Shown here piece by piece: positions 1-53,142 of a stretch of 53,142 nucleotides of DNA; positions within the stretch are counted from its first letter, which is position 1; every line of letters begins with the position of its first letter. The notes under the pieces were generated by a model. The model was not told the origin of the DNA. It saw only the letters and a program-made list of their open reading frames with translations, and did no database searches. The position numbers and the translations under genes are program-made. The stretch is taken from the IMG/VR virus record IMGVR_UViG_3300034682_000455, positions 1-53,142 of that record, one strand, 5' to 3'. Origin of the DNA: a virus (taxonomy: Duplodnaviria > Caudoviricetes).

Positions 1-1101
1 TCAACGGAGCGGCTTCACCTTTTTCCCGATCTTGTGGCGGATGTAATGGGCTGTCATGCCCTCCGTCGTGTGTCCTAGCAGGGCCTGAGCCTCACGGATG
101 CCAGAGCTGTCATCGACGGCAGTTGCTGCTGTAGCGCGAAGGTCTCGGAACTGGAACTCTGCCTTGGGAATGCCTGCCGCTTCTCTGGCTTCGTCAAAGC
201 GGTCGCGCAGCATGTGCTTGGTCAGGGTGTGGCCTGACTCATTGACCAGTAGAGACAACGCTCGCACCTTGAATTGCGCCTTGTAGGCTTGGATTTCCGA
301 CAGCAGCTCGGAAAGCTCGCCGCTGATTTCAATGCGCAGCTTGGCCGCAGTCTTGCCCTGGCGCACATGAAGCAGTCCCTGTGAGATATGGCTCTCGCTC
401 ATGCGCAACACATCTGCTGGTCTTTGGCCTGTCAGGTGGGCCAGCCGCAAAGCGAACTGCAGCGGTGCAGATGCGTGCTCCATGATCCTAGCCAGCATTT
501 CATCGCTGACCACTACATCGCGGCCTTGCTCTTTGAATCCGCGGATGCCTGAGCATGGGTTGCTTGCTTTGGTCAGCCCTTGTTCGCGCGCGAAGTTCCA
601 CATGTGGGAGAACAGAGCTTTCTCTCGGTTGGCTCTGACTTGGCCGATGTTTGCTGGAATATCCGATTTGGGCCGTCCTGAGGCCACACGCTCGGCATTT
701 TTGGCTTCTGCCTGCTTGCGTGCTTCAGCAGTCCTCCAGTCCATGTACTGGCGCACGTGAAGGGGCTCGATGCTGTCGAGCGGTGCAGGAGGATCGCCAA
801 AGAATTTAAGCAGCCATTCCAGTTCTTTTTCGTTGTCGGAGCGTGTGCGTACAGCCTTGGTAGGAAAGACCTTGGCTTTGTACTGCACGGCGAGTTCAAC
901 GAAATTGCTGAGGCTGCCGGCTTCGCGCTGGGCAGTGGTCAGCTCAGCCCACTTCTGAATGGCAACAACATAATCCGAACCCAGTGCAATCTCCTTGCGC
1001 GGCTTGCCACCAGTATCGAGGTAGTAGTGGATCTTTTGCCCGCGCTCACGCGCGCGCATGCCCTTTGGTAGGTTTGCCCATCGGCTCGGTTTTCGGCCCA
1101 T
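1..1101 (-). CDS. int: Phage integrase, tyrosine recombinase
   Basis: TGQRPADV (catalytic R), FRDLRATA, LLGH...MTAHY (catalytic Y). Confidence 0.96.
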   Translation of the reverse strand: MGRKPSRWANLPKGMRARERGQKIHYYLDTGGKPRKEIALGSDYVVAIQKWAELTTAQREAGSLSNFVELAVQYKAKVFPTKAVRTRSDNEKELEWLLKFFGDPPAPLDSIEPLHVRQYMDWRTAEARKQAEAKNAERVASGRPKSDIPANIGQVRANREKALFSHMWNFAREQGLTKASNPCSGIRGFKEQGRDVVVSDEMLARIMEHASAPLQFALRLAHLTGQRPADVLRMSESHISQGLLHVRQGKTAAKLRIEISGELSELLSEIQAYKAQFKVRALSLLVNESGHTLTKHMLRDRFDEAREAAGIPKAEFQFRDLRATAATAVDDSSGIREAQALLGHTTEGMTAHYIRHKIGKKVKPLR

Positions 1102-1102
1102 T

Positions 1103-1321
1103 TCAGTTCACCCCCACAACTCTTGGTGACCACCGTGCGGTTTCTGGCTTTGGCGGTTCTTCTTTCCGGCCTTCAACGACACCGCGAGTCACAACTGGGT
1201 GGCCAGTGGCGTTGACGCGAAATGGTATTCCCATGGATCGCAGTTGCTCAATTTGGCGGGATTTGTGCTTTCGTCCAGTAAGCACTTTGAGCTCATCCTC
1301 ATGCAGGAATAGATTGCTCAT
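1103..1321 (-). CDS. Excisionase-like protein (DUF4224-type)
   Basis: 72 aa, LTGRK...Q.EQLRSMGIPF...G.PVV pattern, directly upstream of int. Confidence 0.8.
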   Translation of the reverse strand: MSNLFLHEDELKVLTGRKHKSRQIEQLRSMGIPFRVNATGHPVVTRGVVEGRKEEPPKPETARWSPRVVGVN

Positions 1322-1422
1322 AAGGAAATCTCCATTAAAAAGCCCCGCTCAGTGGCGGGGCTGGGGTTGGTGCTTTTCTTCGTCGCGCTGCTTGCGCGCT
1401 TTGCGTATGTCGCGTTTGCGGG

Positions 1423-1566
1423 TCATGTGTGATTCCTTCTCTTGCAAAATGAAAACTTCACCAAACAAAAGTCGTTATTCGCAGGATCCTGTTTGTAGGC
1501 AAGAAGAAGTAGCCTGGGCCATCTAGCTTTTACTTGGCGAAGTCTTGCTTGCTGCTTCTTGGTCAT
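1423..1566 (-). CDS. Small hypothetical protein (47 aa, MTKKQQARLRQ...)
   Basis: Read by hand; ATGA overlaps at both ends; AT-richer than neighbours. Confidence 0.4.
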   Translation of the reverse strand: MTKKQQARLRQVKARWPRLLLLAYKQDPANNDFCLVKFSFCKRRNHT

Positions 1567-2213
1567 GCGCTTCGCTCCTGATGCCCATGTGCGCCCAGCG
1601 CATCCATCCCCTGCGCTGCTGGCTGGGTGGCGGCAAATGGGTCTGGCTGCGCGGCGTCAATCGCCTCCAGGCGATCACGGGCTGCGCCATACATGCGCCT
1701 CAACGTGGAGATCGATGTGTGCATGGCTTCGTAGTGGCTGCGCACCTCAAACTCAACGTCATTCACCACTGCTGCCGGCAATTCCAAGCGCAATGCGTTC
1801 AACACACTCTGCAAACGCTCTGGCAGCTTCCCATCCCACTCGCTGGCCTGCGCTGGCACTCCCTCTGCGGGGTGCGCGGGGGCTGCAGCGAGCATGGCGG
1901 TATAGCGCGCTGCAATCCCGGCACGCTCCAAAAGAATTGGCCGAAGCTCTGGTGCTAATCCAGCTACGGCATCTACTTCGCCCTCTGACATGATCGCGCC
2001 TACCATTGCTTCCGTTGGCTTTGCCGGCACCATCTGCCATCCATCTGGAACGGCGGGCTGCACTGCCTGCGGTGCTGCTACCTGCTTGCGCAGCGGCTCC
2101 ACGCCACCGGCGCCGATGGCCTCCAGCTGGGATTCCAGCTCGGCAATGCGCGCAGCCTGCGCAGCCAGCAGGTCATCTTTGCTTGCGAATTGGCTCATTG
2201 TTAAATCTGTCAT
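1563..2213 (-). CDS. Hypothetical phage early protein (Ea22/DUF551-like accessory type)
   Basis: Start reassigned to MTDLTM after a GGAG RBS; VPDGWQMVP..PT.AM and Y.AMLAAAP motifs typical of lambdoid accessory proteins. Confidence 0.7.
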   Translation of the reverse strand: MTDLTMSQFASKDDLLAAQAARIAELESQLEAIGAGGVEPLRKQVAAPQAVQPAVPDGWQMVPAKPTEAMVGAIMSEGEVDAVAGLAPELRPILLERAGIAARYTAMLAAAPAHPAEGVPAQASEWDGKLPERLQSVLNALRLELPAAVVNDVEFEVRSHYEAMHTSISTLRRMYGAARDRLEAIDAAQPDPFAATQPAAQGMDALGAHGHQERSA

Positions 2214-2230
2214 GGTGGTGTTCTCCGTGG

Positions 2231-2347
2231 TCAATGCCCGCAGGGCAGGCCTTCGCCCTCGGCGGGCTCTTGGTGGACAGGTGCGCCGCAGCTGCCGCAG
2301 CGCTTGATGGGGGTGGGCTGCTGGCCCTGGATGGGTGGTGTGCTCAT
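2231..2347 (-). CDS. Small Cys-rich hypothetical protein (38 aa)
   Basis: GGAG RBS; CGSCG...LPCGH putative Zn ligands. Confidence 0.55.
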   Translation of the reverse strand: MSTPPIQGQQPTPIKRCGSCGAPVHQEPAEGEGLPCGH

Positions 2348-2403
2348 GTGCGCTCCAAAAAGGAAAGCCCGCTGACGCGGGCTGGGGTTGTTGTTTGCTC
2401 GAG

Positions 2404-3264
2404 CTAGATCTCCAGCGCCCGCTGAAAAGCGGGTGGCGCTGCCAGGCGTTGCTGGCAGGCGGCGTTGATCCACAGGACTTCTGTTTTGACGGCAGTGCCG
2501 CGGCCGGCAGAGATGCGGCTGCCAGTGGTGTGCGCCTGCCAATCCGCCAATTCACGCTCGTACAGTTCGGAGGCATAGCCGCACAGAACGACCATGCCCT
2601 GCAGGTTCTTCAGCACACCCAGCAGTTCCATGTGCTGCTCGTCGGTCATCTCGTGCCGGTAGCAGCCTTGCACCACATTGCGCTGTGAGCGTGTTCCAAA
2701 GACGTAGGGCGGATCCACAAAGTGCAACGTATCTGGCGTGTCGTGCTGCTGCATGACCTCGATCGCAGGCCTGTTCTCGATAAGCACCCCTTGCAGGCGC
2801 TCGATGACGGCAGGAAGCTGGCCAGGGTATCGAGTCCAGAGGTGCTGGGCCGTGCCATAGAGCCGGGCCGTGTCAATGCGAAAGCCCGTCACCCCCTTGG
2901 TGGCGCCGGCTGACCCGAAGCCCATACCTGCACGCACCGCTGTGCGCCGTGCGCGCTCAACAGGATCGGTGCAGTCCTCATAGGACAGATCGAACTCAGC
3001 TCGTGCATAAGGCGTGAGGTGCAGCAACTGGATAAGCTGTTCTGCTTGCTCTGGATCGCGCAGCACGCGAAAGAAGTTCGCTATGTCGTCGTCCAAGTCG
3101 TTGTAGACCTCGGCGTAGGCGCGTGGTTTCTGGAGCAGCACACCGGCCGCTCCACCGAACGGCTCGACATAGACCCGATGGTCTGGGAAAAACTGCATCA
3201 CCCAAGGCGCCAGCCTGAATTTGGCGCCGTGGTAGCGAAGGGCGGGGGATTCGACTTTCGTCAT
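2404..3264 (-). CDS. DNA adenine methyltransferase (Dam/D12 class)
   Basis: LRYHGAK, YVEPFGG (motif I), YNDLD, FVDPPY (motif IV). Confidence 0.94.
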   Translation of the reverse strand: MTKVESPALRYHGAKFRLAPWVMQFFPDHRVYVEPFGGAAGVLLQKPRAYAEVYNDLDDDIANFFRVLRDPEQAEQLIQLLHLTPYARAEFDLSYEDCTDPVERARRTAVRAGMGFGSAGATKGVTGFRIDTARLYGTAQHLWTRYPGQLPAVIERLQGVLIENRPAIEVMQQHDTPDTLHFVDPPYVFGTRSQRNVVQGCYRHEMTDEQHMELLGVLKNLQGMVVLCGYASELYERELADWQAHTTGSRISAGRGTAVKTEVLWINAACQQRLAAPPAFQRALEI

Positions 3265-3311
3265 CAAGCCTCCAGAAAGAAGAAAGCCCACCGTGGTGGT
3301 GGGCTGGTTGA

Positions 3312-3467
3312 TCAGGCTGCGTACAGCAGCGCCTCATGTCGAAAGTTCGACCGCACCAGGGCGGCGGCCACCGGCGGAGGGACGCTGTTGCCGACCATCC
3401 GCACCTGGGCGGTGGTCGAGAGGGCGATGCGTGGCAGGTCCAGCGGATTGCCGGGGGGCTGCTTGTT
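3312..3467 (-). pseudogene. C-terminal remnant of a C5-cytosine DNA methyltransferase
   Basis: Hand translation NKQPPGNPLDLPRIALSTTAQVRMVGNSVPPPVAAALVRSNFRHEALLYAA*; Q...GNSVPP is motif X of C5-MTases; no start codon of its own at the 5' end. Confidence 0.75.
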
Positions 3468-3953
3468 TCATGCCTTTGCCTTCCGTGGCCGCTGCTTGCC
3501 GGTCATGGGTTTCCCGCGGCAGAGAGGCCGCGATACGGCGAGCTCCATAGAGGCGCCGGCCTTGAGACGGCGCCAAAGGGTGCCGGTCTGCATTCCATAA
3601 ATCTCTGCCCATTCCGCGATGGCCAGCGACTTGCCCTGGAACTCGATCAGCACGTTGTTCGCTCGGTTACGGGCCTGCTGCTTTGGCGTTGCCCACACGC
3701 AGTTCTCCGGTGCATAGGGGCCATTGCCGTCAAGCCGCTCAATGGACATGCCCACCGGTGCTGGTCCCATGTCCTGCAGGAACATCTGGAAGTCGGACCA
3801 GCGCAGGCATACAGCAACGCCAAGCGCGCCGTAGCGCTGGTAGCTGACATGCATAGGGTTGGAGCACCGGGCACGCATGCCGCGCCAGATTGATCTGGTG
3901 CGCTTAATCGCGTGGCCCAGGTCCAGGCCAAGGGTGAAGTTGTCACGTTTCAT
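3468..3953 (-). CDS. HNH-type (homing) endonuclease with C-terminal DNA-binding domain
   Basis: W.GMRARC.NP...Y.RYG..GVAVC.RW..F..FL.DMG..P.GMSIERLD.NGPY.PENC.WAT..QQARN signature. Confidence 0.88.
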   Translation of the reverse strand: MKRDNFTLGLDLGHAIKRTRSIWRGMRARCSNPMHVSYQRYGALGVAVCLRWSDFQMFLQDMGPAPVGMSIERLDGNGPYAPENCVWATPKQQARNRANNVLIEFQGKSLAIAEWAEIYGMQTGTLWRRLKAGASMELAVSRPLCRGKPMTGKQRPRKAKA

Positions 3954-4077
3954 GGGCGTCCAGAAAGAAAAAAGCCCGCGTTGGGCGGGCTGTTGGCGAA
4001 ATTTGACCGCAGTCGATATCAACTGCGTGTGTGATCAACTGGTGTTTGCACATCCCGTGCACAGACAAAGGACGGAA

Positions 4078-4290
4078 ATGACTTCACGCACATCCATCAC
4101 AGTTAAGTCAGAAAGCGGTGCCGTGTTTAAGCTCAAGAGGACGGTTGATTTGGTTCCAGCTCAGCCGAGAGGCGCAAAGGCTCAACAGCTGAAACCAATC
4201 CGCTATGAACTCGAATCGGGAGAGCCGGTAGAGGAGATCGGCGTGAACAAATGGAGGCACCCCATAAGCGGTGAAGAGCTGCACCTGTAA
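4078..4290 (+). CDS. Hypothetical protein (70 aa), antisense to the early-left operon
   Basis: AAGGA RBS before ATG 4078; fills the gap between minus-strand genes. Confidence 0.55.
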   Translation: MTSRTSITVKSESGAVFKLKRTVDLVPAQPRGAKAQQLKPIRYELESGEPVEEIGVNKWRHPISGEELHL

Positions 4291-4339
4291 GCTGCTTTGC
4301 TTTTCAGACCGCTGCATGTTGGGCGCGTAGACTTCGTCC

Positions 4340-4600
4340 ATGGCCAACATCTACGACTCCATGGTCAGTGCCCTGCGTGAGCACTGGAAGGCGAACGACA
4401 ACGCATACCCCCAGCGGTTTGAGCTGACCCAGGTCACGCTGGAAGCGCTGGTGGCTGCGCGAAAGCTGGTCAACGACACCATGAACTTCAAGAAGTACCC
4501 TGGCTGGGAGCAGGAGTTCCTGGGCGTGCCGCTGGTGCTGTCGACCGAGGGGGACGCCATGATTGCCAAGGACGGCACGCGCGTTCCGCTCAGCGCTTGA
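4340..4600 (+). CDS. Hypothetical protein (86 aa)
   Basis: Globular-looking sequence with host-like codon usage; TAGACT 7 nt upstream of ATG. Confidence 0.65.
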   Translation: MANIYDSMVSALREHWKANDNAYPQRFELTQVTLEALVAARKLVNDTMNFKKYPGWEQEFLGVPLVLSTEGDAMIAKDGTRVPLSA

Positions 4601-4955
4601 TCGGCTGCTTGGCGCTGGCAGGCTCTGGCACGGCCACAAGCCAGACGCGGCCCAATTTATCCTTGCACGCCGGGTAGTGGCTGGCTGCCTGCACGGCCAG
4701 GTTCTTCTTGCGCTTGCGCTTGATCCAGTGGCGTAGAGCGTTGCCGATCGCGCCGGTGTGCTCGGGCTCGCACTTGATGCACTGGCCGGGCTTCATGGAC
4801 TCAAACAGCTCGTCGTAGCGGCCAGGGCCCATGCTGCGCTTTTGTGGCGGTGGATCGTCGGCAACCTCCAGGTCTTCGATGTGGATGGTGGAGCGCTGAA
4901 CGCTCTTGGCCCGCGGCTTGGTGGTGTTGAAAGGGTCGTTTGCTTTGGCAAGCAT
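4590..4955 (-). CDS. Hypothetical phage protein (121 aa)
   Basis: GGAG RBS; codon usage. Confidence 0.7.
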   Translation of the reverse strand: MLAKANDPFNTTKPRAKSVQRSTIHIEDLEVADDPPPQKRSMGPGRYDELFESMKPGQCIKCEPEHTGAIGNALRHWIKRKRKKNLAVQAASHYPACKDKLGRVWLVAVPEPASAKQPIKR

Positions 4956-5064
4956 GGGTGTATCTCCATCAGAAAAATCAGGACAGAGCCCCTAGGGCCC
5001 TGTGCTGATTGCTCTCAAAAGAGAAGCCCGCACGTGGCGGGCTTGGTGGTGGTGCGTGAACGGA

Positions 5065-5934
5065 TCAGGTTGTTTCCTGGCCCACGGGAAGCTGGGACAC
5101 GATTTCAAAGCTGGCCTTGTCGGTCTCGTCGTCAAGCGCCGTGATCTTGATGATCAGCAGCAAACCCGATTCGGTTTCGATGTCCAGCTCCTCGCCAACC
5201 TGCAGCGGGCTTTCAGCGCCCGTCGCTTCCAGCAGGTCATCGATGCTGTCGAACTTCTCTTCATCACAGCCGCGTGACCAGACCTGGCCCATGGCTGCAG
5301 CAGCGAAAGCGTCTTCCGGGGATTGGCCGTCCTCTTCCAGTTCACGCTGGTTGGGATCCTTGCCAGCAGCAGGCTGTGTGTCGGGCTTGCCAGCGCGGTA
5401 TCCCTTCTTGGCCACCTGGGCCGTGGCCGGTGCCAGCAGCTTGATGAAGATGGGTTCTTCCGAGGCCAGGCCCGACAGCTCACCGTAGAGGATGTTGTCC
5501 TGCAGCTCCTCGCCGTTGTACTGGATGGTGCCTTTGACCTCGACGCTGCCACCTTCGAAGATTTCGTACTGCAGGTTGGCCAGCACCGCGTCCTGGAAGT
5601 CCACGTAGTCGTCCTGTGTGCCGAAGTCCCACACAAAGCGGTAGCCCCGCAGCTTCAGGCCCTTCTGGTAGTGGTACGTGGTGGGCAGGTTGGGCTGACG
5701 CAGGTTGGGCAGAGGAATCAGCTCGTCGGGAAGCAAAGATTCTTGCTGGGCGTCTGCCGCATGGTTGCAGAAGTGGTGTTCACGCAAGCCGGCCTGGATC
5801 AGGTCGAGCAGCTTGTTGTCGCCCTTGAGGATGAAGGCCAGATCAATGGCGCGTACTTTCTCCTCGCCGTGCAGTTCCCGGCGGGGGTTGGCGTTGGTGA
5901 TCGTGACCTGGGTGGGCTCTACGAGTTGGAACAT
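5065..5934 (-). CDS. Hypothetical phage protein (289 aa, acidic C-terminus)
   Basis: AAGGA RBS; long ORF in operon orientation. Confidence 0.8.
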   Translation of the reverse strand: MFQLVEPTQVTITNANPRRELHGEEKVRAIDLAFILKGDNKLLDLIQAGLREHHFCNHAADAQQESLLPDELIPLPNLRQPNLPTTYHYQKGLKLRGYRFVWDFGTQDDYVDFQDAVLANLQYEIFEGGSVEVKGTIQYNGEELQDNILYGELSGLASEEPIFIKLLAPATAQVAKKGYRAGKPDTQPAAGKDPNQRELEEDGQSPEDAFAAAAMGQVWSRGCDEEKFDSIDDLLEATGAESPLQVGEELDIETESGLLLIIKITALDDETDKASFEIVSQLPVGQETT

Positions 5935-6009
5935 TCGGCGGTTTCCTTTAGGAATTAAAAAAGCCTGCTGGTTAGAGCAGGCTTGCAGTCGTTGCTACGT
6001 TTTTCGCTG

Positions 6010-6282
6010 TCAGTTCAGCGCATCCTTCAGGGCCTTGCCCGGGGAGAACTTGGGCACACGCGCTGCAGCGATCTTGACGGGCTCGCCGGTGCGGGGGTTC
6101 CGGCCGGTACGCGCCGCGCGCTTGCTCACCTCAAAGGTGCCGAAGCCCGTCAGCTGGACCTTGCCACCCTTCTTCAGCGTTTGGCGCACAGCGGAGAGCG
6201 TGGCCTCCAAGGCGCGGGCGGCACCCATCTTGGACAGGTCGGCGTTATGGGCAATGTGCTCAATCAGTTCGGTTTTGTTCAC
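6010..6282 (-). CDS. hup: HU-family nucleoid-associated DNA-binding protein
   Basis: MNKTELI...GFGTF...R.GRNP.TGE..KI.A..VPKF.PGK.LKDALN. Confidence 0.96.
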
Positions 6283-6343
6283 GGTTTTCTCCTGTTGAAA
6301 AAAGGGAAAGCGCCCACTATGTGTGCGCTGGTTGCTATTGTTT

Positions 6344-8158
6344 TTAGGCGGCGACTGCCTGGAGTTCGTCCGCCAGCTTGCGGTAGCCCATGGACAGCAG
6401 CAGCATCAGGCGGCGTGCGTTGGCGCTGGCGATCTGCACCGCGGCGCGCTCTTTGGTGAACGGGATCCCGTGGTGTTCCAGCGTGGCTGCGCTGATCTTG
6501 CCCAGGCCCATGCTTTCCATGCGGGCGTTCAACTGGCCCAGTGTCATGGTCTGGCCGTCGTCGGCAGCAGCACTGGTCTGCGCCGCGGCGATGGCCTGCT
6601 GCGCATCGATGCCGGCCACGTCCTCGACGGCCTTGTCCTGCACCAGGCCGGCCAGGTCCTGCGCCACCGGTGCTGCTAGCGTACCGGCCTGCTGTGCCTT
6701 GGCAATCTCTGCCTGCTCCTGCTGGGCCTGCTGCTGGATGCGCAGGCGCTCCTGTTCCGCTTCCTGCTGGGCTTTGGCCGCCGCCTCGAGCTCCAGGCGC
6801 GCGGCTTCCTCGGCGCGGATGCGCTCGCGCTCCTTGTCCAGGCGCGCGGCCTCGGCCTGCTTGTGGTTGCCGATGCGCAGGGAGGCCAGGGCCTGGAAGT
6901 CTTCTTCCGCCTTGGCGCCGACGGTGGAGAAGTCCGCGAAGAGGGCGATCCAGTCGCCATCTTCTTGCACCAGGTGCTCGCGGTTGACCTCCAGGCGGTA
7001 GGCCTGCTGATTGGCATCGTGCTTGGCATTGGTCAGGGCCACGGCCACCTTGTCGCGCATGCTGTCCAGCGACTTCAGGCCCTTGATCGTTTCCGCAAAT
7101 CCACCCGCAATACGAGGCAGCCAGTTGGCGCCCAGGCGCTGGTTCAGTGCTTGCACGTGCTGGTCAAGCTGCGCTTGTGCACCAGTCACGATCTCTGTGC
7201 GGCGGGCCTCCTTCTCTGCAGCCACCAGCTTTTCTGTGGCCAGCCGGGTGGTGCGCGCCAGGTTCTTCAGGTCGGCCACGGTGCGGCGCATCAATTCCAC
7301 ATCGCTGATCTGGGCCAGTGCACCATCTTCAGCGGCGGCCAGGGCCTCCTCGGCCTTCTTCAGAGCCTTGGCCGCAGCCTCCGCATCGGCAAACTCTTGG
7401 TCGGTCGCTGGCTTGGCAGGGATGCGGGCAATGAACTGGCGCAGCGCATCGCCAAAGGCATCCAGATTGCCGCCCACTGTCAGAGCACCGTTCACCTGAA
7501 CCACCACAGCGGGCAGGCTTTCAACCGGCGCGGCCACGGCTGGGGCAGGGCGTTCGGCGGTAGGGTCGTAGGCCTCGACCTCCTTGGCCAGCTGCAGCCA
7601 GCCTTCCTTGATCTTGGCGCGCAGGTCCGGGTTGGGCGTGTACCAGCAGTACCGCATCTCGATCAGATCGCCGCCGGGGCCCCACTCGCTGGTCATGAAA
7701 AGGATGCGCTTGCAGCCGGACACCATGGCCTGGTGCTCCATCTGCACCTGATACATCAGCGGCAAGTCGGCGCCCGTGCAGCCTTCCAGCATGACCTCTC
7801 GCAGGGTGTTGTTCAGCGTCTTGTGCTCGAACGCGGCATCGTGCATGAAGGTCAGACCGTCGAAGCTGGCCGACCACATGCCGTTGACACCCACGCATGG
7901 CGACAGTGGTTCGCTGATGATCTCCTCGGCCAGGGGGCGGGCCAGGGCTTCAAAGCGGTGACCATCGTCGAAGCGGCGCTGCGTGGCTGGATCCACTTCA
8001 CCAGTCAGGCCCGTGGCCAACTCCTTGATCAGCTGCGAGCGGCTTTTGTAGCTGCTGCAGCCCATCATGGCCGGCGCATCGCTGGCATTGAAGTGATGGG
8101 CGCGGTGGGCGTGCCACTCGGGACTGCCCTGGACGAGGGATACGGTTTGCATGCTCAT
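6344..8158 (-). CDS. YqaJ/lambda-exonuclease-family recombination nuclease with coiled-coil tail
   Basis: [37 protein letters not shown] motifs. Confidence 0.9.
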
Positions 8159-9384
8159 GCTGCTTGCTCCAGTTCCGCCAGCTTGGCGTCAAAAATTGCG
8201 GTCAGTCGGTCGTGCTCGGCGTCGTCGGCGATGGCCTCGATCAGGCTGCCTAGCTCATACAGGCGGTCGATGTCGGTACAGGCCTTGATGTCGGCCTCCA
8301 GCTTGGCCGGCACCACCACGGGCGCGCCGTCATTTGGGTCTTCGCCGGTCTTGAGCGAGGCGGGGGCCATCTCCTTGACCGCTGCGTCCAGCTGCTCGAT
8401 CTGCGCGGCGGTAAGGGGCGCGATGGCGTTCAGCCAGCCCAGGGTTTCATCGCGGGTCTTGACGCCATCGGCGATGGCCTTGGCCCAGGCGTTCATGCCA
8501 GCATCGAATCGGGCCTGGTCGAAGGTGGTTGGAACCATCTCAGCCTCGCCCATGCTCTTGGGCACGGCCTGGGTGCCAGCATGGATGACGTTGCCGGCGG
8601 GATCCTGGACAAAAACGTCCTGTACCTCCTCGGCGGTGGGCAGCCCCATCAGCAGTTCGGGTGCGTAGATGCGCCCAAAAAATGCTGCGGTGCGGTATTG
8701 CAGCATCAGGTCGGGCATGGAGCGCCACTTGCTTCCGTTCTTCCCGTACCAACCTTCGTTTACGGCCATTTCCATGGTGACCGGCGGAGATTCCAGAATA
8801 GGTATGCCGTAGTGTTTGCAGCAGCCATAGATGCTGCCGTGGGCCTTCATGTCATCCAGGCTGAACTGGGGAATGGCCGTGCCTCGTTCTATGGTCCAGG
8901 CTACGCAGCGGGCATCCTTGATGCGGACTTCGTGCTTTTTCTCCTGCTTCACACGCCTGCCGTTTCCTCCGGTAACCCACTCGAAGGTGGAGTATGTGGC
9001 GTCGATCTCGGCTAGCCACTTGAGTTCGAAGCGCAAAGGGGAGAAGCGGCCGCAGCTGTTGATGGCAGCAATGATGAACTGGCTCGACCAGCTGGGGCGC
9101 CCTTCAATGATGTGAAGGTTCTGCATCACCATCAGCGGATTGGCTCGCAGACGCTGCGACATATCCAGAGCGATCATGCAGTTCGGTATTGCGGCCGGAT
9201 TGTCTTCCCAGGTGCTGTTCTCGCCGTAGCCTTTTTGGACACGCGCCTGATAAGCCGCGGGCACCATCGTGCTGCTGGCAAAGGCCTTGGCGCTGCGCTG
9301 CAGGAATTCAAAGCTGGCCAAATCGCCAAAGCCCATGGTGACGGGGAGGGCCGACGTTTCGGCCTGGGTGGTGACTGCATTCAT
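8155..9384 (-). CDS. RecT/Red-beta-like single-strand annealing protein
   Basis: NPLMVMQNLHII.GRPSW and KW.SMPDLMLQYR.AAFFGR.YAPE motifs; coupled to the exonuclease; start moved to MNAVTT. Confidence 0.75.
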   Translation of the reverse strand: MNAVTTQAETSALPVTMGFGDLASFEFLQRSAKAFASSTMVPAAYQARVQKGYGENSTWEDNPAAIPNCMIALDMSQRLRANPLMVMQNLHIIEGRPSWSSQFIIAAINSCGRFSPLRFELKWLAEIDATYSTFEWVTGGNGRRVKQEKKHEVRIKDARCVAWTIERGTAIPQFSLDDMKAHGSIYGCCKHYGIPILESPPVTMEMAVNEGWYGKNGSKWRSMPDLMLQYRTAAFFGRIYAPELLMGLPTAEEVQDVFVQDPAGNVIHAGTQAVPKSMGEAEMVPTTFDQARFDAGMNAWAKAIADGVKTRDETLGWLNAIAPLTAAQIEQLDAAVKEMAPASLKTGEDPNDGAPVVVPAKLEADIKACTDIDRLYELGSLIEAIADDAEHDRLTAIFDAKLAELEQAA

Positions 9385-9581
9385 GCAAACCTCACTTGGT
9401 GGTTGTTTTTGCGAACGACGGGAAGCCGCTTGGGCTTTTTGGCTGGCTGCCCCAGGTGCCACCAGCCGCAGGCGGTGCACTTGTAGGCAGTCATGGGATG
9501 GCTGTGGGAGGCGCTGGATTTGCGGGCCAGCTTCTGGGCGCGCTCGTAGTCCAGAGGCTGCTTGCCGGTGGGGCAGCTCAT
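9381..9581 (-). CDS. Small Zn-finger-like hypothetical protein (66 aa)
   Basis: CPTGK...AYKCTACGWWHL; ATGA overlaps. Confidence 0.7.
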   Translation of the reverse strand: MSCPTGKQPLDYERAQKLARKSSASHSHPMTAYKCTACGWWHLGQPAKKPKRLPVVRKNNHQVRFA

Positions 9582-9715
9582 GTGCAGCTGGAGATAACGC
9601 CAGCACAGGCAGTGCTGATGCACACGGTGGCTACCCACCAGAAGAAAGCCCGCACAGTGGCGGGCTTCATGGGGCGTTTGCGCGGCAGGCGCTGGAGCGG
9701 GATGGGTGGGGTCAT
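9578..9715 (-). CDS. Small protein with hydrophobic C-terminus (45 aa)
   Basis: Hand translation MTPPIPLQRLPRKRPMKPATVRAFFWWVATVCISTACAGVISSCT; ATGA overlaps at both ends. Confidence 0.5.
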   Translation of the reverse strand: MTPPIPLQRLPRKRPMKPATVRAFFWWVATVCISTACAGVISSCT

Positions 9716-9846
9716 GCATGCTCCTTGCGAAGCACCACCACGGCCATGGCCTTGGGGAAGCGCTCCAGTGCATCGGCGTGCGCCGCATCGTTGCTGGGGA
9801 AGATGCCGTGGTACTGGGTGCCGGCCACCTTGATCAGAAATCGCAT
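9712..9846 (-). CDS. Small hypothetical protein (44 aa, MRFLIKVAG...)
   Basis: AAGGAG RBS; ATGA overlap. Confidence 0.55.
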   Translation of the reverse strand: MRFLIKVAGTQYHGIFPSNDAAHADALERFPKAMAVVVLRKEHA

Positions 9847-9859
9847 GCTGTCGTCTCCT

Positions 9860-10012
9860 TCAAATTGCGTCGGCGCTGCCTTCGAGCGCTTCGGGGTGCT
9901 GGGCCAGCAGCTCGCGCACTTCTTCAGGGGGCGCTGGCGGCGGGTACTGGGGAGGGGGCGTGTAGCCAAAGTCGGCCTCGGCCGGGCCAGGGGGGATGTC
10001 AAACATGTGCAT
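9860..10012 (-). CDS. Small Pro-rich hypothetical protein
   Basis: GAGGTGG RBS; fills operon gap. Confidence 0.45.
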   Translation of the reverse strand: MHMFDIPPGPAEADFGYTPPPQYPPPAPPEEVRELLAQHPEALEGSADAI

Positions 10013-10391
10013 GGGCTTGAACCACCTCTTCGTGATAAATGTCCAGGGCATGCTTCTGGCCGAACCATGTGGCCAGGACCTGGTGCAGCTTGGCCGCATG
10101 CGGGCTGGTCAGCAGCTCGGCAACCGCGGAGAGCGTGGCGTCGTCACCGCTCTCCATCGCGGCATCCAGGATCTCGAAGGGCGCCCACAATTTGCCGGTG
10201 CAGATGCAGTCCTTGGACCAGTCGGCGGGCTGCGTCATGGCCTGCAGGCGCTGCAGCACGATCAGAGGGGCCTGCCGTTCGGCAACCTCCCGCATGGCCT
10301 GGGCTGCTTCATGTTCATCCTCCCAGCGCGCGGCATCGGCGCAGGGGTTGCTGGTGGGGCCGAAGTAGCCCACCGGTTGACGTGCGGTCAT
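9999..10391 (-). CDS. Hypothetical phage protein (130 aa)
   Basis: GGAGG RBS before MTARQP. Confidence 0.7.
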   Translation of the reverse strand: MTARQPVGYFGPTSNPCADAARWEDEHEAAQAMREVAERQAPLIVLQRLQAMTQPADWSKDCICTGKLWAPFEILDAAMESGDDATLSAVAELLTSPHAAKLHQVLATWFGQKHALDIYHEEVVQAHAHV

Positions 10392-10733
10392 ACGACCTCC
10401 AGAAATAAAAAAGCCCGCTGGACATTGCTGCACAGCGGGCAAAAGTCCACGGAACGTGAACCCCACAAAAAAGAAAGCCGGTGCCTTTCGGCGTGTCATG
10501 GGAATGCATGAGAGGGAGGGTGGAGATACCCACGACCCGGCTGGAAAAACGATCAAGTCAACTGTCAAGTGTTGGCTGACAGTTCACCAAATCGCCCTGC
10601 ATATCGCTGCAGGCGGCGGTGTTTTATGCCCACGGGGCGCTATCACTTACACGATGCTCTCCAATCTCATAGATTGCCATTCTGGTTTGGCCTAGCCGGA
10701 TCAATATCCGGCACCGTGCGCCGGGGGCGATGG

Positions 10734-10913
10734 TCAGAGCTGTTGCTTTGCCTTCCGCCGTACTTCTGGATCGGTGTCCAGGCGCTGTGGCTTGCCTATG
10801 GCTTGCCGCTGCCGCTCTTTGGGGAACAGCGCGTCGAATGCATCCAGCACCGCTGCCTTGTAGCCAGCGAGCTGGGCCTGCTTGCGCTTGTCGTTGAGCT
10901 TTGTGACTTTCAT
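10734..10913 (-). CDS. Small basic hypothetical protein (59 aa)
   Basis: ATGA overlap with upstream gene; Lys/Arg-rich. Confidence 0.55.
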   Translation of the reverse strand: MKVTKLNDKRKQAQLAGYKAAVLDAFDALFPKERQRQAIGKPQRLDTDPEVRRKAKQQL

Positions 10914-11197
10914 GCGGCCACCAGTCGAGATGCACTCCAGCCATTGCGCTGCTTCCAAGCTGCACTTGCGCTAGCCATCTTCCCCATCGACAGCACTGCG
11001 CCGACAGACACCCTGAGCCGCTTCCCTTGGTAGACCTGGCGCAACACCTTTGATGCGCAGATGCAGCCTACATTGAATTCTTCCCCGTGCTCGTTGCGCA
11101 CCATCACGGCGCGAGTCAGGTTGGTCTTGCCGCAGCAGTCGCATACCGGGTAGTCGCTGGTGCCGGAGACTGTGAATGTGGTTCCTTCGATTGCCAT
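10910..11197 (-). CDS. Putative Zn-binding protein (95 aa), first clear gene of the PL operon
   Basis: AAGGAG RBS; CDCCGK...GCICA. Confidence 0.75.
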   Translation of the reverse strand: MAIEGTTFTVSGTSDYPVCDCCGKTNLTRAVMVRNEHGEEFNVGCICASKVLRQVYQGKRLRVSVGAVLSMGKMASASAAWKQRNGWSASRLVAA

Positions 11198-11690
11198 GGT
11201 GTTGCTCCTTGAAAACCAAAATCGCCTCTGTGAAGCGCCTTTGGTTTTCCCTCTGATGTCGCTCAGAGGGCAGCGCCGATTGCTCGGAGGGGTTTGCTGT
11301 TCTTGGTAGCCCTGTTCACCTCATTTGGAATTTGGCACGCCCCGATTTGGCGCCCGTGTTTTTAGCTCTCGCTGGGTACGGCACCCAGCGCGCGACGTTG
11401 AAAGCGTCTATGTGCATCGAAGCTGTTGAGGCTAAGGCGGCCTTGCCGAGTTGCTCCTTCGTCCGTGCCCTGCACGCGATCCCTGGACTCGCATCCGCTA
11501 CACACCGGTTCACCCGGCACCTGCGTTGATGGTTTGAACGTAGGGAGGTCGCTCGATCACTAGGCTCCCATCGACTGGTGCACCTGCTGCTGCGCTCCCG
11601 TTGGAGCTAACCCCGCCTTTGCTTCCTGTCGGCTTCGGCCCCGGATCGCTGGGCCTTGGGTGTTTCGCGGTTGGTGCTGCGATGGGATGA

Positions 11691-11752
11691 AGTATCGGCA
11701 AACCGATAAATCATGTCAAGCGGTATTCCGATATTTTTATCAGTGTGCCGAT
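11691..11752 (-). promoter_or_regulatory. PL promoter and OL operators
   Basis: Minus-strand TTGACA (11719-11714), 17 nt, GATACT (11696-11691); operators ATCGGCAAACCGAT 11694-11707, AGCGGTATTCCGAT 11719-11732, ATCAGTGTGCCGAT 11739-11752. Confidence 0.85.
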
Positions 11753-11785
11753 ATACTGATTCCATGAACAGACCACACACAGACG

Positions 11786-11808
11786 AAAAAAAGCCCGCTG
11801 AGGCGGGC
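11786..11808 (-). terminator. Intrinsic terminator of the cI operon
   Basis: GCCCGC-CTCA-GCGGGC followed by T7 on the minus strand. Confidence 0.8.
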
Positions 11809-11956
11809 GTTGTGACGGCTAGCTGCCAGCTGAACCAAAGTAATGATGGGCGCTTCTATGTAGAGGCTGTCACCAGCGATGGCCAAAGAGCACTATGTAG
11901 GATTCTTCAAAGTGGTGCCTCTGTAACCCTGTCGATCGAACAAGGTGGCGCAATAG

Positions 11957-12223
11957 CTACAGGTTTTTCTGTAGCCACGCAATGACATCTTTGTGCAACC
12001 GCCCATACCAAGGAAGACTGAGTGTGATCACCGTGCAATTGTCATTGGCATCAAGCAAGTGCTCAAGGGATTTGAAGACCTGCTCCGGGCTTTTGTAGGT
12101 TGCAATTGCGTAGGATGATTCAGAGAGTTTTGCCCAGTCTGGGTAAAGCTTTTTGAGCGTCTCCAAAAAAGGCGGGCGGCGCACCTCTTTGTTTAGGTCA
12201 TACGTAATCAATAAAACTGCCAT
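11957..12223 (-). CDS. Cas2/VapD-like small ferredoxin-fold protein (88 aa), not CRISPR-linked
   Basis: AAGGAGG RBS; N-terminal LLITYDL strand and W..LSES motif resemble Cas2 (hhhYDh...QxSh). Confidence 0.6.
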   Translation of the reverse strand: MAVLLITYDLNKEVRRPPFLETLKKLYPDWAKLSESSYAIATYKSPEQVFKSLEHLLDANDNCTVITLSLPWYGRLHKDVIAWLQKNL

Positions 12224-12357
12224 ATCCCCTCCTTTGGTTGCAATTACTTCTTGGCTTTACGACGCCATCCACTCCCAAGCCGCCCACGCCACGCCCACCA
12301 CCCAGAAGGCGAAGGCATTTGCGAGGGCGCGGATTAGGGGTGATTTTCACTTTCTAC

Positions 12358-12942
12358 CTACGACCGAATGACACTTCCGTCAGGTAAGAAGGACAGATTG
12401 AAGCTTCCACAGTCCAGTACAAATCGCATAGATGTACCTGTTGCTGCACGTACCGAAGATGCGAGAAACAGATGTCTGTTTTTCGGTTGACGCTCTCTCT
12501 TGGTCAGCCTATCCATGAATGTAGGCGCCTCAAAAATCTCGACAGTGATTGCTACAGATTTGTTTGACGCGCCGAGTTGCTCATCCGCTGCCCATGAAAA
12601 CTCACCTAGATGATTGCCACGATAGGTTTCTAGTATGTCTGCAAGATAACGCTGCGCATCCGATGCACTGAATCTGAAGCCCAGCAGATCGGAGAACTCA
12701 CTAATTTGTGACTGGACGGCATATATTAGGTTGCTATCCCACTTTGGAATCATGGGGAGATATTCACGGCTACACGTACCGACCATGGACAAGGTCATTA
12801 AGTAATTCGCCATCTCAAGTGAATTTAATTCTGGCAGTGCGCGCTTCGCCAAGGTATTGAAATCAGTTTGAGTTACTGCAAGAACGCGTGAGCCAGCACG
12901 TAGGGCGATCATCTCGTAAACCCGATGAACTTGACGATCCAT
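12358..12942 (-). CDS. AT-rich hypothetical protein (194 aa) directly behind cI
   Basis: ATG 4 nt after the cI stop; long ORF in visibly lower-GC DNA. Confidence 0.7.
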   Translation of the reverse strand: MDRQVHRVYEMIALRAGSRVLAVTQTDFNTLAKRALPELNSLEMANYLMTLSMVGTCSREYLPMIPKWDSNLIYAVQSQISEFSDLLGFRFSASDAQRYLADILETYRGNHLGEFSWAADEQLGASNKSVAITVEIFEAPTFMDRLTKRERQPKNRHLFLASSVRAATGTSMRFVLDCGSFNLSFLPDGSVIRS

Positions 12943-12946
12943 AGTG

Positions 12947-13606
12947 CTACTTTCTACGAAACTTCCGGCGGTGCTCAATCATGGTGCCAATCACAACCAG
13001 GTGGCGCTCATCGCTGCGCAGCACGGGGTAGTTGTCATTCAAGGGGACCAGCTCGAAAACTTCGTGCCCGGATTCGTCGATACCACGAACACGGTATTTC
13101 TTGAAGGTGGCCTCTTCCTTGGTGTTACGGGCGGCCACAAAGTCGCCTGGGTTGGGTGATACGTCAGGGTCTATGAGCACCCTGTCACCAGGCCGAAAGT
13201 CGGGGAGCATGGAGTCGCCTTCGATCTCCAAAAAGAACGACCACTGCGATGCATCGTCGTCTCCGAACTCCACATCGAAACCGTCGCCGGGTCCGTATGG
13301 AACGGCAATCTCTTTCAGAGCGCCGGCCTGGACGTGCGAGATCACGGGATATGGGCGCATGCCAAGTGGGACAGGCGTAACGTTCTGGTCAAACCCATCT
13401 TTCATCGATCCCTCGCCCGTGGCCAGCCAAAGCGCTGAGCACTTGAGTGCAGCCGCAATCACTGGAACGTGACTGGATCCGTTGGCAGTTTTTTCCAGCT
13501 CTGCAATCGTGGACTGGCCGATGCCGACCTTACTGGCCAGAACCTTCTGCGTCATTTTTGCGGCGGTGCGTGCCGCTCTAAGTCGTTGGCCGAACTCGGT
13601 ATTCAT
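12947..13606 (-). CDS. cI: CI-like repressor (XRE HTH + S24 autopeptidase)
   Basis: MTQKVLASKVGIGQSTIAELE HTH; VQAG cleavage site, GDSM serine, TFKK lysine. Confidence 0.95.
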   Translation of the reverse strand: MNTEFGQRLRAARTAAKMTQKVLASKVGIGQSTIAELEKTANGSSHVPVIAAALKCSALWLATGEGSMKDGFDQNVTPVPLGMRPYPVISHVQAGALKEIAVPYGPGDGFDVEFGDDDASQWSFFLEIEGDSMLPDFRPGDRVLIDPDVSPNPGDFVAARNTKEEATFKKYRVRGIDESGHEVFELVPLNDNYPVLRSDERHLVVIGTMIEHRRKFRRK

Positions 13607-13613
13607 GCTGCAT

Positions 13614-13673
13614 AGCATACGGAATTCCGTTAGCGGTAAACCGCTTGTAAAAAGATCGGCAAACCGATATAGT
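13614..13673. promoter_or_regulatory. OR operators with divergent PR/PRM
   Basis: TACGGAATTCCGTT 13618-13631, AGCGGTAAACCGCT 13632-13645, ATCGGCAAACCGAT 13655-13668; PR TTGTAA-17-TATAGT; PRM -10 TATGCT on the minus strand. Confidence 0.85.
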
Positions 13674-13680
13674 CCAGGCC

Positions 13681-13905
13681 ATGCAATGGAAAGACTACAT
13701 CGCGGCTATAGCCGAAAAGGGCGTCTCTCAGAGTCAGCTTGCGAAGAAAGCAGGCTGTGGGCAGGCAACTATTTCTGATCTTGCGTCTGGAAAGACGCGT
13801 GAGCCTCGCCACTCGCTTGGCTTGGCTCTGCTGAAAGTAGGCAAGCGCCTGGGTGTAAAAGCGCCTAAAGGTGTGACGCCAACCTCTGTAGCCACGGAGG
13901 CATGA
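13681..13905 (+). CDS. cro: Cro-like HTH regulator
   Basis: SQSQLAKKAGCGQATISDL HTH; divergent from cI. Confidence 0.88.
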   Translation: MQWKDYIAAIAEKGVSQSQLAKKAGCGQATISDLASGKTREPRHSLGLALLKVGKRLGVKAPKGVTPTSVATEA

Positions 13906-13908
13906 CCG

Positions 13909-14238
13909 ATGGCAGTCAAAGATTCCATCCCGATGTTCGCCCGCGGCATTGCTGGCCCGCTTGGCAAGTTGGATACCCCTGCCAAGACCAAGATCGACGC
14001 CCACACACATGAGCTGTTCTTGCAGCACTGTGCGATGCGTGGCACGGACACCAGCGCGGAGCTGCGAGATTGCATCTATGTGCTGATGTACGGAAAGACC
14101 TATCGGCAGATGGTGCTGGAGAAAGTGAACCATGACGCCAAGCGTATCGAAGTGCTGTCGCGCGTCATAGGTTCCTTTGGGGGCCCCGAATCCGATAACC
14201 ACAGCAGTGGACGAGATCTCGGAGGGACACCGGAATGA
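13909..14238 (+). CDS. Hypothetical regulator in the cII position
   Basis: GGAGG RBS; synteny only. Confidence 0.6.
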   Translation: MAVKDSIPMFARGIAGPLGKLDTPAKTKIDAHTHELFLQHCAMRGTDTSAELRDCIYVLMYGKTYRQMVLEKVNHDAKRIEVLSRVIGSFGGPESDNHSSGRDLGGTPE

Positions 14239-14411
14239 CCGCAGCGCCTACAAAGCCGGGGAGTGCTTTCGACATCCCCACCCAGACATTTGCTCTGCAG
14301 CTGCAGCGCAACCGCAGCAGTGCCCACGCGCCAAAGGCCAGCCAGTATTTCCAGGTGACCAAGCCGCGCGATCCGTCGCACACGCACCGAATCACCAAGG
14401 CGGCGATATGA
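14235..14411 (+). CDS. Small hypothetical protein (58 aa, MTAAPTKPG...)
   Basis: Read by hand; ATGA overlaps at both ends. Confidence 0.45.
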   Translation: MTAAPTKPGSAFDIPTQTFALQLQRNRSSAHAPKASQYFQVTKPRDPSHTHRITKAAI

Positions 14412-14587
14412 GCATGTTTCGCTACGCAAAAAAAATTCGCCTGCTGTCGTTGGCGCGACGTGCAGGCGATCGTTTGGCAACCGAGCTGACCCAAGGCCAA
14501 AAAACCAAGGCCCATCACTTTCAGGCGCGAATGTATCGACTGCTCCGTGTGGTGGCAATCCTGCGCGGACAGGAGGTCTCGAAGTGA
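14408..14587 (+). CDS. Small basic hypothetical protein (59 aa)
   Basis: ATGA/GTGA overlaps. Confidence 0.5.
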   Translation: MSMFRYAKKIRLLSLARRAGDRLATELTQGQKTKAHHFQARMYRLLRVVAILRGQEVSK

Positions 14588-15555
14588 GCGATGCCGAAAA
14601 CACAAAAGCTACACGCACGCCCAGTCGGTACCGGAAGGTCGAGGTGCGCACCTGGGGCGATGAGAAGTTCCGCAGCCTCTCTGCGCTTCCTCCATGCGGC
14701 CAGGGCCTTTGGCTGTTCCTGATTACGGGCCCTCATACCGGCCCGATCCCTGGTCTTTTCCGCGCTGGGCGTGCCGCCATGGCCGAGGAATTGGATTGGG
14801 ACCTGGAAGCCTTCGACAAAGCCTTTCAGGAAGTCTCCCAACAAGGGATGGTGAAAGCCGACTTCAAAGCCCGCGTCATGTGGGTGCCGAACGCGATCAA
14901 GCACAACCGGCCGGAGTCCCCCAACGTGGTCAAGAGCTGGGCTGCTGAGTTCGACCTGATCCCAGAATGCGACTTGAAGCGCGAAGCATTGGAGCACCTG
15001 AGAGCCAGTGTTTATGCGCTCGGAGAGGCTTTCGGCAAAGCTTTCAATGAGACTTTCGGGAAGCCTTCTGGAAAGCCTTTGGCGAAGGCTATGCCTAATC
15101 AGGAACAGGAACAGGAACAGGAACAGGATAAAAAAGAACCTAACGGTTCCGTCGGCAGCGCCGACCTCCTGGGAGACAAGAAAAACCCCGAGGAGGGCGC
15201 AAAGCCAGGCCTGCCCATCTGCCCGGTGCAAAAGGTCGTGGACCTGTACCACGAAGTTCTGCCCGAGATGCCGAAGGTTCGCCTGCTCAGCGATGGCCGG
15301 CGCAAGGCCATCAGCAAGGTCTGGAAATGGGTTCTGACCACGGCCAAGACAGATGGCCAGCCCCGCGCCACCAATGCCGTCGAGGCACTGGATTGGCTGA
15401 AGCAGTACTTCACGATTGCCAGAGGCAACGATTTCTTGATGGGCCGGTCACCACGCACCGGTGAGCATGCCGGCTGGCAGTGCGATCTGGACTTCCTGCT
15501 GACCGATAAGGGCATGAAGCACGTCATCGAGAAAACCAAGAAGGTGGCGTCATGA
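14584..15555 (+). CDS. Replication initiator (lambda O analogue)
   Basis: RYRKV....W.DEKFRSLS N-terminus, QEQEQE linker, W..DLDFLL C-terminus; directly upstream of the helicase. Confidence 0.82.
   Translation: MSDAENTKATRTPSRYRKVEVRTWGDEKFRSLSALPPCGQGLWLFLITGPHTGPIPGLFRAGRAAMAEELDWDLEAFDKAFQEVSQQGMVKADFKARVMWVPNAIKHNRPESPNVVKSWAAEFDLIPECDLKREALEHLRASVYALGEAFGKAFNETFGKPSGKPLAKAMPNQEQEQEQEQDKKEPNGSVGSADLLGDKKNPEEGAKPGLPICPVQKVVDLYHEVLPEMPKVRLLSDGRRKAISKVWKWVLTTAKTDGQPRATNAVEALDWLKQYFTIARGNDFLMGRSPRTGEHAGWQCDLDFLLTDKGMKHVIEKTKKVAS
15025..15136 (+). repeat. Probable origin: six degenerate 12-bp iterons, then (CAGGAA)4-CAGGAT and an A-tract
   Basis: GAGGCTTTCGGC, AAAGCTTTCAAT, GAGACTTTCGGG, AAGCCTTCTGGA, AAGCCTTTGGCG, AAGGCTATGCCT in tandem inside the initiator gene. 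Confidence 0.6.
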
Positions 15556-16943
15556 ATGCTCCTGTTTTTGAACCCCTGGGCCACATGGAGTTTGAATCCG
15601 GCGACCGCGTGGCCATTGAGGCCGAACACGGCCTGCTGGGCATGCTGCTGCTGGACGAGCGTTTGTTCGACGTGGTAGCCGACCTGGTGCAGCCCAGCCG
15701 CTTTTCGGTGGACTTCGATGGCTCGATCTATGCCGCCATCAGCGCGATGGCCCACAGCGGCAAGCCCGTGAACGCCATCACGGTGTTTGAGCACATGCAG
15801 GGCAAGGGGGACCTGATGTACCTGAACGCGATGACCCAGGGCGCCTTGGCATCGCAGCGCATGGCCCGCCGGTATGCCGAGATCATCGTGGAGCGCAGCA
15901 AAGCCAGGCAGCTGGCATCAGTGGTGCTGGATGCCCGGGAGGTGGCGGCCGACGATAGCCTGAGCGTGACCGAGCGCATCGAGCAGGTGTCAGCAAAGCT
16001 GGCCAGCCTGGCGGAGGATGCTCAAAGCGAGGACTGGGTCAGCGCCGACACCGGCATGGACGAGTTCATGGCCGAGATGGACAAACGTGCCTCCGGCGCG
16101 CGGGACCAGTACCTGCCCACCGGTTTTGCCGACCTGGACGAGCAGCTGGACGGCGGCATGCGTGAGGGTGAGCTGATCATCATCGGCGCACGCCCATCGA
16201 TGGGAAAGACGGCGCTGGCGCTGGGTATTGGCGAGTACGCGGTCAAGCTGGGTAAGACGGTGGCGATGTTCAGCCTGGAAATGAAGCGTCAGAGCCTGTT
16301 TGAGCGCCGTGTCTCCAGTGAATCCGGCGTGCCGCTGGGCAAGATCAAGCGGCCCGATCGCATGACGAGCGAAGAGTGGTCGGATATGTGCACCACGGCG
16401 GAAGCCTTGAAAAAGCGACCGTTCTACGTAAACGACCGCTCCAGCCTGAACATCAACACCTTGCGCACCAAGGTGCGCGCACTCAAGCGGCGCCACGGCT
16501 TGCGCCTGCTGATCGTTGACTACCTTGGGCTGATGGATGGCTCCAACCCCAAGGACAACCGCACAACGCAACTGGGCGAGGTGACCCGCAACCTCAAGCG
16601 CCTGGCCAACGAACTGGGCATCACGGTGCTGCTGCTGTGCCAGTTGAACCGCGAGGTCGAGAAGCGCGTCGACCAGATGCCCGTCATGTCCGATTTGCGC
16701 GATTGCGGCGAGATCGAGCAGGACGCCGACATCGTGCTGTTCCCGCACCGGCCAATCCACTTGAAGCCCAGCCTGGGTGAGCCCTGGCGCTACTACGCCT
16801 GCCTGCGCGTGGCCAAGCAGCGTGCCGGCGCCACCGGCGACCTGAACCTGCGCTACTACGGCCCGTGTGTGCGCTTTGAGAACTGGCATGGGGACAAGCC
16901 CAGCGCCACCAGCGTTCACAACGGCACCCCCGACTTTGAATAA
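15552..16943 (+). CDS. dnaB: Replicative DNA helicase, DnaB family
   Basis: GARPSMGKT Walker A, FSLEM, IVDYLGL, QLNR, SDLRDCGEIEQDAD, KQRAG. Confidence 0.96.
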   Translation: MNAPVFEPLGHMEFESGDRVAIEAEHGLLGMLLLDERLFDVVADLVQPSRFSVDFDGSIYAAISAMAHSGKPVNAITVFEHMQGKGDLMYLNAMTQGALASQRMARRYAEIIVERSKARQLASVVLDAREVAADDSLSVTERIEQVSAKLASLAEDAQSEDWVSADTGMDEFMAEMDKRASGARDQYLPTGFADLDEQLDGGMREGELIIIGARPSMGKTALALGIGEYAVKLGKTVAMFSLEMKRQSLFERRVSSESGVPLGKIKRPDRMTSEEWSDMCTTAEALKKRPFYVNDRSSLNINTLRTKVRALKRRHGLRLLIVDYLGLMDGSNPKDNRTTQLGEVTRNLKRLANELGITVLLLCQLNREVEKRVDQMPVMSDLRDCGEIEQDADIVLFPHRPIHLKPSLGEPWRYYACLRVAKQRAGATGDLNLRYYGPCVRFENWHGDKPSATSVHNGTPDFE

Positions 16944-16960
16944 AACAGGAGCAAAGAACA

Positions 16961-17437
16961 ATGATCACACTTACTCTTCCGTACCCTGTGAGCGCAAATC
17001 GCTACTGGCAAACCCGTGTCATCAAGCCCAAGGGCGGCAAGTTTCACCAGGCCATGACCTACGTGAGCGCCGAGGCCAAGGCCTTCAAGGAAAACGTACA
17101 GAAACTGGCCATGTCAGCAGGCGTGCGTGCCCCTATCACCGGCCGCGTGGCCATCGCCTACACGCTGCACCCGCATTGCCCCCAGGATGCCCACCGACGC
17201 GCCAAGCGTGATCCTGTCGGCTGGGAGGACACCGTGCAGTGCATGGACCTGGACAATGCCCAGAAGGTGCTGCTGGACAGCCTCAAGGGTGTCGTCATTG
17301 AGGACGACAAGTGGGTGCGCAAGATTTCGGCCGAGCGCGGCACCCCAGTGGATGGCGGAAAGCTGGTCGTGACCATCACGCCTCTGGCCCCGGCTATGGC
17401 CGAGCAGCAGCAGGGCGACTTGCTCGGGGGGCACTGA
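16961..17437 (+). CDS. rusA: RusA-family Holliday junction resolvase
   Basis: LPYPVSANRYW; DLDNAQK.LLDSL.G....DDKWV. Confidence 0.9.
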   Translation: MITLTLPYPVSANRYWQTRVIKPKGGKFHQAMTYVSAEAKAFKENVQKLAMSAGVRAPITGRVAIAYTLHPHCPQDAHRRAKRDPVGWEDTVQCMDLDNAQKVLLDSLKGVVIEDDKWVRKISAERGTPVDGGKLVVTITPLAPAMAEQQQGDLLGGH

Positions 17438-17439
17438 CC

Positions 17440-17913
17440 ATGGGCCGCCTTGTTCTGACCAAAGGCCAAGACGGCAAGCTGCATGGCCTGGACCCCAAGG
17501 GCCAGCGTGCCTGGGACCGCTTCAAGGCCAAGCTGAAGTCGCTGGACTTCGGCGACACGCTGGGCTTCACCTTCTTCCTGCCGCGCGACCCGGTGAGCCA
17601 CCGCAGCTTTTTTCGCAAGCTACAGGTGCTGCTGGAGCGCACCGAGGCCTTCACCGAGCTGGATACCCTGCGCGCCTGGCTGCTGCTGGGGGCCGGCTAC
17701 TGCGACTACGTGCCCGGGCTGGATGGAAAACTGCGGGCCGTGCCCCGAAGCATGGCGTTTGACGCCATGGATCAGGCGGATTTCATGGAGCTGAACCGCA
17801 AGGTGGACGAGTTCCTCTACACCGAGCACGCCCTGGATGTGCTGTGGCCGGGGCTTGCCCACCAGCAGCAGTGGAGCTGCCTCACCTGCTTTCTGGAGGA
17901 TCTGCGCCGATGA
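17440..17913 (+). CDS. DUF1367-like phage protein
   Basis: PRDP..HR.FF..L and PRSMAFDAMDQ.DF motifs. Confidence 0.7.
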   Translation: MGRLVLTKGQDGKLHGLDPKGQRAWDRFKAKLKSLDFGDTLGFTFFLPRDPVSHRSFFRKLQVLLERTEAFTELDTLRAWLLLGAGYCDYVPGLDGKLRAVPRSMAFDAMDQADFMELNRKVDEFLYTEHALDVLWPGLAHQQQWSCLTCFLEDLRR

Positions 17914-18155
17914 CCTGCCAAGACTGCGCCCAAGCCCAGACCGCCAAGCACTGGGGCGGCTATCACGCTGACTGCCATGGCTGCCAGGTGCGATCCCTGG
18001 CCAGCGGCCCCGCCTACTTTTCGGCCGTGCAGGCGAACGCCATCACCGGCCAATACCGCGGCGCGCTGCAGGCGCTGTTTGGGGAGGGTTGGAAGCAGGC
18101 GCACGAAGAGGTGAAGGCCGAGCACGCGCGCCTGGCGGCTATGCCGGACCCCTGA
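17910..18155 (+). CDS. Small Cys-rich hypothetical protein (81 aa)
   Basis: CQDC...CHGC; ATGA overlap. Confidence 0.65.
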   Translation: MTCQDCAQAQTAKHWGGYHADCHGCQVRSLASGPAYFSAVQANAITGQYRGALQALFGEGWKQAHEEVKAEHARLAAMPDP

Positions 18156-18232
18156 AAAGCAAAAGGCCCACCGAAGTGAGCCTCCTGCCGAGCTGTACGC
18201 CCTAGACACGCCACAGTTTACAGGAGCCATGC

Positions 18233-18754
18233 ATGAGCCTCAATACAGATCGACGCACTAGCCGACAAATCATTTGGGACGCCATCCAAGAGATGGCAGC
18301 CATGGGGCAGGCCATCACCCGCAAAACCCTGCAAGAGGTGACGGGCCTGACCTATCACATCGTGGACGACCACGTTTCACGCTTCGTGGACGAGGATGGA
18401 ACGCTGCGCCGGGTCGTGGACGGGGTGTTTGAGCTGGTGAAGGGCTACGACGCGCCGCGGCCGGTAAGTGTCACGGACCTGGACGACGGGCAAACCATCA
18501 TTGAAGTGGGCGACCAAGAGATGCGCCTGTGGCCGCGTGAGGTGCGCAAGGTGGCGATGCGGTTGGCCGGCGAGGCCCAGCAGCTGGCCACCATGCAGTT
18601 GCAGCACGATGTGGCGCTGGCCACCCAGGGGCTGCAGCTGGAATTCCGTGCAGTGCAGCGCGAGATGGCTGCGCGGATCAAGGAGCTGGAAGAGTCGAAC
18701 CAGCGACTTCGAAAACAGGTGGCGGAACGGCCAGCGCAGGTGGCGTTGCTCTGA
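18233..18754 (+). CDS. Putative winged-HTH/coiled-coil regulator; candidate late-gene activator
   Basis: ITRKTLQEVTGLTYHIVDDHV...LRRV..GVF wHTH-like pattern; last early-right gene (Q position). Confidence 0.6.
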   Translation: MSLNTDRRTSRQIIWDAIQEMAAMGQAITRKTLQEVTGLTYHIVDDHVSRFVDEDGTLRRVVDGVFELVKGYDAPRPVSVTDLDDGQTIIEVGDQEMRLWPREVRKVAMRLAGEAQQLATMQLQHDVALATQGLQLEFRAVQREMAARIKELEESNQRLRKQVAERPAQVALL

Positions 18755-18758
18755 TCAA

Positions 18759-19067
18759 TTACCAGCGCGTATGCCGGTGCAGCTCAGCATCAAAGCGCCA
18801 TGCTTGGTACATGGTGTCTTTGTAGTACAGCCATGCGCCGTAAAGTATCGTCACTAGGGCAACAGCTTCAATAGCCAGAACAATCCAGATCGTTGTCGTT
18901 CCAAGGGGCACTTGAATTCGGCCCAAGGACGACAAGAAAATAAAAATCTGGGCAACAAAATAGCCAAAAAGACCGACACCAACCCCCACAGCCATGTGCA
19001 CAGGGCCCCTCCACCCCTCAAACTTATGTGCAATCCGTTCGGGTTCGAGTAAAAGATTCAAAAGCAT
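18759..19067 (-). CDS. Two-TM membrane protein, moron
   Basis: AAGGAGG RBS before MLLN; two hydrophobic spans; lower GC; antisense. Confidence 0.65.
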   Translation of the reverse strand: MLLNLLLEPERIAHKFEGWRGPVHMAVGVGVGLFGYFVAQIFIFLSSLGRIQVPLGTTTIWIVLAIEAVALVTILYGAWLYYKDTMYQAWRFDAELHRHTRW

Positions 19068-19149
19068 CTCAGATCCTCCTTGGGTGCATTCTGAGGTACA
19101 TGCTGTGAAACATGTGTTGTGCCTGCCAAACATGCTGGCCGTAAGACTC

Positions 19150-19190
19150 CCCCACTAGGGTTCGCTCCTGAGAAGCATCCTCGGAACACT
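19150..19190 (+). promoter_or_regulatory. Putative late promoter 1 (terS)
   Basis: CCCCACTAGGGTTCG then AACACT; final T 35 nt after the C of CTAG. Confidence 0.7.
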
Positions 19191-19197
19191 CCGGGGC

Positions 19198-19878
19198 ATG
19201 GCAAGCAGTACAGGCAAAGCACCCACCCCCACAAAGCCCCAGGTTGACTGGGAGCGCATCGCGCTGGACTACCGGGCAGCAATCAAGACGCTGCGCCAGA
19301 TCGCTGACGAGCACGGCATCTCGCATGGCGCCATCAACAAGCGCGCCAAGCGTGATGGATGGGAGCGCGACCTGACGGAAAAGATCCAGGCCAAGGCTGA
19401 TGCGCTGGTATCCAAGGCTGCAGTATCCAAGACGGTATCCAAAGAAGGGCGAGCGGCTGAGACCGCTGTCATCGAGGCCAACGCCCAGACGCAAGCCAGC
19501 ATCCGCCTGGCGCACCGCGCCGACATCGATCGCACCCGACGCCTGTGCATGCGCATGCTGGCAGAGCTGGAGCAGCAGAGCGCCGCGCCCGAGCTGCTGG
19601 GCGAGGTGGCCGAGATCCTGGCCGGCGTCCCGCCGGAGGAGATGACCAAGGCCCAGCGCGCGAAGCTGGCCGACGCCGCCGCCCGTGCGGGATCGCTGCA
19701 GTCCCGCTCCAGCACCATGCGGTCCCTGTCCGAATCGCTCAAGAGCTTGGTTGCCCTGGAGCGCCAGGCCTATGGCATCAAGGAGGAGGCCGCGCCGCCG
19801 CCAGACCCTGGTGTGGCCTCTTTCTCGACCGCTGACCTTTTTGCGATGCGCGATGCGCTCAAGAAGGGAGCCGCATGA
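19198..19878 (+). CDS. terS: Terminase small subunit
   Basis: DWERIALDYRA..KTLRQIADEHGISHGAINKRAKRDGW HTH; precedes TerL. Confidence 0.85.
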   Translation: MASSTGKAPTPTKPQVDWERIALDYRAAIKTLRQIADEHGISHGAINKRAKRDGWERDLTEKIQAKADALVSKAAVSKTVSKEGRAAETAVIEANAQTQASIRLAHRADIDRTRRLCMRMLAELEQQSAAPELLGEVAEILAGVPPEEMTKAQRAKLADAAARAGSLQSRSSTMRSLSESLKSLVALERQAYGIKEEAAPPPDPGVASFSTADLFAMRDALKKGAA

Positions 19879-20618
19879 ACGTCGACAACCTCTCACCCGC
19901 CCAGCGTGAAGCCATGCTGGCCTCCATCGAACTGGAGCTGTCCCGCCGCAAGATCGACAGCATGTACCCGGACACCGGGCCGCTGCGCCGCGAGCTGTAC
20001 CCCAAGCACATGGAGTTCTTCAAGGCCGGCGCCACCTACCGCGAGCGCTGCGCAATGGCGGCCAACCGCGTGGGCAAGACCGAGGGCATGGGCGGCTACG
20101 AAACCGCGCTGCACCTGACAGGCCGTTACCCGGAATGGTGGGAAGGGCGCCGCTTTGACCGGCCCGTGCGCTTCTGGGCTGCCGGCAAGACCAACGAAAC
20201 CACCCGCGACATCGTGCAGAACAAGCTGTTCGGCCCGGTGGTGGGCTCGGGCACGTCCAAGTGCTTCAGCGGCACCGGCCTGGTGTACGCCGACTGCATC
20301 GAGCGCGTGGGCTGGAAGCAGGGCGTGACCGACCTGGCCGACACCGTGTACGTCAAGCACGTCAGCGGCAAGTTCTCCGAGCTGGGCCTGAAGTCTTACC
20401 AACAGGGCCGGGGCAGCTTTGAAGGCACCGAGCGTGACGGCATCTGGCTGGACGAGGAGCCGCCGCTGGAGGTCTACAGCGAGTGCCTGATTCGCACGGC
20501 CACCACCAACGGCATCGTGTACATCACCTTCACCCCCCTGGAGGGCACCACCGGCACGGTGATGATGTTCCTGGAGGGCGAGCAGGAAGCCAAGGAGGAG
20601 CCACTGTGCCTGCAGTAA
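19875..20618 (+). CDS. terL: Terminase large subunit, N-terminal ATPase part (P22 gp2-like)
   Basis: AANRVGKT Walker A, LTGRYPEWWEG, IWLDEEP Walker B, ITFTP coupling motif. Confidence 0.92.
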   Translation: MNVDNLSPAQREAMLASIELELSRRKIDSMYPDTGPLRRELYPKHMEFFKAGATYRERCAMAANRVGKTEGMGGYETALHLTGRYPEWWEGRRFDRPVRFWAAGKTNETTRDIVQNKLFGPVVGSGTSKCFSGTGLVYADCIERVGWKQGVTDLADTVYVKHVSGKFSELGLKSYQQGRGSFEGTERDGIWLDEEPPLEVYSECLIRTATTNGIVYITFTPLEGTTGTVMMFLEGEQEAKEEPLCLQ

Positions 20619-21370
20619 GCGCATTCCGCTACCTGGTGACCGCCGGCTGGGACGATGTGCCCCACCTGGACGAAAAGACCAAAAAGGAGCTGTGGGCCAG
20701 CTCGCCCCCGCATGAGCGCGAGGCCCGTGCCAAGGGCATCCCGACGCTGGGCAGTGGCCGCATCTTCCCCGTGGAAGAGAACAGCATCAAGGTGCCGGCG
20801 TTTGCCGTGCCGCCGCACTGGGCCCGCATCAACGGTATCGACTTCGGCTGGGACCACCCGACCGCAGCGGTGCAGCTGGCCTGGGACCGGGACAACGACT
20901 GCATCTACGTGATCCAGGCGCACCGGCTGAGCCACGCCACGCCGGTGATCCATGCCTCCACCATCAAGCCCTGGGGCGACTGGGTGCCCACGGCCTGGCC
21001 GCACGACGGGGAGCAGCACGACAAGGGCTCTGGCGAGCAGCTGGCGCTGCAGTACGCCAAGGCTGGTTTGAAGATGCTCAAGCACCGCGCCACGTTTGAA
21101 GATGGCTCCAACGGTGTGGAGGCCGGCCTGATTGACATGCTGGACCGCATGCAGACCGGGCGCTGGAAGGTGTTTGCCCACCTGGGCGACTGGTTCCAGG
21201 AGTTCAAGCTGTACCACCGCAAGGACGGCAAGGTCGTCAAGAAGCTGGACGACTTGATGAGCGCAAGCCGCTACGCCTTGATGATGAAGCGCAAGGCCAT
21301 CACCCAGCCCAAGCCGCAGCGCCCGATAACCGGTGGCTGGGCGCCGCTGGATCAAGAAATGGGGTACTGA
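20606..21370 (+). CDS. terL: Terminase large subunit, C-terminal nuclease part
   Basis: HEREARAKGIP.LGSGRIF, GIDFGWDHPTA, WPHDG, DDLMSASRY; GTG start 7 nt after AAGGAGG. Confidence 0.9.
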   Translation: MPAVSAFRYLVTAGWDDVPHLDEKTKKELWASSPPHEREARAKGIPTLGSGRIFPVEENSIKVPAFAVPPHWARINGIDFGWDHPTAAVQLAWDRDNDCIYVIQAHRLSHATPVIHASTIKPWGDWVPTAWPHDGEQHDKGSGEQLALQYAKAGLKMLKHRATFEDGSNGVEAGLIDMLDRMQTGRWKVFAHLGDWFQEFKLYHRKDGKVVKKLDDLMSASRYALMMKRKAITQPKPQRPITGGWAPLDQEMGY

Positions 21371-21371
21371 A

Positions 21372-23582
21372 ATGCAAGCAACCGCTAACAACGGGGGCGT
21401 GCAGCCCCAGGGCGCCGAAGCGCCAGCCATTGATGACCGCCAGACCCTGCTGCAGAACCTGCTGGCCAAGCGCCGCGAGGCGATTGCTGGGCGTGCTGGC
21501 TCGGGCATCGAAGAGGAGTGGACCGAGGACGAGGAGCACTACCAGGGCATCGATGATGCCAACCGGGCATTCCAGTCGGCCAACATGCTGTACCGCAGCC
21601 GCAGCAAGGCGCTGCTGTCGGGCCAGCAGCAGGGCCAGCAGCCCGCGCGCTCCGTGGTGTTCCTGAACATCACACGTCCGTATGTGGATGCGGCCAGCGC
21701 CCGGGTGGCCGACATGCTGCTGCCGACGGACGACCGCGCCTGGGAGATCAAGTCCACGCCGATTCCGACGCTCAGCCAGCTGCAGCTGACCAAACTGGCC
21801 GAGGCGATGCGAATGCCCAGCACGGATGATGTGCAGGATGCGATGGAGCAGCAGGCCAAGCTGGCCCAGGAGGCGGCTGCCAAGATGCAAAAGGCCATCG
21901 AGGATCCGCTGGTGGAGTCCAACTGGCACGGCGAGGTGCGTCAGGTGATCGAAGACTCTGCGCGCTGCGGCTCTGGCGTGCTCAAAGGCCCGTTCCCCGT
22001 GGTGCGGACGGTGCGCTTGACGCGCCAGGACCCGGTGACCCAGCTCAAGACACAGCACAAGGTGGACGAAATCAAGCCTGGCAGCAAGCGCATCGACTTC
22101 TGGAACCTGTTCCCGGATCCAGCCTGCGGCGAGAACATCCATACCGGCAGCTTCATTTTTGAGCGCGAGTACATCGGCAAGCGCCAGATCCTGGAATTGC
22201 TCAAGGATGCGAGCTATGACCGTGCGGAGTTGCTGGCCGTGCTGCGCGAGGGCCCGGCAAAGACCCGGGAGGGCACGGAGTCGGTCTACCGCCATGGCGA
22301 CGACGAGTTTGAAATGTGGATCTTCCACGGGCACTGCATGCGTCAGCAGCTGCAGGCCATGGGGGTGGAGCTGGACCACGACGCCGAGGAGCAATTGCCG
22401 GCCATGGCGGTGATGATCAACGACCGCCTGGTCAAGGCCGTGCTCAGTCCCTTGGAAAGCGGCGAGTTTCCCTATGACGTGCTGGCCTGGCAGCGCCGCC
22501 CAGGTATGCCCTGGGGGATTGGCATCAGCCGCCAGATCCGTACCGTGCAGCGCATGATCAATGCCAACACACGCGCCATGATGGACAACAGCGGTCTGTC
22601 TGCCGCACCGCAGATCGTGATCGGCAACGGTATCACGCCAGTGGATGGCGTCTTCTCGATCCGTCCCGGCAAGCTCTGGCGCGCGGAAGCTGGCAGCGAT
22701 GTGCAGGACGTGACCAAAGCCTTTGCCAGCTTTTCGGTGACCAGCGTGCAAAACGAGCTGATGAACATCATCCAGTTCGCCCAGAAGATGGCCGAGGACA
22801 CCACGGGCATGCCGGCGATGCTGCAGGGCATCCGTGGCGATGCTCCGCAGACCCTGGGCGGCATGCAGATGCAGAACAACAATGCCACCAGCGTGCTGCG
22901 CCGACTGGCCAAGCGCTTTGACGACTACATGACGCGACCGCACATCCAGCGCTATTTCGACTGGATGATGAGCTACAGCGACGACGACAGCATCAAGGGG
23001 GACTTCGAAATCGAAGTCCGCGCATCTTCAGCCCTGGTGGAGCGGGACGCCCAGCAGCAGTTCCTGATGTCGCTGCTGCAGGCTTCGGCCAACCCGGTGT
23101 ATGAGCTGGATCCGGCCAAGCTCGCGGCCGAGCTGTGCCGTGGTCAGCGCCTGGACCCGAAGAACTTCCAGCTGACAGAGGAGCAGAAGGCCCAGCGGGC
23201 ACAGCAGGGGCAAGACCCCACCATGCAGGCCAGGGCCAAGCTGTTCGGTGCGCAGGCAGAGAAGGCCCTGGCAGACGCCGAGCGTTTGCAGGCCCTGACC
23301 GTGGGCGCCCGGGTGGAGGCCCAGTACAGCGGGGTGCAAACTGCCCAGGTGATTGAGCAAATACCCGGCACCGCCACCACGGCCGATGCGCTGCTGCGTT
23401 CTGCCGGCGCCAAGGACATGGATGCCGCGCCCATCGTGCCCCAGGCCAGTGGAGCAGGGGAGGTGCCGGACATTGATATGCCCACGAACACCAACCCGCT
23501 GACGCCGGCCAATCCAGAAAGCCCCGCCGTAGGGATGCAGGCCGGCATCGAGACGCAGGCGAACGACGGCGTACGGACCTGA
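21372..23582 (+). CDS. Portal protein
   Basis: 736 aa between terminase and scaffold; TTGMP..LQG, TLGGM.M..NNA portal-like motifs. Confidence 0.85.
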   Translation: MQATANNGGVQPQGAEAPAIDDRQTLLQNLLAKRREAIAGRAGSGIEEEWTEDEEHYQGIDDANRAFQSANMLYRSRSKALLSGQQQGQQPARSVVFLNITRPYVDAASARVADMLLPTDDRAWEIKSTPIPTLSQLQLTKLAEAMRMPSTDDVQDAMEQQAKLAQEAAAKMQKAIEDPLVESNWHGEVRQVIEDSARCGSGVLKGPFPVVRTVRLTRQDPVTQLKTQHKVDEIKPGSKRIDFWNLFPDPACGENIHTGSFIFEREYIGKRQILELLKDASYDRAELLAVLREGPAKTREGTESVYRHGDDEFEMWIFHGHCMRQQLQAMGVELDHDAEEQLPAMAVMINDRLVKAVLSPLESGEFPYDVLAWQRRPGMPWGIGISRQIRTVQRMINANTRAMMDNSGLSAAPQIVIGNGITPVDGVFSIRPGKLWRAEAGSDVQDVTKAFASFSVTSVQNELMNIIQFAQKMAEDTTGMPAMLQGIRGDAPQTLGGMQMQNNNATSVLRRLAKRFDDYMTRPHIQRYFDWMMSYSDDDSIKGDFEIEVRASSALVERDAQQQFLMSLLQASANPVYELDPAKLAAELCRGQRLDPKNFQLTEEQKAQRAQQGQDPTMQARAKLFGAQAEKALADAERLQALTVGARVEAQYSGVQTAQVIEQIPGTATTADALLRSAGAKDMDAAPIVPQASGAGEVPDIDMPTNTNPLTPANPESPAVGMQAGIETQANDGVRT

Positions 23583-23655
23583 TCGACTCACCCCACCTTC
23601 CAGCCCTCCTGGTGCACAGCCTGGAGGGCTTGTTTTATTGGGGAGCGCGGCACGC

Positions 23656-23697
23656 CCCCGGCTAGGGATTCGTCTTTGTGGCGCCAAGCCAGAAACT
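23656..23697 (+). promoter_or_regulatory. Putative late promoter 2 (head operon)
   Basis: CCCCGGCTAGGGATTCG then GAAACT, T at +35. Confidence 0.7.
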
Positions 23698-23704
23698 GCC
23701 AGCC

Positions 23705-23920
23705 ATGACGAATTCGGCCATCGACTTCCACTCGCCAACCTGGCGTGCCATCGCGGACAAGGCGCAAGCACAGCTGGACACGTTGCGGGTGAAGAACGAC
23801 AGCCCAGCGCTGGATGCGATCCGCACGGCAGAAACCCGTGGCCGCATCGCAGCGTGGAAAGAGTTACTGGCGATGGCAGATGACAAGCCAGCCCCAGTGC
23901 AGGAGACCCCCGCCTATTGA
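23705..23920 (+). CDS. Small head-module protein (71 aa)
   Basis: T...RGRI...KELL motif; position after portal. Confidence 0.75.
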   Translation: MTNSAIDFHSPTWRAIADKAQAQLDTLRVKNDSPALDAIRTAETRGRIAAWKELLAMADDKPAPVQETPAY

Positions 23921-23956
23921 GGCCGAGGTCGTTGAAACCACAGGAGTGCATGACGC

Positions 23957-24883
23957 ATGAACGTAGAAGACCAGCAAGCAGAGCGCGCAGCGTTCGAACA
24001 GGGATTTGCACAAGCTTCCGGGCAGCCCGCACCAGCCCCCGCCGCGCCTGCGGCCGAGGCGCAAGCGACCTCCCAGACTGAGCAAGCTCCTGCCGCGCAA
24101 ACCACTGAGCAGCCCGGTGAAGCGCCAGGCGCTGCCAGCACCACGGCGGAGGGTGCAGCGGCACCCCCTGCAGACGCTGGCCCAGCCGAAGGTGAAGACC
24201 CGGTGGTGTTCGGTGGCTACAAACGCAGCGAGCTTGAACGCTTGGTGGAGCAGGCCGGCAAGGTGACCGATCTGGCACAACAGCTGCGCAAGGCCCAGGG
24301 AAAGATTGGCGAACTCAACAGCAAGCTGCAAACCCAGGCCCCGGCGCAAACGACAGCACCGACGCAACAGAAGGTTGCGCCCGAGCTGCCGCCAGAGCTG
24401 GTGCAGTTCGAGCAGGACTTCCCGGAGTTTGCGACCTACGCCAAAGCGGTGATCGCCGCCCAGCAGCAGCCCACACCGGCAGCCCCGCCCGCCTCAGTGC
24501 AGCAGACCGTGGCCACGGTTGCAGCACCGGCGTCCGCCGAGCTAGACCCTGTGGCGATTGAGCTGGCCGTCATGGATCGCATGCACACAGGGTGGCGTGA
24601 GAAGGTGCAGGGGCCGGAGTTCAACTCCTGGCTGGCAGCCCAGACCGAGGCGGTACAGACCGCGTTCGGCGAGGCAGACACCGCCGATGCGCTGGCGGCC
24701 GTCATTGGTCAGTTCGATCAGTGGTCGAGCGCCAAGCAGGCCCAGGCCCAAAAGCAGCAAAAGGGCCAGCAGCGCCTGGCAGCCGCGGTGACGCCGCAAG
24801 GCAACGCGCCCAAGCCCCAAGCCACGCCTACCGAAACTGACGATTTTCATGCTGGCTTCCAGTCAGTGATGGGCCGACGCTAG
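23957..24883 (+). CDS. Scaffolding protein
   Basis: Ala/Gln/Pro-rich with coiled coil; immediately before the capsid gene. Confidence 0.75.
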   Translation: MNVEDQQAERAAFEQGFAQASGQPAPAPAAPAAEAQATSQTEQAPAAQTTEQPGEAPGAASTTAEGAAAPPADAGPAEGEDPVVFGGYKRSELERLVEQAGKVTDLAQQLRKAQGKIGELNSKLQTQAPAQTTAPTQQKVAPELPPELVQFEQDFPEFATYAKAVIAAQQQPTPAAPPASVQQTVATVAAPASAELDPVAIELAVMDRMHTGWREKVQGPEFNSWLAAQTEAVQTAFGEADTADALAAVIGQFDQWSSAKQAQAQKQQKGQQRLAAAVTPQGNAPKPQATPTETDDFHAGFQSVMGRR

Positions 24884-24899
24884 GCCCGAGGAGAAAACC

Positions 24900-25934
24900 A
24901 TGACTCAATTCGCTTCCGGCGCCCCGGCGCCACGCATCGGCAAGATCAAGGGCGAGATCCTCGCCCACGCGATTGCCACCGAAGTGCTGGGCATTTGCGG
25001 CCAGCAGCGCCCCCTGCCCAAGAACCAGGGCAAGACCGTGATCTTTCGCCGCTACCTGCCCTACGGTGCGACGAACACCAACTGGGACACGCGCAACCGT
25101 CCGGCGGTCGACGCCGCCGCGCACGAGCTGGTCGAGGGTGTCACGCCCACGGCCGACAGCCTCACGCCTCAGGACATCACGGCGGTGATCAAGCAGTACG
25201 GCTGCCTGTACCAGTTGACCGACCAGGTGGCCGACACCTATGAAGACGACGTGCCTGCGGAAATGAAGAAGCAGTGCGGCGAGCGTGTGGGCCTGCTGCG
25301 CGAGATGATCCGCTACGGTGGCATCAAGGCCTGCACGAATGTGTTCTTCGCTGGTGGTTCTAGCCGTGCCACGGTGGCCAGCAAGATCACGCTGAACCTG
25401 CTGCGCAAGATCAGCCGCAATCTGCAGGCCAACCATGCCAAGCGCATCACCGGCATCCTGGCGCCATCGGCCGACATTGCCACCCAGCCGGTGGAAGCGT
25501 CGTACCTGGTGTTTGTGCACACCGACGCCGAAGCCGATGTGCGTGATCTGGCTAACTTCGTGCACGTCAGCGAGTACGGCAGCCGCAAGCCGGTGCATGC
25601 CCAGGAGCTGGGTTCTTGCGAGAACTTCCGCTTCGTGACCTCGCCCGAGCTGGCGCCGTACCTGGCCGCCGGCGCCGATGTGGCCGCAACGGGCCTGATG
25701 GGCACCGGCAAGGTGGACGTGTACCCGTTCATCGTGGCCGGCGAGGACGCCTGGGGGCAGCTGGCGCTGCGCGGTGTGGACGCGATCGATCCGACCTACA
25801 TCCCCGTGGGCCAGAAGGACAAGTCCGACCCCCTGGGCCAGCGCGGCTACGTGGGCGCCAAGTTCTACATGAACATGACCCTGCTGAACGAGGGCTGGAT
25901 GGCCATCGCTGAGGCCGGCGTCTCCTCCCTGTAA
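24900..25934 (+). CDS. Major capsid protein, N4-gp56 family
   Basis: LPKNQGKTVIFRRY, L.EGVTP, KSDPLGQRGYVG.K motifs. Confidence 0.9.
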   Translation: MTQFASGAPAPRIGKIKGEILAHAIATEVLGICGQQRPLPKNQGKTVIFRRYLPYGATNTNWDTRNRPAVDAAAHELVEGVTPTADSLTPQDITAVIKQYGCLYQLTDQVADTYEDDVPAEMKKQCGERVGLLREMIRYGGIKACTNVFFAGGSSRATVASKITLNLLRKISRNLQANHAKRITGILAPSADIATQPVEASYLVFVHTDAEADVRDLANFVHVSEYGSRKPVHAQELGSCENFRFVTSPELAPYLAAGADVAATGLMGTGKVDVYPFIVAGEDAWGQLALRGVDAIDPTYIPVGQKDKSDPLGQRGYVGAKFYMNMTLLNEGWMAIAEAGVSSL

Positions 25935-26006
25935 CCCAAGTCCCAGCGCACCCCAGGCGGGTGTGCTGGGCAGCCTTTCACCCCAATACCTCACAGGACG
26001 ACCAAC

Positions 26007-26477
26007 ATGCCTCCTCGCACACCCCGCACCAACACCCAGATCGATGCCGGCGCCGAATACCTGGGCCAAGAGCAACAAGGCGCCATTGGCGAAATCCGCA
26101 CGACCGCCGGCGTCGACGTGGTGGACAAGCCCCTGCCCAAGGGCGCGCTGGAGCTGGAGGCTTTCATGAACGAGCCCGTGACCATCCTGGTCAACCCAGC
26201 GACCGATCCCGACGAGCCGCGCCTGGTGCAGGTGGGCGTGAACGGCGTCAACCAGTTCCTGCCGCGTGGTGAGCAGATCACGGTCAAGCGCAAGTATGTG
26301 GAAGTCCTGGCCCGCGCCAAGCGCACCAACTTCTCGCAGACCCTGGATGAACGCCTGGGCGAGGGCATGAACCACCTGAAGGCCATGCACCTGCTTCGCT
26401 TCCCGTTTTCGGTGATCGAGGACCGAAACCCCAACGGTGGCCCCTGGCTGCGCGGCGTCTTGGCCGAAGCCCGATAA
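26007..26477 (+). CDS. Head-module hypothetical protein (156 aa)
   Basis: VGVNG....LPRG..I.V.RKYVEVLARAK; follows the capsid gene. Confidence 0.75.
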   Translation: MPPRTPRTNTQIDAGAEYLGQEQQGAIGEIRTTAGVDVVDKPLPKGALELEAFMNEPVTILVNPATDPDEPRLVQVGVNGVNQFLPRGEQITVKRKYVEVLARAKRTNFSQTLDERLGEGMNHLKAMHLLRFPFSVIEDRNPNGGPWLRGVLAEAR

Positions 26478-26494
26478 GCTGAAAGCTGGCTGCG

Positions 26495-27145
26495 ATGAAG
26501 CTCAAAGACCTGATCGCGCTGTACCGGGCGCAGTCGTGCGACAACGCGGATCCTCCGCTGTGCAGTCCCGAGCTGCTGACCCTGTATGCCAACGAGGCCC
26601 AGGCGGAAGCCTGCAGGCGCAGCCACCTGTTGCTGGATTCAGAAGGCAGCATGTGCCGCCTGCAGGTGACGGCTGGCCAGCGCAGCGTTCCTTTGGCGCC
26701 CGGTGTGCTGATGATCCGGCGTGCATTTCTGGGCCTGCAGCCGCTGGAGAGCACATCCGCAGACTGGATGGATGGCACGTTTCCGGGCTGGCAAGCGCAG
26801 GTGCGTGTCGGTACACCGCTGTATTTGGTCAGTGGCCTGGACAGCGCCAAGTTGCACCTGTACCCACTGCCGCAGCAGGACGGCACCATCGAGCTGACAG
26901 TGAGCCGCCTACCGGCATTGCTTGAAGGTGAAGACAGCGTTCCCGAGATTCGGGAGGAGCTTCACCCAGCGCTGGTCGACTGGATGCTGTACCGCGTCTA
27001 CAGCAGCCAGGACACGGACCTGTACAACGACGCCAAGGCAGCGATTGCACTCAGGCGCTTTGAAGCCGAGTTCGGCCGCAAGACGAGTGGGCGCAACGAG
27101 CAGTGGCAGCGGGTGGCACAGGCGATGCCCGGTCCAATTGTGTGA
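26495..27145 (+). CDS. Putative head-tail adaptor
   Basis: ELL.LYANEAQ.EAC.R and PEI....HPALVDW.LYR.Y...D.D motifs. Confidence 0.7.
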   Translation: MKLKDLIALYRAQSCDNADPPLCSPELLTLYANEAQAEACRRSHLLLDSEGSMCRLQVTAGQRSVPLAPGVLMIRRAFLGLQPLESTSADWMDGTFPGWQAQVRVGTPLYLVSGLDSAKLHLYPLPQQDGTIELTVSRLPALLEGEDSVPEIREELHPALVDWMLYRVYSSQDTDLYNDAKAAIALRRFEAEFGRKTSGRNEQWQRVAQAMPGPIV

Positions 27146-27187
27146 CCCCGGCTAAGGTTCGCGGATAGGTGGACGTTCCAATGAAAT
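27146..27187 (+). promoter_or_regulatory. Putative late promoter 3
   Basis: CCCCGGCTAAGGTTCG then TGAAAT, T at +35. Confidence 0.62.
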
Positions 27188-27230
27188 CAAGGCTCCCGAT
27201 GTGGAGCCTTTTTCATTTACAGGAGCAAGC

Positions 27231-27506
27231 ATGACCAGCACCGCCAAAGCGACCAGCAAGACCAAGACCAGCGCACCTGCCAAGACTGGCCGGCAAACCA
27301 GCGTCGCACCAGCAGCAAAAGCCCAGGAAACCTCGCAGGCCCAGCAGCAGGCCGCTGAAGCACCAACCAGTCGCAAGTTCGAAAGCTCTGACGCGCTGGC
27401 GCATTACATCCAGCACAACCCTGAATTCGGCACGCGACCTTTGGATGAGCAGAACGAACTGCGTACCCAGCTGGTGCAGGCCAAGCGTGTCGAAGCGGTT
27501 GGCTAG
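27231..27506 (+). CDS. Hypothetical protein (91 aa, Thr/Ala/Lys-rich N-terminus)
   Basis: AGGAG RBS before ATG 27231. Confidence 0.65.
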   Translation: MTSTAKATSKTKTSAPAKTGRQTSVAPAAKAQETSQAQQQAAEAPTSRKFESSDALAHYIQHNPEFGTRPLDEQNELRTQLVQAKRVEAVG

Positions 27507-27648
27507 GGGAACTGGCCTGGTGGGAGCAAGCGCTTGATCCTCACGGAAGGGGATTTACTGGCTGACCTCAGCGGGACACACAGGCCGGACAATCACATCG
27601 ATTAAGCTGGGCGACGGGTCCGGCGGACCGGAAAACTATGCTGTGAGC

Positions 27649-27672
27649 GGCTGCTCTCGGCCAGAAGCTGAC
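27649..27672 (+). repeat. 24-nt cargo-border element, copy A
   Basis: GGCTGCTCTCGGCCAGAAGCTGAC; a partial copy GTCCGCTCTAGGCTCGTAAC follows at 27693-27712. Confidence 0.55.
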
Positions 27673-27712
27673 CTTGAGCCACAACTTAAGTAGTCCGCTC
27701 TAGGCTCGTAAC

Positions 27713-29194
27713 TTAATGAAGTTTTACGTAGCTAGTGCTTTCACTTTTTGGATAAACGGCGAACTGTTCGACCAACTTGGCACTTCTTGCATCTAGCCCT
27801 CGCACTTCGACCTTTGTTCCGCCGCGTCGTAGTTTGAACACTACCCGGTCAAGTGCCTCAACTGAGGTCAAATCCCAAAACTGAGTCTGGCTCACATCAA
27901 TACAGATGCGCTCCACCTGTTCAAGGTAGTCAAACCTAGCAATAAAGCTTTCAGAAGAGGCAAAAAATACTTGCCCAGAAACAAAATAGGTACGTTGTTT
28001 ACCGTCTGGGCTGAGGCTTGAGGTGACATCCAAAATACGGCGCACCTTGTGTGCAAAGAACACACCAGACAGAAGAACGCCAGTCAGCACTCCCTTGGCC
28101 AAGTCATGGGTTGCAACAGTCACAACGACGGTAGCGAGCATCACAACGCTGGATGTTTTGGGGTGGGCAACCAAGTCCTTGATAGAGCGCCAGTTGAAGG
28201 TGCCAATCGACACCATGATCATCACGGCGACCAAGGCGGCCATGGGAATCTGCTTCACCAAATCGCCAAGAAACACAACCAATATCAGCAACACTACACC
28301 TGCGGTCAGCGTAGACAAACGCCCACGCCCCCCAGACTTCACGTTAATGACCGACTGACCAATCATGGCGCATCCGGCCATACCACCCACAAAACCTGTA
28401 GCAACGTTGGCGATACCTTGGCCGACGCATTCACGGTCTTTGTTACTCGTAGTGTCTGTCATGTCATCCACGATGGTGGCCGTCATGAGCGATTCCAGCA
28501 GGCCCACGACACACAGGGTGGCGGAATACGGCAGGATGATTTGGAGCGTCTCCCAAGTGAAGGGGACATTGGGAATGAAGAAGCTCGGCAGGCTATCAGG
28601 GAGTGCGCCCATATCGCCAACCGTGCGAATGTCTAGACCGAGAACCACATAAGCGATGCTTAAAACAATGATGGCAACCAAAGGCGAAGGAACGGCTTTG
28701 GTGATGTAGGGCAAGCCATAAATGATGGCAAGCCCTGCAGCCGTCATCGCATAGACATGCCAAGTGACATTGGTCAGCTCCGGCAGTTGAGCCATAAAAA
28801 TCAATATGGCCAATGCATTCACAAAGCCCGTCACCACGGAACGAGAGACAAACTGCATGAGCTGGCCCAAGCGTAAGAAGCCTGCCAGCATTTGGAGCAC
28901 ACCAGCAAGAATGGTGGCAGCTAGCAAATAGTCCAGTCCATGCTCTTTTACCAGCGTCACCATCACTAAGGCCATAGCGCCGGTAGCGGCTGAAATCATG
29001 CCAGGCCGCCCGCCAACAAAAGCAATAAGTGTGGCAATCGCAAAGGAGGCATACAGACCCACCTTGGGGTCAACGCCAGCAATGATGGAAAAAGCAATGG
29101 CCTCCGGAATAAGTGCCAAGGCAACAACGACGCCCGCCAGCAAATCGCCACGGACATTAGAGAACCATACGGTTCTGATTTTTTCAATAGACAT
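27713..29194 (-). CDS. SulP/SLC26-family anion transporter with C-terminal STAS domain (moron)
   Basis: [46 protein letters not shown]; many TM spans; lower GC; antisense. Confidence 0.95.
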
Positions 29195-29499
29195 AGGTAT
29201 ACCACCCTCAGCATAGAGGGGCAGAACGCACCAAAGCAACCTGCATGAAGGGCAGGAGTAGGCGCAATGAAAACGCGAGCAAGCCTATAGCTCTAGCTAC
29301 AGGCAAGACGAACAGGTGGGGCAAGAAGTAAAGCGTTCTTGCTGCGCTGGTGCCCAGATTAGGGCGGAGTGACGGAGCGGAAGCGTCCGCGAGGCAGGGC
29401 TGCGCCCCGGTAATCAACCGGTTGTTGCGTGAAGTGAGCAAGAGCAGCCATCGCAAGAATTTTAACTAGAAAAAACACATCCACACGATGAGCTTTAAG

Positions 29500-29523
29500 G
29501 ACTCCAAAGGGTCGATTCCTGTC
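29500..29523 (+). repeat. 24-nt cargo-border element, copy B
   Basis: GACTCCAAAGGGTCGATTCCTGTC. Confidence 0.5.
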
Positions 29524-29559
29524 GGTCAAATAGCTAGAGTTTGCTGAAGCCTGGGCAAG

Positions 29560-29602
29560 CCCCCGCTAAGGCTTGGGCTCGTGGTTGCTGTTGCGCGAGA
29601 CT
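29560..29602 (+). promoter_or_regulatory. Putative late promoter 4
   Basis: CCCCCGCTAAGGCTTG then GAGACT, T at +36. Confidence 0.6.
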
Positions 29603-29631
29603 GCACCTCAAGCAACCAATGAGGTACCCCC

Positions 29632-30921
29632 ATGGCCACGTCCGTCCCTACACGCCGCGCACTGATCGACCAGATCCCCACAGAAGAAGACCGCCAGGCG
29701 CCGGCGGCACGACCTCAATCCGGCATCCATTCTTCGGAGCTGGGCCGCCAGGCTTTCAACACGGCCATGGCACTGCCGGGTGTCGGAGGAATTGGCAAGG
29801 TGGCCCAAACGGGCGGCCTGGTCAGCCGGGCGTTGAACTCCACCGCCGGTGTTGCCAACAAGGTGGCCACCGGCACTGTAGCGCTGGCAGCGTTGCCTGC
29901 TGGGGCTGAAGCACCCGAGCCAGCACCTGCTGCACAACCTGCAAGCGCCGCTGGCGCTGGACGTGGCACGGTTAACCCACCCACTGCCGGGGCGACCAGC
30001 CCTCTGGTGGAGGCATCCCGACAGGTTGCTCCGGGCATTTACCGCGCCGGCAACAGCTATGCCGGCACGGGTGATGCGGCCGTGAGTCTGGACCGCGAGC
30101 CAAAGGGGCCGCCATCTGCCCAGAACATGGCCGCCGCTGACCAGCTGGCCGCGAACCAGCAGATGGAGAGCATCAGCCGTGTGGCCACCAGCGGCAACGT
30201 CCCGCAGTCTCCGACCCAGGGGCTGATTGGCCGCGTGACGGCCACGCACAGCGGCAACGACTGGACCGCGCGTGAGATGCTGCGGCGCCAGAAGACGAAT
30301 GCCGACAGCCTGATCCATCAGTCGCACTGGGCGCCCAAGGGTTCCGCCAGGGCAGCACAAGCCTCCTACCAGAACGCTGCAGCGGAGGATATGGCCGCCA
30401 TGACCAGGGGGCAGACCTCGGCCGATGTGGAGGTGATGCGCCAAAACGCGGGCTTGATGGGTGAGCAGATGCGGCAGTCCGGCGCTGACCGGCGCGATGC
30501 CCGCCGCGGCTTGATCGATGCGGCCCGCCTTGGCATGGACCAAGAAACCCAGGGCTTTGCCACCCGTGCCGCGGCCCAGCAAGAGCAGCTGCGCAGCACC
30601 TTGCTGGACCCCAACGCCAGCACAGAGCAGCGCGCATTGGCGCAGCGGTCCCTGGCGGCCCTGGCCGGCAAGTCGGCGGCGGACCGTTTGCAGACGGTGA
30701 ACCTGCCAGACACCACGACCGATATGGGCGCGGTGGTGCGCGGTGGCCAGGCGCTGGTGCGCATCATGGAAGATGGTACGGCTCAGCAGGTGCCCGTTGG
30801 TGCACAGGCGGCGCAGCCTCTAACCAACCACGTGCAGGCGCTGCGTAAGGATCCAAAGCTGGCTGCGCAGTTTGATGCCCAGTACGGCCCCGGTGCCTCT
30901 GCCCGCTATCTGGGCAAATAA
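29632..30921 (+). CDS. Putative internal virion/ejection protein (429 aa)
   Basis: Ala/Gln-rich, no Cys; C-terminal L..DP.LAAQFD..YG.G.SARYL motif; precedes the giant gene. Confidence 0.65.
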   Translation: MATSVPTRRALIDQIPTEEDRQAPAARPQSGIHSSELGRQAFNTAMALPGVGGIGKVAQTGGLVSRALNSTAGVANKVATGTVALAALPAGAEAPEPAPAAQPASAAGAGRGTVNPPTAGATSPLVEASRQVAPGIYRAGNSYAGTGDAAVSLDREPKGPPSAQNMAAADQLAANQQMESISRVATSGNVPQSPTQGLIGRVTATHSGNDWTAREMLRRQKTNADSLIHQSHWAPKGSARAAQASYQNAAAEDMAAMTRGQTSADVEVMRQNAGLMGEQMRQSGADRRDARRGLIDAARLGMDQETQGFATRAAAQQEQLRSTLLDPNASTEQRALAQRSLAALAGKSAADRLQTVNLPDTTTDMGAVVRGGQALVRIMEDGTAQQVPVGAQAAQPLTNHVQALRKDPKLAAQFDAQYGPGASARYLGK

Positions 30922-30942
30922 CCGAAACACGCCCGTGACAAC

Positions 30943-30965
30943 AACCCGCTTCGGCGGGTTTTTTT
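30943..30965 (+). terminator. Intrinsic terminator
   Basis: AACCCGC-TTCG-GCGGGTT plus T tract. Confidence 0.85.
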
Positions 30966-30968
30966 GCA

Positions 30969-31010
30969 CCCCGGCTGGGGTTCGCGCGTATGGATGGCGC
31001 TGGGCAAAGT
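30969..31010 (+). promoter_or_regulatory. Putative late promoter 5 (giant protein)
   Basis: CCCCGGCTGGGGTTCG then CAAAGT, T at +35. Confidence 0.65.
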
Positions 31011-31016
31011 GGGTGC

Positions 31017-34000
31017 ATGAGCACACAGAACCCCTTTGCAGATCCCAATTTTGGGCGCAGTGATGCACCGGTGAATGGGCAGCCTTCAGCCAGCAATCCG
31101 TTTGCAGACCCTGACTTTGGCAAGGCACCAGCCACCCCCAGGCGCTCCCTCCTGGCCGCCATCAACGACACCGTGATTGAAGGCGCCAACGCGGCAGCCG
31201 GCACTGCATCAGCGGTTGCTAACTTTGTGCGTCCTGGCAATGCTGCCTCGCAGTGGATCGATAAGAACATTGTCGAGGCCGGCGAAGCCGCGCAGTCCGA
31301 TGTGGTCAAGGCCGAGAAGGCGCGCTACAGCCAGGAAATGCAGGACGCCGATGGAATGGGCGGCGAGGTCGGGGCCACGCTGGGCTACGTGGCGCGCAAT
31401 CCGTTGCTGGCGGCGGCACAGGGTGCAGGCTCCTTTGCCACCCCGGGCGTGGCCATCAAGGGGGCAACCGCTGGGGCGCGTGCCCTGGGCCTGGGCACTA
31501 AGGGCACGACCCGGGCTGGCTTGGCTGCTGGCGCGGGTGTCGGGGCGGCTGGCGCCGGCGGCGATGCCGCGGGCACGGCCTACGAACTGTCCCGGGAAGG
31601 CGGGGCCACCGACGAGCAGGCCCTGGCAGCCGGCCGCAGTGCCAGCGTGCTGCCAGGCCTGATCGGCGCGGCCGGCGGCCTAGTGGGGGCGGAGCGCCTG
31701 GTGGCCGGCGCCGGAGGTTTTAAGGGCGGTCTGGTGGCCCGGGCCCTGAAGACTGGCGCCGTGGAGGGTGCTCAGGAGGCCCTGGAAGAAGGCGTGACCC
31801 AGTACGAGGGCCAGCGCGCGGCCGTTCCGTTCAATCCTGAGTTGGACCCCATGAAGGGCGTGGCCGGCGCCGCCACCATGGGTGCCGTGCTGGGCGGCAT
31901 GACCGGTGCTGGTGCTTCGGTGCTGACACCTTCGCAGCACCTGGGCATCGATCGCGCCAACGGTCCTTTGTCGAGAGTGGCAGCTGACGCCGTAGACAGC
32001 GCCCCCGCCGCAGAGCCTGCGCCAGAGCAGCCGCCAACACCGCTGCAGCTGGCCTACAACCCCGACCCCATGATTGTGTTCCCCGATGGAACCACGGGCA
32101 CGCGGGCTCAGCTGGACGCCTACATCGAAGGCTTGCCAGAAGACCAGCGGATTGCCGCACGCGCCCGCTTGATGGGGATGGCGCCGCAAGCGGCTGACTC
32201 GCACTTGCCGCCAGAAGGCTGGCAGGAGCAGTACCAGGACCAGCCGGTGCGCGAGCTGCCACCGGTGGCCAACCCGCTGGCCGATATGCAGCAAGCCGTG
32301 CGCGAAGCCACCGACTACACGGACGCCGGCAAAGTGGAGGCGGTGCGTGGCGAGTTGGAGGATGCCTGGCTGGCGCTGAACGTGGGGGAGGCCCAGCCGG
32401 TGGCCGCCGGCCAGGCCAGCAACGAAGCCCAAGCCCCCCAGGATGCCGACCCTGCCGACCTGACTACAGAAACGAATGCCCGCCTGCGCGCTGGCCGTGT
32501 GGCCAGTGGCGTGCGCAATGCATTCGACGGTGGGGCACCCAACACCTTGCGCGTGATCCAGCACGTGAACCAGGGGCTGCGCACGATTGGTGAGCAGCCG
32601 CTGACATCCCCAGAAATCGCCCGCATCCGCCGCCTGGCCGACGCCCGCACAGCGTTCGCAGGCCTGAACCAACGCGCCGATTTGCCTGCGGATCCAGCTC
32701 CGGCCGTCGATGCGAATGCCGACAACAGCGCCATGGAGGCGCTGATTCCCGAGCGCCCCGCGCTGCAGCCGGCCATGGAGCAGGGCACGCCCGGTGGCGC
32801 TGCAGCCCCGGCGCAGCGCACACCAGCCGGCAATGCTGACATCGCAGGGGATCGTGTCGGTGGCGAGTGGGTGGCATTTGGCCCCAGCTCCGGCACCTTG
32901 GGTGTCCCACGTGCCCGGATGCCCCAGGTCGATGCCGCACACCGTGGCGCCCTGGTCAATTACCTCAAGGGCCAGGGTATCGCCAGCGAGCAGGCCGAAG
33001 TGCCCGCTAACAGCCTGAAGCCGACCCAAGCGGAATTCTCTGAAGCCAAGGTGCGCAAGGCATCCAAGCGCACCGGCGGTGACCGCGCCATCTTGGTGTC
33101 GTCGGACGGCTACGTGGTGGACGGCCACCACCAGTGGCTGGCCAAGCGCCAGGACGGCCAGCCCGTGAAGGTCTTGCAGCTGCAGGCGCCCATTTCCCAA
33201 TTGTTGCCCCTGGTGGGCGACTTCCCCAGCGCCCGCACCGCAGAAGGTGCGCAGGCCACTTCCCAAGGACAGCCAAGCAATGGTCCCGCCACGCCTCTCA
33301 ACGATGAATCGCAAGCAGCAGCGCCGGATGCGCCGCAAGTTCAAACGCCAGGGTCTGCAGTCCCCCAGCAAGAAGGGGTAGCCGATGCCACGCAAACCAC
33401 TCAAGCCCAGCAGATTGGCGCGCAGCCTCAAGCGCAAGCAGCAGCGGGAGCACAAAGCGCAGAACCGCCGTCCGCACCGCAATTGGATGTCGCGCCAGGC
33501 GTAGCACGCAAGCGCACGGCCGGAGACAACGCCCGCAGCCGCAGCTATGACGCCAATCCCATGCGCGCATTCTTGGGCAAGCATGGAGTGTCATTGAACA
33601 GTCGCAGCGAGTTCGCCCCAGGCCTGCAAGAACTGCGCGGCACCATGGTTCCAGGCTATGGGCCTGTGTTTCGCAAAACAGGCAAACCCCTGGACTTGCT
33701 GGTGCACAACGCCATCGAAGAAGGTTTTTTGCCAGAAGGTGCCACGGATGCCGATCTGTACGAACTGATCGACCGTGCGGTGCGTCGCAGCGAGCGGGTG
33801 GACCCCATGTTCACTGCCGATGCGGCAGAGCAGCAGATGCGTGCAATGTTCGACCGTGAAGCCCAGCTGCAAATGGAGGCACAGCAGGCCATTGACGAAG
33901 AGGTGGCCGCTTACGAGGCGGTCCTTGCACAAGAGCTGGCAGACACGTACAGTGCACAGGAGCTGGAAGCGATTGACGCGGCAATTCCTTTTGATGCACC

Positions 34001-37000
34001 CAGCAATGTGAGCACAGCGGCAGCGATGCGTGCCCTGGGTTTTTCAGATCAGGAGATTGAAGATGCAATCCGCAACGAACGACAACAAGCGCAGCCAGCA
34101 AGCACAGGCCCTGGCCAAACTGATGGCACTCGCACCGGCAGCCCGCAAACGGGTGCTGGAGCAGGCCAAGGCATTGAAAGCACAGGCCAAGAGCTAAGCA
34201 CCTACACCCGCGAGGAGGTACTGGCGCGCCAAGCAGCGCAGTCCCTTTCGCAAGCGGAGCAGGCCAAAGCGGACCGCGAAGCCGAGCTCCGCGACCAGGC
34301 AGAGCGCAATCAGCGCGAGATCCAAGCACGCCAAGCAGCCAGCGCCGAGAATTTCCAACTGGGTCAAGACCCCATGGCTGGACTGTCGGGGCAGACCAGT
34401 ATCTTTGATGCCCCAGCGCAGCCAGAGGGGCAGGCCGAGCCAGCCAAACCCGCGCCCACCCCAAAGACAGCCGATACCTCACGCCCAGCGCAGCGCATCG
34501 AGGATGTGGGCGAAAAAATCGGTGGTGCCCGCAAGGATGTGTGGTCTGGCTTCCGTGACGACATCGGCGCCGTGCCGGACGATGCGATTGCCGAGCAGCC
34601 CCTGTCCAAGGTCTGGCCACAGCCGGATTACCAGAAGCTGATTGATGCCGGCCACGATGCCGGCACGGTGGCCATGGTGCGCTCGCTGCGCGATGCCATC
34701 CCTACCAAGCCCCGCCAGAGCTTCAAGGTCCACCGCTGGGCAGCGCAGGTCAAGGAGCTGCGCGCCTTTGCGCTGGAGATGCTGGACGGCCAGATGCCGC
34801 ACCAGAAGCTGCGCACGGAACTTCTGAAGGCTGGCAGCCGGGATCTGCGTGGCATTGCAGGTCGGGCGGAGCTGTACGAGGCGGTGGGCCATGGCCAGAG
34901 CCTTGAGGGGATTACCTTCGGCGAGCACTTCTACACGCTCTACAAAGGCAAACCCAACGTTACGCTGTGGGCTGTGGAGCAGGCAGCCAATAGCAGCAGC
35001 TTTGGCAACTGGCCCCGTGAGCTGGCCACCGGCGACACCAAGGAGCAGGCGCTGGAGGCGTTCAAGAAGCTGCATGCCAACCAGGCCAAGCAAGAAGCCA
35101 AGGCCAATGTGCCCAGCTTTGACATTTGGTCCACTCGCCGCACGGGTGAGATTCATGTGGGCAAGAAGATCGGCCGCAACTACGCCGAGCTGGCCGGCCC
35201 GTTCAAGACCGTGCGTGAAGCCCGCGAGTACCGCGACCAGAACTTGGACGCGCTGACCACCAAGCTGGAGAAGTACAAAGAGGTTCCGGTGGAGCGCGCC
35301 GACACCAACCGGCCCCGCGTCGGCCAGGACATGCGCCAAGGCCTGGATGTGACCCCCGAGCAGTTCCGCGAGGCCTTCGGCTTCCGGGGCGTGGAGTTTG
35401 GCAACTGGGTGGAGCAGGGCCGCCGCCAGCAGGATCTCAACGATGCGTTCGACGCGCTCATGGACATGGCAGCAGTCTTGCAGCTGCCACCCAAGGCCAT
35501 TTCCCTGAATGGCGAGCTGGGCCTGGCCTTTGGCGCCCGGGGGGCTGGCGGCAAGAATCCGGCGGCTGCCCATTACGAGCGAGGCAAGGTGGTGATCAAC
35601 CTGACCAAGAAGTCGGGCGCCGGCAGCCTGGGCCATGAGTGGTGGCATGCCGTGGACAACTACTTTGCCCGTATGCGCGGCCAGGCCGATGACATGTTGA
35701 CGGAAGCCAGCGATGTAAGCGTGCTCTCCCGTGGCCCAGCCAAGACGTTTGCCCCGAATGCGAATGTTCGGCCGGAGATGGTCCAAGCGTTTGCCGAGGT
35801 CATCAAAGCCATCAACAACACCAGTTTGCGTGCCCGCGCCGCGGTGCTGGATGCCCGCCGTGCCAAGGAATACTGGGGCACTGACCCCGAACTGAGCGCC
35901 CGCGCCTTCGAGAGCTACCTGATAGCCAAGCTGGAAGACCAGAACGCCAGCAACGATTACCTGGCCAACGTGGTGGACGAGCAATTCTGGGAGGCGCAGG
36001 CCGCCCTGGGCATGCGGCTGGAAGGCAGCTACCCCTATGCCAAGGCCGGCGAGGTGCCTGCCATCCGCGCCGCCTTTGATCATTTCTTCCACACGGTGGA
36101 AACCAAGGAGACGGACAAGGGCGTGGCCATGTTCAGCCGGACAGAGCGCCCGGCCGTCTTCAACACCACGGCAGTCCAGATGCGCCGGGCCATGGTGCAG
36201 CGCACGGTCGGCAGCTTGACCCAGGGCTGGGGCCAGAGCCCCCGCATCACGGTGGTCGACAGCATGAATGACCCGCGCGTGCCCGAGGCTGTGCGCGAGG
36301 CCGACCAGGCGCAGCGCTCCCAGGGCGCCACCGGCGAGCCCGAAGGCTTCTGGTATCAGGGGCAGGTGTACCTGGTGGCCAGTGCGCTGCCTACTTCAGC
36401 GGATGCCACCCGGGTGCTGTATCACGAGGTGCTGGGCCACCATGGTCTGCGGGGGCGGTTTGGCGCCGAGCTGGACAAGGTGCTGGATCAGGTCGCCAAG
36501 CTGCGCCCCAAGGACGTGGCCGCGAAGGCGTCAGAGTACGGCCTGGACATGGGCAATCCTGATCACGTGGCCTATGCCGCCGAGGAAGTGCTGGCCGAAC
36601 TGGCCCAGACCCGCCCTGACCTGGGTTTTGTGCAGCGCGCGATTGCTGCGATCCGCAATTTCCTGCGCAGCCATGTGCCAGGCTTCAAGGCGCTGGAGTT
36701 GACCGATGCCGACATCGTGCAGGGCTATCTGCTGCCAGCGCGTGGCTGGGTGGAGCGTGGATCTCCTGCAGAGGCTTCAGGTGCGGCAGAGCCCGCGTTT
36801 GCACGTCATCCTGGGTTCAGTGCCGCCGTGGATGCAGCGATCAAAGCCGGCCAGCTGGGCGAGGTTGGTAACGGGCAGCACATTGAAATTGCGACCTTGC
36901 CGACTGCATTGTCCGCCGCAGGGATTCCTGAAGGCAATCTGAGAACTTCTGCCAAAGTGCTGCAGAAGGTGGTGTTCGATCATGGCGTGACGCCAAGCGT

Positions 37001-39917
37001 TCTCAAGCGCTTACCCGAACTGCTGGAAACACCGGTTATGGTGCTGCGCTCTGACTCCGTGGATGGGCGCTTTGTGGTGGTGACTTCTGAGATGGTGCGC
37101 GGTTCGCCGCTGGTGGTGGCCATCAGCCCGGAGGTGACGCGCGGGAATGTGGCGCTGAATTTTGTGCCGAGCCTGTATCCCAAGGAGGACTTGAAGGCTA
37201 TCCAGCGATGGCTGAATGGAGGGCGAGACGGCAAGCGGTTGCTGGCGTATCTGGACCAAAAGCAAAGCCCTGAGTGGTTCGGGTCAACAGGGCTCCAATT
37301 GCCAAGCGAATACCGCACCACCCAGGGCTTGCAAGCTCGAAATGTAGCCACACAGGCCGATGCTGTCAATGACGCGCCCCCAGGGCAGGCCATGTTCAGC
37401 CGCTCCCAGCCAGCAGACGCCATCCGCTCCAGCATGGGCAGCCTGACGGCCGACCAGGAGCGGGCCTACCTGGCCGTGGCCGGGTATGACAAAGTGCCCA
37501 CGCTGCGCGAGCGATTCGATCAGCTGCGCGCCAACCTGGGCCTGCGCATGAAGCAGGCGATGGTCGACCAGTTCGCCCCGATTGCGCAGCTGGACCAGAA
37601 CGCCTACATGCTGGCGCGCATGTCCAAGGGCAGCGACGGCACCCTGGAGGCAGCGTTGCTGTACGGCCGCCCGTTCCTGCGCGATGGCGTGCCGGATGTG
37701 GACGTGAAAGAGGGCGGCTTTGCCAAGGTGCTGGCCGGCCTGCAGGGTGAGCACGACCGCTTCCTGATGCACGTGGCGGCCCAGCGCGCAGAAAACCTCA
37801 AGGCCCAGGGCAAGGAGAACTTGTTCAGCGATCAGGACATCACCAGCCTGAAGACGCTCAACGATGGGCTGATGCCGGACGGCAGCAGCCGCAAGCAGGC
37901 CTATGCCAAGGCCCTGGCCCAGCTCAACAGCTTCAACGAGAGCGTGCTGCGCATAGCCAAGGAATCCGGGCTGATTGATCAGGACGCCTACGACCTGATG
38001 CGCGACCAGCCCTATGTGCCCTTCTACCGCCTGATGGAGGAAGAGGGCGGCCTGCAGGGGCCCAGCTTCTCCAAGGGGCTGACCAACCAGAAGGCCTGGA
38101 AGAAGCTCAAGGGCGGAACCGAGCAGCTCAATGCCGACTTGCTGCAGAACATGCTGCTCAACTGGGGCAATCTGTACGCCGCATCGGCCCGCAACCGCGC
38201 CGCGCTGGCCACCATGGATGCGGCCGACAAAATGGCCGTGGCCTACAAGGTGCCCAGCGACACCAAGGGCGCTGCCAAGGTGATGCGCGACGGGGTGACC
38301 GAGCACTGGATGGTGGAGGATCCCTACCTGCTGGAGGCCATCAGCGCGCTGAACTACCAGGCCAGCCCCCTGATGAAGCCGCTGGCCAAGGCCAAGCAGT
38401 GGCTGACCTGGGGCGTGACGGTGAACCCCACCTTCAAGGTGCGCAACCTGATCCGTGATGTGGTGTCCTCGATGGCCATGGCTGATCTGAGCTACAACCC
38501 GGCGGCCAACGTCGCCAATGGCTGGAAGCTGACGGCGCGCGATTCGCAGGTCTATGCCTCGATGCTGGCTTCCGGCGGCGTGATCAAGTTCGGCACGCAA
38601 GAGCAAACCGACCGCGCCCGCAAGCAGGTGGCCAAGCTGTCTGGCGTGATGCTGGACCAGAACGGTGCCCAGAAGTTGTGGTCGCAGGTCAAGGCGCTGT
38701 ACGCGGTCTATGACGAATTTGGTGACCGGACCGAGAACATCAACCGCGCGGCCCTCTATGACCGGCTGATCGCCAAGGGCCACAACCATGCCGAAGCCAG
38801 TTTCATGGCGCGCGACCTGATGGACTTCTCCATGGGCGGCAGTGCGCCTGTGGTGCGCTTCCTGACGCAATCGGTGCCATTCCTCAATGCCCGCCTACAG
38901 GGGCTGTACAAGCTCGGCCGCTCCGCCAAGGAAGATCCCCGCCGCTTCGCCACCGTGGCCATGGCGGTGAGCATGGCATCGCTGGGGCTGCTGGCGGCCT
39001 ATGCGGACGACGAGGACTGGAAGCGCCGCGAGGACTGGGACCGCGACAGCTACTGGTGGTTCAAGATCGGCGAAACCGCCTACCGGATTCCCAAGCCGTT
39101 TGAGGTGGGCGCCATCGGCACGCTGGCCGAGCGCACGGCCGAGGCGATGTTCAGCGAGGAGATGGACAGCAAGCGGTTCATGGAACGCATCAGCCACATG
39201 GTCAGCCAGACCTTTGCGTTTGACCCGATGCCCCAGGCGTTCAAGCCCCTGCTGGACATTTACGCCAACAAGGACAGCTTCACCGGCCGCGCGATCGAAA
39301 GCCAGGCCGACCAGCGGCTGCGCCCGGAGGACCGCTACAACGAGCGGACCTCGGAAGCGGCACGTTTCCTGGGCCAGGTGGGTTTGCCAGACCCCGCCCG
39401 ACTGATGAAGGGCGAGTATGCCGGCTTGAGCCCCAAGCAGATCGACCACCTGCTGCGTGGCTACTTCTCATGGATGGCCACGGCATCCACGGTGGCCACC
39501 GACATGTTGCTGCGCAACACCGTGGTGGATCGTGGCGAAAGCCCGGCAATGCGCCTGAAGGACGTGTTCCTGGTGGGCAACTTTGCCGAGGGCCTGCCAA
39601 CGGGCAGCAGCCGCTATGTCACCGCCATGTACGAGCAGTCCAAGTCGGTGGAGCAGGCCTATGCTGCGTACCGCGATGCGCTGGCCTCTGGCGACCATGC
39701 CAAGGCGAGCGAGATCATGGACAGCAGTGGTGAACTGATCCGCAGCCGCGGGGCCGTGAACACGGCCACCAAGCTGCTGGCGCAGCTCAACAGCCAAGCC
39801 AAGCGGGTGCAGGCTGACACGAACATGAGTTCGGACGAGAAGCGGGAGCGTTTGACGCGGATTGAGCAGCGCCGGCATGAGATCGCCAAGCGGGTGATGG
39901 GCAGCTCGGCTACTTGA
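31017..39917 (+). CDS. Giant polyvalent virion/ejection protein (~2966 aa): ParB/Srx-like, LPD1-like zincin, second HExxH zincin, MuF-C-like and LPD38-like domains
   Basis: ILVSSDGYVVDGHHQW; FGFRGVEFGNW...LAFGARG...GHEWWH; YHEVLGHHGL; LPELLETPVMVLRS; DSYWWFKIG....RIPKPFEVG. Confidence 0.85.
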   Translation: MSTQNPFADPNFGRSDAPVNGQPSASNPFADPDFGKAPATPRRSLLAAINDTVIEGANAAAGTASAVANFVRPGNAASQWIDKNIVEAGEAAQSDVVKAEKARYSQEMQDADGMGGEVGATLGYVARNPLLAAAQGAGSFATPGVAIKGATAGARALGLGTKGTTRAGLAAGAGVGAAGAGGDAAGTAYELSREGGATDEQALAAGRSASVLPGLIGAAGGLVGAERLVAGAGGFKGGLVARALKTGAVEGAQEALEEGVTQYEGQRAAVPFNPELDPMKGVAGAATMGAVLGGMTGAGASVLTPSQHLGIDRANGPLSRVAADAVDSAPAAEPAPEQPPTPLQLAYNPDPMIVFPDGTTGTRAQLDAYIEGLPEDQRIAARARLMGMAPQAADSHLPPEGWQEQYQDQPVRELPPVANPLADMQQAVREATDYTDAGKVEAVRGELEDAWLALNVGEAQPVAAGQASNEAQAPQDADPADLTTETNARLRAGRVASGVRNAFDGGAPNTLRVIQHVNQGLRTIGEQPLTSPEIARIRRLADARTAFAGLNQRADLPADPAPAVDANADNSAMEALIPERPALQPAMEQGTPGGAAAPAQRTPAGNADIAGDRVGGEWVAFGPSSGTLGVPRARMPQVDAAHRGALVNYLKGQGIASEQAEVPANSLKPTQAEFSEAKVRKASKRTGGDRAILVSSDGYVVDGHHQWLAKRQDGQPVKVLQLQAPISQLLPLVGDFPSARTAEGAQATSQGQPSNGPATPLNDESQAAAPDAPQVQTPGSAVPQQEGVADATQTTQAQQIGAQPQAQAAAGAQSAEPPSAPQLDVAPGVARKRTAGDNARSRSYDANPMRAFLGKHGVSLNSRSEFAPGLQELRGTMVPGYGPVFRKTGKPLDLLVHNAIEEGFLPEGATDADLYELIDRAVRRSERVDPMFTADAAEQQMRAMFDREAQLQMEAQQAIDEEVAAYEAVLAQELADTYSAQELEAIDAAIPFDAPSNVSTAAAMRALGFSDQEIEDAIRNERQQAQPASTGPGQTDGTRTGSPQTGAGAGQGIESTGQELSTYTREEVLARQAAQSLSQAEQAKADREAELRDQAERNQREIQARQAASAENFQLGQDPMAGLSGQTSIFDAPAQPEGQAEPAKPAPTPKTADTSRPAQRIEDVGEKIGGARKDVWSGFRDDIGAVPDDAIAEQPLSKVWPQPDYQKLIDAGHDAGTVAMVRSLRDAIPTKPRQSFKVHRWAAQVKELRAFALEMLDGQMPHQKLRTELLKAGSRDLRGIAGRAELYEAVGHGQSLEGITFGEHFYTLYKGKPNVTLWAVEQAANSSSFGNWPRELATGDTKEQALEAFKKLHANQAKQEAKANVPSFDIWSTRRTGEIHVGKKIGRNYAELAGPFKTVREAREYRDQNLDALTTKLEKYKEVPVERADTNRPRVGQDMRQGLDVTPEQFREAFGFRGVEFGNWVEQGRRQQDLNDAFDALMDMAAVLQLPPKAISLNGELGLAFGARGAGGKNPAAAHYERGKVVINLTKKSGAGSLGHEWWHAVDNYFARMRGQADDMLTEASDVSVLSRGPAKTFAPNANVRPEMVQAFAEVIKAINNTSLRARAAVLDARRAKEYWGTDPELSARAFESYLIAKLEDQNASNDYLANVVDEQFWEAQAALGMRLEGSYPYAKAGEVPAIRAAFDHFFHTVETKETDKGVAMFSRTERPAVFNTTAVQMRRAMVQRTVGSLTQGWGQSPRITVVDSMNDPRVPEAVREADQAQRSQGATGEPEGFWYQGQVYLVASALPTSADATRVLYHEVLGHHGLRGRFGAELDKVLDQVAKLRPKDVAAKASEYGLDMGNPDHVAYAAEEVLAELAQTRPDLGFVQRAIAAIRNFLRSHVPGFKALELTDADIVQGYLLPARGWVERGSPAEASGAAEPAFARHPGFSAAVDAAIKAGQLGEVGNGQHIEIATLPTALSAAGIPEGNLRTSAKVLQKVVFDHGVTPSVLKRLPELLETPVMVLRSDSVDGRFVVVTSEMVRGSPLVVAISPEVTRGNVALNFVPSLYPKEDLKAIQRWLNGGRDGKRLLAYLDQKQSPEWFGSTGLQLPSEYRTTQGLQARNVATQADAVNDAPPGQAMFSRSQPADAIRSSMGSLTADQERAYLAVAGYDKVPTLRERFDQLRANLGLRMKQAMVDQFAPIAQLDQNAYMLARMSKGSDGTLEAALLYGRPFLRDGVPDVDVKEGGFAKVLAGLQGEHDRFLMHVAAQRAENLKAQGKENLFSDQDITSLKTLNDGLMPDGSSRKQAYAKALAQLNSFNESVLRIAKESGLIDQDAYDLMRDQPYVPFYRLMEEEGGLQGPSFSKGLTNQKAWKKLKGGTEQLNADLLQNMLLNWGNLYAASARNRAALATMDAADKMAVAYKVPSDTKGAAKVMRDGVTEHWMVEDPYLLEAISALNYQASPLMKPLAKAKQWLTWGVTVNPTFKVRNLIRDVVSSMAMADLSYNPAANVANGWKLTARDSQVYASMLASGGVIKFGTQEQTDRARKQVAKLSGVMLDQNGAQKLWSQVKALYAVYDEFGDRTENINRAALYDRLIAKGHNHAEASFMARDLMDFSMGGSAPVVRFLTQSVPFLNARLQGLYKLGRSAKEDPRRFATVAMAVSMASLGLLAAYADDEDWKRREDWDRDSYWWFKIGETAYRIPKPFEVGAIGTLAERTAEAMFSEEMDSKRFMERISHMVSQTFAFDPMPQAFKPLLDIYANKDSFTGRAIESQADQRLRPEDRYNERTSEAARFLGQVGLPDPARLMKGEYAGLSPKQIDHLLRGYFSWMATASTVATDMLLRNTVVDRGESPAMRLKDVFLVGNFAEGLPTGSSRYVTAMYEQSKSVEQAYAAYRDALASGDHAKASEIMDSSGELIRSRGAVNTATKLLAQLNSQAKRVQADTNMSSDEKRERLTRIEQRRHEIAKRVMGSSAT

Positions 39918-40209
39918 GCTTTTCCCAGCAAAAGGCAAGGAAGCTGGCCAGGAACACCAGACTGGCCAGCGCCAACGCCCACTTGAAGGTGATGATCAGC
40001 CAGCCCACAAACAAACACGCCCCAAGGCAGCCCCAGCCTTTGGCGCGTGATTGCTTAAAGCCATCCTTGACGATGACGTAGACAAGGAAGGCATAGAAAA
40101 ACAGGATCATCCCCAGGCCATCCCCTTGGCTGTATTCCATGTCGGCTTGCCAACTGGCGAGGGCAGCAGCTGGGCACAAGGCAAGGGCGAGGGTGGTTTG
40201 CTTGAGCAT
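39910..40209 (-). CDS. Small membrane protein with signal peptide (99 aa), moron
   Basis: N-terminal signal-like segment plus 2-3 hydrophobic spans; antisense; stop overlaps the end of the giant gene. Confidence 0.7.
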   Translation of the reverse strand: MLKQTTLALALCPAAALASWQADMEYSQGDGLGMILFFYAFLVYVIVKDGFKQSRAKGWGCLGACLFVGWLIITFKWALALASLVFLASFLAFCWEKLK

Positions 40210-40310
40210 GCCGGATTATGTGGGCGGGCACTCTCGCAGTGCATTCCGCCCATCCTCCGGTGGCCTCGGTATGGTCGTAACAGAAGCCAATCCACTTCCA
40301 AATTAGATGG

Positions 40311-40334
40311 CTCTGCTTTCGACCCATAGCAGTC
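40311..40334 (-). repeat. 24-nt cargo-border element, copy C
   Basis: GACTGCTATGGGTCGAAAGCAGAG on the minus strand. Confidence 0.55.
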
Positions 40335-40368
40335 ATTAGCTAGTGATAGAGGGCAAAGTTTTAGTGCT

Positions 40369-41448
40369 CTATCCTTTCTTTACTGGGCGGCGGATCAACA
40401 CAACAACCAGCGTCACGACCGTCAGCGGTACGACGAAGCTGAGCATGACGCCCGAGAATGCTGGCAGCGCATCGTGCTGCTGCGCGGCCATGATCAAGTA
40501 AGCCACGTATGCGACGTAGTAGCCCAGAAAGACCCCGCCTTCCCAGCGAGCGATCTCGCGACCAGTCATGAACACGGGGAGGCAGGCAAACGACACTGCC
40601 ACCATGACCCAGATGTCAAAGGCCAGCAGCGATGGAGCCATGTCCAACCCCAGGTCACCCGACACTAGGCCCGAGACACCCAGGCAGCCCAGAATGTTGA
40701 AGGTATTGCTTCCCACCACATTGCCTACTGCGATGTCCCGTTCGCCCTTGATGACTGCGGCGATGCTGGTGGCAACCTCGGGCATGCTGGTACCAGCGGC
40801 AACGATGGTCAGCCCAATGATCAGGTCGCTCACACCCATGGCCTTTGCGAAACTCACCGATGCTTGCACTAGGTACTCGGAGCCGAACACTAACGCAGCT
40901 AGGCCAGCGGCAATCAGCAGCAACTGAACCAGCAACCGATCGTCCCAGGCGCCGGGGGCAGAGGGTTTGATCTCACCCGCGTATTCGTCCTTGGCGAGCT
41001 GGGTTTCGCGCCGTGACTGCACGATCAGGAACACTGTGTAAGACACCAGCAGCACGAAGAGAAAACCGCCATCGAAAAACGAAAGTTGACCGTCCAACCC
41101 CAAGGCGAGCAAGAGAAAACATGCACCGATCATGATCGGTACCTCCTGGCGTATCAGCTGAATGTTGACCACCAGCGGTGCAATCAACGCGCTGATGCCA
41201 AGGATGAACAGAACGTTGAATATGTTGCTGCCCACCACGTTGCCAATGGCAATGTCGGTTTTCCCATCGAGCACGGCCCCCACGCTGACTGCAACCTCGG
41301 GTGCGCTTGTGCCGAGCGCAACGATCGTCAGTCCCACGACCAGCGGACTGATGCCAAACGACAGGGCCAGCTTGGAAGAGCCTCGCACCAACAAGCTGGC
41401 ACCCATGACCAGCAAGAAAAGCCCGCCGAGAAATAGAAGGATGTTCAT
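40369..41448 (-). CDS. Ca2+/Na+ antiporter, CaCA (YrbG-like) family (moron)
   Basis: Two alpha repeats GTSAPE/GTSMPE, each followed by DIA.GNVVGSN.FN. Confidence 0.95.
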   Translation of the reverse strand: MNILLFLGGLFLLVMGASLLVRGSSKLALSFGISPLVVGLTIVALGTSAPEVAVSVGAVLDGKTDIAIGNVVGSNIFNVLFILGISALIAPLVVNIQLIRQEVPIMIGACFLLLALGLDGQLSFFDGGFLFVLLVSYTVFLIVQSRRETQLAKDEYAGEIKPSAPGAWDDRLLVQLLLIAAGLAALVFGSEYLVQASVSFAKAMGVSDLIIGLTIVAAGTSMPEVATSIAAVIKGERDIAVGNVVGSNTFNILGCLGVSGLVSGDLGLDMAPSLLAFDIWVMVAVSFACLPVFMTGREIARWEGGVFLGYYVAYVAYLIMAAQQHDALPAFSGVMLSFVVPLTVVTLVVVLIRRPVKKG

Positions 41449-41553
41449 GACTGAGCACTGTAGCTAAGAATCAAGTGGCACAGCTTACCAGGCGCGTACC
41501 TTTATCGAGCCTCCATGCATGCCATAGCTCGCCATAAGTCCTCCTTATAGAGC

Positions 41554-41577
41554 GTCGGCTTCTGGCCGATAGTCGAC
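41554..41577 (+). repeat. 24-nt cargo-border element, copy D
   Basis: GTCGGCTTCTGGCCGATAGTCGAC. Confidence 0.55.
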
Positions 41578-41633
41578 GCACAACACCAGATGAAGACTGT
41601 ATAGCTTGGCCGTTACACCCAGAGCAATTTTGA

Positions 41634-41671
41634 AAGCCTCAACTGCGCATGCAGTTGGGGCTTCTTTGTTT
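41634..41671 (+). terminator. Hairpin/terminator insulating the tail operon
   Basis: AAGCCTCAACTGC-GCAT-GCAGTTGGGGCTT then CTTTGTTT. Confidence 0.65.
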
Positions 41672-41673
41672 CA

Positions 41674-41715
41674 CCCCGGCTAGGGGTGGCAGCAAGTGGC
41701 AGGCCTGGAGAGACT
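41674..41715 (+). promoter_or_regulatory. Putative late promoter 6 (tail operon)
   Basis: CCCCGGCTAGGGGTGG then GAGACT, T at +35. Confidence 0.68.
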
Positions 41716-41849
41716 GGCGCCAGTTTCAGTAGGCCGGCCATTCCCATTTGCTTTTGGCGATCACTCCGCACGGATTGGTGGCTGCTGATTTTCCAAGTGC
41801 GCGGATCCTGGTCTGTGCACCTTCAGCAACCTCGTGAAGGAGTGCCACC

Positions 41850-42251
41850 ATGGCCGACACCCTGTACCCCAAAGGCAAGGAAAAACTGCTCCGCGCCCAG
41901 ATCAACATGGACAACGACACCATCTGCGCGGTGCTGCTGTCCGATGGCTACGTCTTGTCTGCCGCGCATGAGTTCCTGGCTAGCGTTGCCGCGTTCACGG
42001 TGGGCGATCCGGTGGAGCTGGCCGGCAAGTCCACTGCCGGTGGCGTTTTTGACTGCAACGACCCCGAGTTTCTGGCACTGCCCGCGGGCCAGGTGGCCCA
42101 GGCCGTGGTGATCTACAAGAACACCGGCGTGCCCGAAACCTCCGCACTGATTGGCTACTTCGACAACGTGACCGGCTTCCCCGCACAGACCAATGGCGGC
42201 AATTTGCTGGTGCGCATCAGCAACGGCGCCAACAAGCTGTTTGCCCTGTAA
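41850..42251 (+). CDS. Tail-associated structural protein (133 aa)
   Basis: AAGGAG RBS; LY.KGKEK.L, TNGGN...NG.NKLF.L motifs. Confidence 0.7.
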   Translation: MADTLYPKGKEKLLRAQINMDNDTICAVLLSDGYVLSAAHEFLASVAAFTVGDPVELAGKSTAGGVFDCNDPEFLALPAGQVAQAVVIYKNTGVPETSALIGYFDNVTGFPAQTNGGNLLVRISNGANKLFAL

Positions 42252-42263
42252 GGAGCCACTGAC

Positions 42264-43433
42264 ATGACGCACAAACTCGCTGCCCGTGTGGGGGCACAAA
42301 GCGCCGTGGTGGGCACCGCGGCCGTGACCTTTGGTGCTGCGCTGGCTGCGCACAAGGCCTTTGGCGCAGTGCTGGCCACGGGCGATACCACCGAATACCT
42401 GCTGTATGCGTGTGACGCTAATGGCGCGGCCACTGGCGCATGGGAAGTAGGCGTGGGGACGTACTACGGCCCCGACGATGTGGGTGGCGAGCGCCTGGAG
42501 CGCACCACCGTGCACGAAAACTCCGCCGGCACGGCCGTGGCCATCGACTTTGCGGCCGGGGACAAGCGCGTCGTGATCACGCCGCTGGCCTCGCGCCTGG
42601 CCATGATCCCGCCCGGTGGGGCCGAGGGCCAGATGCTGGCGCTGGATGCCACCACGGGCAAACTCAAGTGGGTGGACGCGCCTTCAGGCGGTGGTGGTAC
42701 GCCTTTGCTGCCGCTGCCCGACTACCGCTTGTTCCTGTTTGTGCGCGATGACGGCAGCGACACCAACACTGGGCTGGAGAACACAGCCGGTGGCGCCTTG
42801 AAAACGCTGGATGCAGCCTTGGCCAAGGTCTATACCTACGACATCCCCGAAGGCGACACTGTGACGATTACGTTCGGCAGTGGCACCTACTCCTGCTACG
42901 ACTTCCCGCAGCCCGCCAGCCACCCGCTGGAGTTCACGATCTCCTTGGAGCCTGATTCCGCCGCGACCGTGGTGTTTGACGTTCTGGGGCTTGGGATCAC
43001 CAAGCAGTTGGTCGAGGCCGAGAATGTTCGCATTTGCAAGTCCAACTTGAAGAACGCGGCGCTGTACGACATAACCTTGGGCGACGCTGTGGACGGCGTT
43101 TCAGACGCCACGCTCACTGTGAGCAAGGACGGCAATGTGGCCGTCTACGGCTGCACTGCTGTGGGGGACTGCCGCCAGCGCTTTGTGACGGAACAGGGCG
43201 CCAAGCTGGAGGTTTACACCTTGTCGTTCTCCGCCGGTTCGCACCACAGCACCGCAGTGTGTGAGCTGGGCCCCTTTTCAGAGATTGCCCTTGTTGATTT
43301 CACCGGAACAACCACCGGCAAGAAGTTCAACATGGCCAGTTTCAGCATCCTGCGCTCGCCGGGTGAGGGTGGTATGGCGGCGCTGCCCGGTGATAGCGAT
43401 GGCTATCTGCCCACTGCCGGATATGTGATCTAA
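42264..43433 (+). CDS. Putative tail fibre/spike
   Basis: WEVGVGTY...L.RTTV..NS anchor; FVRDDGSDTNTGL...ALKTL.AA motif that typically starts a beta-helix. Confidence 0.7.
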   Translation: MTHKLAARVGAQSAVVGTAAVTFGAALAAHKAFGAVLATGDTTEYLLYACDANGAATGAWEVGVGTYYGPDDVGGERLERTTVHENSAGTAVAIDFAAGDKRVVITPLASRLAMIPPGGAEGQMLALDATTGKLKWVDAPSGGGGTPLLPLPDYRLFLFVRDDGSDTNTGLENTAGGALKTLDAALAKVYTYDIPEGDTVTITFGSGTYSCYDFPQPASHPLEFTISLEPDSAATVVFDVLGLGITKQLVEAENVRICKSNLKNAALYDITLGDAVDGVSDATLTVSKDGNVAVYGCTAVGDCRQRFVTEQGAKLEVYTLSFSAGSHHSTAVCELGPFSEIALVDFTGTTTGKKFNMASFSILRSPGEGGMAALPGDSDGYLPTAGYVI

Positions 43434-43443
43434 GGCGCTGACC

Positions 43444-44295
43444 ATGGCTGTTGCGACCTCTGCCCTGGGCGTCCATGCCATTGCCGGCGGGGTGCCGGCC
43501 GCCGCCCCGGCGCCCAGCGTGGCGGCCGTGCTGCTGGATGCCGGCGCCCTGGGGGCCTGCGCCATCGGCTTTGCCGCCCTGGGCGCCGAGGTGCTGCAGG
43601 TGGCCAGCCCGCCACCGCCCGCCCAGGCGGTGCTGCGCAGCGCCGGCGCCATCGGGGCGTTGGCCATCGGTGACGGCGCCCTGGGGGCAGTGGAGCTGAC
43701 GGCCGGCACGCCCGAAGCTCCCACCCAGGAGGTCCACGCCCAGGGCCTGCTGGCCACGCGCTTCGGTGGCCCGCACACGGCACAGCCCTGGTATGGACCC
43801 GCCGGCGGCCTGGCCCCGGTGCGCTTTGGCGCCGCGGCGCTGCAGCTGCGGGCCGAGGGCCTGGGCCTGCAGCAGCCGTTGGCGCAGTTCGGCGGGGCCG
43901 TGGCCTCCCAGGTGTTCGTGCGTGAGCAGGGGATGGCGCCACAAACCCGGTTCCCCGGCGCTCTGCTGGTGCAGGTGGTGCACGCGGCCGGGGCTGCGCC
44001 TTCGGCCCGCATGGGGGGCCTGTCCGCGGGCAGCGTAGCCAGCCTGCAAGGTGCTGGGCCGCTGGCCCAACTGGGCCCGCTGTCGGCGCAGCTGGTGGTG
44101 CAGGCCCAGGGCATGGCCTCTCAAACCCGCTTCGGCGGCGCCACGGCGCTGGGCAAATCCGAGGCCATCACCGAGGGCTACCAAGGCACCCAGTACGGGC
44201 AGCTGGCGCTGGCGCGCACGACCGTGTTCGCGCATTCCCTGCCGCCGACCACGCGGTTTTCACGGCACCAACTGCAATGGGGGCAGCGATGCTGA
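43444..44295 (+). CDS. Gly/Ala-rich repetitive tail protein
   Basis: Repeated AGA.GA.AIG..ALG and G....TRFG units. Confidence 0.6.
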   Translation: MAVATSALGVHAIAGGVPAAAPAPSVAAVLLDAGALGACAIGFAALGAEVLQVASPPPPAQAVLRSAGAIGALAIGDGALGAVELTAGTPEAPTQEVHAQGLLATRFGGPHTAQPWYGPAGGLAPVRFGAAALQLRAEGLGLQQPLAQFGGAVASQVFVREQGMAPQTRFPGALLVQVVHAAGAAPSARMGGLSAGSVASLQGAGPLAQLGPLSAQLVVQAQGMASQTRFGGATALGKSEAITEGYQGTQYGQLALARTTVFAHSLPPTTRFSRHQLQWGQRC

Positions 44296-45464
44296 CACTC
44301 AAGAAATTCACCGGCATCAACAACGTGATGCCCCTGGCCCGCCAGGGCAAAACCGAGCTGGCCAGCGCCCGCAATGTGGAAATCGGTCTGAGCGAGGAAG
44401 TCCGCCGCCGAGCAGGTTATGTGCGCCTGGATGACAACTGCCACAAGAATTTGTGGCAATCGCCGCATTTCATGCTCTTTACCTGTGGTGGCGACCTCAC
44501 AGCCCTGCACCCGGACGGTACCCGCGCGCTGCTGTATCCGGCGCTGGGCATGGTCCGGGTCTGGTACTGCGACCTGCCCGATGGCCGGGTGGGTTTCAGC
44601 AACGGGCTGATCTGCGGCATCACCGATGGGCGCAGCTGCATGCCCTGGGGCGTGCCGCTGCCCCAGCAGGCGGGGCAGGCCCAGGCCGTGGCCGGCGGGC
44701 TGGATGCCGGCACCTACCTGTATGCCCTGGCCCATGTGCGTGACAGCGACGGGCTGGAGGGCGGGGCGGTGCTGGGCGGCCAGGTCGAGGTGCCCCAGGG
44801 CGGCGGCATCCTGATCCAAGGCCTGGCGGTCGAGCCCGGCCACGGCACCCAGGTCTACCTGTCCAGTCCCAACGGCAGCCAGCTGTTCCTGGCAGGCTTC
44901 ACCCCCGGCGGGGCCTTCAGCTTCCTGGGCACGGCCGACAACCTGACCGTGCCCTGCCGCACCGAGCACCTGATGCCGGCCATGCCCGGGCGCCTGATGA
45001 CCTGGTGGAACGGCCGCGTGCTGGTGGCCGATGGCAGCGTGCTGCGCGCCTCCATGCCCTTCCAGCCCGAGCTGTTCAATGGCCTGGGCGACTTCTACCA
45101 GTTCACCGCGCCCATCACCGCCGTGCAGCCGGTGGACGATGGCGTGTGGGTGGGCACCGAGCGTGAGCTGGCATTCCTGGCCGGCAGCAGCTTTGACGGT
45201 TTGGCCTACCGCAATGTCAGCAACGAGGGCGTGGTGCTGGGCTCGGGCGTGAGCGTGCCGGGCGACATGGTGGGCTTGGGTGATGGCGGGCGCGGCTCGG
45301 GCACCGCCATGCTGTGCATCCTGGGCGGCAGCATCACCGCCGGCCTCAACAGTGGCACCCTGCGCCGCATCACCCAGGGCCGCTACCAGACGGCCGCGCG
45401 CGAAGTGGCCGCCACGTTCCGGCTTGAAAACGGGGTGCCCCAGTACCTGGCCGTGGAGCAGTGA
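44289..45464 (+). CDS. Putative tail nozzle/tube protein
   Basis: F.GINN...L..ARNV......RRAGY N-terminus typical of podovirus nozzle proteins; beta-rich. Confidence 0.65.
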   Translation: MLTLKKFTGINNVMPLARQGKTELASARNVEIGLSEEVRRRAGYVRLDDNCHKNLWQSPHFMLFTCGGDLTALHPDGTRALLYPALGMVRVWYCDLPDGRVGFSNGLICGITDGRSCMPWGVPLPQQAGQAQAVAGGLDAGTYLYALAHVRDSDGLEGGAVLGGQVEVPQGGGILIQGLAVEPGHGTQVYLSSPNGSQLFLAGFTPGGAFSFLGTADNLTVPCRTEHLMPAMPGRLMTWWNGRVLVADGSVLRASMPFQPELFNGLGDFYQFTAPITAVQPVDDGVWVGTERELAFLAGSSFDGLAYRNVSNEGVVLGSGVSVPGDMVGLGDGGRGSGTAMLCILGGSITAGLNSGTLRRITQGRYQTAAREVAATFRLENGVPQYLAVEQ

Positions 45465-47545
45465 TGCTGAACAACCCGTTCTGGCTCCAGCTCGATGGCA
45501 CCCCGACCGAGGCGCGCCCCCCGGCGGCCCTGCGCGTGCTGCAGCGGCCGATTTCCAAGGCGCAGCTGGCCGGCGTGCAGCACCTGTATGGCCTGTTCGC
45601 TGCGCAGATGCGCCTGTCGGTGGCCCCCGGCCAGCAGTGGGAGCGCTTCTTGCCGGATGGCACGCGGGTGCTGCTGCGCTCGCATCGCGGGAAGGACGAG
45701 GTGCTGGTGTGGCCAGCGGACGGCGATAAAGACGAGCATGTATGGTTCTTTGCGCCGTACAACCGACTGCTTACTTTCAGCAATGTGCAAAAGCAGGGCT
45801 CGGTGCGCCGCTCAGACAGAAGTGTTCGCAGCGTTCAGTCCTTGGACGGGGTGCTGTCCTCTTGGGAAGTCGTCGTCGGCACTGGCACCGTCAACAACGC
45901 GAAGCTATCGAAGTTGGCGCGGACCGAGAAAGAGCAAGCCACCGGGTACACCCACGTTAAGGCGTGGTCACACAATGGGGAGGACAAATGGCGCTACCTT
46001 CCCGGACTGGTGGATAAAAGGAATGTGTATCTAGGCACGTACCTGCATGGCAAGGTGAGCGCCAACGCAACAACGGGGCAGACTATTTCTGTAACCGGCG
46101 CCGCGCCCGTAGTCATCCCAGGCACGCGCCAGCGGCTGATGACGCCAAACACCAATTTGATCGCCTTGCCGGGACTGCCAGCGCCCAAGCCGCCTACCCA
46201 GTTGCTGGCTGCGCCCGTGGGCTTGCGCAATAAGGCCATCGTGTACGGCACCTCTCGGATGTATGACACGCTGACCAACACTGCGATTGGTGTTGGCATC
46301 CACCCTTACGCGCCAAACCTGCATGACCCACTTGGCAAGCGCGCATTGTTCATCGTGGAATGTGCGATTGAAGGCACGGCCCCCTATGCGAACTTGAACC
46401 CGGGTGGCGCGGCGTCTGTGGCCGGGACGAGCTACCACGACTATGCGGTGGTGCGTGTGCGCAGGCAGAACCCCAACAAGGCGCCTAAGACAAGCGTTCT
46501 TTTCGCGGGCAAGCTGGAATTTGTGTGCAACGCGCGCACCGCTTGGGTCTATTTCGCGCGGTATGTGACCTTCTCACCGGACGGCTCCAAGGTGTGCGTG
46601 GCCATCCACATGTACGCCGACTGGCAGCTGGCTGCGCGTGCGCACACCCTGCAAGACATTCGGGACAGCCTTGGCGTGGCTGCAGCGTGGGAGTTCACGC
46701 TATCGGGCGGCACTCAAAAAGACTGGCCGACGAGCCAGATGCGGCAGGTGGTCAGCCCGAGCGACCACAAGACAACTACCACTGTGGTGCAGCCCAAGCA
46801 GGTCTATTTTCGGGAGGCATCCGTATCGGAGGGGACCAGTACCATCACGGCGTATGGACCTAACGACGAGTATTTAAACGGCCAGTCGCGGTATTACGGG
46901 TCACAGAGCTTTGCCTATGTAGATCGGCTGACGGACGACTTTGTATCGGTGGTGGAGGAAAAACCACTGATGGCGGAGTACGGCAAAGACAGCACGCTCA
47001 AGGTCATCACAAACCGCATCACCCAGCAGACGGAGCTGACTGACCTCAAGCCCTACACGACCAAGCCCGCCTTTGTGGAGTATGACTGCATTTTGGGTGT
47101 GTCGTGGTACGTGCGGCCACCGGACTTTGTGGAGAGCTACGACTACTCGTTTGAGCAGAGCATCGAGCGAAGCATTCTGAGCAACGGCGCCCCGGTCTAT
47201 AGCGCCAAAACAACCCGGACTTATCGCCGGGGGGTGAAGGGCACCTTCACAGCTTCGCTGACGAATCCGCCGTGGACGGCCACTTACGAGTACCTTGATT
47301 ACACGCAGCCCCAGGCACTACCTACCGCCGATTCATTCAGGACAGTGCCCTTGGGCTCCAACAACACATTCATTGTGCTGGGGATGGCCAGATCGGGCGA
47401 TGGGCAGAACACGCGATTGATGGCCGTGGATCAGGTGCTAACAACGCTGGATGTGCTGCCCAAGGATTCCACGGGGCGCTATTGGTATTCGTGGAACCCC
47501 ATCACCGACGAAATTTCTTCCGGGGAGGGCACCGCTTGGTGCTGA
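45461..47545 (+). CDS. Putative receptor-binding tail protein (694 aa)
   Basis: GC-rich first ~90 codons, then a lower-GC Thr/Ser/Tyr-rich body; tail operon. Confidence 0.6.
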   Translation: MMLNNPFWLQLDGTPTEARPPAALRVLQRPISKAQLAGVQHLYGLFAAQMRLSVAPGQQWERFLPDGTRVLLRSHRGKDEVLVWPADGDKDEHVWFFAPYNRLLTFSNVQKQGSVRRSDRSVRSVQSLDGVLSSWEVVVGTGTVNNAKLSKLARTEKEQATGYTHVKAWSHNGEDKWRYLPGLVDKRNVYLGTYLHGKVSANATTGQTISVTGAAPVVIPGTRQRLMTPNTNLIALPGLPAPKPPTQLLAAPVGLRNKAIVYGTSRMYDTLTNTAIGVGIHPYAPNLHDPLGKRALFIVECAIEGTAPYANLNPGGAASVAGTSYHDYAVVRVRRQNPNKAPKTSVLFAGKLEFVCNARTAWVYFARYVTFSPDGSKVCVAIHMYADWQLAARAHTLQDIRDSLGVAAAWEFTLSGGTQKDWPTSQMRQVVSPSDHKTTTTVVQPKQVYFREASVSEGTSTITAYGPNDEYLNGQSRYYGSQSFAYVDRLTDDFVSVVEEKPLMAEYGKDSTLKVITNRITQQTELTDLKPYTTKPAFVEYDCILGVSWYVRPPDFVESYDYSFEQSIERSILSNGAPVYSAKTTRTYRRGVKGTFTASLTNPPWTATYEYLDYTQPQALPTADSFRTVPLGSNNTFIVLGMARSGDGQNTRLMAVDQVLTTLDVLPKDSTGRYWYSWNPITDEISSGEGTAWC

Positions 47546-47551
47546 ACTGAT

Positions 47552-47986
47552 ATGACCACCATCTGCATGAACACCCTCAATGGGGCAGTCACCGAGTTTG
47601 ACTGGAATTTTCAAAGCATCACCCCCACGCACGCCGGCGATGTGACCGGCCTGTATGCGCTGGGCGGCGATACCGATGCGGGCCGGCCGATTGACGCCAG
47701 CTTTATGACGCCATTGCTGCAGTGGCAGAGCAGCCTGCGCAAAGCCATGAGCGCGGTCTATTTCTCCATGTCCGGAGCGGGCGTGGGCAACTTGCATGTG
47801 CACGGCAAGGTGGGCCAGTGGGCCTATCCCTTCGCGGTGCGCGCTTCGGAGGTGTCCCGGGCTTCGCCGGGCCGCGGCATCTGCGAAAGCTACCTGGCCT
47901 TCGGCTTCAGCAACAAGGAAGGCGCGGCCTTCTCGATTGATGCCGTCGAGGTGGCCACCGTGGCATCCAACAACCGGAGGATCTGA
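47552..47986 (+). CDS. Tail-module hypothetical protein (144 aa)
   Basis: MNTLNGAVTE..., GRG....YL.F motifs; operon context. Confidence 0.7.
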   Translation: MTTICMNTLNGAVTEFDWNFQSITPTHAGDVTGLYALGGDTDAGRPIDASFMTPLLQWQSSLRKAMSAVYFSMSGAGVGNLHVHGKVGQWAYPFAVRASEVSRASPGRGICESYLAFGFSNKEGAAFSIDAVEVATVASNNRRI

Positions 47987-47988
47987 AC

Positions 47989-49830
47989 ATGGCAACCAAC
48001 CCCCAAGACCTGCAAAGCGCGGCCGAGCTGGTCAACAGCACGTTTGCGCTGGCCAAGGACTATGCTGACGCGGCAGAGGCCAAGCTGACCACCTTCACCC
48101 AGGCCCTGGAAACGTCGATCTACGCGCCGCCCACGCTGAGTGTGACCTGGCAGACCATGGCACCGCCCACGCTGGAGCAAGCACCCGCGGCGCCGGCCAT
48201 GCCCAACATCGCCTACAACCCGGCGAACGTGGGGGGCACGCCCGCACCATTGGCCGAGGCCATCCCCGACATTGACATTCCCGAGTTCACGGACACCCTG
48301 CCGCCGCTGGTCTTTCCGGCCGCGCCGGCGATCAATTACGGGGTGGTGCCCACCGTCCCCGCGGTGGGCAATGTGCCGGTGCCCGCCGCCCCGAGCGTCA
48401 GCATGCCGGGCGCGCCCACGTTCCTGGAGCTCAAAGCCGTGGCTTTCAGCGGGGTGAATCTGCGCGAAGACTGGCTGGACAAGCTGCAAGACGCCCCCCA
48501 GCTGGAAATCCTGGCCCCCACGCCCTACAGCTACCAGCGGGGCCCCGAGTACGCATCGCAGCTGCTGGACAACCTGAAGGCGGTGCTCAACCGCCGCATC
48601 GCCGGCGGCAGCGGCCTGGCCCCGGCCGTGGAGCAGGCCCTGTGGGCGCGGGCCCGTGACCGCGAGGCCGCCATTGCCCGCACCGGGGAAACCGAGGTGC
48701 TGCGCTTGCATGAGGCCCGGGGCTTTGTGCTGCCCAGCGGGGTGATGGCCGAGCAGCTGCGCCAGGCCAACCGCGACTACCTGGGCAAGCTCAGTGACTT
48801 GAGCCGCGACATTTCGATCAAGCAGGCCGAGCTGGAGCAGCAGAACCTGCGCGAAGCGATTGCCCAGGGCATGCAGCTGGAGGCCCAGCTGATGGACTAC
48901 AGCTGGAAGATCGAGCAGCAGACGTTTGAAGCCGCCCGCCTGATGGCCGAGAACGCGATTGCGGTGCACAACGCGCAGCTCGAGCAGTTCAAGGCGCTGC
49001 TGCAGGGCTACGAATCGTATGCCAGCGTCTACAAGACCATCATCGAAAGCCAGCTGGCCAAGGTCGAGGTCTACAAGGCCCAGCTGGCGGCCGAGCAGTC
49101 CAAGGCGGACATCAACCGCTCCCTGGTCGAGCGCTACAAGGTGCAGATCGAGGCCGGCATGGCCGAGGTCGAGATTTACCGCGCCCAGGTGGCCGCAGCG
49201 CAGACCCTGGTGCAGCTGGAGCAAGCCAAGATCGGCGCCGCCGGCGAGCAGGTGCGCGCCTATGTGGCGCAGATGAACGCCGAGACTGCCAAGATGGAAA
49301 TCTACAAGTCGGGCGTGCAGGCGGAAGCCACCAAGGTGGAGGTGTTCAAGGCCCGCGGGGCGGTGTATTCCACCCAGGTGCAGGCCCAGGCTGAGAAGTC
49401 GCGCGCCCTGGTGTCGCGCTTTCAGGCGCTGGCCCAGGCCAAAAGCTCCGAGTGGGAGGGCTACCGTGCCCGGGTGGCGGCTGAAGGCCTGCGCCTGGAT
49501 GCGCTGGGCAAGCAGTCGGCGGCCATGCTGGACGCCTACCGGGTGGCGAATGCGGCCATCCAGTCCAAGGCCGAGCTGCAAACCAAGGTGTGGGAAACCA
49601 GCATGCGCCAGTACGAGGCCGGCATCCAGGTGTCGCTGCAGACCGCGCGCATGAACAACGAGGCCGTGATCGCCGCCAACAACGCCCGCGCCGACGCGGC
49701 CAAGGTCGGCACCCAGGTGTTTGCCCAGCTGACGGCATCGGCCATGAACATGATGCACACCAGCGCCGGGATCTCGGGTTCTGCCAGCCGCAACGAGAGC
49801 CACAGCTACAGCTACGAGGGCACATCCTGA
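47989..49830 (+). CDS. Virion protein with Pro-rich N-terminus and long coiled coil (613 aa)
   Basis: GGAGG RBS; ARGF.LPSG motif; repeated V..Y.AQ heptads. Confidence 0.75.
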   Translation: MATNPQDLQSAAELVNSTFALAKDYADAAEAKLTTFTQALETSIYAPPTLSVTWQTMAPPTLEQAPAAPAMPNIAYNPANVGGTPAPLAEAIPDIDIPEFTDTLPPLVFPAAPAINYGVVPTVPAVGNVPVPAAPSVSMPGAPTFLELKAVAFSGVNLREDWLDKLQDAPQLEILAPTPYSYQRGPEYASQLLDNLKAVLNRRIAGGSGLAPAVEQALWARARDREAAIARTGETEVLRLHEARGFVLPSGVMAEQLRQANRDYLGKLSDLSRDISIKQAELEQQNLREAIAQGMQLEAQLMDYSWKIEQQTFEAARLMAENAIAVHNAQLEQFKALLQGYESYASVYKTIIESQLAKVEVYKAQLAAEQSKADINRSLVERYKVQIEAGMAEVEIYRAQVAAAQTLVQLEQAKIGAAGEQVRAYVAQMNAETAKMEIYKSGVQAEATKVEVFKARGAVYSTQVQAQAEKSRALVSRFQALAQAKSSEWEGYRARVAAEGLRLDALGKQSAAMLDAYRVANAAIQSKAELQTKVWETSMRQYEAGIQVSLQTARMNNEAVIAANNARADAAKVGTQVFAQLTASAMNMMHTSAGISGSASRNESHSYSYEGTS

Positions 49831-49838
49831 CCGTGTGA

Positions 49839-49880
49839 CCCCGGCTAGGGTTATGCGTTTGCCACCCTGGCCGAGACACT
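49839..49880 (+). promoter_or_regulatory. Putative late promoter 7 (lysis cassette)
   Basis: CCCCGGCTAGGGTTAT then GACACT, T at +35. Confidence 0.7.
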
Positions 49881-49911
49881 GCCCCCCAGAAGGCAGTCCA
49901 CCCCCCAACCG

Positions 49912-49932
49912 CCGCCTTCGGGCGGTTTTTTT
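49912..49932 (+). terminator. Terminator-like hairpin in the lysis leader
   Basis: CCGCC-TTCG-GGCGG plus T7. Confidence 0.7.
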
Positions 49933-49945
49933 ACGCCCGAACACC

Positions 49946-50212
49946 ATGAAAGTCGAAACAGCCATCGAAGCCGCCAACGCCGCAGCCATCGGCAGCAAAA
50001 CCACCCTGGCGGGATCTGCAACGGCAGGTGTGGGCTGGGCCACCTCCAGCGCGTTCTTTGGCTGGGTGGGTGTGATCATCGCGCTGCTGGGCCTGGGGGT
50101 GAACTACTACTTTCGGCGCAAGGAGCACGAGCTGCGCTTGCGCGATGACGCGCGCAAGGAGGCCGAGCACCTGGCGCGCATGCAAGCCATTCAGGGAGGG
50201 TGCGATGTCTAG
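49946..50212 (+). CDS. Holin
   Basis: 88 aa; TM span then VNYYFRRKE basic tail; overlaps the endolysin start. Confidence 0.82.
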   Translation: MKVETAIEAANAAAIGSKTTLAGSATAGVGWATSSAFFGWVGVIIALLGLGVNYYFRRKEHELRLRDDARKEAEHLARMQAIQGGCDV

Positions 50213-50675
50213 CAAAGCCAAACTGATCGCCGCCATCGGCGCGGCCGCCACCGCGCTGGTCGTGCCGCTGGTGGCTAAGTACGAGGGCACCGTGCTGCGC
50301 ACCTACCGCGACCCCATCGGCATCATCACCGCGTGCACCGGCCACACCGGGCCTGCGCTGCGCATGGGTCAGACCTTCACCCGCCAGCAGTGCGAGGTCC
50401 TGCTGTACCAGGACTTGGCCCAGCACGCCGATGCCCTGGGCTGTATCCGCCAGCCGCTGACAGACGGCCAGCGCGCCGCCTTCCTCAGCTTTGCCTTCAA
50501 CGTGGGGGAGGGTGCGTTTTGCCAATCCACCCTGGTGCGCAAGGCGAATGCGGGCGACCTGCAGGGCGCGTGCGCAGAGCTGAGCCGCTGGACCTATGCC
50601 GGTGGCCAGCAGCTGCCCGGCCTGGTACAACGCCGCGCGGCAGAGCGCCAGCTGTGCGAAGGGGGGCTGGCATGA
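50205..50675 (+). CDS. SAR endolysin, GH24 lysozyme
   Basis: Ala-rich N-terminal anchor; EG......YRD..G..T.C.GHT catalytic E-D-T triad; LPGLVQRR..E..LC. Confidence 0.95.
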   Translation: MSSKAKLIAAIGAAATALVVPLVAKYEGTVLRTYRDPIGIITACTGHTGPALRMGQTFTRQQCEVLLYQDLAQHADALGCIRQPLTDGQRAAFLSFAFNVGEGAFCQSTLVRKANAGDLQGACAELSRWTYAGGQQLPGLVQRRAAERQLCEGGLA

Positions 50676-51160
50676 GTGCCCGGGCCCTGGCGGCCGCCGT
50701 GGGCGCGGCCTTGGTGTTTGGGGCGGGCTGGGTGGCCAACGGCTGGCGCCTGGATGGTCAGCACGCCGCAGAGCTGGCACAGCGTGACCGTCAGGCCCTG
50801 GCCGTGGCCGAGCAGGTCATGGCCATCGGGCGCGCAGCGAATGCCGCCATCTCAACCGCAGACGCGAAAGCTTGGAAAGGACTGGAAGATGACAAGAAAG
50901 AGCTACGCCGCCTGCGCGGTTGTGTCGCTGATGGCACTTGCGGGGTGCGCCTCATCGCCGGCCAAAGTGATCACGGGCCCAGCAATCCAGGCGCCGGCAG
51001 CGTGGGCCATGACACCGTCGAACTCGATCCAGACGTACAACGCCGTGTTCTCGAACACCGAGAAGCTATCGGGGAAGACGCCAAAAAATTAGAGTACCTG
51101 CAGGCGTATGCGTTGCAGTGCTGGCGGGCCATCAACGGTGAGGATGGACCTACTCGGTAA
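50672..51160 (+). CDS. rz: Rz-like inner-membrane spanin
   Basis: N-terminal TM (AGW.ANGWRL), coiled coil, LQAY C-terminus. Confidence 0.85.
   Translation: MSARALAAAVGAALVFGAGWVANGWRLDGQHAAELAQRDRQALAVAEQVMAIGRAANAAISTADAKAWKGLEDDKKELRRLRGCVADGTCGVRLIAGQSDHGPSNPGAGSVGHDTVELDPDVQRRVLEHREAIGEDAKKLEYLQAYALQCWRAINGEDGPTR
50889..51092 (+). CDS. rz1: Rz1-like outer-membrane lipoprotein spanin, embedded in Rz
   Basis: +1 frame inside Rz; lipobox LAGC; P.AWAM.P motif. Confidence 0.85.
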   Translation: MTRKSYAACAVVSLMALAGCASSPAKVITGPAIQAPAAWAMTPSNSIQTYNAVFSNTEKLSGKTPKN

Positions 51161-51171
51161 TTGGCTTCGCT

Positions 51172-51195
51172 GAATGCAAACGACCCGAAACGGTC
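51172..51195 (-). repeat. 24-nt cargo-border element, copy E
   Basis: GACCGTTTCGGGTCGTTTGCATTC on the minus strand, 11 nt after the Rz stop; a looser copy at 51219-51243. Confidence 0.5.
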
Positions 51196-51423
51196 CTTTG
51201 AAGCTGCGGTTTCCGATCGTCTGTTGGCTGGCCGTATCCGAACGTCGACAATCCGTGCTCCGCACTGCCAGCACCCACCCTCAAAGCACCTACCGCATTT
51301 GGGATATGGGCGAAGCAATCGTAGCGGAATCAGGTCGCTTCTGATACGGGATATTGCGCCACGAAGAGGTCGGCTCATCCGTACTGAGCGGTTTGGTGCC
51401 GCTCACCGGTTTGACCAAGACAA

Positions 51424-53142
51424 CTATTCCTTCGCTGTAGAGGCAGGTCCGCGGAGAATCAATCCATAATCCTCGCGCAGCTCACGATCAACTAGGTGGA
51501 ATCGTTCCAACCCGAGGCTGGTCCAATGAGACTCTTCGATATGTTCCAGCACGATGATTTGAAAGCCTCCATGTGCGTCCATTTCTTTGACGAAATCGTT
51601 GAGTTCCCTTAGCACGACTTCAAGGCTGAGGATATCGTCGGTTGGCTTACCGTCGGTCCAATACGGCGTACTGGGTTGGTCCAGCACCAAGAACGATGGC
51701 ATCCAAGGTACACGCTGAAGTTTGGCGATCTCGTGCAGTGCAAGAAAATAGGCGACATGCAGGTAGAGGTAGTTCGACGCACTGCCAATGTCCGGCATTT
51801 TCTCAGTCTGCGAGAGATCTGGGGAGTACAGGGTGATCAGGCGGTCCCGTTCGGCAAGATGCGCGGAAAAGCCCTCATAACCTTTGAGTTTCAGCCGCGT
51901 CAACCGTGAATTGATGCGTCGGTTGAGTTCTTCCTTGGTGTAGGCGGTCTTCTGCTGGTTAGCGTCGACTGCTTCCTGCAGTTCTCGGATGGGCGCATCG
52001 AGGTCGTCGTTGATAACTGGTTGGTGCAGGTCGTCGCGTCTGGCATAGAGCTCAAGCTTCGACTCGAGCCGACCAAGATAACGGTGGTAGGTCTGCGGAC
52101 TCAGGCGCATCGCCTCACTGTGCCGTAATTCCTCCTGTCTAGCTCGTAGATCGTCGATGCGCTTTTCGTTAGCATCGATCAGCGTTTGTACCTCCTTGAG
52201 AAAGGGGAAGGTGTCCCGGCTGCGGATGGTTCGCTGGATATCGTCCAGTTCCGTCGTGAGGCGCGAAACCACCTGATGGGCTAAGAACGACGGAAATACC
52301 TGTTCTAAATTGGTGCCGAATATGCTGGCTGGTTTAAGTGCATCGGCCATGTTCCTTAGCACGTCTTTATGGTGGTCTCCGTTTTCAACGAAAGCCACCA
52401 ACCGGCGGTTCTTCGTGCGTAGCTCAAAAATCTCGGCTTCGATTCGATCTGCTTTATCGAGTTGTGCTGGCAAGATATCTGCCATGTCGAGCGCTAGCCG
52501 AAGTGCAGCGATCTGTTCCGTAGGCTTATCCGGGAAGTTGTCGATCAGGCCGAAAGACATCGCTTCCCGGCCGAGCTGCTCAAGCTCGTCGGAGAACGCG
52601 TGGACCGCCTTGTCATAAATCCCAAGTTTTCTCGCCTGTGCGGCCTTCTTGCGTTCGAGGTCTGCCAGTTGACTGCGCGCGAGCGCTGTCTTGACGTTCT
52701 CTGCACCGATGGCCATGCGAAAAGTTCGTTCAATCCCCTCCTGATATCGTCCATCACTTGGACGGATGTACAGATAATCCGGGGCGATGATGGTCGTCTG
52801 ATCCTGGTAACAATGCGCCAGGAAGTTGCGAAACGAGACCTTCTGACCAGCCTGGATGAACTTGCCGCCGTAAGGAACCTTCAACTCGGGATCGATCCCG
52901 AAAGCCTTGTTGAGGACCTTCTTGAGGTTATCGATACGGATGTTCGGTGTAGGCCGTTCTGGGATGATTCCATCCTCGCTGAAGTAGGCTCGCGCTTTGT
53001 CCTGTTGCGCCTCCGAAGGGCGGGCAATGACCAGTTTCTTGTCGTCGATGGTCAGCCTGATGCCATACCAGTCGACCTTGGAATCGATATTGGTCTTGGA
53101 TATACCCTTGGTTTCACTGGCCAGCAGGCAATAATCAATGAT
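51424..53142 (-). CDS. DUF3732-type SMC/ABC ATPase (Lamassu LmuB / ABC-three-component system); 5' end outside the window
   Basis: Frame stays open to the window edge (IIDYCLL...VDWYG...IARP); SFRNFL...YQDQ..IA; coiled coil; IGSASNYL..H signature; FLVLDQPS Walker B; QIIVLEH. Confidence 0.85.
   Translation of the reverse strand: MIDYCLLASETKGISKTNIDSKVDWYGIRLTIDDKKLVIARPSEAQQDKARAYFSEDGIIPERPTPNIRIDNLKKVLNKAFGIDPELKVPYGGKFIQAGQKVSFRNFLAHCYQDQTTIIAPDYLYIRPSDGRYQEGIERTFRMAIGAENVKTALARSQLADLERKKAAQARKLGIYDKAVHAFSDELEQLGREAMSFGLIDNFPDKPTEQIAALRLALDMADILPAQLDKADRIEAEIFELRTKNRRLVAFVENGDHHKDVLRNMADALKPASIFGTNLEQVFPSFLAHQVVSRLTTELDDIQRTIRSRDTFPFLKEVQTLIDANEKRIDDLRARQEELRHSEAMRLSPQTYHRYLGRLESKLELYARRDDLHQPVINDDLDAPIRELQEAVDANQQKTAYTKEELNRRINSRLTRLKLKGYEGFSAHLAERDRLITLYSPDLSQTEKMPDIGSASNYLYLHVAYFLALHEIAKLQRVPWMPSFLVLDQPSTPYWTDGKPTDDILSLEVVLRELNDFVKEMDAHGGFQIIVLEHIEESHWTSLGLERFHLVDRELREDYGLILRGPASTAKE

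Follow-up and report, generated by a model that had tools for sequence, protein, structure and literature searches.

How does a phage start its late genes when the same short, oriented sequence stands ahead of seven separate gene blocks? The stretch analysed here, 53,142 nt of a Caudoviricetes genome (the window), contains seven matches to CCCCSRCTRRGG, compared with a mean of 0.30 expected from dinucleotide shuffles, none of 100 of which reached seven. All seven lie on the plus strand and none on the minus strand, and according to the ORF and family map of the window every one is intergenic. Each is followed by a hexamer, 24 nt after the box in six sites and 25 nt after it in the seventh, at 29560. 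The initial annotation had described seven intergenic copies heading the late blocks, with the hexamer ending 35 nt past the C of the CT in six cases and 36 nt in one (29560), and this description holds throughout. The sites, numbered with the units that they head, are as follows (SD, Shine-Dalgarno sequence).

19149 to 19198, plus strand: site 1; box 19149-19160 followed by TTCG, hexamer AACACT at 19185-19190, ATG of terS at 19198; hexamer-to-ATG distance 7 nt, no SD; inverted repeat 19179-19184 / 19191-19196.
23656 to 23705, plus strand: site 2; terminator at about 23601-23640 upstream of the box, hexamer GAAACT at 23692-23697, ATG at 23705; 71-aa gene, with scaffold, major capsid and adaptor downstream of it.
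27146 to 27215, plus strand: site 3; box directly 3' of the adaptor stop codon, hexamer TGAAAT at 27182-27187, predicted start at about 27194, inside the 5' arm of a terminator hairpin (27189-27210); 91-aa gene, ATG 27231, with SD.
29560 to 29610, plus strand: site 4; 25-nt spacer, hexamer GAGACT at 29597-29602, predicted start at about 29609; 429-aa gene, ATG 29632, with SD.
30969 to 31017, plus strand: site 5; box adjoining a terminator (30943-30967), hexamer CAAAGT at 31005-31010; giant gene (2966 aa), ATG 31017, hexamer-to-ATG distance 6 nt, no SD.
41674 to 41723, plus strand: site 6; box adjoining a terminator (41634-41672), hexamer GAGACT at 41710-41715, predicted start at about 41722; tail block, first ATG 41850, with SD.
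49839 to 49947, plus strand: site 7; box 8 nt past the tail-block stop codon, hexamer GACACT at 49875-49880, predicted start at about 49887; terminator 49907-49933, then the holin ATG at 49947, no SD.

The seven sites are well separated from the background of the window once box and hexamer are read together. A two-block matrix of the box and hexamer signal, trained on 48 sites that all come from other phages, ranked these seven at the top with 18.3 to 33.1 bits, and the next independent match, offsets of these seven aside, scored 9.9. Relaxing the pattern to CCCCGGCTAGGG with up to two mismatches added just four window matches, and the resulting 11 against 8.05 expected lie within the range of chance. 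Neither the pattern scan nor the matrix scan found a copy in the early region of the window.

The conserved part of the signal extends beyond the box. Across 77 unique sites, a TTCG directly 3' of it is largely kept (T13 in 60, T14 in 73 and G16 in 60), giving a 16-bp element CCCC-N3-T-R-R-GG-TTCG, and the TTCG is located where the TT of a -35 element with an 18-bp spacer would fall. No TTGACA-like -35 hexamer scores at the seven window sites, nor is there a strong constitutive -35/-10 pair. The earlier statement that a conserved -35 is missing is thus right for a TTGACA-like hexamer but has to be qualified for this vestigial TT. The hexamer follows the consensus G/A-A-N-A/C-C/A-T with A at position 2 and T at position 6 retained; TGAAAT at the 27146 site is without the A. 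As -10 elements the window hexamers are poor. The dyad symmetry of the box itself is imperfect (CCCC-N4-RRGG), with about 8 bp from one half-site to the other.

Is this geometry a peculiarity of one genome? The same signal was found in related proviruses, in Acidovorax phage AP1 and in Pseudomonas phage F116, and in these relatives the box and the hexamer are conserved while the 20-nt spacer sequence is free to vary. The spacer between box and hexamer measures 24 nt in 67 of the 77 sites, 23 nt in five and 25 nt in five. For the hexamer, 58 unique IMG/VR contexts were chosen by exact CCCCGGCTAGGGTTCG alone (from 80 loci listed of 104 stretches with CCCCGGCTAGGGTTCG); the pattern NA...T stands exactly 24 nt after the 12-nt box in 47 of them, compared with about two expected, and one base off in six more. 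It is also present at 16 of 18 box matches in five host genomes, where the box is confined to prophages. In the complete 5.1-Mb host genome G025 there are three box matches, all in a prophage and none elsewhere.

What would read the box? The gene that most probably encodes such a protein lies just upstream of terS:

18233 to 18754, plus strand: candidate late activator, 173 aa; final gene of the early-right operon, at the place that Q takes in lambda.

Its product matches phrog_8117, a group of unknown function, and has no Pfam or NCBIfam family; a Pfam hmmscan returned only DUF6262, ADH_zinc_N_2, bZIP_2 and KfrA_N, all under the cut-offs. The AF2 model (mean pLDDT 76) shows a winged helix-turn-helix at residues 10-68 (helices 10-24, 30-37 and 41-55, strands 58-62 and 65-68), then a small beta unit (78-99), and finally a long helix (101-165). 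The top Foldseek matches are winged-helix domains (Rpa2 WH, BrxR, IdeR/DtxR) with probabilities of 0.99-1.0, but weak E values of 0.05-0.1. Modelled as a homodimer, the protein scored 0.46 against 0.00 for the best control; among proteins of solved structure, this mark is attained by 20 of 30 that form pairs of one chain and by one of 23 that are single chains. At least 83% of the contacts are common to the runs, and the pLDDT of the partner is at least 76. The models predict a winged-helix and coiled-coil dimer. The invariant residues Asp-45, Asp-46, His-47, Ser-49 and Arg-50 together with Leu-58, Arg-59 and Arg-60 map to helix 3 and the wing of the modelled winged helix-turn-helix, which matches the invariance of the box. 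The half-site distance of about 8 bp is tight for two winged-helix domains.

Box and gene travel together. When 19 large contigs were picked by the DNA box alone, 18 encoded a homologue of the 173-aa protein (E values 1e-16 to 1e-19) and one did not; in two more of the 19 the single box lies on the strand opposite to the gene, as judged from the listed strands. AP1 (42% identity) and F116 (36%) also carry both, the F116 homologue being p37, directly 5' of terS, and this is the only gene found to be common to the Q position of the window, F116 and AP1. Boxes are mostly co-oriented with the gene: in relatives, the counts of co-oriented and opposite boxes are 6 and 0 in G001, 4 and 0 in G002, 4 and 1 in G003, 3 and 0 in G004, and 3 and 1 in G005, and in G025 all three boxes share the strand of the homologue and lie 11-31 kb downstream of it. 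A loose box pattern applied to 61 loci matched 99 times in 509 kb downstream on the gene strand, compared with 27 times in 457 kb upstream and 39 times in 966 kb of the opposite strand. In Shewanella phage Y11, which has a 35% homologue, a box-like sequence stands 5' of terS, and its hexamer spacing does not fit. The co-occurrence of box and protein could also reflect shared descent within one phage lineage and not a functional link.

We weighed whether the sites are activator-dependent late promoters read by another phage or host protein, the 173-aa protein being, for example, a repressor or an antitoxin-like regulator. What links this protein to the box DNA is co-occurrence and the predicted fold and dimer, some database records name its homologues "AbiEi antitoxin" (with weak AbiEi_4 matches in six of 28 members), and several small ORFs without family lie near 18233-18754. 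We nevertheless consider another reader unlikely, given the shared Q position, the 18 of 19 box-selected contigs and the placement of the most conserved residues in the predicted DNA-reading helix and wing.

The reading that we regard as probable is that the seven sites are late promoters of the host RNA polymerase with a class II activator box, read most likely by the 173-aa protein. They would be recognized by the sigma-70-type host enzyme; the ORFs scanned gave no match to a sigma factor, RNA polymerase or Q family. The hexamer would act as a weak -10, and if it is set at -12 to -7, the 16-bp element falls at about -48 to -33, where it adjoins or overlaps the -35 position. A phage activator bound to this element would recruit or open RNA polymerase in class II fashion. 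Its most likely source is gene 18233-18754, which as the last of the early-right operon would supply a protein expected to act as a dimer, a parallel C-terminal coiled coil holding the two N-terminal winged-helix domains together. The initial annotation had proposed an activator box centred near -42 with a -10-like hexamer driving separate late units, and every in silico test run supports this.

The distance from hexamer to start codon adds a second feature. Among the 77 sites the ATG lies 6, 7 or 8 nt past the hexamer in 11, 26 and 7 cases, compared with about 2.6 expected from a base-composition estimate. At leaderless-type sites the ATG opens an ORF of at least 60 codons in 45 of 46 cases (10 of 46 and 7 of 46 in the other two frames), an SD-like 4-mer is found at just 7 of 46, and the preceding base is C in 44 of 46. 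Since about 60% of the sites have their ATG 6-8 nt past the hexamer and no Shine-Dalgarno sequence, leaderless mRNAs are predicted. In the window three of the seven sites are of this type (ATGs 19198, 23705 and 31017; 6-7 nt, no SD), and the transcripts of units 1, 2 and 5 are predicted to start with the A of the ATG or 1 nt 5' of it; units 3, 4, 6 and 7 have ordinary leaders. The RNA libraries located contain assembled contigs, in which starts do not show. Leaderless mRNAs are known from lambda cI transcribed from PRM and from many genes of Actinobacteria and Deinococcus, and a -10 of the form NANNNT 6-8 nt 5' of an ATG without SD is a signature for calling leaderless genes. The hexamer here has the same form and distance. 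The differences are that in the present phages this would be the rule for the first cistron of late units, in hosts among the Beta- and Gammaproteobacteria, and that an inverted repeat surrounds the -10 as well.

Could this repeat, and not the hexamer, be the functional element? Transcription might start upstream, for example from the TAGGGT inside the box, with the repeat forming an RNA hairpin in a short 5' leader that presents the ATG, or the repeat might be a DNA hairpin promoter as in phage N4, read by a polymerase of the phage. Leaderless-type sites do fold better than controls with a shuffled 5' arm (-11.0 vs. -7.3 kcal/mol; 20 of 46 in the best 5%), native arm pairs are more stable than permuted ones (-10.07 vs. 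-8.14, with 0 of 300 permutations as stable), and the sense strand has a slight folding advantage over the antisense strand (46 vs. 30 of 76 sites, which are not independent). The loop centre lies about 10-11 nt 5' of the ATG; the N4 virion-RNAP promoters, with a short GC stem and a small loop centred about 11 nt before the start, have a similar distance. A giant virion protein is also encoded nearby, and the phiC725A paper (PMC5217972) describes the C-terminal region of the F116-type giant protein as resembling N4 gp50. However, the 31 sites with ordinary leaders have no hairpin (-4.75 vs. -4.32) and keep the hexamer at unchanged spacing, so the hexamer and not the hairpin is the shared element. 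Moreover, covariation counted in a fixed register of the hairpin arms is not above shuffles, the last base of TAGGGT is lost in three of the seven window sites, and poor translation would be expected of a leader that has a GC hairpin but lacks an SD. In the giant protein and the other ORFs scanned there is no RNA polymerase family or domain, nor a PDB relative that is an RNA polymerase, and late genes are served here, not early ones as in N4. We judge both versions of this reading distinctly improbable.

The Q position of gene 18233-18754, just 5' of terS, raises a further possibility, namely that the box loads a Q-like antiterminator, or combines activation with antitermination, with read-through joining one late unit to the next. 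Terminators do lie between units, and unit 7 has a strong one 20-46 nt past the predicted start and ahead of the holin, resembling lambda PR'-tR'. Yet there are seven sites per genome and not one, strong core promoter elements are missing, and most sites lack a following terminator: a terminator past the predicted start occurs solely at 49907-49933, whereas lambda Q serves a single late promoter with a terminator after it. A pause site could not be accommodated at leaderless-type sites, where the ATG lies 6-8 nt past the hexamer. We hold this to be very unlikely, and the earlier view that activation takes the place of Q-type antitermination is supported, except that the unit 7 terminator leaves some room for antitermination or attenuation there. 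This terminator is not explained by a plain activation model. Least probable of all is that the box is a non-promoter oriented site, be it a repressor site like the stoperators of mycobacteriophage L5, a module-boundary recombination site or a methylation target, which would suit an asymmetric, intergenic, singly oriented sequence at boundaries with cargo exchange but not the fixed 24-nt spacing to a -10-like hexamer, the fixed distance to the ATG, the early region free of copies or a gene 18233-18754 placed for expression in lytic growth.

Known activators of several late operons offer parallels to the proposed class II promoters. P2 Ogr, P4 Delta and 186 B are small zinc-finger proteins, each of which turns on several late operons from promoters without a -35, at sites TGT-N12-ACA centred near -55. 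One small protein, several late units and no -35 are shared with the present system, whereas the window box is nearer to the -10. The initial annotation had found no match to a characterised late-control system; this does not stand, as phage Mu C is a characterised analogue. According to the abstract of PMC2582627, Mu has four late promoters with a -10 and no -35, and at these the small dimeric activator C binds an imperfect dyad of 16 bp with its centre at -43.5; the site overlaps the -35 region, and the host RNAP holoenzyme transcribes. The window likewise has several late promoters with a -10 and no -35 and an element of about 16 bp at about -48 to -33, given the predicted starts. It differs in having seven promoters instead of four, another box sequence, a predicted winged helix with a long coiled coil, and about 60% leaderless-type sites. 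No sequence relation to Mu C was found: the Mor family is absent from the Pfam matches of the window protein at E values up to 1, this protein has no Pfam match to Ogr_Delta or a Q family either, and none of the three is among the 25 families listed of 44 matched by the 28 members.

Cargo genes lie between the proposed units:

27713 to 29239, minus strand: SulP-family permease with STAS domain; antisense cargo between units 3 and 4.
39910 to 41448, minus strand: cargo in antisense orientation at the boundary of units 5 and 6, made up of a 99-aa ORF and a Na/Ca exchanger (40369-41448).

As had been remarked, several boxes directly follow a hairpin or cargo: terminator-like hairpins lie directly 5' of the boxes at 23656, 30969 and 41674, and antisense cargo lies 5' of those at 29560 (SulP) and 41674 (Na/Ca exchanger). 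The layout of site 3 is also present in relatives. Cargo sits at unit boundaries, and its content varies: at the unit 3/4 boundary G002 has no SulP cargo and two boxes 941 nt apart, and G001 has plus-strand ORFs in its place, with a 432-aa plus-strand ORF filling the slot between units 5 and 6.

Taken at its most probable, the late region of this F116-like prophage would thereby be split into seven separately started units, several of them ending in intrinsic terminators, with cargo genes occupying the boundaries. The signal recurs in related prophages, box with hexamer and co-oriented with the homologue of 18233-18754, and to judge from the genomes compared it is phage-specific and widespread. 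On the best reading, by analogy, the system would work like Mu C with an unrelated protein, and what is new here is the prediction of leaderless late mRNAs, in many cases from sites whose hexamer is flanked by an inverted repeat.

Family scans of the ORFs gave a lambdoid gene order for the IMG/VR provirus record (53,142 bp, 62% G+C, CheckV completeness estimate of 88%), with a late region of virion and lysis genes, all on the + strand, downstream of gene 18233-18754:

1-1101, − strand: integrase
leftward early block with RecE/RecT-like genes
12947-13618, − strand: CI-like repressor, facing the Cro-like gene
13681-13905: Cro-like gene
14584-16943: replication genes, followed by RusA and NinB
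18233-18754, + strand: gene for a 173-aa protein, after RusA/NinB and ahead of the late region
from 19198, + strand: terS, the first late gene
19875-20618 and 20483-21370, + strand: terL, in two overlapping frames
after terL, + strand: SU10-type portal
after the portal, + strand: scaffold, major capsid and adaptor
after the adaptor, + strand: 91-aa gene and 429-aa gene
late region, + strand: giant gene of about 2970 aa with LPD and MuF domains
41850-49830, + strand: tail block
after the tail block, + strand: holin, lysozyme and spanin
27713-29239, − strand: SulP/STAS permease, antisense cargo inside the late region
39910-41448, − strand: 99-aa ORF and Na/Ca exchanger, antisense cargo inside the late region

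The terL split recurs in two related loci, L009 (11677-12420/12285-13172) and L011 (12373-13116/12981-13868); it is therefore conserved, and may represent a programmed frameshift rather than damage. Beyond the lysis cassette a DUF3732 protein is encoded on the opposite strand (51424-52884, −), possibly as prophage-end cargo. The approximately 390 nt between gene 18233-18754 and the first box (18755-19148) contain a terminator-like hairpin at 18795-18817 and, as their sole ORF, a weak one on the − strand (18759-19133) without any family. Rfam gave no matches in the window, and a megablast search of positions 19000-31100 against phages gave no match.

The initial annotation had described seven copies of a bipartite late-promoter motif, and a search with CCCCSRCTRRGG bore this out: there are seven matches in the window, all on the + strand, against a shuffle mean of 0.30, and none of 100 shuffles reached seven. 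We refer to these sites, with 12-nt boxes (CCCC-N3-T-R-R-GG) at 19149, 23656, 27146, 29560, 30969, 41674 and 49839, as the predicted promoters P1 to P7 of late units 1 to 7, and to the box plus TTCG as the 16-mer. The −10-like hexamers and their spacing were also described exactly (spacer of 24 nt at six sites and 25 nt at 29560), and all seven sites are indeed intergenic on our map of ORFs and families. Allowing two mismatches added matches at chance level only. A two-block weight matrix trained on 48 sites in other phages (none near-identical) placed the seven sites on top with 18.3-33.1 bits, and the best remaining independent match reached 9.9. Both scans of the window thus give exactly seven sites, none of them in the early region. 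A separate candidate, GGAAC as a sigma-E-like −35 element, was rejected: no conservation is seen 16 nt downstream of it, and its position falls within different coding regions.

In relatives, which were retrieved via the 173-aa protein, box and hexamer are kept and the 20 nt between TTCG and hexamer vary freely, a pattern that on sequence grounds is the phylogenetic footprint of two elements held at a fixed distance. The spacer measures 24 nt in 67 of 77 unique bipartite sites, and 23 nt and 25 nt in five each; these sites were selected for A/T at hexamer positions 2/6, and these bases are not independent evidence there. An independent test of the hexamer is provided by 58 unique IMG/VR contexts with the exact 16-mer CCCCGGCTAGGGTTCG, taken from the 80 loci listed of 104 stretches. 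NA...T lies exactly 24 nt past the 12-nt box in 47 of them (base composition predicts about 2) and one base off in 6 more, and an ATG follows 5-9 nt beyond the hexamer in 44.

The motif is also biased in strand and location. Five whole related records have box counts of 6/0, 4/0, 4/1, 3/0 and 3/1 on the co-oriented and opposite strands, respectively. A loose box pattern was counted in 61 loci relative to the gene for the homologue of the 173-aa protein: there are 99 occurrences downstream on its strand (509 kb), compared with 27 upstream (457 kb) and 39 on the opposite strand (966 kb). For the degenerate 16-mer, five host genomes totalling about 26 Mb give 18 matches, 16 of them with the hexamer, versus 2 for a reversed control pattern; the three matches in a complete 5.1-Mb genome all lie 11-31 kb downstream of the homologue, on its strand. 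The notion that the motif is equally common in coding and host DNA, named in the initial annotation as a result that would speak against it, disagrees with these host and strand counts. Judged by its sequence, the feature is real and specific, and the seven sites are most probably late promoters that depend on an activator.

The arrangement extends to cultured phages. F116 has long served for generalized transduction in P. aeruginosa. It carries CCCCC(T/C)GTA(A/G)GG with the same hexamer spacing ahead of terS, p42, p58 and the holin gene (four boxes forward and none reverse in 47 kb), and its homologue of the 173-aa protein, p37, is encoded directly ahead of terS. An ATG at 4777, 75 nt upstream of the annotated start at 4852, opens a 296-codon terS ORF and lies 8 nt past the hexamer GACAAT, or 7 nt past ACAATT one base further on. 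Acidovorax phage AP1 has C(C/A)CC...TAGGGTTCG ahead of terS and three other late genes, and in phage Dartukuta a 33%-identical homologue is followed by CACCCTGTAGAGTTTT-N20-TCAAAT-6 nt-ATG. Shewanella phage Y11 shows a box-like sequence ahead of terS, with a spacing that does not fit.

Gene 18233-18754, the candidate for the activator, closes the early-right operon, at the position that Q occupies in lambda. None of the ORFs scanned gave a match to a sigma factor, an RNA polymerase or the Q family. The only match of the 173-aa product is phrog_8117, of unknown function; Pfam and NCBIfam scans gave no family, and no meaningful match came from searching the PDB with its profile. Weak sub-threshold family matches and leads from the Atlas, which otherwise returned only hypothetical proteins, point to winged-helix families. 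In the AF2 model (mean pLDDT of 76), residues 10-68 form three helices with a two-strand wing, and a small beta unit and a helix of 65 residues follow; the best Foldseek matches of the model are winged-helix domains at weak E-values of 0.05-0.1. The invariant residues D45, D46, H47, S49, R50, L58, R59 and R60 fall within the third helix and the wing. Modelled in two copies, the protein forms a parallel coiled-coil dimer with a score of 0.46 (best control 0.00). Among proteins of known structure, this mark is attained by 20 of the 30 that are pairs of one chain and by 1 of the 23 that are single chains; at least 83% of contacts are common to the runs, with pLDDT of at least 76. The modelling thus supports dimerisation. 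By profile the family comprises 459 cluster representatives at E ≤1e-3 and 289 at E ≤1e-10, the closest homologues being from Comamonas genomes, and all members named in our searches are ‘hypothetical’. Of 19 large contigs picked solely by the DNA 16-mer, none of which came from the protein-pattern scan, 18 encode a homologue of the 173-aa protein.

If the hexamer is taken as −12 to −7, the 12-bp box would span −48 to −37 and the conserved TTCG −36 to −33, which is class II activator geometry. The initial annotation could match the layout to no characterised late-control system; we find a close described analogue in Mu C. According to a paper on that system (PMC2582627), Mu C acts at four late promoters with a −10 but without a −35 element, through a 16-bp imperfect dyad centred at −43.5. 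The box of the window is likewise an imperfect dyad (CCCC-N4-RRGG), but the two activator proteins are unrelated in sequence. Because the geometry is similar and the proteins are unrelated, the predicted system would by analogy work like Mu C from outside that protein family, Mu C being the closest described case.

Literature searches on F116, late promoters, leaderless transcripts and activators returned nothing on this system, and those on related control only Mu and Gram-positive systems. Motif strings gave no phage paper among the matches listed, the word ‘promoter’ is absent from the phiC725A paper (PMC5217972), and passages of the VvAW1 paper have no bearing on the motif. A description of the motif is thus absent from the searchable literature; the F116 genome paper (Gene 2005) may hold an earlier mention.

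Features new to this analysis are leaderless-type starts, an inverted repeat around the hexamer, and the terminator layouts at P3 and P7. An ATG follows the hexamer by 6-8 nt in 44 of the 77 sites (by 7 nt in 26), and the ATGs at 5-9 nt open ORFs of at least 60 codons in 45 of 46 cases (median 226); in the two other frames 10 and 7 of 46 do so. A Shine-Dalgarno-like word is present at only 7 of these 46 ATGs, and C precedes 44 of them. As far as sequence can tell, such a geometry marks leaderless mRNAs. Within the window it predicts starts for terS at 19198, for a 71-aa gene at 23705 rather than GTG 23678, and for the giant gene at 31017 rather than 30990. At the remaining sites, which lack such a geometry, the leaders are 16-130 nt long and mostly contain a Shine-Dalgarno sequence.

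The inverted repeat occurs in leaderless-type sites and is absent from the others, and its stem sequences differ between sites. We rate it as moderately supported, since fixed-register counts do not confirm covariation: for pairs 31-36/43-48, 55.2% of cells are paired versus 54.2% in shuffles (135 of 500 as high), and for pairs 27-32/43-48, 59.8% versus 56.9% (36 of 500 as high; covariation score reached by 8 of 500). These counts are unconvincing because the register of the stem varies between sites and both arms are rich in G and C; we therefore relied on register-free tests, which are inflated by the relatedness of the sequences. Sense folding is slightly stronger than antisense folding (−9.96 vs. 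−8.93 kcal/mol), a weak difference biased by the G/T ends of the hexamer itself. At leaderless-type sites the hairpins come to −7.0 where a canonical terminator lies upstream (6 sites) and −10.7 where none does (40 sites), a hint that the hairpin is weaker where a terminator precedes the box.

At P3 the predicted start, at about 27194, falls within the 5′ arm of the terminator 27189-27210. Transcripts begun there would miss this arm, so that the terminator could end transcription of the head operon yet leave unit 3 unaffected. The overlap is kept, with changed loop bases, in the related records and loci G001, G002, L068 and L235. At P7 the predicted start (~49887) is separated from the holin ATG at 49947, which is without a Shine-Dalgarno sequence, by a strong intrinsic terminator (49907-49933); this layout is also seen in G001. 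Plain activation gives no account of such a placement, and the terminator could attenuate or time lysis.

The initial annotation also held that cargo sits at unit boundaries, and the varying slot contents agree: the SulP slot is empty in G002, with its flanking boxes 941 nt apart, and holds + strand ORFs instead in G001, where the exchanger slot contains a different + strand ORF. The sequencing runs found in a search for RNA evidence consist of assembled contigs only, with small shares; four of them, placed on the window, yield neither starts nor ends and have no bearing on the promoters. In the sole true RNA library just the SulP cargo region is covered. Across the SulP stretch (27644-29000), contigs of one RNA library match with a likeness of 95-99% or better, and may stem from a host copy of the gene.

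How might these elements act together? In most late units the first cistron, having no ribosome-binding site, would be translated only if transcription starts exactly at the ATG, and this start would be supplied by the activator-dependent promoter. The GC hairpin around the −10 element lies upstream of the predicted start and would thus be present only in RNA reading through from upstream, which it could stop, process or silence. Start-site-licensed translation and a read-through hairpin would then lock the virion and lysis genes twice, at transcription and at translation, in a control run by an undescribed winged-helix/coiled-coil activator family and conserved from F116 to Comamonas, Delftia and Acidovorax prophages; we put this forward tentatively, as a scheme with the odds somewhat against it. 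More generally, the predicted run of leaderless late genes is unusual for phages of Proteobacteria, and the candidate activator and its promoter would offer a compact, orthogonal pair. The 16-bp-plus-hexamer signature can find late units and correct start codons straight from sequence, as with the F116 terS ATG predicted 75 nt upstream of the annotated start. Moreover, an activator role for the 173-aa protein would give a function to an unnamed protein family and explain late gene control in F116 and many Comamonadaceae prophages.

Follow-up and report, generated by a model that had tools for sequence, protein, structure and literature searches.

In integrons, the tyrosine recombinase IntI moves promoter-less or single-gene cassettes at attC sites, which are imperfect palindromes. 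Engineered recombinase-mediated cassette exchange relies on flanking sites whose crossover regions differ and which react only with their like. Phage morons and prophage defence hotspots are fixed slots, in the late region and at the end, whose host-benefit and defence genes run on the opposite strand. A further described system is the dif module of Acinetobacter, which is carried on plasmids and has pdif sites used by XerC and XerD, according to one account (PMC13141974). The locus analysed here is a prophage stretch of 53,142 nucleotides, referred to as the window. Its comparison with related and unrelated DNA points to an apparently new Comamonas cassette system that swaps transporter and anti-phage genes among chromosomes, conjugative elements and prophages.

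Five elements at the borders of cargo genes

The window contains five 24-nucleotide elements, found at the coordinates and on the strands where a preliminary description had placed them (Table 1). They border genes as that description said: two lie around the SulP gene, two around the exchanger gene, and one where phage DNA gives way to the defence locus. The SulP sites are 40 nt past the stop and 260 nt ahead of the start, the exchanger sites are 34 nt past the stop and 105 nt ahead of the start, and site 5 is 11 nt past an Rz-like lysis gene. In the third block, the C-terminus of the LmuB-like protein is DUF3732 (Pfam, 4e-41).

Table 1. Elements and cargo genes of the window
Feature	Position	Strand	Description	Score or support
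Site 1	27649-27672	-	T-type, TGGCCG on the - strand; left border of the SulP cassette	25.4
SulP-family anion permease gene	27713-29239	-	508 aa; STAS domain	PF00916 8.6e-61; PF01740
Site 2	29500-29523	+	G-type, GGGTCG; right border of the SulP cassette	22.4
Site 3	40311-40334	-	G-type; left border of the exchanger cassette	27.8
Na+/Ca2+ exchanger family gene	40369-41448	-	359 aa	Pfam PF01699 5.5e-66
Site 4	41554-41577	+	T-type; right border of the exchanger cassette	25.3
Site 5	51172-51195	-	G-type; left border of the third cargo block, which leaves the window	23.7
LmuB-like SMC-type ATPase gene, Lamassu defence	51424-53142	-	Cut by the window end	PADLOC LmuB 3.1e-67

The consensus first proposed for the elements stands in part. 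Its invariant positions hold in all five, but its complete written form is matched by the element at 27649 alone; of the 14 positions that it specifies, the remaining four match 11, 13, 13 and 12. The alignment behind it also needs a correction, as the elements have polarity and two classes of centre, and the element at 27649 really lies in the opposite orientation. By itself, the invariant core GNCNNNNNNNGGYCR is weak, with 77 matches in the window when both strands are counted. With 20 oriented sites as its training set, a matrix gave seven window matches scoring at least 10, comprising the five sites (22.4-27.8) and two others, at 30672 (12.2) and 33002 (10.1), that are both within coding sequence. 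At this threshold, core intergenic DNA holds no element, in agreement with the preliminary description. The looser copies that it reported at 27693 and 51219 are unsupported, with matrix scores of 6.3 and -6.7.

When weight matrices were built with one site left out, the omitted site ranked 1st, 5th, 1st, 1st and 3rd among 53,023 positions, ranks that are inflated by the first picking of the elements by eye. The number of equal scores expected per Markov-shuffled window was 0.05, 1.30, 0.00, 1.07 and 1.68 for sites 1-5, and three of the five are therefore non-significant on window data alone. Chance is ruled out by comparative evidence, namely the relatives and the recurring cassettes, and not by window statistics. 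A matrix made from the five window sites only found nine matches scoring at least 15 over 450,506 nt of relatives, five of them at slot borders in two relatives (G001 and G004) and four at one homologous coding position.

The ORFs scanned in the window include neither a transposase nor an integron integrase, as had been stated. A phage-type tyrosine integrase is encoded at 1-1101(-). A Megablast comparison of deposited phages with 24 kb of the window gave no match, and a related-locus search with the tail gene at 42264-43433 returned only two distant loci, which were uninformative.

Breaks in similarity and cassettes in unrelated DNA

Comparisons with relatives put the breakpoints inside the elements, and not away from them, which was the outcome that the preliminary description had named as refuting. 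In a 95%-identical relative (G001, locus L001), similarity to the window ends at 27667 and restarts at 29509, and a contig from a metagenome (X5), which shares the backbone, has 820 different letters between 27668 and 29509. Similarity to another relative (G004) breaks at 40327, although at this border it may instead cross the whole site with a 4-nt indel and not end at the centre. At the right end, a related prophage (G053) has the end of the Rz gene, the outer arm and the centre in common with the window, apart from a 1-nt indel, and diverges at the inner arm, at about 51190. Close relatives of the prophage carry other cargo in the same slots, with breaks at the element centres. In relatives at a greater distance (G002 and G003, and also G004 for slot 1), the same slots are filled without such sites, and the breaks fall elsewhere, at 27485-27609, 29550-29650, 40269 and 41634. 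Hence the slots are places of general variability, into which this system has moved.

The cassettes recur in other genomes. The SulP cassette (27649-29514) is 99.4-99.6% identical in three of 77 Comamonas genomes (G033, G027 and G032), and the exchanger cassette (40319-41572) is present in two of the 77, at 99.8% identity in G031 and 97.8% in G033. In another X5 contig and in two contigs from isolates (X17 and X19), similarity ends at 27654/27658 and 29514/29515; the X2 contigs were too fragmented to be used at the borders, and uncovered stretches were given no weight. Genomes that share a cassette otherwise share no stretch of at least 60 nt with the window, save one of 431 nt at 69% identity (L074). 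Of the contexts, one is a conjugative element with TraC, TraG_N and an IS3 transposase, one a chromate/arsenic resistance array, one a phage of distant relationship and one an island that carries an integrase. Defence genes and genes for resistance to arsenic and chromate are themselves carried in such modules.

At every border compared, the centre and the inner, cargo-facing arm are constant, whereas the outer arm varies yet retains the arm motif. The inner arm moves with the cassette, and the outer arm is that of the recipient DNA. At site 1, the inner arm and centre (27659-27672) move with the SulP cassette, and GGCCAGAAGCTGAC is constant while each of 4-5 contexts has its own outer arm. 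At site 2, GACTCCAAAGGGTCG is constant and the outer arm is variable across contexts. The exchanger cassette of G031 is common with the window from CGACCCATAGCAGTC onward at site 3; at site 4, GTCGGCTTCTGGCCG is constant and the outer arm of G031 is different. The preliminary description inferred a mechanism that loads genes into phage slots. The sites are not specific to phages: they are also present in chromosomes and in a conjugative element, as well as in a P2-like prophage unrelated to this one.

Site anatomy, pairing and a candidate recombinase

The survey covered 769,790 nt and gave 67 distinct sites, an ascertained sample in that its loci were reached via pattern matches, with an orientation convention initially set by eye. 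Their consensus is AA-n-GaCTGCTtyt / TGGCCG or GGGTCG / rwAGCAGnC, that is, inverted arms of about 10 nt each (GaCTGCTtyt ... rwAGCAGnC) around a conserved centre of 5-6 bp. The centre is TGGCCG (T-type) in 30 sites, GGGTCG (G-type) in 26 and a variant in 11. The AA at inner-side positions -2 and -1, which lies outside the matrix, is found in 24 and 21 of the 30 T-type sites and in 20 and 16 of the 26 G-type sites. Pattern searches were swamped by CTG/GCC-rich coding sequence, for which a reversed-pattern control is unfair, and the most affected of them carries no weight for how the sites are distributed. Inverted arms, a short conserved centre and hybrid arms at every border make up the anatomy of a core-type tyrosine-recombinase site. 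The elements fit such a site, although the putative enzyme could be of the tyrosine or of the serine class.

The pairing of sites follows regular rules. Among 50 neighbouring pairs, the long ones are oriented (-,+) in 23 cases and (+,-) in 3, and of the typed long (-,+) pairs, 17 combine G with T and one is T/T. Among short pairs, the (+,-) order is seen 8 times and (-,+) never. Same-orientation pairs account for 16 of the 50 and may reflect neighbours below the score threshold. The two ends of a cassette are mutually inverted and nearly always differ in centre type. For site 5, the predicted partner is a T-type site on the + strand, past the Lamassu genes and outside the window. By these counts, bounding sites are inversely oriented and module types alternate, as in dif modules.

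The preliminary description suggested looking for a co-occurring recombinase, and a candidate was found. A gene for a 207-aa tyrosine recombinase is present in 23 of the 77 Comamonas genomes and is framed by sites. At its 19 full-length loci, a (+) T-type site lies about 150 nt upstream in 15 and a (-) T-type site about 82-85 nt downstream in 12, with at least one site in 18. Relative to cargo cassettes, the recombinase module holds the opposite arms inside. In G027, one and the same site lies downstream of the recombinase gene and bounds the SulP cassette on the left. The protein matches PF00589 at 9.4e-17, and residues 43-198 align to the catalytic domain of XerD. It has the tyrosine-recombinase residues (R, H-x-x-R, H/W, Y), identified by eye in the translation within RGCDL, HSIRR and GHSKLESTIRY, and is devoid of the normal N-terminal core-binding domain. 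The family comprises more than 8,000 close homologues, mostly of exactly 207 aa, in Burkholderiales and on many plasmids; one copy on an Acidovorax plasmid, 85% identical, has no sites nearby. NCBIfam integron-integrase models scored far under the cut-off for both this protein and the window integrase at 1-1101(-).

The number of model matches per Comamonas genome is 1-68, with only 95 candidates scored per genome. Genomes with the recombinase gene have a median of 22 matches versus 7.5 in those without it (Mann-Whitney p = 5.6e-5, kinship ignored). The gene is missing at E <= 1e-15 from 54 of the 77 genomes, and some of these are rich in sites (37 in G047, 26 each in G036 and G037, 20 in G007). 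The window encodes neither the 207-aa recombinase nor another enzyme for the sites (tblastn best E = 0.84). The 207-aa protein is a candidate for the enzyme that would act on the sites in trans, from its own module between two T-type sites. A large integrase common to the neighbourhoods of the arrays was also considered and was rejected: the array-adjacent genes at L075 8224-9456, L044 12824-14068 and window 1-1101 and the small recombinase of L073 are mutually unrelated.

Mechanism, competing readings and known systems

The preliminary description read the elements as recombination sites belonging to a mechanism that acts in trans and loads cargo, and the breaks within elements and the recurrence of cassettes in unrelated DNA support this. 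The elements are probably duplex-DNA core sites of a site-specific recombinase, at which cassettes would be exchanged between like centres by an enzyme provided in trans. Strand exchange would occur within the centre. With differing centres, T-type and G-type sites would be incompatible, and the two ends of one cassette should not recombine together. Each end would cross over with a like-centred site elsewhere, and two such crossovers would swap the cassette between replicons. Recombinase-mediated cassette exchange follows this logic, as do Acinetobacter dif modules that move via cointegrates. In this prophage, such sites have colonised two variable slots of the late operon and one at the right end, which at present contain the genes for the SulP permease, the Ca2+/Na+ exchanger and the Lamassu protein, taken from the Comamonas cassette pool. 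The model has no route for first entry into a site-free backbone, because inverted flanking sites cannot simply excise.

Some other readings involve recombination by host or phage functions. Host XerC and XerD could use the sites, which would make the cassettes true dif-type modules as in Acinetobacter and the small recombinase a passenger. The architecture agrees with what the dif-module account describes, with inverse sites, alternating types and single-module replacement in close relatives (PMC13141974). Two Xer-like genes also have the top PF00589 scores in each of three genomes. A dif motif, which the sites do not resemble, was matched in one of five genomes and, in another run, in two of five; it was mostly missed, and the Comamonas dif could therefore be unusual. 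However, the arms (GaCTGCT...) show no likeness to what we take to be Xer-binding arms, the site of 24-30 nt has two distinct centre classes, and a dedicated recombinase gene lies at fixed distances from sites in 18 of 19 loci, which makes the use of XerC/XerD unlikely. The elements could also be short conserved linker or regulatory sequences at which crossovers by general or phage-encoded homologous recombination happen to fall. Phage mosaics are known to have junctions at short conserved sequences, crossover at promoter/stem-loop cassettes has reportedly been proposed for T4-type phages, and this prophage encodes a YqaJ-type exonuclease (6344-8158(-)). Yet the partners share only the 5-6 bp centre and a loose arm motif, and therefore too little for homologous exchange. 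The junctions are exact in at least eight contexts, the same sites border cassettes of chromosomes and a conjugative element, and conserved linkers give no reason for the rule of one centre of each type (17 to 1). We regard this explanation as very unlikely.

The remaining alternatives concern the elements themselves. Cassettes could be non-autonomous transposons, with the inner arms and centre as terminal inverted repeats and the outer arms supplied by a palindromic target. Every cassette has inverted ends, and the ends move with the cargo. Direct target duplications, however, are absent from all six cassette copies (SulP in 4/4 contexts, exchanger in 2/2), no transposase is present in the 10 ORFs scanned in larger cassettes or in the phage cassettes, and the presumed targets all bear the same arm motif as the ends; transposons or MITEs are a highly improbable source. 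The possibility of hairpin-forming extragenic repeats of the REP type, of terminators without a role in mobility, or of chance is extremely small and has been largely refuted by fold tests and junction comparisons. Three of the five elements do lie between convergent genes, three of the five leave-one-out scores are expected about once per shuffled window, and the element at 41554 beats shuffles in folding (z = -2.54). For the other four, folding is not better than in shuffles (z = +0.71, +0.96, -1.16 and -0.42), which also speaks against REP/RAYT palindromes, as do the low copy number (1-68 model matches per genome) and arms that are hybrids of two origins; breakpoints fall at the sites in every close comparison. 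Integron attC sites were rejected as well, as the RYYYAAC ... GTTRRRY core is absent at the junctions of the five window sites and of 56 aligned sites.

Exchange at site-specific core sites, if true, would explain how temperate phages gain host-benefit and defence genes in fixed slots: a cassette pool shared with the chromosome and conjugative elements would replace reliance on rare illegitimate events. It would also mean that Comamonadaceae and other Burkholderiales, an environmentally important group, have an additional cassette system, which has sites of its own and probably also a very small recombinase dedicated to it. Such an enzyme, with two short sites that are incompatible by nature, could serve as a cassette-exchange tool. 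Nothing relevant to the site sequence, the recombinase or such cassettes was found in the main texts of open-licence PMC and bioRxiv articles. It is quite possible, if short of probable, that the system is a third independent bacterial platform besides integrons and dif modules, in which a minimal 207-aa recombinase and two incompatible sites of 24-30 bp move transport, metal-resistance and defence genes among chromosomes, conjugative elements and the moron slots of prophages that are unrelated to each other, by exchange and not by excision.

In common with integron cassettes, the Comamonas cassettes, promoter-less or with a single gene, form a pool moved by a putative tyrosine recombinase at imperfect palindromes, and cassette arrays occur. 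In contrast to integrons, a cassette is bounded by a pair of short inverted duplex sites in place of one folded attC of 57-141 nt, the borders have no GTTRRRY core, cargo is found in either orientation, and there is no neighbouring intI/attI/Pc platform. An integron-type attC-like repeat lies inside one Comamonas module, and integron cassettes and the new system therefore coexist. Engineered cassette exchange likewise places a cassette between two sites of differing crossover region; the Comamonas system would be natural, and the incompatibility of TGGCCG and GGGTCG is suggested by the 17-to-1 pairing. Morons and prophage defence hotspots also have opposite-strand cargo in fixed late-region and end slots. 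The slots of this prophage differ from those of morons in that their borders have defined recombination sites common to a host cassette pool, giving a loading mechanism.

In arrangement, the Comamonas system resembles the dif modules of Acinetobacter, as described in one account (PMC13141974). Both have accessory genes in discrete modules with short, inversely oriented bounding sites, and modules of two alternating kinds according to the arm type inside. In Comamonas, 5' arms are inside cargo cassettes and 3' arms inside backbone and recombinase modules. Both also have single-module replacement between near-identical replicons with crossovers within the site, and cargo that includes metal resistance and comparable adaptive genes. 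In contrast to the 28-nt dif-module site (11-6-11) of that description, the Comamonas site is 24-30 nt long and unrelated in sequence, and it is present on chromosomes, a conjugative element and prophages as opposed to Rep_3 plasmids. The Comamonas sites also differ in having two centre classes, one of each per cassette, and the system has a dedicated 207-aa recombinase gene in its own module.

Prophage content and the elements in the window

Judged from its gene content, the 53,142-nt virus record reads as the provirus of a podovirus-like temperate phage. Relatives of this phage are prophages of Comamonas genomes, including C. jiangduensis and C. halotolerans. A preliminary description had reported five 24-nt elements bordering three cargo inserts. 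All five 24-mers were found where it placed them. Its consensus stood only in part: the sites are present, but the full consensus is fitted by one site only, and the "invariant core" has 77 matches. In a leave-one-out scan the five sites ranked 1, 5, 1, 1 and 3 of 53,023, and three of the five score at a level expected about once per shuffled window. The within-window statistics are only moderate and, taken alone, are compatible with a pattern assembled by eye.

Features of the window and their coordinates
Feature	Position	Strand
Tyrosine integrase	1-1101	-
S24/HTH repressor	12947-13618	-
D12 methylase; YqaJ-type exonuclease		
Replication initiator; DnaB helicase		
SU10-type portal; adaptor		
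2,975-aa ORF; tail genes		
Rz-like lysis gene	end at 51160	
Site 1 (slot 1, SulP permease cassette)	27649-27672	-
Site 2 (slot 1)	29500-29523	+
Site 3 (slot 2, Ca2+/Na+ exchanger cassette)	40311-40334	-
Site 4 (slot 2)	41554-41577	+
Site 5 (left border of Lamassu cargo)	51172-51195	-
LmuB-like Lamassu gene	51424-53142	
ORF closed by TAG	27201-27506	
Site-like 24-mer	30672-30695	
GC hairpin motif, 26 nt	27137-27162; 30960-30985; 41665-41690	
TAGCTAG	27729; 29293; 29531; 40337	

Some other local features of the window were noted. After the TAG that closes the tabulated ORF, the same frame is open for 33 further codons to TAA at 27603-27605. This tail is conserved, and two relatives (G003, G004) have TAT at the TAG position and an unbroken ORF, which suggests that the TAG in the window and relative G001 is a recent nonsense change or a stop that is read through. 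The three GC hairpins (CACCCCGGCTrGGGGTG-like) lie directly upstream of + strand late genes; they probably belong to the phage itself, as stem-loops between genes, and are separate from the cassette sites. TAGCTAG has four copies in the window, all within or adjoining the transporter cassettes, against an expectation of about 1.1; four were reached in 3 of 100 shuffles. It also occurs between cassettes of G004 (locus L019, about 2634).

Comparison of cargo and backbone

Four close relatives, all from viral contigs, were compared with the window. Locus L001 of G001 has 95% identity up to 27667 and again beyond 29509; the 1.5 kb lying between is different DNA. At single-base resolution, G001 and the window have in common the centre of each element and its outer half; the cargo-facing half differs. 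A metagenome contig (X5) carries the window backbone with 820 different letters between 27668 and 29509. In G004, 91% identity extends to 40327, within site 3, with other cassettes beyond, and the similarity may continue across the entire site, interrupted by a 4-nt indel. In G053, a related prophage matches the window through the lysis gene end and on into site 5, whose outer arm and centre it shares, and diverges thereafter. These breakpoints support the earlier interpretation of the elements as recombination sites of a mechanism that loads unrelated genes. Breakpoints away from the elements would speak against it. Close relatives break inside them, whereas in more distant ones (G002, G003 and, for slot 1, G004) the breaks are at 27485-27609, 29550-29650, 40269 and 41634, and no strong sites were found there. 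Since the distant relatives break elsewhere and without strong sites, the slots are variable spots in general, and site-bearing borders are a feature of one lineage. Slot 1 of G003 (L003 8845-9837) holds two uncharacterized ORFs and an IS whose transposase is of the rve type, so the slot takes cargo by other routes too.

The SulP and exchanger blocks were searched for in 77 genomes of the genus Comamonas, and identities were taken from blastn. The SulP block is present in three (window spans 27644, 27649 or 27654 to 29514; 99.4-99.6% identity) and the exchanger block in two (40319-41572 and 40346-41552; 99.8% and 97.8%). By blastn, these contigs have no other similarity to the window but one weak 431-nt match (L074). 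The cassettes lie in a conjugative element (TraC, TraG_N, IS3 transposase), a chromate/arsenic array, a distantly related phage and an integrase-bearing island. Every border combines an unchanged centre and inner arm with a new outer arm, which still shows the arm motif. No direct repeats flank the shared cassettes. The same end positions are seen in two isolate contigs (X17, X19) and in another contig of X5. The initial observation is confirmed.

The third cargo, previously called a defence locus, does encode an LmuB-like Lamassu ATPase, truncated by the right end of the record. A 93% identical copy exists in genome G061; the similarity begins at 51347 rather than at site 5, and no sites were found near that copy.

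Anatomy and distribution of the sites

In 769,790 nt, 67 distinct sites were collected, with centres TGGCCG (T-type, 30), GGGTCG (G-type, 26) or variants (11). With the pyrimidine-rich arm read first, conservation is stronger in the 5' arm than in the 3' arm. The 5' arm follows two A's which, because they lie outside the matrix, independently support this orientation. The 5' arms point to cargo in every cassette read. Among 50 neighbouring pairs, long ones are (-,+) in 23 cases and (+,-) in 3, short ones (+,-) in 8 and (-,+) in none, and 16 have the same orientation; these figures are descriptive, as the loci were reached via pattern matches. The typed long (-,+) pairs combine one G-type and one T-type site in 17 cases, three of them the SulP cassette, and two T-type sites in one. 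Of the five window sites, a single one folds better than its own shuffles. This result and the hybrid arms suggest that the sites are recognized in duplex form and not as hairpins.

When 450,506 nt of relatives were scanned with a matrix built from the five window sites only, nine matches scored 15 or more: five where slots of G001 and G004 begin or end, and four at one homologous coding position, in gene 29632-30921. The tabulated site-like 24-mer (scores 12-20) lies within the coding sequence of a 429-aa virion gene, is conserved at homologous positions in G001-G004 and locus L030, and may be a chance match or a cryptic site.

A pattern search of Comamonas genomes located site clusters with a spacing of 0.5-4 kb after gpD in a P2-like prophage, next to chromosomal guaA and in longer arrays. 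Among their cargo are an HNH nuclease of defence type, alpha/beta hydrolases, ars operons, an MFS pump, and an M20 peptidase accompanied by TctC and LysR; a transposase was not seen in it. Phage relatives carry a DUF4145/Sel1 protein, a glyoxalase and PFIN pair, a HEC-07 protein (a defence candidate) and a KTSC protein.

Two repeats occur at the guaA locus (L040, on G007:C2). At 8177-8365, a site and the next ~175 nt, up to the cargo gene start, form a dispersed repeat (70-76% identity, at least eight genus genomes) that may be a leader or promoter common to some cassettes. A ~60-nt repeat at 9141-9207, behind an alpha/beta hydrolase gene and within a site-bounded module, has multiple copies in the genus, and 3,654 plasmid records match it where resistance gene cassettes end, for example fosE. 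It resembles an integron attC, so integron cassettes can nest inside these modules.

A candidate recombinase and comparison with dif modules

In genome G027, a short tyrosine recombinase gene directly adjoins the SulP cassette. The 207-aa product consists almost entirely of a catalytic domain, with residues 43-198 aligning with XerD 131-281, and its NCBIfam matches are Xer-like and sub-threshold only. Of the 77 Comamonas genomes, 23 have it, often more than once or as fragments. Among 19 full-length loci, 15 have a (+) T-type site ~150 nt upstream of the gene and 12 a (-) T-type site 82-85 nt downstream. The 3' arms of these sites face the gene, which makes its module opposite in kind to the cargo cassettes; the 5' arms differ between loci. 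Matches to a 30-nt site model, with at most 95 candidates scored per genome, have a median of 22 in genomes with the gene versus 7.5 in those without (p = 5.6e-5; per Mb 7.9e-6, in a statistic that ignores phylogeny). The family is very large and homogeneous, with at least 8,000 scored matches. The best 120 have 83-99% identity and almost all are 207 aa; hosts among the best matches are Comamonas, Delftia, Variovorax, Curvibacter, Ramlibacter, Rubrivivax and others. Members are named solely "tyrosine-type recombinase/integrase". The protein is on 406 plasmid records. On pMOL30, site-like sequences flank the gene on either side; around the copy on one Acidovorax plasmid no sites were found. The gene is absent from the window, and many genomes with sites are without it. 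The chances that this candidate enzyme acts on these sites, as we hypothesize, seem roughly balanced.

It is improbable that the host Xer recombinases act at the cassette sites instead. The general proteobacterial dif motif, which may not be the genus's own, had no match within 3 mismatches in three of five near-complete Comamonas genomes (G032, G016 and G056 were among the genomes searched), and the chromosomal dif of Comamonas may be divergent. Readings of the elements as integron attC, REP, transposon or linker sequences each failed a defining test. In the main texts of open-licence PMC and bioRxiv papers, no description of the site sequence, the recombinase accessions or such a system was found, which by itself does not prove novelty.

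The elements are best read as sites of a site-specific cassette (module) system that functions in the manner of dif modules, though it may not belong among them. The layout is the same as in the account of Acinetobacter (PMC13141974): dif module sites are inversely oriented, two module kinds alternate and single modules are replaced between near-identical replicons. Movement there is thought to run via cointegrates, since a module between inverted sites cannot be excised on its own. Unlike dif modules, the system here has another site sequence, other replicons and likely a dedicated recombinase, and its sites fall into two centre classes, one of each per cassette.
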